Source of the DNA: Bugula neritina
Lineage: Eukaryota > Animalia > Bryozoa
Direction of reading: 5' to 3'
Assembly: GCA_964035545.1 (NCBI GenBank)
Contig: OZ037770.1
Coordinates: forward strand, 5,218,729-5,282,728
DNA length: 64,000 nt
Shown here: piece by piece, positions 1 through 64,000 of the stretch
Numbering within the stretch: the first letter of the stretch is position 1
How the letters are laid out: every line of letters starts with the position of its first letter
The notes under the pieces: model-generated
What the model was told of the DNA's origin: nothing
Seen by the model: the letters and a program-made list of their open reading frames with translations, nothing else
Databases searched by the model: none
Made by a program: the position numbers and the translations under genes

Positions 1-41
1 TGGTACAGTGCATTACATATATTATGCACTTTGTATTACAG

Positions 42-179
42 TCTATGTCAGCTGACTCAGTTAGATAAACTAGACATACGATTTAATCCTCTCAACACAG
101 TACCAGAAGTTGTGTCATCACTCACATCACTTAAAGAGTTGAATATGTGGAGCTGTAAAATATCTACTCTACCTGCGAG
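42..179 (+). CDS. 138-bp LRR exon (2 x 23-aa LRR), copy A1
   Basis: tattacag|TCTATG...GCGAG|gtttgt; LCQLTQLDKLDIRFNPLNTVPEVVSSLTSLKELNMWSCKISTLP. Confidence 0.9.
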
Positions 180-3100
180 GTTTGTGGAACACAGTCTTTC
201 TTGTTTCAAACACTCAATAATTCACATGTTGATATAATGCTTACCAAGTATTGCTAATTAGTATGTCACTATGTATTGATGAAAAGCATAAAGCAATAAA
301 TTACATATTTCTTGAGGCTACATGGTATTAGAGTTTTTGAGAACTTGAAAATGAATATGTTTCAGTTATCTGGCATTACATTTCCTATTGCTATAAATCT
401 TTTTCAACAAATATTATAGCACCCAATTGTACTTTACTATAGTGCGTATTTCTCATCAAATGGTTATTAGAGCCTTCTGTATTTTACTTTGAATATGTCT
501 TAGCGTAATAAATTTGCTATTTGGATATTTTATTTGATTGAGTATGCAGTGCATGTTATGATACAGTAGACTAGATATATCACATACTTTATATTACAGT
601 CTGTGTCAGCTGACTCAGTTAGAGAAACTAAACATAGGATCGAATCCTCTCTACACAGTATCAGAAGTTGTGTCATCACTCACCGCACTTAAAGAGTTGA
701 ATATGGACAGATGTAACTTATCTACTCTACCTGAGAGGTTTGTGTGCCACAACATATTTTATAACTAGTAGAGATCGACCGGTCCTGGACCACTTTTACC
801 CCCAGTGGCTCCCCACAACTAAGTTGTGGGTCTCCACTGGGGATAAAAGTAATCCAGGACCGGTCGATCTCTACTACTTATATATATACTTTTCCTTTCA
901 TTAACTTTTTTTTAAAAAAAGAGTGTTAAAAAACGACTTTTTTTAAATTTTTTTTAATGGTTTTTTTCAAACACTTTCCTTCTCTTTAACTTTTTTTAAA
1001 AAATAAGAGCGTATAAAAAAAAGTCGTTTTTTCAACCCTTACTTCCTCACTATTTTTTTAAATAATATTATATTTTACTATTGGTAAAAATAATAAATTA
1101 TTATACGCTAAGAATATAATAATTTAATACTAATAGTGTTTAATTAATACTATTATAGTAAAGTTTAAAATATACGTAATGAAAAGGTATCATGACAATA
1201 AGGGATATATTATTAGGAATATTAGTTAAAATTACGTTATCGGGTTTATGACTTTGATAATTGCTTGAAAGAGCTATTGTAAATGAAAAATTATTATTTG
1301 CATTAATAATTTTATTAATATTTATTTTACTATGCGGAACATTATGTTCGGCACCGCTAATAGTATAAAATAAATTTTCTTTAGATTCATCAAACGGATT
1401 TACGCTATTACGAATATGCAAACCTAATTTTTTATCGGTCCAATATAATATTTTATTTTTTTGGTTTGACATTTGTTCACCATAAAATTGTATTAATGCA
1501 TGCGTTATTTTTATAGGTTTATCTATTAAATAATCGTTAATTAAATCTACTGTAAAACTATTAATATTTTCGTAATAATAAAATTCATTAAAGTTTATAA
1601 AACCTGAAATAAACGCTTTATTAGTCGTTATATCGACTTTAATAAATTTATAGATATTCATTTATAATTATAATAAAGTTTTACTAATACGTAATGAAAA
1701 GGTAACGCTGCAGTGGTTATTTCGCTAGTCGGAGTGTCGGTTAAAATTACGTTACTCGGTTTATGACTAGGATAAGTTTTTGATAACGTTATTGATAGTG
1801 AAAAGTTTTTATTAGCTTCAATAATTTTATTAGCGTTTATTTCACTAAATGGAATATTGTGTTTGTTACCGCTTATATCATAAGAAGTAAGTTCACTAGC
1901 TCTACTAGGCATTTCACCACTATTTCGAACGGTTAAGCTTATTCTTTTATCAGTCCAATAAAGTTCTTTAGTACTGTGAGCTTGTTCACCGTAAAATTGT
2001 ATTAATATATTCGTTATTTCAATTGGTTCGTCAACTAAAAAATCTTTAATTAATTTTCCCGTAAAGCTATCAACATCTTCGTAATAATAAATTTCTGATG
2101 GAATTGCGATATTTATAATATAAGGTTTTTCATTTATTATCTTGGCTTTAGCCGCATTTCCAAAAATATAAACTGAACTCATTTATAATAGTAATTTATT
2201 TATAATTAATTGAGGCGTTTCGTGTGTAGACATTTCTTTAAGCCAATATAAACACAAGTGTCCGCGTATAACCGTACCGAATTCTTGCACTCGTTCCGTA
2301 TTATAAAATATTGGTGCCTTTAAATATTTCATTATTTCTAGAGGAGGATGTAGTCCAAAACTATCGAAATAATATTTTTTATTTTCGTTTTTATACCAAG
2401 CGACCCAATGAGTACCGTTACCCGTTAAATCGTCTAAATTTAATACGCCGCATTCTTTTTTACGTGGCTTATTGGGTAATTCGTTTCTAGAAAATACTCC
2501 TCTAAATTTAGGAATTTTTAATTCTTTAATCGCTTTATCGATATCAATATTCGTTAGCGCTTTCATTTATTATAACCGTAAGGAATCGTTGTTATTCCAT
2601 CTTCTAATATTATTCTTATATCGTCTTCGGCCGACAGAGCTACTTTGTTTATAGTCTCAGCGTACATCGTATGCTTATGACTTTTTAACACATTCATCGT
2701 TTTATGCTGATCTTGTCGCGTTAATAAACACTCTTTATAATCGTCAAACGTTATACGATTATCACGAAAAGTTTTATTAATTCCTTTACACTTTTTCTCT
2801 TCAATTCCATCCATTTTATACAAATATAACTTAGCTCTCAATCCAACAAACTCAGTAATTTGTTTACCACCGGCTTCGTCTTTAAACATACCTATTATTT
2901 TTTTATTTTTACCAGCTGGTAATTTATGATTCTTAGGATAATTACTCGTATCAAATTTAGTTTCAATGTCTGGCAATATATCTTCGTAAAAGTTATTGGT
3001 TTGTACGTGATACATTAAGCTATCCGTATCCGCAAAAAATAATTGCGCGTTCGCGTTATATTTTGGTTTAATATAACCGTAATGAAAATCATACATAAGA

Positions 3101-6100
3101 GTTTTACTAATATCCAAATTTGCTGCGCCTAAATATACGAGTTTATCAAATTTTAATTCCGTTACGTTCATATGAACGGCTACGAGATTTTCAGAAAATA
3201 TCGTATAACCTTTAAAATTAGGTTGATTCGTTAATTTTTTAGCTTCGCTTTCATTACTAACGAGTTTAACGTCGACTCGATTACGTATATTTTCCATCGT
3301 TTTACCAAACATTGAATTATTCATGAGCTTAAAGAAATCTTTTTTAAAATCGCTTCGAGCTAAAGTTCTTAGTTTAGTATTTAAGTTTATATATTCTTTA
3401 AGCTTATCGGATTCATTAAAGGTTATACCTCTATGAATTTTCGTCAGCTTTAAACCGTATTTAAGACATTGTTTTAACGCCTCGTAGTGTATAACGTAAT
3501 TCTTCTTATTATTTAAATTTGGAATTAGTTTTTCCACTTTATTAATCGTTAACCTTTCCGAACAAAACGGATAATCTTTATGCGAGTTGTGTAACTTTTT
3601 AGGATATTCTAAATCTACTTCTAAAAAGCTAGGTGGAAAATGTTCCAAGTCTTGACACTGTTCTTCGCTTAACCACTTAAAATTACCTATGGGTAACTTT
3701 TCAGACATAGCCCATCCGTATAAATTGTTAGCGTCCAAATACGTTATATAACTACTAGGCTCATTAGAGTTATAATTTTTCATATACTTATTATTAGCCT
3801 TAGCGTATCTATGACTAATCATACTTACACCGCCTCTAATTCCTCTTTCAAATAAAAGTAATTGATCAACGTCGGTAATAGGATCTAACTCTAATTTCGT
3901 AGTTTTAAGCATAGCGTCCCACGACAAGCCGGGAGCCGTATAATACCAAGCGGGATCTAATTTATAGTGTTCAAGACATACGCTTCTAAAGTTTTCAAAT
4001 ACGTCGGCTAATTGAATTACATCAACTTTCATATATAAGTCATGATATTCTCTAAACGTTTTTATATTAAACTCTCGCCAAACTTTGTGAGCGTGCTCAT
4101 AATCCTCGTCCGATATATCTTTTTCGGTTAAGCTCGAATAAAACTTTTCTTTAGGTGGTAAAGACGTTTCATTTAATACGCTTATGTTATTAAAATAATC
4201 GTAAGGAAATACTCCTTTTCTCAATAATGAGTCTAATTGTTTTTCCGCGTAATGCTTTTTTAAGTGTTTAAAGTCATCGCGTTTTATATTTGCGACTAAA
4301 CTCGCTAAACTAGAACTCATAAATTTAAATGTGTCTATAAACCTAAGTTCACGTTTAACTTCAATCTTTTTACCTTCTTTATTAGTAAATTTGTCTACTA
4401 CTACTCGTTCACTAAAAGATATATATTTTTCTTCAGTATTGGGTATACAAGAAATTTTACCGCTCAAGTTTTTAATAAACAAGTGAGCGTCGTAACCGGA
4501 CAAGTTATGAATAAATATTGGATAAAATTTTGGAATTTTATAATTTAAGTTGCAATTATTATGAGCCGCTCCTCGATAGTCTCCAGTTAAGTGACAGTGA
4601 TCTCTCACTCTATCGTCGCTTAATTCTTTTTCACATATATGACAAATTTCAGCTAACTCAAAAGACTCTTGCTCACTATCCGTAATTTTCATTCGTTTAG
4701 CAAATTTATGTTTTTTATACAAGTTTTTAATATCGAGTTCTAGTAATTGTATAAACAATTCATCAATATCTTCATCTTTGTATTGCTTAGTATAACTTCT
4801 GTATTTGCATTCGCCGGTAACGCTTACGATATAATATCCAAAACTCGACGGTTCGTGTTGTTGATATTGATTAGTATAGCTTTCTCGAGGATTAGGCCTA
4901 CAATTTTGTATAGGCTTAGTAAAGCATTCAAAGTCTGCGTATACCGCGAACGGTACTCTCATTTTATGACAATAATTTTTAAAATTAAATTTTATTTTAT
5001 TTTCAAGTTTTGGAAAGACCATAGCTACACCGTCGTTCGCTAAACACCATTTTTGATGTTTTTCTAAAGAATTTTCCGTTTTAAACGCTTGCGTACAATT
5101 TAAACAAAATTGTTTTGCGTGCCCGTCAATATTTATTTGCGAGCCGAGTAATTTACTCAAATTTTTAACGTACGTATAATGACTTTTTTCTTCATTAGTT
5201 ATAAGAAATAAAATTATTGTTTTAGAGCGTTTGGACGATTGTCTCCATGGATATACACGATTACCATTCCAAACGAAAACGGTAACGCTAATATTAGGAT
5301 TAACTTTTTCAAATGCATCAATAGATTTAGTTGTAGCTGGAAATTCTACACCTTCCCACGATACTTTATTAACGTGCTTTTTATAGTTAGATATTCTATC
5401 CGAATGGTTTTTAGCCGGATAAAGAGCGGCTAATACGGCCCACATAAAGCACTTGTTATCATTATTTTTTGGGTTTATTATAGCCTTTTTATCTTTAATT
5501 ATTTTAGGAAGATCAATATACGATGACCCTTTAAGAGGTTGATATTTACTAATATTAATTTCCATTTTTACAATTAATTTAAATATCTAATTACTTCCTT
5601 TAGCGTTAAACGAAGCTAAATTTTCTTTTATTTTTTCAACCATTACATTATATACTTCATTAATATTAGTAGACTCTAATATAGTTTCAATGCACGATGA
5701 AAATGCTGTAATTAATAATTCAGTTTTACCGGTATTTATATTAGTTTTTTCCATTTCACACGTTAATATTATTTTAATTTTTATAAGAGGTTTAAATAAC
5801 TTTAGTACACTTAATTTTACTAATTTAATAAACGAATCTATATCGTACTTGGGTAAACCCTTAATTTCATAAGTTTGAAACCAACCTTTAGCGGCATGTT
5901 CTTTAAGCTTAGGCTGATTATATAAAGCCATATTTTTTTCTTTAATTGGATTTACAATTTTTTTAATTGGCTTTATAATACCCTTAACCCATTTTTTTAT
6001 ATTACACGTAGTTTGCGTAAATATTTCTCGCATAATTTTTTTCACGGGTATGGGTATTAACGGGGCTTGCCTTATATTTGGAACGGGTTCGTCCATAATA

Positions 6101-9100
6101 TTTATAGGCATTAATAGCCGTATAAGTTCGGCTTTCTTTAATTGTGAATATCGCTTTAATCCTCTTTCTTTAGCTAATGCCTTTAAAATTTTGACAGTAG
6201 TTTTCTTATTGAACTCCATTTATATAGGAAAAAAATCTTTAAACTACATGACCTATTATTTGCTCAATTTTATGTTTTTTACGACGAGAATGTCCTTTTA
6301 TACCGTAATATTTAGCTATGGTTTTAAGATCATTAGACTTCATACAATGGTCAAATATTATATTCGGAGGTTCTATTAATTTTGCTAAATCTTCTTCCGT
6401 AAGTGTAATATATTGTTTTTGCTCGGCTCGAACTATTAACTCATCAATTATTTTATTTAATTCCATTTATATATAAAAAAATTTTAAACTATATATTAAA
6501 TGATAGCGAATAATTTTAGACAAGATAAAATTCAAGCGTTAAACGATGAAATACAAGAATTGGAAAATTATTATAAAAAAAAGTTAAAAAAATATAACGC
6601 TTTATTAACGGTTTTAAGAGTTTGCGTAAGTGCAAGCGGTGTAACTACGATTATATGCAGTACTGTTAGCGCAGCGTTATTAGGAACTGGTGTTGGTGCA
6701 ATAAGCGCAATTCCTATTAGTATAATAAGTGGAATAGCTGGAGTAATAACTACTAGTATTACATTGCAAGACGCTAAAATAATTAAAAAAATGCGATTAT
6801 ATTTAGATACTTATAAGTTTATAAAAGACTCTAAATTAGAAATTTGTAGTATGTTATCAAAAATTTTAAACGATGATTATATTGACGATAAAGAATATAA
6901 TTTTATAATTGAAAAATATAAAGGCATTAATACTATAATAGAAAATAAAATGCTTGAAATAATTAATACACAATGTTAATTAATTATATTTATAATTAAT
7001 TAAAATGGAGTTAAATAAGAATATTACGCGGGCTGATCGTATGCCGCTATTTATTATATAAAATTTTCTTAAACTATAATAGCATTCCTAAAAGAGGAAT
7101 ATTTTAAAACGGACTATTTGGACCTAAAATTAAACCTTTACCTTTTATATAGCTAGAACCTTGTTTTAAATATAAACCGTTACCTTTCATCAAATTAGAC
7201 GGTGCGACTGGTTTTAAAGTGATAGAACCGTTCGAATTAGGTTCTACGGAACATACGCACCCACCTTATTTCAAATAAAGACCTTTACCTTTAATAGCTC
7301 TTTCGACTCCGGTGATAGCGGCTCCGGAAAGCACACCCGGTATAATAGTTTTTAATATTGTAGGCAAAAATCTCGTAGCTATACCCAATAGAGGTCCTAA
7401 AAATCCTCCACTCATTGACGCATTAGTTTTTACTAACGATGGAGACATTTCGAGCGTTATATTTTTTTTATTCGCGTTTAATGCTATTAAAATATTATCA
7501 TTTTGCGTTTTCGTAATGGCTAGTTTATCATTTCCGCTTTCAAGAGGCAATTTAATAGTACAACCCTTGCCACTTCTATAAGCGTTCATTATTTTTTGTT
7601 TTTGCGCCTGTGGCACGTTTCCTGTAATTTCGCAATAACCCATTTATATAATACATTAAACTTCTCTCAAATGAAATCTTATTGAGAGTTGTTTGCCGCT
7701 AAGATCTAATAAATTACCTTTTTGATCAGTTACTGTAACGGTTAACGTCTTAATATATTTAACGTGAACGGGTAAGTATATTAAATTATGAGGTTTTTCT
7801 ATTATTTTATATCCCGGACTAACGCTCGGAAAAAATGAATAAATAACGGGTTTATAAGTACCATCGATATAACTTCCGTTAATACAATCAACTTGTACGT
7901 GTATAGCGTTTATATTTAAAATTTTTACTATGTTCGTAGCTTCGATATGAGGTTGATTGTATATTGTTGCATCAAAACCTAAAACGTCTCTTATAGAATT
8001 TTCAACGTTAAAATCTATTTGATAATTAAGTTTTAATTTAAGTATGATTCTAAAAGTTACTTTATTAGCTTTTAAAGTAATACCGTTTCTATTACCCCCC
8101 TCTTTTACTATTTCATCTTGAATAGCTTGTTCTAATTGATCTAATTCATACACTCCAATTGGTAACGAAACTAAATACCACGTAGTACCACCGTCTTTAG
8201 ACCATCTATAGGAATTTCTATCGGCACTAATGTTTGGAAAAAAATGAAACGTATCTAAACTAATAAGACACATTTCGTATTTTTTATTTTTATTTAATTC
8301 TATAGGCGGATTAAGTTGAGTAATTATTCTCGTTTTAGTATCGGTAACTCCTATAGTCATTGTTTGTTTAGAGGCCGTATTATCGGCAATTTCTCTTAAA
8401 ATTTTATTACCCATTTATATAACTTTTAAATTATTTCCATCGGAAGTGAGAGACATAGTTTTATCGGACAAAATTAATGCGTAAGCTTGAGTATTAGCTG
8501 GCACGTTTTGACTAAATTGAACTCTCAATTGAATATCGGCTACGCTATTTTTAAGAATCTCGCTTTGCTTACTAACGTCTATTACGAACAAAGCGTAAAG
8601 ATCTTTATATTCCGAAGGTAATACGTTTGAATAAGCAATTAGCTCGTTTATACTGTAATAATCTCCGCAAAATTTCGAAGCGTCTCCGTACACTCTACTA
8701 AACTTCATTTTAGCGAAATCTATGTCGTAGTCGACTTCAGGATATCGCTCGCTATTTAACATCGCGTATACGCTTTTAACGTTAACGTGATCAAATACGG
8801 CCGGATTAGTCGTTTGACTTTCAGTCTTATCCGTTTGAAAACCTACGATAATATACTTAGGTTTTTCCGTATCACCTCTAGAACTCAAACGCCATCTAAA
8901 GTTAGTAGTTTGCGGTACCGAAATACTATCACACCATCTAGATCTATATATCATTGGAAGTTGAGTTTTACTCTCTATAATCTTATAAAGCTTATTTTTC
9001 ATTTCAAAACTAGGAGTTATATGAGGCACCCACCACGACACTTTATTCAACGTTATTTTTCCCGCGTCTACGCCGTTAGCTCTATAAATAGCGTTATCGT

Positions 9101-12100
9101 CGGTATCGCGTACTAGCGTTAGTTGATGTTTTATACCGTACAAAACTTTTTCGTAATCATTGGCAAAACCAAATAAATGCCTAAAATCTACTTTAATACT
9201 AAAAGTTCCTTTAGGGTCGGGCTTTTGTATCAAATAAACTTGACGAGCCGCGAAACCTAAATTAGCGGCGGCAGCGGCTGCGGTAGTGTCTTTTGACCAC
9301 AACTGATTAAGACCTCTCGACTTACCGTAATCATCGGGATAAGTTAGTAAACCCATCATAGTCGAAGCGTGTCCGGGATTATTTATATATTCCAAGTCGT
9401 GTCCGTCGAGTTGATATCTAATACTTTTAAACAAATAAGCCATACCGTTATTAATTAACGTTACTAAGTCGGCGTCGGCGTAAGCGGTTCCATCATTTTT
9501 CGTTAAACGTCCTTCGATAATTAAATAACTTTTACTCGGCTGAACATACAAATCTTGTTGATTAATAACTATTCTAATTTCACCGGGGTAATTTAAATTC
9601 GTTCCCGTTACCGGTTCGTATTCGTGTACCTGATCGCGCTCTACGCTTGTATCAGTTACAATTTTTTGCGTAATGTTTAAAGAGTCCATTTATTATAGTA
9701 AAATAATTTCTTAATAAGCTATAGCTTGTCCAGAACCTTTTAAAATATTACTTATATTATTATTATTATTAAGTACTTTTAATATATTTTTAGTTTGATT
9801 AAGCTTTTGTAGTATAGCTTGACTTTTAGCGTTCAAATTTTTTTGCCTTCTTCTTTTAATTGCATTAACAATTTTTTCACCAGCCGCGGTACCCGCTTTA
9901 GTTATAGCCTTTTTACCTAATTCTTTTACGCTGGAATTACTAGCTATTTTAGTTACTACATTTTTAATAGTGTCAAATATTCCACCACCGGCGTAGTGTC
10001 TTTGTAATCGTTGTCGTTTATTGTATACATACATTTATTATATGAGAATACTTTTATAATAATCGTGAGTAATAATTTTCATTCTAAGTAATTCGTCTAA
10101 TATAGCCACAATTTCGTTTTGCACTCCCGTATTTCCGGCTCTAGCGCTAGAAATTAAAAGTTCGAGTCGTTCTACTAAAGCGTTAGGGTCTTGAGATAAA
10201 TAAACTACTCCTCCTCCCCTCTTAGATTTTTTGCTATCGGCGAGTTTTGCTCTCTGAGGATATAATTGTTCCCAAATAGGTCTAACAATATTTTTCCATT
10301 TTTTACACTATTTTTATCTACAGGACCGTGTTTACTTTGATATATAGCACCACCGTTATCGAGTATATTAGCGTAATTCGCTAAATCATTTTCACTATAA
10401 CCTATCGGCGCTTTACGCGTTAAAAGACTTAAAAGTCCTCTAGTTGCCGGATATTCTTCGTTGTTAAAAATTATTTTACCGTCGTTAAAGCTTATAGGTT
10501 TTGTACTAATAACGTGTCTATTACCATCCCACTTTACGTTATAAGCACCGAGTTCTAAGCCCGCTAAAGCGTTTTGCGTATATTCGTCTAAATTTATAAC
10601 TCCATCCGTTATAGCCGGTTGAAAGCTTGGTAATGCGACCAAATCTCGCAATTGTTTTAACGCTTCAGTCGTTTGAGCTTGAGAAGCGATTACGGGTTCA
10701 AAATATTTTTCTTGAGCCATTGCGGCATTTAATTCTTGCTCGCGTTCTCGTTTAAAGTTTTCTTTTATTCTATTCTTTCAAGAAATAAAATCTTGTACAA
10801 TCTTATCTCTTTTTACAGGGTCGTTAATCTTTAAATAACTCATTTAATATATATATAATTTGTGTCCACTTTTGTGTCTAGTGTCCACATTTGTGTCCAC
10901 TTTATGTTTAATTTGTGTCCACTTTTTATGGACACGGACACATTTGTGTCTACTTTTTATGGACACGAACACATTTGTGTCCACTTTTTATGGACACGGA
11001 CACATTTGTGTCTACTTTTTATGGACACGAACACATTTGTGTCTACTTTACGTTTAATTTGTGTCTACTTTTTATAAACACGAACACATTTGTGTCCACT
11101 ATAAACGTTCTAAAATGTTTAAATCTACCCACAAATTTTGAGACTCGGGATAACCCAACCATTTTACTAAAGCCTTTTTACCTTTCTTTTTAATTACGCG
11201 CTCTATTCTATATATTTCTTGACTCGTCTTTTGTAATTCCTGTTCGTAAAAAGATCCTTGAATTTCTTCTCCTCCCGAGTCAATTAATTTATAAGTCGTC
11301 GGATTCGTATATAATATTTTACTTATAATAAACACCTCCTCCGTCCATCTAACGGTATAACCTTTTTCAAACGTTCGTTTCTTACGAGGTATACGCACCC
11401 TATCGCCTACAGCGAATTTAGGTTTAGAAGGCGCTGGTAAATTAGGATATAATTTCATGCGTACTTTATTTTCGTTAGAAGGATTACTAGCTTCAATCGG
11501 TGTCATTCCAATAGACGAATGCTTAGTCTCGTTATACCGTTTTACTAAATCTTTTAATACGTCTATATATTTATAAGTATTATTCGCTGAAAAATATTTA
11601 AACATTCGCTCTTTCATAGTTCTATTCCACCTCTCTACTACGCTAGACTTTTCTTCATTTTCCGTAGAATATAAGTCTATTAAGGACTTTACATTTTTAT
11701 TATAAAACTCTTTTCCCTTGTCAACCCATAAATGTTGAGGCTTACGGCGAGTTAAAATTGTTTTTAAAGCTAAAGCCGTCGCTTTTCCAGTCTTATTTTT
11801 TAAAGGTATTATCCAACCGTATTTTGAAAACACGTCTATTACCGTTAGTAAATATTTATAACCATTATTAAATTTAGCGAATTCGGTCATATCAACCAAG
11901 TCAGCTGCCCAAATATTATCAATACCCGATACCCAAACTCGTCTTTTACGAAACTTTTTTTGTACCGGTTTATGCAATTCTTCGGCTAACTCATCCGTCC
12001 AGTTTTTTAAACCCCATCCTAAACGCTTTTTCGCTCCTATTATAGTCGAGGCAAAACGACTGTGTCGCTGTTCAGCGGGCGTAGGATTAGATATAGCTTT

Positions 12101-15100
12101 CAGTTCGTTTAGCATATTTTTATCACATATTTCGTTTCTAGTTTTAGTATCTTTATTAAGCGCGTAACACACGTCGTGTCTCGTAGCTATAGCGTCGTCT
12201 CGATCTACCGGTTTACTCTCTTCTTTAGGAGTCATATCGTCATTAAGACGCTTATTTAATTTAGTACCGGGTCCTAAAAAATTATGACCGGGGTAATGCA
12301 ATTCAAAGGGTAAATTATTTATTAAATTATTCGCTAAACCCGACCCAACAAATGTAGTCTTTTTACATCCGCATTGACCGCAATTACCGTAACCCATTAG
12401 TCTATTATTTTTACTTACTCTCTTTTCGTAATTAAGAGTTTTAGTTTTAGTTTTACACTTACAACAATACATTTATTATAATAAATGGAAATAGAAAATC
12501 TTTCGTGGAAAAACGAAATTAATCGTAATAATAATCCTTTACTTCCTAAAAGCATAAGAGGTCTTATCGTTGGAAAGTCTAGATGCGGTAAAACTACGTT
12601 ACTTTGTAACTTGCTATTACAACCTAATTGGCTCGATTACGATAAACTTATGATTTACGGTAAAAGCCTTTCTCAACCCGAATATATAAATATGAAAAAA
12701 GCTTTCGAGCTCGGATTAACTAAAGAAGAAATTTTAAATTTTTTTAAAAATAGTGAAACGATAGTAAATTCGGGTATAAACGTAAATCGTTTTTTAAAAA
12801 ATTACGCTAAGGGTAATGGTAATATAAACGCTAAATTTATTGAATCTAGTGACGACGTTTATGACCCTAGCGAATTAGACGCTAGTAATAAAAATTTAAT
12901 AATATTCGATGATTTAATGTTGGAAAAACAAAAAACTTGCGAAAGTTATTACGTAAGAGGACGGCACAATAACGTCGATTGCTTTTATTTATCGCAAAAT
13001 TATTTTAAGCTACCTAGAAACACCATTCGAGAAAACGCTAATTTTATTTGCTTATTTCCTCAAGACGGAAAAAACTTAAATCATATATATCAAGATCACG
13101 TAACTGGAGATATAACATTAAACGAATTTAAAAACTTTTGTTATAAAGGATGGCAAAAACCTCACGGCTTTATTACTTTAGATCTTTCTTCCTCAAAAAA
13201 TAATGGAAGGTATAGACACGGGTTAGACGAATTTTATATACCATAATAAATAAGTGTTTATAAATTTTGGTAAATCATTAGCGGAAGAAAATTATATCGT
13301 AACTAAAAATAATAATGTTTTTATACAATCTTTTAGCACAACGATTAATATAGGAATGTTATTGGGATATATAGTGGAGACGCTTTATTAGAATTTCAAC
13401 ATCTTCCAGCTAATAATAATAATCCTTTATATTGGAAAGATAAAAACTTAACTTTAATTATCGGTGACCCTCTCGAACACAATACTAAAGAATATATAAT
13501 TCAAGGAGGCGTTGCGCGCGTAAAAATACCTATGTTGGAATATATTGAGAGCGATAAAAATATTGGCTTAGTATTACACTGCTCAAACAATTATACTAGT
13601 CGTAAACCCAATGACATTACGGTTAATGACAACGCACCTATAACTTTACCGTTTAACATTAAAACTTTATTACAATTATAAATGAGTGTTTATAAATTCG
13701 GAGTAAGCGGAAAAACGCAAATAGATACAAAAAAATTTGTTTTAATAAACGGTAGTAGTACTCTTACGGGTACGCTAGATATGGGGGGAAATAAAATATC
13801 TAGAGTCATTAATCCGGCTGATGATCAAGACGCGGCTACAAAAAAACACGTTGATGATACGAGTATGCCTAAAATACAAAACCCCATTAATCAGCTAACT
13901 ATATCAACTAATGACGGACGCGTTATAGATAGTGATTTAAAAGTTGATGATGTTATTACAAAAACTAATGTATCTAATTACCCCGTACCTCTTATACAAA
14001 ATCCCATTAACCAGTTAACTATATCAACTGACGCTGGACACGTTATAGATAGTAATTTAAAAATTAATGATGTCATTACAAAAAATAAAGTATCTAATTA
14101 TGCCGTACCTCTTATACAAAACCCAACTGAAAAATTAACCGTATCAACTAATACGGGTAATATTATTGATAGTAATTTAAGCGTTAGCGATGTTGTTACA
14201 ACTAGTAATATAAATAATTTAGCTATACCAAAAATACAACCCGCGAATGAAAAATTAACCGTTTCAACTACTTCGGGTAATGTTGCAGATAGTAGCTTAA
14301 GCGTTAGCGATATTATTACAACTAGTAATATAAGTAATTTTGCTATGAATAAAATACAACCGTCAATCGGAGGTAAATTATTAATGCTTTCGAGTGATGG
14401 TAATATTGTAGAAACCGGTATAAATATTACCGATATTATTACAATAAATAATATATCGGGTTACGCTATTCCTAAATTACAAAATGCAATTGGTAATAAA
14501 TTAGTAATATCAACGAGCGATGGTGATATAATAGAATCTACAGAATCTCAACCCACATTTCCAAGTTATAGCATTTAAACACTATTAGTATTAAATTATT
14601 ATATTCTTAGCGTATAACAATTTATTATTTTTACCAATAGTAAAATATAATATTATTTAAAAAAATAGTGAGGAAGTAAGCGTTGAAAAAACGACTTTTT
14701 TTATACGCTCTTATTTTTTAAAAAAAGTTAAAGAGAAGGAAAGTATTTAAAAAAAACCATTAAAAAAAATTTTAAAAAAGTCGTTTTTTAACACTCTTTT
14801 TTTAAAAAAAAGTTAATGAAAGGAAAAGTATATATATAAGTAGTAGAGATCGACCGGTCCTGGATTACTTTTACCCCCAGTGGAGACCCACAACTTAGTT
14901 GTGGGGAGCCACTGGGGGTAAAAGTGGTCCAGGACCGGTCGATCTCTACTACTTTTATATATCACTTTTAACATTCAATAATTGTTATTTTAAAGCTGAA
15001 TTTTAACACAGTAAATAATACATTAAGATGTTTATACTTTTTCTCTGCAAAACTACATATTAATCTCATCGTTTCTGGGAGTATTGTCAATTATAGCACA

Positions 15101-18100
15101 CTATCTATAGAAGTTTCCTTTACTTCCCAAGTTCTTTTATAGTATTTCTTTATCTTTTTGAATATTTCCCATGATAGGTTGACTGGGCTGTTTTTTCAGA
15201 ATTTGTTTTAATAACTTTTTTCATTATATTATAACTATAGCTACTTCTGTACACATAATTGGTATATAATATTTTATTCTAGTAACACAGTTTGCTATCA
15301 CTGTCTAATCGAATGCACAAGTGCTATATACAGTACAAAATATTATCCTGATACAGTGGATTACATATATTATGCACTTTATATTACAGTCTATGTCAGC
15401 TGACTCAGTTAGAGAAACTAGACATAAAAGGAAATCCTCTCAACACATTACCAGAAGTTGTGTCATCACTCTCATCACTTAAGGAGTTGAATATGGAAAA
15501 CTGTAAATTTTCTACTCTACCTGAGAGGTTTGTGGAACACAGTCTTTCTTGTTTCGAACACTCAATAATTCACATGTTTTTATAATGCTTACCAAGTATT
15601 GTTAATTAGTATGTCACTATGTATTGTTGAAAAGTATAAAGCTATAAATTAAAATTTTCTTGGGGCTATATGATATTAGAGTTTCTGAACACTTGAAAAT
15701 AAATATGTTTCAGTTATTTGGCATTACATTTCCCAATGCTATAAAACCTTCTTCAACAAATACCATAGCATCCACTTGTAGTTTACTAGAACCTATTTCA
15801 CGTTAAATGCTTATTAGCTTTCGGTATTTTACTTCGAATTTGCTTTGTTGCAATAAGTTTGTTTCTTGGATATTTTACCTGATTGAATATACAAGTATAG
15901 TATACACAGTATATAATAATATCCTGATACAGTACTGGATTACATATAATATGCACTTTATATTACAGTCTAGGTCAGCTGACTCAGTTAGAGAAACTAC
16001 ACATAGGGTCGAATCCTCTCAAAACAGTACCAGAAGTTGTGTCATCACTCACATTACTTGAAGAGTTGAATGTGGGGAGATGTGAATTATCTAATTTACC
16101 TGAGAGGTTTGTGTGTCACTCCAAATTTTATATCATTTTTAACATTCAATAATTATTATTTTATAGCAGAATTTCAACACAGTAAATACTACATTAAGAT
16201 GTTTATACTTATTCTCTGCAAACCTCCATATGAATCTTACTGTTTCAGAGGATATTGTCAATTAGTCCACTATCTAGAAGTTTTCTCGACATCACGAATT
16301 ATTTCAACTTTCCCAACTTCACAAATAAATTTATAGTATTCCAATATTTTTTTTGAAATGCTTCCCATGATAGGTTGACTAGGCTTTTCTTCAGACATCG
16401 TTTTATCAACTCTTTTCATTATATTATAATGATAGCTACTTCTGTACACATAATTGGTATATATTATATTATTATAGTAACACAGTTTCTTATTATTGTC
16501 TAATAAGTAAGAAAACTACTTTCTTATATTTATAATGACATTACATTGCAACATACTTGACTCAATCAATCGTATTGTGTAAAGCTCATTAGTAAAAAGT
16601 TACTTAGTACGTTATATAGTATGTTTGATTTAGGTAATTCAAGTTCTACTTTTAATTATTTTGAAATAAAAGATCTGGCTTTATATTGTAAACCAAAAAG
16701 GACAAAAAAAATTATTAAATATTGCAACTTTTTTTTTCATGCGCTCCTTTGGTTATCTATCTCTAATTCTGAGTGTAATAGAATTAGCCATTTTTTATCC
16801 TATCCCTGTTCTCAAACAGCCTGTTAATATATTGTTTCATAGTTAATTTACAATTCTAAATTACGAATTAACTGGCCTTTAAAAGTGCAACATGTTCCTG
16901 CAAGCCGATGACTTTCCAGAATTTTATTCTCACATATAAGTGAAATAATTCACAACTTCTATTTTTTGTCTAGAAACTGTAATACATTTATTAGAATAAT
17001 TAATGAGAGGTTGTGGCAGAAGTATTTTACTTTACTTGAAATTACTTTAATGGCTTGCGTAGATGTTTCAGAGCCGTACCGTGTTCCTATTTGATAATAA
17101 ATTGCATGTAATATGGCACATAAAACAATAAGCCTTATAATTATAACATCCATATAGTAGAATATCAGTGTGAGTAGTTACTCAGTGATCAGAAGTGTCT
17201 GAAGTGTTTTATTTTCACTTCACATTACTTTAATGCATTATGCAGATGCCAAAAAGCTGTAGCCTCCCGTGTTCCTATTTGCTGATAACTGTGTTATGGC
17301 ACATGCTAGCAATTTTCTACTTTGTGGTATAAAATATTATTCCTTCTAGTAGAATACCAGTGTGAACAGTTACTCAGTTATCTGCCATATAAAAAAAGAT
17401 GATAGTATTATATGTAGGTTGTTTTTTATGACAGTACTAAGTACAAATGTAGCACTTTTCTTACCAAATATAAACTTACAATTATACTGTTATATTATCT
17501 TTATAAAATACTTAAAATTTTATACATCGTATATAATATGATACATAATTGTAACTTAGACACACTTGTTTTCTTTCCTTAATTAATTTACTAATTCAAG
17601 GTATTGTATATAAACTTGTTATAGTAACTGCAACTTAGTACTATATTACGTGTAATTATTGTTATACTAATTTTGGGTATCTTTATGAAAAGTATTATAT
17701 CAATTACCTGTATAGTTAGGTTTAATAATAGAAAAAATTATATATTATTAGAATACAGAGATTAAAGAAATTACAGAAACTCAACATTTCAGACAACAAA
17801 TTCACCAGTCTCCCATCTCCAGTGTGTGCATTGAGTAATCTGCACATACTGAATATATCCTACAACAGATCCATGACATCCTTGAGCCCGGAGATACTAC
17901 AGCTAACACATCTTGGATCCTTCTATACAGATGGATGCAATGCTCTTACATCTCCTCCACTAGAAGTTTTTAAAAGAGGACTGGATGCTGTGCGTCAATA
18001 CTACACAGACTTGGCTAAAGGTGCTGGTAGAAATCTTCCATTTGCGACAATAGTCATGCTGGGGAACACCATGGCAGGAAAAACCAGTCTAATTCGAACC

Positions 18101-21100
18101 TTACAGAGCACTGACAAGAAGAGAGTTTTAACTGACAGAGGTCCTAATGCAGAGTATGATGAAACCACAAAAGTGTTTATGGTGGAAGAGGTGGAGGTAA
18201 ATGGTACAACTCTTCGTTTCATAGATATGGGAGGCCAGGAGGTCTACCATATCACATACCATTTAACACTGAGACAGAATTGTGTACCAGTAATTGTAGT
18301 CAACATGGAGCAGTATGATCAGATATCGAAAATGTCTACAGACAGAGAGGCTGTGAGAAAGTTGGCTTTTGACTTTATGTCTCACCTCTATCTCGCCCAT
18401 CCAACTCTTGGTCCGCCTACCCTTGTCTTCACACACAAAGATAAGTTTTCGACTGAAATTTTCCAACAGCTTCGAAAAAAGTTTCTTGAAGTGTCTGAGC
18501 AGTTTTGCAAAAATATTCTTCGAGAAGAGAAAAGTTTAGAAGGTGACTTTGCGCGAATTCAACATTTCACTGAATCAAACGGAAAAGTGTTCTTCAACGA
18601 CAACATTTATGAAGTTGGGAAATTTGACGAGTACAAGATATTTGAAAAAATCAAGAAATATCTTCTTAAAAGTTGCCAACACTTTGTCAAGTCACTTCCA
18701 AAAGTTTGGGAGGATGTCAACAACAACATTCTGTCCTTGCAGACTTCACATAACACCTTTGATGAATTGTTGGCTGTGATAAACGGAAAGCAAGATAACA
18801 TTGAAGCAAAGCAATTGGATCTGATTATCATGTACATGCATGATTGTGGCAAAGTTCTCTGGTATAAACATATTGATGCACTCAGGCCATACATATTTCA
18901 CAAGATCACGGAAATAACCAAGCTACTCTGTGTCTTGTATCATCATGATCCAGATATCTGGCAAAGTAGAGTGGATCAGTTCAAGCCATATTGCTGCAAA
19001 GAAGGAGTGAGGATAGAAAAACAAGATTTTGGAGAGTTTGTGAATTCTTTTAGAATCAACGGCTTGATGACAAAATCTCTTCTCGAATATTTGATCAGAA
19101 AAGAAACTTCGTTCACTGGTGATAATGATGTCAAAATTGCTGTTTGCTTGCTCAGAACATTCCGTTTGTTGTATGGCCCTTTGAATAATGATTCTGAAGA
19201 GTCTTACTTCATAATCCCTCAGTTTGCCAAAGAATCCTACAGCCTCTCTTACACTCCACCAAAGGAGCTGATGCTTCATACCGACACGCAGTTTAATGGT
19301 CTGGCCTTACCGCAGCATGTCTACCATCAGATGACGGTTGGTTTGCTGGAACTATTTGCTGATGATTCTGCCACAATACAGGTAAAGAAGAATGGAGCCA
19401 ATGTCTATCAAGATAGAATATACACACAGCTGATACATGACTATGAATCTAGGAGAGTTTTGCTCTACACATCATCTGATGCAAGTAATATCACCAAAGC
19501 ATGGCAAAAACTCATTTCAGTCAACAACAACATCCTCAGACATGTTATGGAAACTTGGACTGCTAGTCGCCCAGTCACTGCCTGCATCTGTGCTCACTGC
19601 CTACTGCTAGGTGTTCCATGCCCTAAAAAGTATTTTCATCCTAAATGGTGTTTCCGCTCCTTGAAAAAAAATTTACCTGTTGTCAAGAAGTGCAGCGGAT
19701 CTTCAACAATCTTGTGCAATAATGAGGAGATCCCAAGAGCTCTGATTTTCCCATGTATGTATCATTAGTAGTGTTTATTACTATGTTTTTATAAATCGAA
19801 ACCTTTGCTTACTACAAATTCCAAACAAAACCTGTTAATTTTTTTTTAAATTTGAAAATATTTAAACCAAAGCCATTATGTCCTGCGTAGATTAGTAACA
19901 TTCTCATAGTGGTTATTTCACAACTTATATCTTAGCTACCCAATATATAAATTGGTTCCAGTATACATAATATGTAAGCTAGTTATAGTACATGTAAACT
20001 GGTTACAGTATGCATCTTATGTAAGCTGGTTACAGTATATGTACGTTGGTTACAGTATACATAATATGTAAGCCCGTCATACTATATATGTAAGCTGCAC
20101 TGTGTTATTTAGGTGAGGCTTTGTCTGAGACAGAAACTGATGAAATGGTGAAGCTATTAACTCAACTTAAACTTTGTAGACAGCAGAATGATGCAACCAA
20201 AATTAGTATATCTTTATCATACTTACTTTATCAACCTTCACTGTTATTAGCAAATTCAGATATCTCAATACATGCAGCACTTTGTTTACTCTGACTAGAA
20301 GCAAATGTAAAAAAACTGATTTTTTTTGGTCAAGCGATCAGAAAAATGGTAACTTTGCAATTTTTCTAATTTTCAAATCCTGGTATTAGCCAATCAAATC
20401 ATGTGACTGCAGATGATGATGGTGATCTGAGTGATCTCTCTGAAGATGATGACAATCTGTATCCTGATGAAGAGAACGAAGAAAACGTGAAGTTTATCCA
20501 ACCCAACCTAAAGACTACCAGAAACCTGAGGATTAAGAATCTTTTCTCAAATGCTAAACAGGTTGGTGTCCCAGATTAGGGTCATAATTCCTGCCATTAA
20601 AGCATATGTTCACCTTATTCATTAGATTCATATGTTCATATCGTATAACCTATTCTTAGGCAGAACATTATAAACACATGCACCTGTAGGAAAATGACAC
20701 TATTTACTATTAGCTCTATTATTAGGCCATGTCTGCCTCAAACATGTTTAACTAGACGTACAAATATGTTAACTATTACTATCATTCATTACAGTGTTTA
20801 GTATGCTATTCTAAGTCTATTTGTATCCAGGTGTTCAGTATGACCAGAAAGAGGGGAAAAGCTCTGATAATAAACAACAAGAACTTTGTTGAAAGACCAG
20901 ACTTATGCAGGGAAGGTTCAGATGCTGATGTTGAGAATATGGCTGTCATGTTGAGATTTCTCAAGTTTGATGTTGAGACACACACAGACCTGACAGCAGA
21001 GGTATGATATTATTGTTAGACTGAAAGCAACAGTATTCAAGCGTAGTAGCCTATAGCCTTCAGTTTATTGAAATGAAACTTGACACTTGTTTTGTCAAAC

Positions 21101-22799
21101 CTTAAAAATTGAAGCAATCATATGTGACTATTATTTCAGTTTATCCATATCAAAAATAAGGAGTGTATAGAACACCCAAAAGAAGTTTTCTGCTGGTCAC
21201 AATTTTGTTTTATTTTTTGCACATTTTGAAATAATTATTTCATTCAATTATCATAACTTTGTATCAGATATTAAACATAGTTATTTTCAAATTTGCAGGA
21301 AATGCTGTCTGCTGTGAAGTCTGAGATAAGAAGAGAGAAAAACAATGACTTGGGTTGTCAAATACTGGTTATTATGACTCATGGTGGAGAAGATAACTGT
21401 ATATATGGAACTGACCTTGAAAAGGTCAACCTTACAGACCTGTATGATTTGCTCGCTCCTTTGAGTCTGAAGCCTAAACCTACAGTTGTCATCCTAGAAG
21501 CTTGCAGTGGAGGTAATCACCCGTTGAGTAAATAACAGTATTTGTCTCGTTTAGTTGATTAGTTTCAGTAGCAAAGATATCTCTCTGACTCAGCCATTAA
21601 AATTGTATTTATTTCCTGTTTTCTCTTAATTTAAATTATTATATAAATCCCAATATTTCTGTTGCAGCAAACATTGAGGTGAATCCAGACAGATCAGGTC
21701 TTGCAGCAGCTCAAGAAGAAGAAACCGAAACTGTCTCTTCTACACATTCTGAATCTGATGATGATATTGTATATCCTGAAACGCCTATTGTAATAAGACC
21801 CATCAGACCTGTCTCACCACAAGCACCTAGAATAGAAGAGCGTTGGACCAGACTAGATGTTGATAATCTTCTTGTTCTAAAGAGTAACGTCTGCTGTAAG
21901 TGTATACTAAATAGTGATTGGCTAGTTTTACGTGTGCACAATCGCAGTTATTCAGGATGTTGTCTCTCCTTGATCCAATCTTTTAGACTTGTTTTCAAAA
22001 AGGTATAACTAAACACTGCTCAGAATCAAAACTGAACAAAATTTTAAAATATACTGAGCTTGCTCTGATTACATCATGCTTTTGGCTGCATTTAATCTTA
22101 TTATAGCATCAAAAAGACATCCTGATTATGGATCTCCTATGATTAGAGCTCTAGTATCTTCAATCTACAAACATGCCTGTCACCGTGATCTCTACACTAT
22201 CTTTCAACAAGTGAGTGAAGAACTACAATATTGTTTGCTATTTTAACTTTTATACAAGAAAGTATTACTGATTGTAGCATCTCTTTCATTTCCATGTTCA
22301 AACCATTATGTCATTTGAAAGAAACAATTTAGGCGTTTCTTAGTATAAAAGAGTGTCATTCAGTGCTTTACTTGTTTGAATTGTAGAGTTTAGTCTCTGT
22401 TGTTACAGTTTCTTTAGAGTAATGGCTCAGTACTATATTGATAGTTTCTCTCCTCCTTTAATATGTTCTTGTAGTCTGCTAATAACTAGTCTCGTTTATT
22501 AAATGACATGACTGTAGCGGACAACTCTAAAGTTTTACTACTCAGAGGTGTTAAAGTAGGATAAAATGATCTAACAGCCGGGAGTTGTACCTTATCACAG
22601 CTAGTAGCGAATTGATTAACAGTCTTACAAGTTATTACTTACTTTACAGGTAAGGACTAAACTAGTGAAGAAACTTTATGCAGATGAAGATTCAGAGAGA
22701 AGCAGAAATTTGGTTGTAATCTGGAATACTCTTCCTCTCCGTAAAAGACTTTACCTGTTTCCAGGCTTTGATGGATTTGGTGAAGAGGCCAAATCTTAA
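42..22799 (+). CDS. Spliced host gene, 5'-partial: LRR - Roc GTPase - COR - caspase (p20/p10) fusion protein
   Basis: Exons with GT-AG borders and consistent phases: 42-179, 600-737, 15390-15527, 15969-16106 (LRR), 17752-19754 (LRR+Roc+COR), 20113-20205, 20413-20561, 20831-21001, 21299-21512, 21668-21895, 22107-22210, 22650-22799 (TAA). Roc motifs GNTMAGKTS, DMGGQEVY, THKD. Caspase motifs RGKALIINN, REGSDAD, THG, EACSG, SKRHPDYGSPMI, KRLYLFPG. Confidence 0.82.
600..737 (+). CDS. 138-bp LRR exon, copy B1
   Basis: Same splice context; LCQLTQLEKLNIGSNPLYTVSEVVSSLTALKELNMDRCNLSTLPE. Confidence 0.9.
764..1143 (+). repeat. Left terminal inverted repeat; first 115 bp (764-878) is an imperfect palindrome
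   Basis: Reverse complement of 14575-14953 with a few mismatches. Confidence 0.95.
1140..1661 (-). CDS. Polinton uncharacterised 173-aa protein, paralog 1
   Basis: ORF with clear similarity to 1658-2182 (LIQFYGEQ, LYWTDK, SHKP, PFHYV). Confidence 0.8.
   Translation of the reverse strand: MNIYKFIKVDITTNKAFISGFINFNEFYYYENINSFTVDLINDYLIDKPIKITHALIQFYGEQMSNQKNKILYWTDKKLGLHIRNSVNPFDESKENLFYTISGAEHNVPHSKININKIINANNNFSFTIALSSNYQSHKPDNVILTNIPNNISLIVMIPFHYVYFKLYYNSIN
1658..2182 (-). CDS. Polinton uncharacterised 174-aa protein, paralog 2
   Basis: Tandem paralog; ATGA overlap with the downstream ORF. Confidence 0.8.
   Translation of the reverse strand: MSSVYIFGNAAKAKIINEKPYIINIAIPSEIYYYEDVDSFTGKLIKDFLVDEPIEITNILIQFYGEQAHSTKELYWTDKRISLTVRNSGEMPSRASELTSYDISGNKHNIPFSEINANKIIEANKNFSLSITLSKTYPSHKPSNVILTDTPTSEITTAALPFHYVLVKLYYNYK
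2183..2566 (-). CDS. Adenain/Ulp1-like maturation cysteine protease, probably inactivated
   Basis: GTHWVA (His), YFDSFG (Asp), Q-x6-RGH where the catalytic CG is expected (codon CGC rather than TGC, 2264-2266). Confidence 0.88.
   Translation of the reverse strand: MKALTNIDIDKAIKELKIPKFRGVFSRNELPNKPRKKECGVLNLDDLTGNGTHWVAWYKNENKKYYFDSFGLHPPLEIMKYLKAPIFYNTERVQEFGTVIRGHLCLYWLKEMSTHETPQLIINKLLL
2563..6219 (-). pseudogene. Protein-primed family B DNA polymerase (~1218 codons) interrupted by one in-frame TAG
   Basis: ORFs 5587-6219 and 2563-5565 are in frame: GSN*IFKLIVKMEINISKYQPLKGSSYIDLP, with W expected at the stop. OTU-like DNKCFMWAV...HY, Zn finger, exonuclease YADFE / HNLSGYD, polymerase YLDANNLYG, KLMNNSMFGK, DTDS. 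Confidence 0.93.
6239..6466 (-). CDS. Small basic protein with Rho-N/HeH-like motif
   Basis: DLKTIAKYYGIKGHSRRKK resembles the PolB N-terminus ILKALAKERGLKRYSQLKKAELI; TAAATG start. Confidence 0.6.
   Translation of the reverse strand: MELNKIIDELIVRAEQKQYITLTEEDLAKLIEPPNIIFDHCMKSNDLKTIAKYYGIKGHSRRKKHKIEQIIGHVV
6500..6979 (+). CDS. Polinton membrane protein (coiled coil plus hydrophobic hairpin)
   Basis: 159-aa ORF; long hydrophobic, Gly/Ser-rich segment at about aa 35-88; TAAATG start. Confidence 0.7.
   Translation: MIANNFRQDKIQALNDEIQELENYYKKKLKKYNALLTVLRVCVSASGVTTIICSTVSAALLGTGVGAISAIPISIISGIAGVITTSITLQDAKIIKKMRLYLDTYKFIKDSKLEICSMLSKILNDDYIDDKEYNFIIEKYKGINTIIENKMLEIINTQC
7074..7643 (-). 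pseudogene. Virion core/membrane-active precursor-like protein with two in-frame stops
   Basis: Frame continues past TAA at 7266-7268 and 7104-7106 to ...GKGLILGPNSPF*NIPLLGMLL; adenain-type sites MSGG/F, IKGK/G (x2), MKGN/G. Confidence 0.7.
7656..8414 (-). CDS. Minor capsid protein (penton, single jelly roll)
   Basis: Follows the MCP; Polinton mCP-like motifs FPNI, LPIGVYE, YSFFPSVSPGYKIIEKP, YLPV, TDQKG.LLDL.G. Confidence 0.82.
   Translation of the reverse strand: MGNKILREIADNTASKQTMTIGVTDTKTRIITQLNPPIELNKNKKYEMCLISLDTFHFFPNISADRNSYRWSKDGGTTWYLVSLPIGVYELDQLEQAIQDEIVKEGGNRNGITLKANKVTFRIILKLKLNYQIDFNVENSIRDVLGFDATIYNQPHIEATNIVKILNINAIHVQVDCINGSYIDGTYKPVIYSFFPSVSPGYKIIEKPHNLIYLPVHVKYIKTLTVTVTDQKGNLLDLSGKQLSIRFHLREV
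8415..9689 (-). CDS. Major capsid protein (double jelly roll)
   Basis: 424 aa; PSKSYLIIEG, NNGMAYLF..IRYQLDG, KPKYIIVGFQT, LNSERYP, LFVIDVSKQ recognised as typical of Polinton MCP. Confidence 0.88.
   Translation of the reverse strand: MDSLNITQKIVTDTSVERDQVHEYEPVTGTNLNYPGEIRIVINQQDLYVQPSKSYLIIEGRLTKNDGTAYADADLVTLINNGMAYLFKSIRYQLDGHDLEYINNPGHASTMMGLLTYPDDYGKSRGLNQLWSKDTTAAAAAANLGFAARQVYLIQKPDPKGTFSIKVDFRHLFGFANDYEKVLYGIKHQLTLVRDTDDNAIYRANGVDAGKITLNKVSWWVPHITPSFEMKNKLYKIIESKTQLPMIYRSRWCDSISVPQTTNFRWRLSSRGDTEKPKYIIVGFQTDKTESQTTNPAVFDHVNVKSVYAMLNSERYPEVDYDIDFAKMKFSRVYGDASKFCGDYYSINELIAYSNVLPSEYKDLYALFVIDVSKQSEILKNSVADIQLRVQFSQNVPANTQAYALILSDKTMSLTSDGNNLKVI
9711..10034 (-). CDS. Basic core-like protein with protease-site motifs
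   Basis: K/R-rich; YAGG/GIF followed by an amphipathic helix; LKGS/G near the C-terminus. Confidence 0.7.
   Translation of the reverse strand: MYVYNKRQRLQRHYAGGGIFDTIKNVVTKIASNSSVKELGKKAITKAGTAAGEKIVNAIKRRRQKNLNAKSQAILQKLNQTKNILKVLNNNNNISNILKGSGQAIAY
10038..10843 (-). pseudogene. Conserved Polinton protein (C-terminal DPNALVERLELL..AGNT..NEI motif), disrupted
   Basis: ATG at 10843 (MSYLKINDP), TGA at 10778-10780, frameshift in the A-run near 10300, final TAA at 10038-10040; the ORF track shows only the middle piece 10205-10720. Confidence 0.75.
10858..11100. repeat. Internal tandem array of ~31-bp units with GTGTCC...GGACAC dyad
   Basis: ACATTTGTGTC(C/T)ACTTTTTATGGACACG(G/A)AC repeated, with shorter variants at both ends. 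Confidence 0.9.
11099..12472 (-). CDS. Zn-finger + parvovirus-type PLA2 + retroviral-type DDE integrase + chromodomain fusion
   Basis: CxxC..CxxC; HNFLGPG and DAIATRHDVCY (PLA2); WAADLVDM, VDKGKEF, VERWNRT (DDE); LVKWLGYPESQNLWV (chromodomain). Confidence 0.92.
   Translation of the reverse strand: MYCCKCKTKTKTLNYEKRVSKNNRLMGYGNCGQCGCKKTTFVGSGLANNLINNLPFELHYPGHNFLGPGTKLNKRLNDDMTPKEESKPVDRDDAIATRHDVCYALNKDTKTRNEICDKNMLNELKAISNPTPAEQRHSRFASTIIGAKKRLGWGLKNWTDELAEELHKPVQKKFRKRRVWVSGIDNIWAADLVDMTEFAKFNNGYKYLLTVIDVFSKYGWIIPLKNKTGKATALALKTILTRRKPQHLWVDKGKEFYNKNVKSLIDLYSTENEEKSSVVERWNRTMKERMFKYFSANNTYKYIDVLKDLVKRYNETKHSSIGMTPIEASNPSNENKVRMKLYPNLPAPSKPKFAVGDRVRIPRKKRTFEKGYTVRWTEEVFIISKILYTNPTTYKLIDSGGEEIQGSFYEQELQKTSQEIYRIERVIKKKGKKALVKWLGYPESQNLWVDLNILERL
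12485..13246 (+). CDS. A32/FtsK-like genome packaging ATPase
   Basis: Walker A GKSRCGKT, Walker B LIIFDD, RGRH motif, YLSQ. Confidence 0.92.
   Translation: MEIENLSWKNEINRNNNPLLPKSIRGLIVGKSRCGKTTLLCNLLLQPNWLDYDKLMIYGKSLSQPEYINMKKAFELGLTKEEILNFFKNSETIVNSGINVNRFLKNYAKGNGNINAKFIESSDDVYDPSELDASNKNLIIFDDLMLEKQKTCESYYVRGRHNNVDCFYLSQNYFKLPRNTIRENANFICLFPQDGKNLNHIYQDHVTGDITLNEFKNFCYKGWQKPHGFITLDLSSSKNNGRYRHGLDEFYIP
13250..13681 (+). pseudogene. Third paralog of the 1140-2182 family; start lost (ATA) and frameshifted
   Basis: Begins like (M)SVYKFG; downstream frame LYWKDKNLTLII...NYTSRKPNDITV...LPF aligns by eye with LYWTDKKLGLHI...NYQSHKPDNVIL...IPF. Confidence 0.7.
13682..14578 (+). CDS. Fibre/spike-like protein with 40-aa repeats
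   Basis: LDMGGNKI...PADDQDAATKKHVD fibre/adhesin neck-like motif, then five full and one partial ~40-aa (120-bp) repeats. Confidence 0.7.
   Translation: MSVYKFGVSGKTQIDTKKFVLINGSSTLTGTLDMGGNKISRVINPADDQDAATKKHVDDTSMPKIQNPINQLTISTNDGRVIDSDLKVDDVITKTNVSNYPVPLIQNPINQLTISTDAGHVIDSNLKINDVITKNKVSNYAVPLIQNPTEKLTVSTNTGNIIDSNLSVSDVVTTSNINNLAIPKIQPANEKLTVSTTSGNVADSSLSVSDIITTSNISNFAMNKIQPSIGGKLLMLSSDGNIVETGINITDIITINNISGYAIPKLQNAIGNKLVISTSDGDIIESTESQPTFPSYSI
14575..14953 (-). repeat. Right terminal inverted repeat; last 115 bp (14839-14953) palindromic
   Basis: Reverse complement of 764-1143. Confidence 0.95.
15390..15527 (+). CDS. 138-bp LRR exon, copy A2
   Basis: LCQLTQLEKLDIKGNPLNTLPEVVSSLSSLKELNMENCKFSTLPE; the following intron resembles 180-599. 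Confidence 0.9.
15969..16106 (+). CDS. 138-bp LRR exon, copy B2
   Basis: LGQLTQLEKLHIGSNPLKTVPEVVSSLTLLEELNVGRCELSNLPE; the following intron resembles the Polinton-interrupted intron. Confidence 0.9.
17752..19754 (+). CDS. Large exon: terminal LRRs, Roc GTPase and COR domain
   Basis: Contains ORF 17822-19768; SPPLEV..RG..AVRQY pre-Roc motif, P-loop at 18062-18088, DMGGQ, THKD, MHDCGKVLWY. Confidence 0.9.
20831..22799 (+). CDS. Caspase catalytic domain exons
   Basis: Five in-phase exons; His at 21380-21382 (THG) and Cys at 21503-21505 (EACSG); acidic intersubunit linker; C-terminal LYLFPG. Confidence 0.88.
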
Positions 22800-23963
22800 C
22801 TCAATACATGACTCTATTTTTAATTTGCACAACACTTAGTTTAATTATGACTCAAATTACGTGACTATTAAACCTAAACAGATAGTGAGTTTGTGTGAAT
22901 GGGTAATGATTACTTGACAGTCAAAATATCTATCAAATATTTTTTAACTTTTGTATTTTATTTTGAGTATAAAGCTATATACTGATAACATTTACTTTGG
23001 TAAATTAGCTTGTGATGTCATTTCATAACAAATATTCATATTATATGATATTAGCTGTACTGCCATATTACGGAAATGATATAATCAGTTCATTTGTGAT
23101 TTTGTATGTTCTGCCTATATATATTACTATATTATAGTATTTAGTATAATATGGTTGCAGTTGGTTTTATGTCTTGTAAAACATTAACCATTCCCGCTTA
23201 TATGGTTTTTACTTAGCCAAATTTGTTCTCATTTATATTTTCATGTGACACTTAGCACTGACTATGTTGTTTCATCCACATGTTCTAACTGCTATGCTAA
23301 CATTATTATCATAATTTCAGTCCCTTGCTAATATCTATCAAAGATTGCTCTTTACATATTATCAATAAACTTTATTGAAATGATTTATATAAAAAATTTC
23401 AATTGCTTTTAAGATTTCAAGTCTGGAAAATTTTACTTCAATAATCTGTGATTAAAGTAACGAGTACATTATTTACAAATAATAGTTATGAAATTCGTCA
23501 TTCTCGTACCTGCATCTGCAAACCAATCATTTCTCAAATAAGCTAATGAAATGATAGGGTGGGGCTCATTACTCTGTGAAATTCTGATCTCAAACCTCCG
23601 CTGCCTTGCAGCAATACCCACCAAAGAAAAAGCTTGGGGGTTAAACCCCGATAATAAATCAGGATTTGGAGCCCTGAAGGCATTTCGTAGTCAATCAAAA
23701 CTTTGTTCTGGCAGCTTCTGCGACGACGCTGGTGCCCAAATGTAGCAGCTCTGTTTCCCTTTTAGAGCTGCCAGCGATATCACTAAAGAAAACACTCCAT
23801 CTTCACCTTTTATGTAGACACTGGGAGCAGCAGATACTAGTTATAAGCTGTCTCTCAATTGGTGTAGAGCAAAGCATCAGGGATTTCTCTCGACATTGGG
23901 AGAAATCTTTAGATTTCACTGGGCAGCTACCGCTCAATTGAACAGCAGACTGAACTCTTTGCA

Positions 23964-25420
23964 ATGTCAGACAACAACAAAATTGAAACTAAAAGACCAA
24001 GTCCTAAACTAAAATGTTGCAACGTTCAAACTATGCTAACCAATCTATCTACCAATTTACAGGACATCAGAAGCACCCGAAAATTTTCCATCATAAATGA
24101 CAAACACAAAAGGTTAAGAGTCGACATTACTACAATTCAAGAAACGATTAGCTGGCACTCTAAAGAAACAGTTTTACACGTTTTAACGGCAGCAGAGGAG
24201 TTCTTATCAGCCAAGAGTGTATGCTGGCTTTGCAGTGAGGAAGAGACTCTTGAGTATGGTAGAGCCATATAGTAACTGCTCAGAGTGACTCATGACACTT
24301 CATCAACACCACCAGTGGCCCTGTCAACCTTGTCAGTGTATATGTTTCAACGCTATTTGCCACATCAGATGCTATAACACGTTCTATGATAACCTCGCAA
24401 CCATCATCAGGAACATCCACGGCACTGAGCAACTGGCACTGGGCAACTTTACCGACAGGGTGGGTGCTGTCTTGACAAAATCCAAACAATCACCTAGTTA
24501 ATGAAACCTTTGTATTTTAAGGGCTGCGCAGAGTATAACTAGACAGACTGCCTTGGTATTGTGCCAATAAGTACTGGTCTGAGCTCAGCCAGAGTATCCA
24601 CAATGCAGCCCCTGTGAATAAATTATTATTATTGTCATTGAGAAACTGTTCCAAATCTAAGCACCTGGCAGTGATAAAATATCCCCTGGCCTTATTAAGT
24701 GCTGCTAGACCATGTGTTTACATCCCCTGCATGACGTTTTTCATTACTGCTTGAAAAAAGATGCTGTGCTACAAGACATGAGAGATGCGAAGATCACAAA
24801 AATGAAGGAGACAAATGTGGTTTCAACAACTAAAGAGACATCTATCTCACCCCTCACCATTGTTGGCAAAGTATTTAGCAAAGTTATCCTGGCTCGATCT
24901 ATAACAGATACCAGTTAAATGGGTCTACCCCAAATTGCAGTGCAGTGTCTGTGCTGGAAACTCAAGAATTGACACAGCTTTTTTCTTGCGCCAGCTCCAT
25001 GAAAAGTGTAAAGAGCAAAGGATATTTTTCTATGTTGCCTTTATTGACTTGACAAAGACGTTTGACCTAGTCAGCAGAGAGGATTTTTTTAAAATCTTTT
25101 CATAGATTGGCTGCCTTTTAAAGCTGCAAAGCACTTTTTTACAGCAACATGAAGGAGACAGCAATGTTCTACAGCAACCTCTCGAAACCCTTTGACATTT
25201 GAAGTGGCGTTAAACAAGGCTGTGTTTTGGCACCAACACTCTTTGATGTCTTTTTTGCCATGCTTTTAAAAGACGCTTTCAGTAATTCATCAGAAGGGAT
25301 CTACCTACAAACTAAATTGGGCGGTAAACACTTTAACATCGCTCGACTCAGAGCCCAAGAAAGTACGTCAAGTTGTCATCAGAGACATGTTGTTTGCTGA
25401 TGATGCTGCTTTGATATGAA
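23964..25420 (+). mobile_element. Degenerate non-LTR retrotransposon (RTE-like), endonuclease and RT remnants
   Basis: Broken frames with NVQTM/IQET, FIDLTK.FDLVSR, GVKQGCVLAPTLF, LFADDAAL; many stops and frameshifts. Confidence 0.8.
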
Positions 25421-26018
25421 TCATTGCTTGCAATATAAGATTCAATAACTGTTGGCATATGCCATGTTTTTTGTTGGCACAACTTAAGGTTTAGGAGTAG
25501 TTTTCTCTCACATCAATATATTTAAATATCCACTAACTAGTCTAAACTCCATCGATATAGAACTGAAAAAACATGTAATTAGGAGCGACATTTTAATAAT
25601 GTGCAGCTTCAGTCAACACTTTTTGTTTGAAATCTTGTAATGAATCTCACTAATACAGACTGATATGCATGATGGAATAACTTTTTAACAGACATTAAAT
25701 ATTTCTTTAAGGAATAAAACCCCTAGGTGATATAAATTAGCAAATTTTTAAACCCCTCAAGATATTCTGCAGTTTTAATCTACTATTATTATATTATTCT
25801 TGACGGCAAAGCCTACAACTGAACTTAATTCTTTTTCCTGTATTATTTATCCAGAACGGGCACATATGACTGGCTATGGGACTGTGTTTGAGGTAGACAA
25901 GTGACCCCATGTCAATTGATACAACTTACACCATCTTTAAACTCAATATACACTTATATAGATATAAGAATGTGTGATGAACAAACCAATATCACAAACA
26001 TTGCCAGATATGAATTAT

Positions 26019-26333
<315 letters not shown>

Positions 26334-26395
26334 ATGTTTATGCTCTAGATTTATTTCTATAGAGCACTCTAGTAACGTTTTATAAACACTCATTT

Positions 26396-26475
<80 letters not shown>

Positions 26476-26709
26476 GATATAATATTTGTAAAAACTGGTG
26501 AAAAAAGACATAACTTGCAACTTCCTTGCAAAAATATAAATAGAAATTACAGGCAACAAATTAATCCCAATGCATACAAAAAATATGTATATAAATTTTG
26601 TATGTGCTTCGTATTCTCATAAATGATAATATTCTACACTATGTGTCCAATACCAAAATATGAACGTGGTCAAACAATAATACGGTATTCTAAAAAAATT
26701 CTCAGTTTT

Positions 26710-37720
<11,011 letters not shown>

Positions 37721-39187
37721 TACTGGACAAGTCAAAATCTGAGTGCAAATTAAACTTGTTTTACAAAACAATGTTGTTGGAGGATCTAATGTCAGCTGTC
37801 AAGTGTGGTTACTGCAGAATGTGTTGTACTGTGAACAGTAAACTTCTAACACTCAGTTTGATTGGCCTAACAGGAGTGTCTGGTCAGTTACTTACAACAA
37901 ACCGGACACTGTGTAACATATTAATATAACACTGAAGTAAAGATTTACACTATAATCTAATTATAATATTATTTGCCTACATCAGTCTTGGTATATTTAG
38001 CTCCCTTCCAAGGACTGCATTGTGCAAACGATTTTCTCATTGATGCATGGGGACAGTGTCTTTAAGGACACAAATCCATTCAAACGGTTCTATCAAATGA
38101 AAATGATGCGAAGCTGATTTATGTATCGATGCCCTTTAACCTTTTGGTGCGAAGCCTTTCAATCAAGTCGGATAAACTCTTTTGTCACAGAGGCAGAGAT
38201 CGGCAATCGTACTGGCTCTAGTTACATAGTTACAAGATGTAAGCAATAAAATTCTCCAACTACGACTAAAAACTAAAATGTTATTTCACAACCAATTTGA
38301 ACAAATTATTTCATGTATTTTAGCTGCCATTATTTTAAATAATTATTTGTCACTGTGGATTTTCGTAATTTTTCTGTGATTGTAAAGAATTAAACTTCCA
38401 ATGGCTAAAACAAGCCAACAGCTAGTTCAAAAGTAGGTTTCATTCTGAAAACATTTTGATTTAGTAAGCCTTTTATTTTATGCACCATGAAAAGTAAGGC
38501 ATTCATTTGTTAAAACCTTTAAAATTTAAAAAAAAGTTTGACGCAATGAACTTAATTTAGCAAAAACCAAGATAGAGTGAATGGCGTAAAGTACCATGAA
38601 GTAGTAGCATTGACTCGATATTAGCCATATCTGTCGACAATATGCCGCTGCAGGAGTGCGTGTTTTGCTGGCAGAATAGTCTTAGAGCACATTATTTAAA
38701 GAAAAGACAACTTCGCACGAAATGCCTGTAGCACTGTGTTCCTTTTATTCTGTTTAACTTGGGCAGGAATATTTGTGAAAAGGTAGTTAGTGCGCTGTGA
38801 AAGCTTAATATAAATTAAAAATAAAATTTCATTGCAGCAACTTGGATATATGACTATGAAGTTATATGCACCTACATATTGACTGAAGAAATTATTGGGT
38901 ATAATGAAATTTTTGTGTTTAGTGCTTTTTTTAAATATCCAGGTTCAAAATAACCCCTTTTGGAAATTCATGCTGTCTTTAAAATAATTACCACATAAAT
39001 TTTGTGCATCAGTTTGGGGTTTCTTGTTTTTAATCCTAAATGTTAGCTATATTCTAAAATCAGTGTCAGAAGAATGGTGGTGTCATCACTGCGTGCAAGA
39101 AATGCTGCTTCATTGATTTCTGTTTAATTTTGATATTTTATGCTGTTATGTGATACAACCTGTAAGTTTTACTGTTAGTGCACCAAC

Positions 39188-39442
39188 TGTTAGTACTATA
39201 CTACTACTGCTAACACTACTACTACTACTACTATTACTACTACTACCACTGCTACTAGTACTACTACTACTACTACTGCTACTACTACCACTGCTATAGT
39301 ACTACTACTACTACTGCTACTAATAGTACTAGTACTACTACTACTAATAGTACTATCACTACTACTACTAATAGTACTAGTACTACTGCTGCTGCTTCTA
39401 CTAATACTCTGATTACAGCCACTATAACTACTGCTACTACCA
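39188..39442. repeat. Imperfect (ACT)n microsatellite
   Basis: Direct reading. Confidence 0.9.
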
Positions 39443-39570
39443 CCAGATCAAAATTGTCATTGACACATTGTTCAATACAAGACTAAAAAGTGAACTACAC
39501 AAATTTATGAAATAATATTTTATTTTGGTTCACTTTGCATATAGAAAATATAAATACTAATGAAATGGGT

Positions 39571-42500
39571 TCAGAGATTAAACTTCCTACGGCTGGTATC
39601 CATTTCATGTCTCTTGTGCATCCATTCATATTCACCGAACTTGGAGTCAAACGTCCCCTTCTGAATAGAACGCAGTTTGAGTGTGAATCTTGGGCCAAGC
39701 TCGTGCAAACCACACTTCTTCTCATTGCGGAACTGAAAATGATATACAGTAGTAGTAGTAGAGCAGTGTTTGAACTATACATTATAATATGCAATATCAT
39801 TTGTAATATAATACAGCAGCTTCTATTGAAGTAAAATATTTTATATAATACACAGATATCTATTTAAAAAGAAAATACTGATCTCCAATGGTATCTGGAT
39901 TATTGAGTACAAACTTGATATCTCCAGTTTTTAGCTAGTTTCACAATTTAGTTGCTAATGTATATGTCTTCTTTGTCCTATTCTAAGAAAATTTTAATAA
40001 GTATGAGGGCTTTATCAAATTTTGCTTGAATTCCTATACTTGAACCTAATCTTTTATTGAATTGGGAGATGAGGACCAGAATGAAAAACACCATCATAGT
40101 TCGTATAAATATTTAGCTTGTATTACGACAATGATGCTGCATTTCAAGGTTGGAACTTGGAACTCCCAACTCTAAATCTCCAAATTGGAGAATCTCTCAC
40201 TACTGCCGTGTTGAAGATCTAATGCACTCAGTCACCTGCAACTCGGAGCTGCTTGTAGAATGATTCAACTAAAACCATCATTAGCCCAAGTTCTAGTTCA
40301 TTATTTCTTGGGAGGGGGGACTGGGGTGCTTGCTACATTTTATTCAATCTAAAGGAAAGATGCTGCCATTTTCCATTACCTCTAAACCAATGGGGTTTCT
40401 CTACCACAACTAATCTAATAACAACTGTATCTCACCTGATATCTGTGATGTCTAAAGAAGATGAAGTCTCTTTGATTGTGAAATGTGATGACCCTGCGAC
40501 CATTGAACTGAGGGTCATGAGGGAACAGCGAGGCAAACATCCTTCCCACGGTCAGCCCTAGCCTTGTGTTGAAGTTGTTGAGTATTACCTCTGGAAGATG
40601 GGACGTCGTCTCCCCAGCCTTCCTTATTTCAGTCTGAAACGAGAAACATCATAGCAAATAGCTATGGAGATGCTGGATTACTTATTGTTTATGTGTACCC
40701 TCAATATAGCTATAGGTAGTCCACCAGTATGTCTCACATGTTAGTTGAAACATATCTTTACAACAGTGTGATAACATGTAATAGCCAATATTAACTAAGG
40801 CCATTTCCCTATATTATCAATATGCAGTCAACTACATACTATGACCTTGTTACATAATAGAATACAAGTATGTCAGGCATCATAACAACTAAGCGACAGG
40901 AAGTAACAAGAGAGGACAACATCATATTGAATCAAAACCTATATTTCCCAAATAAGTGAAATTAAACTAGCAAGTATGCTACAGAAAAAAACTTTAAATC
41001 TTTCATTTAACATGTAGCAGAAAATCAACTGGAGAGAGGACTGCATCATTATTACTATTTCGTGTAAAATTTTACGATTGACCTATTTAAAGAAGCGTTT
41101 GACCGAGGAACAAGACTCACTCTTATTCTGGAAGTGGTTAGTTTGAAATGCATTGTGGGTCCGTCTGGTATGTGAGAAATAACCATCCCATTCGGTTTCT
41201 TTCTATCCTCATTGATCACTATAACGTCTGTATAATTACGCTCTTTGGCTTTCAGTATGATCTTCTTGAGATCTTGGTCGTGTCTGCTGAAGAACTCAGA
41301 GTTGGGGATGGTTAGGGCCAGCTGCTTACAGAACACCTGGTGAGTAGACAGAGAGATGTGTGCTACTTGTATACATACACATCTAATGGACTCACTACCA
41401 GCATGTGAGAGACTAGACGGCAGAGGGAAGACAACTTAGAAACAAACTCCTCGGAATATTGCAGTACTACTCTCACTAACTTACTATTCAAGCAAGATAC
41501 TCCTAGAGGGAGACAGAGTGTAACTCACCCTGGTGCGAACACACGGCTTATCAGAGGTGGTGATGAGTATTTTAGGCTGAGTTTCTCTGTTGAAGTAGGG
41601 GGCCAGTTCATCCGTCATTTGATCAGCCAGTACCTGCAGGAGAGATCACTGGTTACACTACTAACTGTATTACTAGCTGTATTACTAGCTGTATTACTAA
41701 CTGTATTACTAGCTGTATTACTAGCTGTATTACTAGCTGTATTACTAACTGTATTACTAGATGTATTACTAGCTGTATTACTAGCTGTATTACTAGCTGT
41801 ATTACTAGCTGTATTACTAGCTGTATTACTAACTGTATTACTAGCTGTATTACTAGCTGTATTACTAACTGTATTACTAGCTGTATTACTAACTGTATTA
41901 CTAGATGTATTACTAGCTGTATTACTAGCTGTATTACTAGCTGTATTACTAGCTGTATTACTAACTGTATTACTAGCTGTATTACTAGCTGTATTACTAG
42001 CTGTATTACTAGCTGTATTACTAGTTGTATTACTAACTGTATAACTAACTGTATTACTAGTTGTATTACTAGCCCTATTACTAACTGTATTACTAGATGT
42101 ATTACTAACTGTATTACTAGTTGTATTACTATTTGTATTTCTAGCTCTATTACTAACTGTATTACTAGTTATATTGCTAACTGTATTACTAGCTGTATTA
42201 CTAACTGTATTACTAGTTGAGTCAGTCTACTTCACTTAGTACACATCAGCAAATCATGACCAAAAATTAAATTTTGCCAAAAATTCATTAGAGTTAACCA
42301 CATGGAACAACTTTATGCGTTGATTCTGACTACACACAGCCAAAACAGCTGGGAGAGGGTTCCATAGGTACAACATTAAAGCATAACGTTCTGTCACATG
42401 AGTTAAATATATATATATATATACATTATGTGCTGACCGTGATGAAAAATCACCACAGCCATTAATGATTATTAAATTATTGAATACACAGTAAACTCGT

Positions 42501-45500
42501 GTGATCTACTCATCATATCTGTAGCAGTAATTCAACACCCATTGGCTTGCTACTGAAAAACTAAAAATATACTTTCCAATTATATGAGAAGTTGTCTTCT
42601 TGTGTATCAGCATTAAACTATAGCAAAGTACATCCAAAACGCAAGAATATTCAAATTTGTTTTTTACCCACTAGTAACATAAACCATACTTATACAAATT
42701 TCTTCAGCTCAAAAATCCTTCAAAAATTTACATAGTTTATGTCACCTAAACTTGAAAAATAACTTTGTTGAAACAGTAGAGAGCAGCCGTGGTCTAGGGG
42801 TTTCGCTTACTAATCACAAAGTAATGGGTTCGAACCCGACAAGGGCCATTGGCGATGTAAGGAAGAGCATCCAGTCATAATTGCTCCTGTGCCACATTTG
42901 AATAAGTCCTTAGCTCAATTTAAAAAATCTCCTTCCATCAGGGTTTCTCACAGGGATAGTGACTATAAACTTGCGTGAGTTTATTTTTGTTTAAACATCA
43001 AAGATTTTAATTTTAAATCTGTAACTGTGTGTATTATACTTTGAAAAAAGAAGACAACTGCCATAATAACTGAAATACTGTCTTGTCAACTCACCTCTTC
43101 ATCGTCGTATGTCATGGTCTCATCATACACTCTCTGATTCTCAATAGTCTTGGGCACCTTCTTCTCCACCGCATCTTCACCTACACACAACACACAATAT
43201 CTACAGCGATGGAGCTCAGTCTATCTGCTGTAATATGACTCGATATTCAATAACAGAGGAGACGAGTCAAAATAGAGCAGAAAAACTTTTATTATGTCAA
43301 ATTTATTTGAAACAGATTTGAATCTCAATTTCATGAGCCTCAAAAAATATTGCCACATGAAAAGTTACCAAGGCAAGGTCAAAGGTTCATAAACAACATT
43401 CCAATGAGAATTATATAAAGCAGCAACCGGCTAAATAATTAACAATTGCCAGCATTTAAAGTAAACCTACTCTCAAATTAGAATTGAATATCAAAATCTT
43501 GTTCAACGCTTCGTACGTACCTTGTTCTTTTACCAGCTTCTTCTTAGCCTTTTTTAATTTGGACTTGGCTTTTGATTTTTGATGCTTCAGCTGTTTGAAG
43601 AGTTCTTGTCTTCTCTTCTTATTCCGTATGTTGGACAAGTTTCTGGAGGAATAATCTACTTCTGCTTCCATTCCTGATCACAATAGAACTTTCAGTTATT
43701 GAAAGATATTACTGAAACTTTTGCATATCAATAAATAGTAGGGAGTTGCATATTTTAATCAATATAGTATTTTGTAGCATGTAAAATATTGTGAATGAGT
43801 TCCCTAAAAATATGATCATTTAGCCTTGCATAATGACTTCATAGAATGTCTTAACTTTTCCTTATTAGGGAATTCCTACCATGGAAAGTGTTTTAACGAT
43901 ATAAAGAGAGAAAAGGCCTTAAAACTAGCTGTCAGCTCACAAGAGATGAACATATTCCAGGACTCATTAGATAGGTAAATAGGCTTTAGTAATACTTGCG
44001 TCATCAATGTAAAGGTTAACTTGTTGTCCCAATAATTTACTAAATATTATCTAACAATTAGAAAACTTAATATTTTATACCTGTACCATTCACCGTGCTA
44101 AACTAATTCCAATTAACTTAAATATCAAATGTATTGCAAACTAACAGTTACCTACTATGTTATGCACAAAGTAAATATTATTCCATAATCATGAATAAAT
44201 AAATATCTATAATCGTGTCGTCCTTGATCATGATTACTCTGTTTGCTTTACTATGACTATTTGAGAAATGATGTAAGTTTATTGCAGTTTATTAGAGTTA
44301 GTAGTGAGAGCCATGCTCAGCCCCCTCCCCCCCCCCCCCCCCCCGTGACTAAATCTGTGGTGAGTTTAACCTCATATTGATAGATGCAATGACAAAGTAA
44401 ATCACTAGATATGTTAAACAGTCACTTTTGTCTTATTCTTTAGAGTTTAGAAGTTCAAAGTTGACAGAACCAGTGAAACTGAGTATTATGACAAAATTAT
44501 GTTTATACTTGGATGACATGGAGGACAACTACCAAATTATAGACTACTATCAGTAAGAAAGCAACAAGGAATTTTCATTCATACTGCATGTTAATTACAT
44601 TTTATACTTACAGAAGGTATGATTGATTGCCTCAGTAAGAATACAGTAACACTAACAGTTGGTTCTAAAGCCATAGTTAAACTATCAGATAGTAATAGAT
44701 AGCATAATGATCATCGAGTCACTATTATGAGTCAACTATCAGGGGTAAACTATAACTTATACTTATCCTACTGTTATTAGACATATGAGCCGGGCCCATG
44801 TCCAATGGCTACACACTCAAACTATAAGTATAACTAAAACTAAATATAGGCTAAGTATAAATATCACTAATACTATACTTAGTTACAATAGTATAGTAAT
44901 ACAAATACGAATACTAAATAGCCACTATTTAGATATGCTCAAACTAAAGATGATAGTAATTTATACACTAAGAGTAAGTCTAACTATTTATGAGTAAGAC
45001 TTATCTGACTAAACTTTTACTTTGAGCTTTAAATCTCTCAGTATTTGCTAATTAGTTATGGATAATTAATACCAACAGTTACTAGTTAGTGTTACTATTA
45101 GACACAGTTCACCATCATCCATCAACATGATAAGGATCACTAAATGACTACAAGTACATTGAATAATTTATTTAGTACTATTACTACTCATGATAATTTC
45201 CAATCTATCAGAATTTGCCAGGCTCAAACTGAGTCTCACTCTCAGATTATTATAACATTCAAGTTGAGCTTGAATTTTGGTTTTAGTTTGATTTTTAGCA
45301 CTGGGTTAACCTCTATACTTCAAGTATAACTTCACTTGAACTATAAGCTATGGTATAAATATTAGTTATAGTTATACAAATATTTATACTAACAGTAATA
45401 CTGTTAGTATTGTTGTTAAACCTGAAGTTATTCATAATCATTATCACTTTTACTTCATTGTAATCATAATGTGATAGACTATTTACTATAGTTTTACTTT

Positions 45501-47038
45501 AAGTTAACTTTAGAGTTTAGTCTTCAAGTTGATTAGTATTACTATTAGTATTAGTATCACTTATTACTTATTAGTCAAACTTGAATAAGTGGAGTTTATA
45601 TTATAACAATTATAATACATACAGAATAAAAACAAATTAGTACAACAATAATCATGATGAACAAGGATTATAACAAATTAATTATATTTAATGAACTATA
45701 AGTATTAGTGTTAGTATACTTATAACTATAGGATTTGATTTTAGATTAAGAATAAGTCACTGATGCTAACTGTCAGTAATAATAATGGTATAACTATAAG
45801 TATAATTATACTAAGACTATAGTCTATAAGTATTAGTATAGTCATACTGTATACAATCAGCATACTACTAGTGCTAGTACCAGTATAAACTAAAACCATA
45901 AAGAATACAAATAATATAAACTATTAGTCACACACTCACAGGTGTTACTACTTACTATTAGATTTACTATAAGTATGAAATTAACTCATGATCAAGTATA
46001 CCTACAACTACGAGTATAAGTAGAACCTGAGGCTGAGCCATTAGGCATTACGATTCAGGCTAGATTTAGTTTTACCATAAGTGATAAGTCCATAAGTCTA
46101 ACATAAGATAAATTTTAGTTATACTTGCAGTTATACTAAATCTAATACGTATACTTGTAGCAGATAAGACTAGTACTAGTACTCAAGTAGACAATCAGTT
46201 CATGATGTCAATGATACTGATGGTCATAGTATTACTATCAGTATTCCTTTATCAGACTTAGTATTATATTAGGACTTAGTAAAACTAGATTATTAGTATT
46301 ACTATTACTTGTTCAAGAAGTAGAAGTAAATTAAGATAAAAACTGAGACTTAGATTACATAGATAGACAATATGAATATGATTATCAATCATTATCACCA
46401 TTTTGATTATGGTTATGACATTATAATTATGATATTGATTATCATCATCATTAATTTTAAAGTTAATATTTATACTTTAATTTTAGGTTTCAACTTGATA
46501 ACTTAAACTAAAACTTAAAGTGAATCTTTATTTTATACTACTAGTACTAGTAATACTAATAGTAATATAATCACTATTACTATTACTGTATATAGTATTA
46601 GTATTACTATTAGTATTAGTATTACTAATACTAATACTAATAGTAATACTAATAGTCAGTAATACTAATAGTAATATTTATACGTTATTACTAATAGTAC
46701 TACTAATAGTAATGTTATACTGTATGATTAAGTTATGATTAAGTATGATTATTATTATGTATTCTGATTATGATAAACTTTTAGTTTTACTTCAACTTGA
46801 ACAGTTTAAGTTCAACTAGTTTAAGTTAATACTAATAGTTATACTTAAACTTATAGTTCATTAAATGATTAATTGATTAAAATACTTTATTATAATTATT
46901 TGGAGTTAAAAAAAAACACACGCGTCTTCGTACTAAAAAGTGAATAATAATCAATAAATAATGGGAATAGTGTTCTTAAACTTTACTAGGATTGGTTTTA
47001 CCTTTGTCTTGAATTGGAAGCTGATCGTTAGCAGCCAT
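39571..47038 (-). CDS. RPF1: Ribosome production factor 1 (Brix domain), multi-exon
   Basis: Exon 1 at 47002-47038 ([13 protein letters not shown]) is phase-compatible with 43521-43673; later exons encode [60 protein letters not shown]; stop 39571-39573. Confidence 0.88.
41659..42218. repeat. 12-bp minisatellite (CTGTATTACTAG)n in an RPF1 intron
   Basis: Direct reading. Confidence 0.95.
42780..42972 (+). mobile_element. tRNA-derived SINE
   Basis: A-box-like GTGGTCTAGGGG, B-box GGTTCGAACC; further copies on the minus strand at ~60177-60383 and ~62971-63516. Confidence 0.75.
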
Positions 47039-47266
47039 GCTGATTCTTGATAACACAATTACTTTTTGCAGAATGTTTTTGAAGTAAGTCGCTAAAATAT
47101 ATAATAGCAAAACGTTCTGCGCACAGTTTACAAGTTTCTGTTGAATCAATAATAAAACGTATTCTAGTTCGAAGAACAAAGGCTAGTGAGCTAAACATGA
47201 CGTCAACGGGCGGGTCATTCAATTTCGGCGTGTAAAAGAACCGTCCGTCTGCAAATTGAAATTTAC
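47039..47266. promoter_or_regulatory. Probable bidirectional promoter between RPF1 and BRCA2
   Basis: Short CpG-containing gap between divergent first exons; CRE-type TGACGTCA and GGGCGG near 47198-47214. Confidence 0.5.
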
Positions 47267-50200
47267 ATGTATCATTCGATTAAAGTTGCTATTTCGACTG
47301 TAGTAAAAGCAAACTTAGGTAACACTTGCACTATTACTGATTCTTTTTATTTTCACTATTTAAGAGAAGATTTATAATTCCATGACTGTGAAAAATTAAG
47401 TTATTTGTATTTCAATTTTAAAATTATAATTTAAATTACTTATACTTATACTAATGTTATACTTATAGTTATACTATTAGTATTACTATTAGTATTACTA
47501 TTAGTATTAGTATTAGTATTACATTACTATTACTATTAGTATTACTATTACTATTTGAGTATTAGTAATAATATTACTATTAGAATTAGTTATAAAATTA
47601 AAATAATGATGATACTTTTTGTTTTATAAATTGAAATTATCAATTTTAATTAGTATTACCCAACAGTAAAGTTCTGTGAGTGAGTAGCACTAACTTTAAG
47701 TCAGTAAGTGACTAACAGTAACAATCAGTAACATTAACTCAGTAACCGGCAATCTAGAAGTATTAGTATCAGTATGATATTGATTAGCTGTAAGTGTATC
47801 AGTATGACTATGAGACTGAGTAACCACTATCACTATCAGTATCACTATCAGTATCGGTAACACTAATAAGTGACTAATACTGTAAGTGTAACAGTAATAC
47901 CTATGCCTATGGTTATAGTTATACTAACACTGACAGCAGCAGAACCTCTAACTCTAAGTTTAACTCTAACGCTTACGGCCTATGGCTATGCTAATGAATA
48001 ATATATTACATTTATATGTGATTCAGATTAACTCATTATAAAAATCGTCACGTTGAGTGAGTGTGACACAGTATGAGTATCAGTATGAATATCAGTATGA
48101 GTACAGTGAGTATGAGTGGTGACTGGTGACCGTGTTATTAAACCATAAAATTCTGATTCAATCTGGGTATCACACTCACAGTCAAACTCAATATTATAAT
48201 CCACATTCATATTGTGGAACTGATTGTCACTGTGAATGTCATTGTTATTGAATTTGATAACAATTTTGAACCATAATCATGATCATAACATTGCTGTCAA
48301 TTATAATGATAATCATTCATTAGGTTTAGACTTTTAGGCTACATGGCATTGGCTGTTCTTTAGATTCTCGTGTACTTCGAGTTGTTAAGGTTAGTAAAAC
48401 TAAAGTATATGTAATCCTGTGAAATTCAATCAGAGTCAGAGTAATACTGAACTTGAACTAGCAAAGTAATCTGATTCCTCCATTAGTAATGTTATTAATA
48501 TCAAGCATTAGCTATATTAAATATTACAATTATATAGCTAATTTTTTATAAAGTTAACGTAATACTTAATGTTATACTATTGCTATTAGTATTATAACAA
48601 CTATAAGTAGTAAAGTATTAGGCATCATTATTTTTAAGTTTGTGAATATCAGTATCAGTATAAAATTTTCAACTTTCAACTTGAAAGTACCTTGGCCTTA
48701 TAGTTATTAGTATTACTATCACTTTTAGTACCACTAATAGATTTACATTAAACAAATCATATGCATTACGTAAAGGAAGATAGTCATATTTGATTATTCA
48801 TTCTTGAAGTTTTCTGTTTATTGTTTCAGATTTGCTTCAACAACCTGTTTTGCAGTTGAAAACTAAACCAAGTCAAACTGAGCAACACCAATGTGAACAT
48901 TTCCCTCACCCTTCATGGAATGGTTGTTTGAGGTAGTCAATGCGATTTAAATGCTTTTATTTGAATGGCTTACTTTCTCTTATAGCTAACAGAAGTGTAA
49001 GCGACCCCATGTAGTCATGACGTCAACTGAATCACGTTCAGAAGAAAGACAAACTGCATTGTTTATTTTTGGTGCTTTTTCAATCAGGTCATGTGATATT
49101 ATGAGCTGTTTTATGCAGCTGATTTTTATAATGAATAGTTATTTTTTGCAGGGTTTTTGTAATGTAATTGTTTTTTTTTTTTGTATCATGGCATATAGTA
49201 TACAAAGCTACGTTGTAACTGTATCTGGTGAACACGTTATACATTTCTCTGTCTTAAACATTACATTTCAGACTGAATTCGACAAGACTCCGTCCTGTAA
49301 GAAAGTAACTTCTACTCCCTGCACAAAGGGAAAGTCCAAGACTCCACACGTAACATTCCCTTCCAAGTAAGAACTCTTCCTACTCCAAGAGAGTTCATTA
49401 CCATCTCTGATTACTGTACTTCTGTGGCTTTATCAGCAATATTTTGTATCTTCCTATTACCTAATTATACCTGTAGATAAAATAGTGTCAATTTATCAAT
49501 CTTTCTCAAGCTTTATGCAAAATCTGTGCCACCTTCACTTTTACCTGCTGACACTTGCTAGCCCCTGCTAACGTTTGCATGCATTTGTTGACACTTTCTA
49601 TCACCTGCCTGCACCTGCTGACACTTGTTCATGCTGCATACTATATTGTAGTATCACTCCGGTGGCAGTGAAGCAGCTTTTTCAACTGACCGGTAGTCGG
49701 CACTTAGACCAGTACACCTGGACTTCCTCACTGGCTACAAACTCTTGTCTGGAAGGTAAATACCTTCTCCCTAATTTTTCTGTTGGAAAATGTTGAGTCT
49801 GTATGTTGCTGGTATGACACAGTGGTGCAGCCTCTATGTAATGTGTCATCATATAATCTGTTCAAGATAATTTGTTTGGGACAGATTGTTGTTGGTGCAT
49901 TAGTATTTTATCACAATTTTGTGTCCTTTGTATTGCCATTATCTAAATTAAAGTGTCAAGAAGCTATGTGAGATATGTTAGTATTATAGTTGATCTTCTT
50001 TCCTGTGTTAACTTGCAGAGTCTGATGTAGCTTCATATGCTGACACCAGCGACAGCAAATTCATGATTAAGGTAATCTTCCTGATCACTTGGCATTGTGG
50101 TTGTGAGTTTATGGTTGGGGATTTGTAGAATAGTCAATTGTCATCATTGCAATCATTTTACTAGTTAGATAGTTTTTCTAACTTCATCAAAACTGCATCA

Positions 50201-53200
50201 CATTTTTGTTGTTGACGTGAATAAAACTCAAGTGAGGTGTTTTCAGTATTATCGAAAGTTGCTGTTATTTCAGCCAGTGTTGCTCAAGTTGACGGAGTTA
50301 TCTGCTCTATTGTAGCCTGAAGAAGAGTCTCTGAGCCTGTTTAGCTCGTGGGTGGATGAACCTGGGTCAGAGAGTATGAAAGATGATTGTGGAGCCAAGG
50401 CTATTGGTGAGTAAGTTATACGCCCTCAGAAGAGGTATGGGCATTATATTACAGTCATATAACAATCGTATTATGGTCATATTACATTTATATTACAGGC
50501 ATATTACAATTATATTACAGTTATATTACACTCATAAAACATTTAAATTACAGTTATATTACAGCTATATTACTGTTTATAGTATATTTTTATAAATTAC
50601 CTATATTATACACTGGTACTGCAGCTATAAAAGTATTTTGTACTTCAGTCATGCGCTGTTAATAGACAGTGTGATGGTGACACTTTCTGATTAAAGTTGT
50701 CTGCACTCTCTTGGAATACTTTCAGTAGTTTCCTCTTCACATGTTGTATTTACCTGTCGCATGTTGTTATGCATTTAAAATATCTCCGTGAGAAAACAGC
50801 TTTTCTTTTGTATAACTTGTAACAACGTAGCTCTATCTGTTTGTCCCTTGATAGCAAACATGGTCTCTATTTCAAACTAATGAGTCTGTGTAAAGCAGCA
50901 GCTAGAGATATCAATCAGTAGTATTATGATACAGATTATGCTGTATGTTTCTCCTTTTTAGATCCTCTTTCCCCTGTCAGACCGTCCAGAGATTCTCTCT
51001 CGGATCTTCTCAAAACTCCCCCTTCATTTAGACTGAGGCCCAAGTCCTTCAACGTGCCCAAGAAGAGGAAGCTGGTCTCAGACGGTCCCGCAGACGACAT
51101 CCTGTCCGGGCTGGTCGACCAACCGGCTACCAGCTGCAAGGAAACCTCCACCCTCAAGTCAAGTGAGTCGAAGTTGGCCGACGAGGAAACCGGAGCGATG
51201 TTAGACGACTCCCTGGAAGAGTTTGTTGACATTGAAAGTGGCAGCGTGATAGCAGCTACTAGCATTGCTGCCACATCTGTCACAGGTACGGCATCACCTG
51301 GTAGTTTACCACACTTGGCAGCGTGGGTAGCAGTATGTGCAGCATCATGTATTGTACTGGTCATGTGACTGTCACATGCCTCTTTCTATTCACATGTAGG
51401 TACTTCTGCTTTATTGTGTGTCAATCAGGGTTATTAATTACCTGTCAAGCTGATTGGATGGCATTCTATTATATTACGCAGTATGTTTACTATATTACAC
51501 AGCATGTTTAGTATATTATACAGTATGTCTACTATATTACGCAGTATGTTTATTATATTACATAGTATGTTTACTATATTACACAGCATGTTTACTATAT
51601 TACACAGTATGTTTACTATATTACACAGTATGTCTACTATATTACACAGTATGTTTAGTATATTACACAGTATGTCTACTATATTACATAGTATGTTTAC
51701 TATATTACACAGCATGTTTACTATATTACACAGTATGTTTACTATATTACACAGTATGTCTACTATATTACACAGTATGTTTAGTATATTACACAGTATG
51801 TCTACTATATTACATAGTATGTTTACTATATTACACAGTATGTTTACTATATTACACAGTATGTCTACTATATTACACAGTATGTTTAGTATATTACACA
51901 GTATGTCTACTATATTACACAGTATGTTTACTATATTACACAGCATGTTTACTATATTACACAGTATGTTTACTATATTACACAGTATGTCTACTATATT
52001 ACACAGTATGTTTACTATATTACACAGTATGTTTATTATATTACACAGTATGTTTACTATATTACACACTCCGTTTAACAGCTCAGTATTAATTACTACA
52101 GTTATACTAATACCAAACCGTATCTTGTGGCTGTATCACCAGATATTCAATCAATTCTTGACTGGAGGTTCATATTCCAGGTTCTGTTTTAGCAGACAAC
52201 AGAGAGATAAATGCTCCATTAGCCACACCCACTAAACACACTCCCATACACCAGCCAGCCTTCTACCACTGCAACAGTAACAAAGGCACGACAACTCCCC
52301 GCAGTAGTGACAAAGATGAGGCAACTCCTAACTCCAAAGGTTTGTTTAGAAGTGTTTCAGTTGTCTCCCCTGTTTGCATATACATAGTGGAGGCATAGGT
52401 GTTAGTGGAACTATATCTGAAGGTGTGACACAAACATTAATGATAATTATATTAATGTAATAGTATCATTTACTTGTGCTGAATATAACCTCATATTGAA
52501 TTTAGTCATTTATTTTTATAATTTATTAATACTATTTAATTGTTATGCACTTGTCTGCCATCAATACTTAGAATTATGCGGTTGCCATAGTGATAGTAAT
52601 AATCAATTTTGTATAGTAACCAATTTGAATTCAATTATAATTCATGTTTGGAGTGACAAGTAGACTGCTATATAATTAGTTTAGGACGGTGTGTATGTGA
52701 TGGTATTATATATGTTATGTTGCATGAATATTGCTTTAAGTTGCGTTTATACCTTCATGATTTTCAGTCAGAAATTTAATTTGGCCGAGTTGAAATTTTT
52801 CCGAGTTAAATTGCATTTTAAAAGCCACTCGTAATAATTTTTGTACTGTGATAACTTAATCGGCTGAGTTCAGAATAATACTCAACATGAGCAATAACTT
52901 CTTGCAAATATCATTATTTAGTTATTACTTTAGCGATCAGATGACGTACTTAAATGTGAATAATTATATCGCCTACATCTTCTCAATTACCACTTTTATG
53001 CTGTCAACTTCACTAATGCAAGACGTTTACAAAGGGCATCAACTAGCGAGTAGGCGAGTCAGATTTCACTTTTAAAAAGTAAGCTTCCATCTCAATATGA
53101 TTTCAACGATTTTCAGTTTGATTATAAAGGGGTACTCCAACAAGTGTCATTAACTGAAACTCTGTAATTTTTTCAGCAGAGGTATAAATGCAACTTTTTA

Positions 53201-56200
53201 CTTTGTTGCTATAAGTTACCACTTTTCCTGGTTTTTATGAGTTCAGTATTTTAGTATTTACTAAGTTTGCCTCATGATATTGTTAACAGGAGCTTTATTC
53301 TCTCCTCACTTATTACAGCCTGTGTTTGAGTAGCCTGTATATGGCAGCAAATAAAACTAACCTGTAATGGAAACTAGGTATTGTTTACCTATAAGTATAA
53401 TATCGTAGCCAAATCATCAACACTGGTATCACAGCTACAGTTTATATCCCCCACCCCCACACCTACACAGCAGCTGCTCCTTTTAAGAAATCCTGAAGCC
53501 ACCATTACACAGTAATAGTAGCACATAGATACTCCTTCTTTATTTGTATTCTCTTCATTCTTTTATATTTTTAACATATTACCAATAATTTCTTTTGTAG
53601 CCTCATCAATATCTTGCTTCAAGCCGGTACGTCCTGTTCGGGAAGGAAACAGTTCTCGTCGAGTCGGCTTCTTTTATCCGTCATCAATATCAGAATCTGT
53701 ACCCAAGGAATCTGCTGACGTGAACTGCAAGGCAGTCACAGCTGAGTCACAGGAGACTTTCAGACCGAGAAAGATTGCCAAGTTTAGCACTCCGAGCAAA
53801 CCAGTCAACCAGTCTAGTGTAGCAGGTAAAATAACCAGTCTAGTGTAGCAGGTAAAATAACCAGTCTACTGTAGCAGGTAAAATAACCAGTCTACTGTAG
53901 CAGGTAAAACAACTGCAGCTGTATGACCCTTCATTGTTGCGTTCATGTTCTCATTGGTGTGCCCATATATTACTTGATTTGCTGTGTAACAACACTAAAC
54001 TAGCATCTGCCTCAGCAGATTTGAGTTAAGAATAACCGGGTTGGTGTTAACCCAGTGTACCACAGTATAGTTTTTCAAGTCTCATTGAATCACCAATTGA
54101 TATATGTAAAGTTTCACAACATTTTACCATGTAATCGGGTTGAGTTGTCATCAGCATGCATTGTATTACTTTCCTAAATTCTGTCAATTTACTGAGATTT
54201 CATTACTAAGTACAACTATTCACCAAACTGTTCTTTGTGACAGACGTGAATGACTCTGCATATCGTAGCCAAACACCATCTACTAGCAGCACTTCTCCTA
54301 ACCAGGACACAACAGCTGTTAGTCGTTACGGGAATGCTTCATCCAACAGCAATGGTATGCCTTCATGTCTTGTGAAACCAACTTCTCAATTACTTTTTTA
54401 TGTATTTAAAGGCTTGGCCACACATTCGTGAGAATCACACGAAATCGTCTATTTTGCACGAAAACACAAACATACAATCACATTTGAGAGAATTCATACG
54501 AAATTATGCTCACTGGGTGCGCCCACCGAAGACGGTGGATGAAAAAGCGTAATTAACGATAAGGACCATTTGATTGGTCAATAGAATTTTAGCAACAATG
54601 ATTATTTCATTTCTACCATGTTTCTGTCTCTGGCAATTTTCTGCTGTTCGTTTTTCGTGCAAGACTCATTCACGGACTATTTATTATATGTGTTTCGTCT
54701 GACGAGTGTGTGGCCAGGCCTTAAATCTCTTTTCGTTTAAACAGTTCATTTGATTTCATACAATGCCCACAGCTCTGTATATTATGGATCTGCTGTATTA
54801 CAGATGATGAAGTTAAGTCTAAACAAGTAATGAATCAAGATCAATCTTTGTTGAAGTCTACCACAAACAACAGCTCGTCGGGAGATTTACAATCTGACAC
54901 TCTATCATTCTCATCTTCTTTCGATCTCACTGTGACAGAATGTAATGAAGTGAATTCTGATTCGCCGAGTTCTGAAGTTGGCGTCCGGGAAGGTTTGGCT
55001 CCTGGATCTCTCAGCTCTATTGATGAAGCTGAGGTCTCAGATTTTATTCCAGAGAAGGACCATAGCATTCAGCAATCACCTAAACCAGATGAACTCCACA
55101 CCAAAATATCTGCAACTGAACCAAGTGGGGAGACAATTCCTGTACCGAATATTTTTACAGAAAGTTCTCAGCCTACCCAGTGCTTCAATGCTGCGGTTCA
55201 ACTGAATGAGAAACCTATTTCTCAACCCACAGATCATTTGATTAGAAACGGTGACCACTGTGGAGCAACTCTTGAGACAGAGAAGTCAACTGGACTGTTG
55301 ACCAACTCAACTCTTGATGTCCCACGCAGTAATGTTTCTCATTTCTCACCAGAAGACACAGTTGTGTTGAATTCAAGAGAACCTGATGGCGAGCCAGAGC
55401 TTTCTCCTTGTGAAGAGCTCAATTCAGATGATATGAAATTAGAAAGTGAGGATATAGCAACTGATACGTCATTCGACAACGCGCGAGGTGAAACGTTAAT
55501 CAGCGACAATCGACATGTTGACATTTGTGTTAGCCAATCAATGTCTCACAGCTCAGAAATAGTCAGTAAAAACACAGATGTCACTGAAACTGTTCACCCA
55601 AAACTTGATGAAAAGCAAGTGTTTCCTTCGCCAGATCTTGGTCCTAACCTGAAAGCGATTGAGGCAAAAGGAGAGCCTATTCTACCCAGCAGTTTTGGTG
55701 AAGAGCTCACTAACTCTAGCCAAGTCCAATCTATGGTTGTTCAAGAGCCACAGATCATTAAACCAACATGTGATAGCAATGTGGGCGGTGCTGAGAATGA
55801 TGCCAGTGACATTTCACCTGCACTCAATGAACCTGTGAAGGCATTACATGGTGAGCTCAGTAGTAGTGGTAATTACCATGTACCAGATAACACTAGTTTA
55901 GAATTTGCTGAAACTTCCTCTAGCACCGTGAAGAAGAATAGTACTTTTGACAAATTCGAATCTAGCCAAAATCTGTGCCCACAAACAAATAATCTTGTGG
56001 CCAGATTCAATACTGCATGTGACTCAAAATTCAATACATGTGATACTAGTCCAGAATATGCTGAAATGATGCTTGACGAAGAAAATTCAGATGTTAGTGG
56101 TTCATTCAGTGAAAGAAAGAGTTGTGGGTTGTTGAATGGTCCACATGCTGTTGGTTTTTGTACAGCAAGTGGTTCTAAAATTAATGTTTCAAATACTAGT

Positions 56201-59200
56201 CTAAACTTTGCTAAAAACATGCTTGACAGGGCCGCGCCCAGGAAGTTGGAGAAGGCCGAAAATGTCGAACAAAGTGTACCTTCAGCGGCATTTTCTACTG
56301 CTAGTGGTAAAAACATAAACGTTTCTAACACTAGTCTGCAATATGCTAAGGCTGTTTTTGATGAGACTAAATTAGGAGATATTTCTAATTCAACTAACAA
56401 TTCCAATGATGAGATGTCAAAAACACCTTCAATGGGTTTTAGCACAGCAAGTGGCTCCAAAATCAAGGTCTCTAATACTAGTCTAAGTTTTGCTAAAAAC
56501 ATGTTTGAAGAGACTGGGGTAAAACCAGCTGAAGCTCCTCTAACACTTACGTCGAAAAAGTCATGTTCGGACCCAACTAGTAATGGAAATCTAAGATTAG
56601 ATAAATTTCCAGTAGGGTTTAGCACCGCTAGTGGCTCAAAGATCAACATTTCTAATACTAGTCTTAGCTATGCTAAAAATATGTTTGAAGAGACTGAAGC
56701 GAAGAAAGATGAAGTTCCTAAACCAAATATTGCTGAAAGGATACTTTTTGACCATAAAGTTAATGTAAATATAAAACCTCCAGTTGGATTTAGCACTGCT
56801 AGTGGCTCAAAGATCAACATTTCTAATACTAGTCTTAGCTATGCTAAAAATATGTTTGAAGAGACTGAAGCGAAGAAAGATGAAGTTCCTAAACCGAATA
56901 TTGCCGAAGAGTTACTTTTTGACCATAAAGTTAATGAAACTATAAAACCTCCAGTTGGATTTAGCACTGCTGGTGGCTCAAAGATCAACGTTTCTCGTAC
57001 TAGCCTTAACTATGCTAAAAACATGTTTGAAGAGACTAGAGTTAAGGAAGATGATGTTCCATTACCAAAGATTTGTAACGAGTTGACAAGTTTGAGCAAA
57101 ACAACTAACTTTGTTAATCCTTCGCTAGGATTTAGTACAGCTAATGGCGCAAATATCAAAGTCTCCGATTCTAGTCTTTCTCATATCAAACATATATTTG
57201 ATGACATGAAAGCCGATACTCCTAGTCATGATCTCCTTTCTACTTCTGCATCTGCAAGTGGTGAGAATCCTCTGAGAATGGGATTCAGCACGGCTAAAGG
57301 ATCTAGGATTAATATCTCCGAGACCAGCCTTTCTCGTGTTAAAAGCATGTTTGCTGAGAAAAAAAATGACAGTCCTTTGCTAGCTCCCGGGTTGAGCAGC
57401 GACAAACCCCAAACACCCAGTAAACCCCCCATGGGGTTCAGCACCGCAAGTGGTGCAAAAGTGAAAGTAACTAAAGACAGTCTTTTGTATGCTAAAGGGT
57501 TACTTGAAGAGACCCAATCGAATGCTCAATCAGATCTGCAGGAAGATGGTGTTCAAGGGCCGAACATGTCAGCATTGTCTTATGATGACATTGCGTTAAG
57601 TCAAAGGGTTAGTCTAAAGTAATTGCTTGCAGCTCAGTAAAGGTTTTTAGTTTTAGTTTACAGCATTTGTTGTAATTGATAGTGGAATAGACAAATAGAC
57701 ATTGCTTGTTTGCCACATTTTTTTTAATATTGATTTACTTTTTCAGAAGTAATATGGAAGTATATATAGCATTTGGTTAAACTTAAAATAATTAGTTTTC
57801 TTATGCATAATGATGTTTTACTTCTTCATTTTTATAGAACTTCATTTAAGCCAATAATCCTAATTGTTTCTATTTTTCTTTCTATTTTTCTTATCTCGCA
57901 TCTCATTGGTTATCTGCAGGTTCCGGAACAGTCCAGTAGCCAATCAGCCCCTGGGACATGTCAGACTCCACCTGTCACACGCAGATTACCTCTGTTCAGG
58001 TCTCACAGTCCTCTCTCTGTAACCCCGAGTGGTATGACTACTTCCTGTAGTTACTAGACTAGGTTTTCTGTTCAACCTTGCTGAAGCGCTGCAACTAGTG
58101 CTTCACCTTATCCTTTTCTATATTTTAAAAGGATAAATAGTTTTTTCTACAGTTACAGTCAAAACACACATCATGTTCATCAACAATGGTTGAATAATAT
58201 TCACTTTGGTTTTAAAGCATTATAAAATTGACTGAAGGCACTTTTTACTTAGTATGTTTTAAGTTGTTTTAGGCTGCTACTGAGACCTACAGTTCTCTTT
58301 ATTCTATATCCACAGGGTTTATGAGAAACAAGAGTGTTAGAAGCAAGCCCTACTATACTACCCCTACTAATGGGTACGTCCGTCTCATTCGTAAATCTGT
58401 TTATTAATTAATTTAGTATCCATTTATTATGAGTGAGGAGATTTTTCTGGATGGGTTAATGTAACTTATACTAAAAGTAGTGGATTATAGGGATATATAA
58501 AGGGTTTTAGTAACATATGGAGATACTAATCACCCAATCAGTATCTCCTATTTCATCAAACTGTGACTAACTTCATGAGATCATAACCCCTTGCTACAGC
58601 CAACCTGTCACATTACATATACATATACTATACTGACTTTACTCCTAGAGGTAGGAAGTTTACTTTTGGCAACAAGCCGTTTAAGCCACACACCCCTGAC
58701 AGAAAGGCGATAGCCAATAGACTTGCCTCCCTGCAGGAAACTCCTCCATCTCGTGTCAACTTCCCTTCTCAGATGAAGCAAGTTACGACGCACACGGAGC
58801 AGGAAGTGAAGGACTCTACTTCTACTAAACCAATGTTTGTGTTTCATCAGCTTCAATGTACACTAAATGCTTCTGGTTACGGCAGAAGTGGTAATAATAA
58901 TTTTGGTTGTATTTGCGGTGCTGGAACGCGTTTTTAGTGTAATTTTCGTGGTAAAGTTCTAGGGGGCAATGAAATAGTAGTCTGTCAATTAAAGTTTTCA
59001 TCATTTAGTTGAAGCTAATGGTGAGAAATTAAGAATCAATCAAAATTAATATTGAACTGTCAAAACTTCAGTAGGCTATAATGGTGTGTTATGTATGCTA
59101 TAGTTTTGCAATATGTTAAAGTTTTGGTTTGAATTCTAATCTAATAGGTTTTCTCTATTTTCAAATGTCAGTTCTTCGAGTTTTTAACTGAGCAAATGCC

Positions 59201-62200
59201 TGCAAGTGAATTGCTAAGATGAAATCTTAGATTTCAAATAATAAAACACAAGTTGAACTTAATAGAATGTTTCAGTAGTTAGTTGAAGGTCAACTTCTTA
59301 GACACCTCTGGTTTAGAGATGCTTTAAACTCACTATTAGTTATTATATTTTTATTTGTCTGGCATTCAGAGCTCCTCTGTTGGATCCAAGCAAGAAATCA
59401 GCCCTTTTCCGGAAACCCACTGACTACATGGTGTCAGGTAAAGCCAACAGACAACACAAAGTAACATTACGAGATCTCACAACTCCCACTTGCCTTCAGG
59501 TATTAAATTGTAATGCTGTATTTACTGATCTATTCAGTGCTTCATTTAGAAATTAAACTAAGAAGCAAGGTTGTGACTGGAAAAGTGACATCTGTCACCT
59601 GTCATTTAGTGTCAGATGTCATCTGGTGTCACCTGTCATCTAGTGTCACATGTCATCTGGTGTCACATGTCATCTGGTGTCACATGTCATCCAGTGTCAC
59701 ATGTCATCCAGTGTCACATGTCATCCTGTGTCACCTGCCATCCAGTATCACCTGTCATCCAGTATCACCCAACACTAATGATATTATAACACTAATGGTA
59801 TGATAAATGTATTTCTATCGTCTGTTATTTTAGAATGAAGAAGGCAGCAACTGGTTGACAGCCGCGGCATCAGCTGAGTTTGTGTTTTCAGCCAATCACA
59901 TCACAGATACTATGAGACAGGATGTACAAGCCTTGTGCTGCGAGTATGATGTCGCCGGCTTCCTCACAGCCCCTCTAACTAGAGATAAGTTATACAGGTA
60001 AGCTGTGTGTTGGCAGGTAAACATTATATATACAGGTAAGCCGTGTGTTGGTAAACATTTGTATATATACCAGGTAATTAGTTTCTTACTCTGTTGATTT
60101 CATTTTTTCTCAAAGCTTGGTTTATATAATAGCGATGCATAAGTTATATATTGAATTAATTATATCATCCTATGAAAACTATAGTCACTATCCTCGTGAA
60201 AAACTCCTGATGGAGACGGGTTTGTGTTAAAGCGGGCTAAGGACTTATTCAGATGAGGCACAGGAGCAATTATGACTGGATACTCTTCCTAACATCACCA
60301 ATGGCCTTTGTCGGGTTCGAACCCATGACTTTGTGTTTACTAAGCCAATGCCTCCAAGTCTAACCCCTAGACCACGGCTACTCCTATTATACTATATAGT
60401 TATATTATATTATACTATAGCAATGTTATTTGTATAATTTGCATTATGTCTGCATCTTCTATCTATTTGTTGACTAGTAAGTGCAGGTTAGCCTTATGTA
60501 GAGCTCAATGTTTCCATCTTGCAGCTGTTTCCTAATGGTGGAGGGAGTGGACCCCTCACTCATATCCCCACACTGGTTCAACAACCACTACAAGTGGATA
60601 GTGTGGAAGTTGTCTTCTCTACAGAGGTGCTACTCTCAGTACAGGAGTTGTCTCTCCCCGCTGCAGCTGATCAAGCAGATGAAATACAGATATGAAAGAG
60701 AGATTGATCTAGCTCACAGGTCTCTATTCAGCTTCCAATATTCCTCATTCGAACACTATTATTGGCAAATATTTGTATGGATAACAAATGTTGGTGTACT
60801 TCGCTTACACGTTTTTTATATTTATTGTGTAGATTTAGTTTGTTTTGTCACTAGGAATCATAGTAGTATTAGTTGTTAGCTAGCAATACTGTTATTAATA
60901 TACTATATAAGAATTGGTGAAATCTGACTAATAAGAAGCAAATCTAACATCAGATTATTATTGGTCGACATACACAGTACCCATTTTTCACAATTGATTT
61001 CTTTTACTAAAATGAGCTTTCTAAACTAGTCTCTATTCTGGATTCGGGCTAATTTATTATTCATAGCGACGATTCACTTGTTCTAGAAACTAGCTAGAAA
61101 TATAATCGATAAGTTAATGTCTGCTTAGTAATCACTATGTTGGTAATTGTTAAGACTTAGCACGTTGTGTCACAGGTCTGCCCTGAAGAAGATATTTGAA
61201 GGCGACGACCTGCCCAGCAAGACTATGGTGCTGTTGGTCAGCTCTCTCCAGTCACTCGCTGACTCCAGTGACCTCCAGGTAAGTTCATACCTGACATCAA
61301 GAGTCACCTAGGTGGAATGTGTGAAAAGAGAAAGGAGTATATAAATTCCTGTCACACAAAACATGTTTTCTTCTGGTGTAAAGTTACGTTCATACCTCTA
61401 CGGAAAAAAGTACCTAGTTTTAGTTAATAACACTTGTCCAAGTACCCCCTTTATAGTCAAACTGAAACTCGTTGAAATCATATTGATGTGGAAGCTTACT
61501 TTTCAAAAATGAAACCTGACTCGCCTAATCGCTATTTGATGCTCTTTGTAAACGCCGTGAATTAGTGAAGTTGACAGCATAAAAGCGATAATTGAGAAGG
61601 CGTAGGCTATATAATTATCAACATATAAGTACGTCATTTAATCGCCAAAGTCATAACTAAATAACGATGTTTACGAGGAGTTATTACTCCTTTTGAGTAT
61701 TAATCAATCGATTAAGTTATCACAATACAAGTTTTTTTATGAGTGGCTTTTACAATGCAATGCAACTCGAAGAAATTTCGGCTCAGCCAAATTGAGTTTC
61801 TGACTGAAAAGCGTGAAGGTATAAACAAAAATTAAAACAGCTGTAAAGCCTTGTGACTTGTAGAATATGATTGTAACTATTATTGTGCTCACATTTCAGG
61901 CAATAAGAGTCAAATAATGTGTTTCGTGTATGAAAACAGAAAAGAGAATCTAAATGTTAATATTGATCTCTTCTAACATAAAATAATTATACAGTCTTGT
62001 GATTCCTGGGTTTTTTCATCACAGATGTAGAGTAAGAATCACAGATTTTGAATTTGACACTTTTTAGATTATTCTACTGGCACTGTTTCACGTTGGGATG
62101 TTTTTGTAAATTTAGTGACGCTCTGCAACTTAAAGGATTGGTTGTATGAGCTTTACTTTAATCAGCTAGCATTTTATTCAAACTGAAATATTTGTGGTTA

Positions 62201-64000
62201 CATTCTTATCAATTTATTTTTTCAACTTATCTGTGTCTGGGGGTTTAATTGTAAATGTATGCAAATATTAACCTTACTTGGTGTAATATTAACTGATAGT
62301 TGCTGGTTTTGACATTTTTGCAATTAAGGAAGGACAACCACAAAATTCGTACTCCAGAAGTAGTAACTTGTCAAATATAATAATTTTTTTGAAAGCTGCA
62401 AGACTATACTTATACGAGAACAATTGCTTACATTTTGGTTGAAAATATAATGAGCTGTTCCCTAGCAATATCTACCCTAGCCATATGTCGTCTGTTTGAA
62501 AACTGCAGAAAGAATTTCATAAAATAGTATCCAATATTCAAGCGATTTGCATTGGGTAGAGGCTTTCTTATGGTGTGATTCATTGGAGAGGTAAAAACAG
62601 CAGTCTCTGTCTATTTATATATTATTTTGTAGCCCAAGTACCGGCTAGAGCTATCAGATGGATGGTACAGTATCAAAGCCACCCACGATCAGGCCATGGA
62701 CCAGCTGATAGCCAAAGGAGCAGTGAAAGAGGGAACTAAACTCATGATAACTAAGGCACAGCTGTGTGGCCTTGACCAGGCCTGCTCTCCTCTCTCCGTT
62801 AGTTCCCTCTTATATTGTCGGCAAATTTTGTGCTTTTCAGGCTAATTTCTCTCACCATTCTCATCATACAATTTAGCTTTCTGATTCTGTGTTACCAACA
62901 TCTGTAAAACCCTTTTTCTATATGTTTGACTGCTTTGTTACATTTCTTAGACTTATAAAAATTCACGAAAGTTTATAGTCACTATCTTTATGAAAATCCC
63001 CTGATGAAAAGGGATTTTTGTTTAATAGGGCTAAGGACTTATTCAGATAGGGCACAGGGGCAATTATGACTGAATGCTCTTCCTAACATCACCAATGGCC
63101 TTCACTACGGATTTTCTCGTCTTTCATTGGCTGATTGGATGTTTAGCCTTTACTGGGGATTAATCAGCCAATGCCCTAACCTTGGGCAGTCCAACAGGTG
63201 GCCCAGGGCCGGATGTGGCCCCCAGCCTACATTTATGTAGCCCTTAAAGGCATAACAGATAAAATTATTTGGCACATATATATATATGAATTGGAGTGGA
63301 AAACCACCTTTAAAGTATGTTTCATTTTTATGTAATTATGCTAAAAGTATGCATCCTGCAGTAATCATTGTAACTTCATTGTGTTACGTGATATTTGGAA
63401 TAAAGTTATTTGAAAATTACGTTTGCTGTGGCCCCAGACCTAGCTAAATTTTGTAATGTGGCTCCCTCCATGAAAAGGTTGGACACTCCTGCCCTAACCC
63501 CTAGACCGTGGCAGCTTCCTTCTTTGCTATGTTACTTAGACTTATGCACTTACTTTATTGTGTGCTTAGTCTTCATCTTACTGCCGGATATGATATACAG
63601 ATACAATAGGTTGAGTATTCTTGTAATCTGTTTAGCCCAAGTGCCACGACGCTAGACTAAGGATCTCTACTAACAGTGTGAGACGGGCACGCTACTTTGC
63701 TAAACTCGGCTATTCTGCGTGTAAACCGATTATGCCGCTGTCATCTCTCCTGCCACTAGGGGGCGCCGTGTCTTGCCTGCAGATAGCTGTTCTCAGAGTC
63801 TACCCAATCATAGTGAGTGATGAATGAATTCTGTGGGATAAGCTGTGTATCATAATACCAATGTGTCTACATGTTACATGTTTATATTATATAAACCTGT
63901 CTGCAGGTATTAAACAAAGGGCCTCTGTTAGCAGCTTGTCTCCTACTTGATTATTCTTTACTAAATTCACTCAGTCAATCTGCATCCTAGGCAATAGATT
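47267..64000 (+). CDS. BRCA2: BRCA2 homolog, multi-exon, 3'-partial
   Basis: Nine BRC repeats in the large exon ~54804-57607; helical domain GVDPSLISPHWFNNHYKWIVWKL..KYRYEREID (60524-60719); SALKKIFEGDD; OB1 LELSDGWYSI; ISTNSVRRAR.FAKLG. First exon at 47267 is tentative. Confidence 0.9.
51466..52068. repeat. 21-bp minisatellite (TATATTACACAGTATGTTTAC)n, intronic
   Basis: Direct reading. Confidence 0.95.
52745..53138 (+). repeat. ~400-bp dispersed repeat with an inverted copy at ~61441-61827
   Basis: Shared blocks such as TTATGCTGTCAACTTCACTAAT / ATTAGTGAAGTTGACAGCATAA. Confidence 0.8.
53807..53909 (+). repeat. Four 26-bp tandem copies spanning an exon/intron junction
   Basis: AACCAGTCTA(G/C)TGTAGCAGGTAAAAT x4. 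Confidence 0.9.
54410..54721. mobile_element. MITE with GGC(T/C)TGGCCACAC TIRs (PIF/Harbinger-like)
   Basis: AGGCTTGGCCACACATTCG ... CGAGTGTGTGGCCAGGCCT flanked by TAA. Confidence 0.6.
59593..59770. repeat. ~17-bp minisatellite (TGTCATCTGGTGTCACA-like)
   Basis: Direct reading. Confidence 0.85.
60177..60383 (-). mobile_element. tRNA-derived SINE copy
   Basis: Reverse complement similar to 42780-42972. Confidence 0.75.
63182..63491. mobile_element. hAT-like MITE inserted in a SINE copy
   Basis: Ends ..GTCCAAC / GTTGGACACTCCTG; 8-bp TSD CCCTAACC on both sides. Confidence 0.6.

What the first reader, a model, noticed from the sequence alone, without database searches (positions are those of the whole stretch)
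42..22799. Single-chain LRR-Roc-COR-caspase: candidate ROCO-based immune sensor with a built-in protease effector
Seen: the Roc-COR exon (17752-19754) joins via two small exons (20113-20205, 20413-20561) to a complete caspase with every intron phase matching (1,1,0,0,1,1,0), no stops, and intact His/Cys and P-loop. Known: animal ROCO proteins (LRRK1/2, MFHAS1, DAPK1) carry kinase or death domains; COR mediates dimerisation; initiator caspases are activated by induced proximity, normally via separate NLR/Apaf-1 platforms. Inference: ligand binding by the LRRs and GTP-dependent Roc-COR dimerisation could directly switch on the fused caspase, i.e. a one-protein inflammasome/apoptosome analog. I do not recall this architecture described in animals.
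Basis: partly seen in the sequence, partly recalled or inferred. Interest (0 to 1): 0.9.

Follow-up and report, generated by a model that had tools for sequence, protein, structure and literature searches.

The report
ROCO receptor with built-in caspase protease
This is a real, apparently intact gene of a bryozoan (moss animal) that joins a variable binding surface, a LRRK2-type GTP switch and a cell-death protease in one protein; dozens of relatives sit mislabelled in bryozoan and amphioxus genomes, and none seems to have been tested.

Summary
The exons, phases (1,1,0,0,1,1,0), open frames, P-loop and His/Cys dyad are as reported. The fusion is well supported without transcripts. The splice donor ending the Roc-COR exon sits at the same codon in 10 distinct homologous loci. 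A Watersipora subatra RefSeq protein has the same eight-exon Roc-COR-linker-caspase layout, and it folds confidently into LRR-Roc-COR plus caspase. The gene belongs to an expanded bryozoan family (13 Watersipora models with a full caspase). Its LRR exons vary mostly at exposed strand positions, while Roc-COR is under purifying selection: an immune-receptor signature.

The architecture is not new to animals. Amphioxus has at least 11 such database proteins, 'LRRs-caspase' hybrids were proposed as direct sensors in 2008, an annelid ROC-caspase was noted in 2024, and bacterial LRR-Roc-COR-caspases in 2021. I found no characterisation of any, and no description of the bryozoan family.

Two corrections. 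In the best-studied Roco, GTP favours the monomer, so 'GTP-dependent dimerisation' is probably backwards. The caspase has Glu where Gln normally binds substrate Asp, so its specificity may differ. A 14.2-kb Maverick sits in intron 2, and the gene's 5' end lies outside the window.

The parts
42..179 (+). LRR exon 1 (two 23-aa repeats, phase 2-2); starts at a splice acceptor, so the gene continues upstream of the window
   Evidence: (LRR_4 E=6e-7)
600..737 (+). LRR exon 2
764..14953 (.). Maverick/Polinton (adintovirus-like) insertion in intron 2: about 380-bp terminal inverted repeats (98%), 6-bp target duplication TTTATA (758-763 and 14954-14959); not part of the protein
15390..15527 (+). LRR exon 3 (exons 1-2 and 3-4 with their introns are a tandem duplication; introns 83-85% identical)
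15969..16106 (+). LRR exon 4 (corrected start 15969)
17752..19754 (+). Last LRRs + Roc (G1 18062-18085, G2 DETT, G3 DMGG 18224, G4 THKD about 18431) + COR-A/COR-B with invariant CxHC...C...C (19589-19600 onward); ends at a conserved phase-1 donor
20113..20205 (+). Linker exon, 30 aa; its Watersipora counterpart is one long helix in the model (phase 1-1)
   Evidence: 84-93-nt counterparts in five loci
20413..20561 (+). Acidic flexible linker exon preceding the caspase (phase 1-0)
20831..21001 (+). Caspase large subunit, first exon; S1 Arg (RxGS motif) present
21299..21512 (+). Caspase large subunit with catalytic His (21380) and Cys (21503); Glu at 21497 in place of the usual Gln
21668..21895 (+). 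Acidic inter-subunit linker (Asp cluster SESDDD, candidate processing sites) and start of the small subunit
22107..22210 (+). Caspase small subunit exon with the second S1 Arg (SKR)
22650..22799 (+). Last caspase exon (LYLFPG), stop at 22797-22799; ATTAAA at 22867

Best explanation
One gene of an expanded bryozoan family of cytosolic sensor-effector ROCO proteins. SHOWN from sequence and comparison: LRR array, then Roc GTPase, COR, a helix, an acidic linker and a two-subunit caspase, in one reading frame; intact G1-G4 and His/Cys; purifying selection on Roc-COR and caspase; exon-by-exon duplication of LRR units with variation concentrated on the exposed strand. INFERRED: the LRRs bind a non-self or damage ligand. 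Binding shifts the Roc nucleotide state; by analogy with C. tepidum Roco, the GTP-loaded monomer is 'off' and hydrolysis or nucleotide release gives the COR-B dimer. COR dimerisation brings two tethered caspase domains together, as a death-fold prodomain plus platform does for initiator caspases. The caspase then cleaves its acidic linkers and downstream substrates, giving cell death or inflammation-type signalling without an adaptor. The Glu-for-Gln change suggests that this sub-lineage has a shifted P1 preference.
For: Donor T^GT[AG][AT]GT at the same codon ending the Roc-COR exon in 10 distinct loci of 29-89% identity, with unspliced read-through of only 2-78 unrelated residues. Linker exons of matching size and phase in five loci; the procedure recovers the RefSeq-annotated exon in Watersipora. 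XP_067932893.1 has the same eight exons from Roc-COR to the stop. Caspase exons follow the Roc-COR exon in L001, L002, L003/4, L005, L006, L009 and L010. 13 Watersipora models carry a full caspase and 2 a partial one. The Watersipora model has pLDDT 83.8; its best PDB matches are C. tepidum LRR-Roc-COR (4e-23), LRRK1/2 and caspases. No AATAAA/ATTAAA lies between 19768 and 20112; ATTAAA follows the last exon. dN/dS is 0.11-0.22 for Roc-COR, while dN>dS in 5 of 6 LRR exon pairs. Variable sites: 15/30 at exposed LRR positions against 18/105 elsewhere, p=5e-4. The COR C-terminal half mediates Roco dimers (PMC6337361). In amphioxus the same C-terminal slot holds caspase, GT4 glycosyltransferase, OTU or Death domains, like bacterial counter-invader ROCOs (PMC8195603).
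Against: No transcript, protein or activity data. No dimer was modelled, and no structure was obtained for this copy (single-sequence model pLDDT 34). The S1 pocket is non-canonical: Glu for Gln in the window and three paralogs, and the second S1 Arg is Ile in two paralogs. The LRR selection test rests on four 45-codon, non-independent exons; the excess over intron divergence holds for exons 1 vs 3 (p=0.008) but not 2 vs 4 (p=1.0). Roco dimers need not be the active state (the LRRK1 dimer is autoinhibited; own knowledge). A 14-kb insertion lies 20 nt from the exon-2 donor, and the 5' end is unseen.
Confidence: 0.55

Rival explanations
1. The fusion is real, but in this sub-lineage the caspase is not a classical Asp-specific death protease: it has a changed specificity (a dedicated substrate) or acts as a low-activity scaffold, like cFLIP or paracaspase.
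For: E[AVT]CSG in the window, L003, L005 and L006; HACSG in L002; second S1 Arg replaced by Ile in L003 and L006; small-subunit motif GS[PL]MI instead of GSWFI.
Against: His, Cys and the first S1 Arg are kept in all of them, and the window keeps the second Arg too. Caspase exons have dN much lower than dS. Watersipora members mostly keep QACSG.
Confidence: 0.2
2. The family is not a pathogen sensor but a metabolic or developmental switch, for example a GTP-level or stress sensor that triggers programmed tissue regression such as the bryozoan polypide degeneration cycle (own knowledge).
For: Roco proteins have been proposed to act as GTP sensors (PMC6337361). Brown algal ROCOs respond to several stresses (PMC11378527). 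No ligand is known.
Against: Dozens of paralogs, LRR exon duplication and variation on exposed positions are not expected of a housekeeping switch.
Confidence: 0.1
3. The family is functional, but this copy is silenced or truncated (birth-and-death copy; Maverick insertion; missing 5' exons).
For: 14.2-kb element with 98% identical terminal repeats close to the exon-2 donor. No start exon in the window. Truncated models occur among Watersipora paralogs.
Against: No stop or frameshift in about 1220 codons, all splice sites canonical, dN/dS 0.22 against the nearest relative.
Confidence: 0.1
4. Two neighbouring genes: an LRR-Roc-COR ending at the unspliced stop (19768) and a separately initiated caspase.
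For: In-frame Met codons exist in exons 20113 and 20831. Six Watersipora models lack a caspase.
Against: Conserved donor and non-conserved read-through in 10 loci. Conserved phase-matched linker exons. No poly(A) signal in the intron. One caspase-less model (XP_067935480.1) has caspase exons directly downstream, which RefSeq assigned to an overlapping model.
Confidence: 0.05

Closest known systems
Watersipora subatra RefSeq models labelled 'MFHAS1 homolog' or 'uncharacterized' (e.g. XP_067932893.1)
   Same: Same architecture, same eight exons and phases from Roc-COR to the stop, same bryozoan Roc-COR clade (support 100).
   Different: 30-37% identity; mostly QACSG rather than EACSG; automatic annotations only, no description found in the paper library.
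Amphioxus LRR-Roc-COR-caspases (UniProt C3XQ16 and at least 10 others); the 'LRRs-caspase' hybrids of Zhang et al. 2008 (PMC2575513)
   Same: Same domain order with intact P-loop and QACRG; the same idea of a direct link from recognition to apoptosis was proposed.
   Different: About 22% identity in Roc-COR. In the one gene examined, LRRs and Roc-COR share one exon. Caspase swaps with GT4, OTU or Death among close paralogs. A separate origin is favoured by the trees but not proven (AU p=0.11). The passages read do not mention Roc-COR, and I could not match their model numbers (figure not held).
Owenia fusiformis caspase with a ROC prodomain (PMC11463336)
   Same: Roc plus caspase in a lophotrochozoan.
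   Different: Single gene noted in passing, placed in the caspase-Y group; LRR/COR not mentioned in the passages read; sequence not compared here.
Bacterial LRR-AP-GTPase(Roc)-COR-effector counter-invader proteins (PMC8195603)
   Same: Variable LRRs, Roc-COR and a C-terminal effector slot; caspase is among at least 24 effectors; multi-paralog deployment.
   Different: Prokaryotic. The window's caspase matches metazoan caspases exon by exon and shares introns with the amphioxus gene, so it looks like an animal caspase grafted on; function is predicted in both.
Brown algal LRR-ROC-COR genes (PMC11378527)
   Same: Expanded ROCOs with phase-2 LRR exons and diversifying LRRs, proposed immune receptors.
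   Different: 72-nt single-repeat exons rather than 138-141-nt double-repeat exons; no caspase (a minor group has a different peptidase, IPR009003).
NLR inflammasomes / Apaf-1 apoptosome (own knowledge)
   Same: Works-like analogy: repeat sensor, nucleotide switch, proximity-induced caspase activation.
   Different: The switch is a Roc GTPase, not a STAND ATPase; the caspase is in the same chain; no death-fold adaptor; a dimer rather than a ring is expected.
Human ROCOs LRRK1/2, MFHAS1, DAPK1
   Same: Roc-COR core, and LRRs in LRRK and MFHAS1.
   Different: No kinase, WD40 or death domain here; a caspase occupies the position after COR. MFHAS1 has no C-terminal enzyme (own knowledge).

Membership tests
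ROCO proteins | Roc GTPase domain with G1-G4 motifs | tested here: met
   Pfam Roc above cut-off; 59 of 62 family members hit Roc; G1 GNTMAGKT, G2 DETT, G3 DMGG, G4 THKD.
ROCO proteins | COR domain directly after Roc | tested here: met
   COR-A E=1e-4 in the window (below cut-off); COR-A in 45 and COR-B in 10 of 62 members; the homolog's model matches 6HLU and 3DPU Roc-COR.
ROCO proteins | G5 motif | tested here: inconclusive
   No clear consensus recognised in the alignment.
ROCO proteins | GTP binding/hydrolysis and COR-mediated dimer cycle | not testable with these tools
   Only monomer prediction is available.
Caspases (peptidase C14A) | Caspase fold with large and small subunit and cleavable linker | tested here: met
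   Pfam C14 in three exons; PDB caspase hits exon by exon; homolog model TM about 0.8-0.86 to solved caspases with a disordered linker.
Caspases (peptidase C14A) | His-Cys catalytic dyad | tested here: met
   MTHG at 21380 and ACSG at 21503 align with the caspase dyad.
Caspases (peptidase C14A) | Asp-binding S1 pocket (Arg179, Gln283, Arg341; caspase-1 numbering from own knowledge) | tested here: inconclusive
   Both Arg present; Gln replaced by Glu in the window and three paralogs.
Caspases (peptidase C14A) | Cleavage after Asp | not testable with these tools
   Needs an assay.
Classical initiator caspases | CARD or DED prodomain | tested here: not met
   No death-fold hit in any exon scanned or in full-length homologs; the N-terminus of this copy is outside the window.
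NLR / STAND receptors | NACHT or NB-ARC ATPase | tested here: not met
   The P-loop domain is Roc; only 1 of 62 members gave a marginal NACHT hit.
MFHAS1 orthologs (database label of the homologs) | Orthology to vertebrate MFHAS1 | not tested
   No vertebrate MFHAS1 in the trees. The bryozoan clade has a long stem and is separate from Lingula, Ptychodera and amphioxus 'MFHAS1 homologs'.
LRRK / DAPK | Protein kinase domain | tested here: not met
   No kinase hit in the exons or in seven full-length homologs.
Maverick/Polinton (intronic element) | TIRs, 6-bp TSD, integrase, packaging ATPase, double-jelly-roll capsid | tested here: met
Maverick/Polinton (intronic element) | Protein-primed family B polymerase | tested here: inconclusive
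   The 1000-aa ORF 2563-5565 shows PolB-like motifs by eye but gave no Pfam PolB or PDB hit.

The most novel reading that the evidence does not exclude
Bryozoans have built a large receptor repertoire of adaptor-free, GTPase-gated caspases. LRR exons are duplicated and diversified for recognition, a Roc-COR monomer-dimer cycle directly gates the protease, and sub-lineages have altered P1 specificity. Amphioxus, an annelid and bacteria would have reached the same design separately, making ROCOs a further class of nucleotide-switched immune receptors beside NLRs, with proteolysis as a direct read-out of the Roco cycle.
Probability: 0.35. Interest if true: 0.88.

Novelty: new variant of a known kind. 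Interest (0 to 1): 0.62.

Why it matters
It would extend the bacterial 'LRR-Roc-COR plus swappable effector' defence design to an expanded animal receptor family, in a phylum whose immunity is barely described. It also makes a contested question directly testable: which nucleotide and oligomeric state of Roc-COR is the active one (central to LRRK2 biology). A caspase that needs dimerisation is a natural reporter of that cycle. The family is hidden in databases under 'MFHAS1 homolog' or 'SHOC-2' labels.

Tried and rejected
Every search used single exons by reference, or full-length database proteins (P0041, P0192) as stand-ins.

A single-sequence fold of the Roc-COR exon was uninformative (pLDDT 34). 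The first metagenome scan found nothing; the second gave 12 short contigs, and I found no spliced transcript among those compared; L021 (weak match) was left out. Look-up of the window's BRCA2 ORF found no record, so the species is not established. The nearest relatives are JGI contigs labelled AY690838 (Bugula neritina mitogenome accession, from memory) at 89% aa / 91% nt, and a B. neritina model (KAF6026298.1) joins COR to a caspase fragment.

A full IQ-TREE run timed out; FastTree and quick trees were used instead. A test of a single origin for bryozoan plus amphioxus Roc-COR was not rejected (p=0.11), and the caspase tree is unresolved with five outgroups. Huang et al. 2008 was not held. 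Eight literature searches (seven on the gene or its hosts) gave no paper on bryozoan ROCO-caspases; the library lacks most subscription papers.

Rejected: bacterial origin of the contig (spliceosomal introns, BRCA2, metazoan caspase); chance adjacency; NLR membership. The intronic viral element was only described.

Full report
OBSERVATION. The window is AT-rich, intron-rich animal DNA. Reading each exon separately gives twelve coding exons on the + strand: four 138-nt phase-2 LRR exons (42, 600, 15390, 15969), a 2003-nt exon with the last LRRs and Roc-COR (17752-19754), two linker exons (20113-20205, 20413-20561) and five caspase exons (20831-21001, 21299-21512, 21668-21895, 22107-22210, 22650-22799). 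Pfam by exon gives LRR, Roc (2e-7), COR-A (1e-4) and Peptidase_C14 in three exons. Exon 42 begins at an acceptor, so the N-terminus is outside the window.

IS THE FUSION REAL? No transcript was available, but four comparative lines agree. (i) In 10 distinct homologous loci of 29-89% identity the Roc-COR exon ends at the same codon with a phase-1 donor, whereas unspliced read-through runs 2-78 residues with no conservation. The stop at 19768 is therefore intronic in character, and no poly(A) hexamer lies in that intron. (ii) Both linker exons have counterparts of matching size and phase in five loci, and the same procedure recovers the RefSeq exon in Watersipora. (iii) W. subatra XP_067932893.1 maps to its genome as the same eight exons from Roc-COR to the stop. 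(iv) Caspase exons follow the Roc-COR exon in seven distinct loci. An alignment-based model of the Watersipora protein (pLDDT 83.8) shows LRR, Roc, COR, a long helix from the first linker exon, a disordered acidic stretch and a caspase with a disordered inter-subunit linker. Its best PDB matches are C. tepidum LRR-Roc-COR, LRRK1/2 and caspases. I put the fusion itself at about 0.93.

FAMILY. The Roc-COR exon finds about 30 JGI protein clusters at 41-89% identity; the five checked come from samples labelled AY690838, which I recall as Bugula neritina. W. subatra has 13 models with a full caspase, 2 partial and 6 without; one of the six has caspase exons directly downstream that RefSeq gave to an overlapping model. 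The host is thus most likely a bryozoan close to Bugula (inference). Roc-COR is under purifying selection (dN/dS 0.11-0.22), as are the two caspase exons tested, whereas dN exceeds dS in 5 of 6 LRR exon pairs. Variable nucleotide sites cluster at the exposed strand positions of the LRR motif (15/30 against 18/105, p=5e-4). Against intron divergence the excess holds for exons 1 vs 3 (p=0.008) but not 2 vs 4, so this is suggestive rather than proven. The C-terminal end of COR carries invariant Cys/His residues, possibly a zinc site (inference).

ACTIVE SITES. G1-G4 of Roc are intact. The caspase has His and Cys in register and both S1 arginines, but Glu replaces the Gln before the catalytic Cys in the window and in three paralogs, and two paralogs also replace the second Arg by Ile. 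Watersipora and amphioxus members mostly keep QACSG/QACRG. Asp specificity cannot be assumed for this sub-lineage.

MECHANISM. Initiator caspases are switched on by dimerisation (established knowledge); here COR takes the place of the death-fold prodomain and platform. The C-terminal half of COR forms the Roco dimer, and C. tepidum Roco is mainly monomeric with GTP, dimeric when nucleotide-free and intermediate with GDP (PMC6337361). The most economical model is: GTP-loaded monomer off; ligand binding at the variable LRR face promotes hydrolysis or nucleotide loss; COR dimer; caspase dimer; autoprocessing in the Asp-rich linkers; downstream cleavage. The architecture and sequence signatures are shown; every step of activation is inferred (0.55). 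Rivals: altered-specificity or scaffold caspase (0.2), non-immune metabolic or developmental switch (0.1), inactive copy (0.1), two genes (0.05).

WHAT IS KNOWN. The architecture is present in amphioxus: C3XQ16 has LRR, Roc, COR-A, COR-B and C14 above Pfam cut-offs, and at least ten more proteins from several Branchiostoma species and hybrids share it, while close paralogs carry GT4, OTU or Death domains in the same slot. Zhang et al. [quoted passage not shown] A ROC-prodomain caspase was noted in the annelid Owenia (PMC11463336). Bacterial LRR-AP-GTPase-COR proteins with caspase among at least 24 effectors were described as predicted counter-invader systems (PMC8195603). Brown algal ROCOs show phase-2 LRR exon shuffling (PMC11378527). 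Bryozoan and amphioxus Roc-COR domains form separate clades, with a hemichordate caspase-less ROCO sister to amphioxus. Their LRR exon layouts differ, and amphioxus fused caspases are no closer to bryozoan ones than to unrelated caspases. Separate fusions are favoured, but a single origin is not rejected (AU p=0.11). I found no paper on the bryozoan family and no experiment on any ROCO-caspase in the library searched.

SURROUNDINGS. Intron 2 holds a 14,190-bp Maverick/Polinton (764-14953) with 98% identical terminal repeats and an exact 6-bp target duplication, encoding integrase, packaging ATPase and capsid proteins; the duplicated intron 4 shows the empty site. It inflates the gene span but does not interrupt coding sequence.

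VERDICT. Real, intact as far as seen, and a member of an unrecognised bryozoan expansion. It is a ROCO by tested criteria and a caspase by fold and dyad; it works like an inflammasome or apoptosome only by inference and is not an NLR. The architecture has been glimpsed before in animals and bacteria but never characterised, so: new variant of a known kind, interest 0.62.

Noticed in passing
window:764-14953: Maverick/Polinton (adintovirus-like) endogenous element in intron 2, recent by its 98% identical TIRs. ORFs: integrase with PLA2-like and chromo domains (11099-12472), A32-type ATPase (12485-13246), double-jelly-roll capsid (8415-9689), probable penton, PolB-like ORF (2563-5565), a 120-nt-repeat ORF (13682-14578), and 31-nt tandem repeats at 10911-11100. 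Described only; intactness not assessed.
   Followed up: partly
window:1140-1661 and 1658-2182: Two tandem paralogous ORFs (173 and 174 aa, 74-81% nt identity in parts) at the left end of the Maverick; not scanned.
   Followed up: no
L022:1-57303 (W. subatra OY755161.1): RefSeq model XP_067935480.1 (no caspase) lies inside a caspase-bearing model that takes its Roc-COR exon from more than 45 kb upstream, and one open LRR exon (35355-35495) is skipped. Either mis-assembly of tandem paralog models, or alternative sensor modules spliced to shared caspase exons.
   Followed up: partly
proteins P0237-P0268 (Branchiostoma): Amphioxus ROCOs whose COR regions are 55-67% identical to the caspase-bearing ones (about 40% for P0258-P0268) carry GT4 glycosyltransferase, OTU, Death or pentraxin domains instead: effector swapping as in bacterial ROCO defence proteins.
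   Followed up: partly
proteins P0270, P0271, P0273: Unassigned metagenome proteins combining a pannexin-like/LRRC8-type domain (PF12534), LRRs and a caspase: another possible sensor-caspase fusion.
   Followed up: no
protein P0269 cluster: Ankyrin-repeat caspase; one member is annotated from the tick Haemaphysalis longicornis.
   Followed up: no
window:19589-19756: Invariant CxHC...C...C at the end of COR across 62 family members; the last Cys codon is split by the conserved intron. Possible zinc site.
   Followed up: partly
window:54830-57622 and following exons to about 60879: BRCA2 ortholog; large exon with nine BRC repeats, some in a 171-nt tandem duplication (56608-57060).
   Followed up: partly
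window:32655-34142: Non-LTR retrotransposon reverse transcriptase ORF, followed by an 867-nt (AC)n array at 34340-35206.
   Followed up: partly
window:37424-37771 (-) and 41055-41336 (-): Exons resembling proline dehydrogenase and a Brix-domain (RPF1-like) protein, by eye only.
   Followed up: no
window:42806-42982, 60180-60344, 62958-63106: A repeat of about 150 nt shared with introns of the Bugula-sample loci L003, L004 and L006 (73-87% identity), supporting close kinship of the host.
   Followed up: partly
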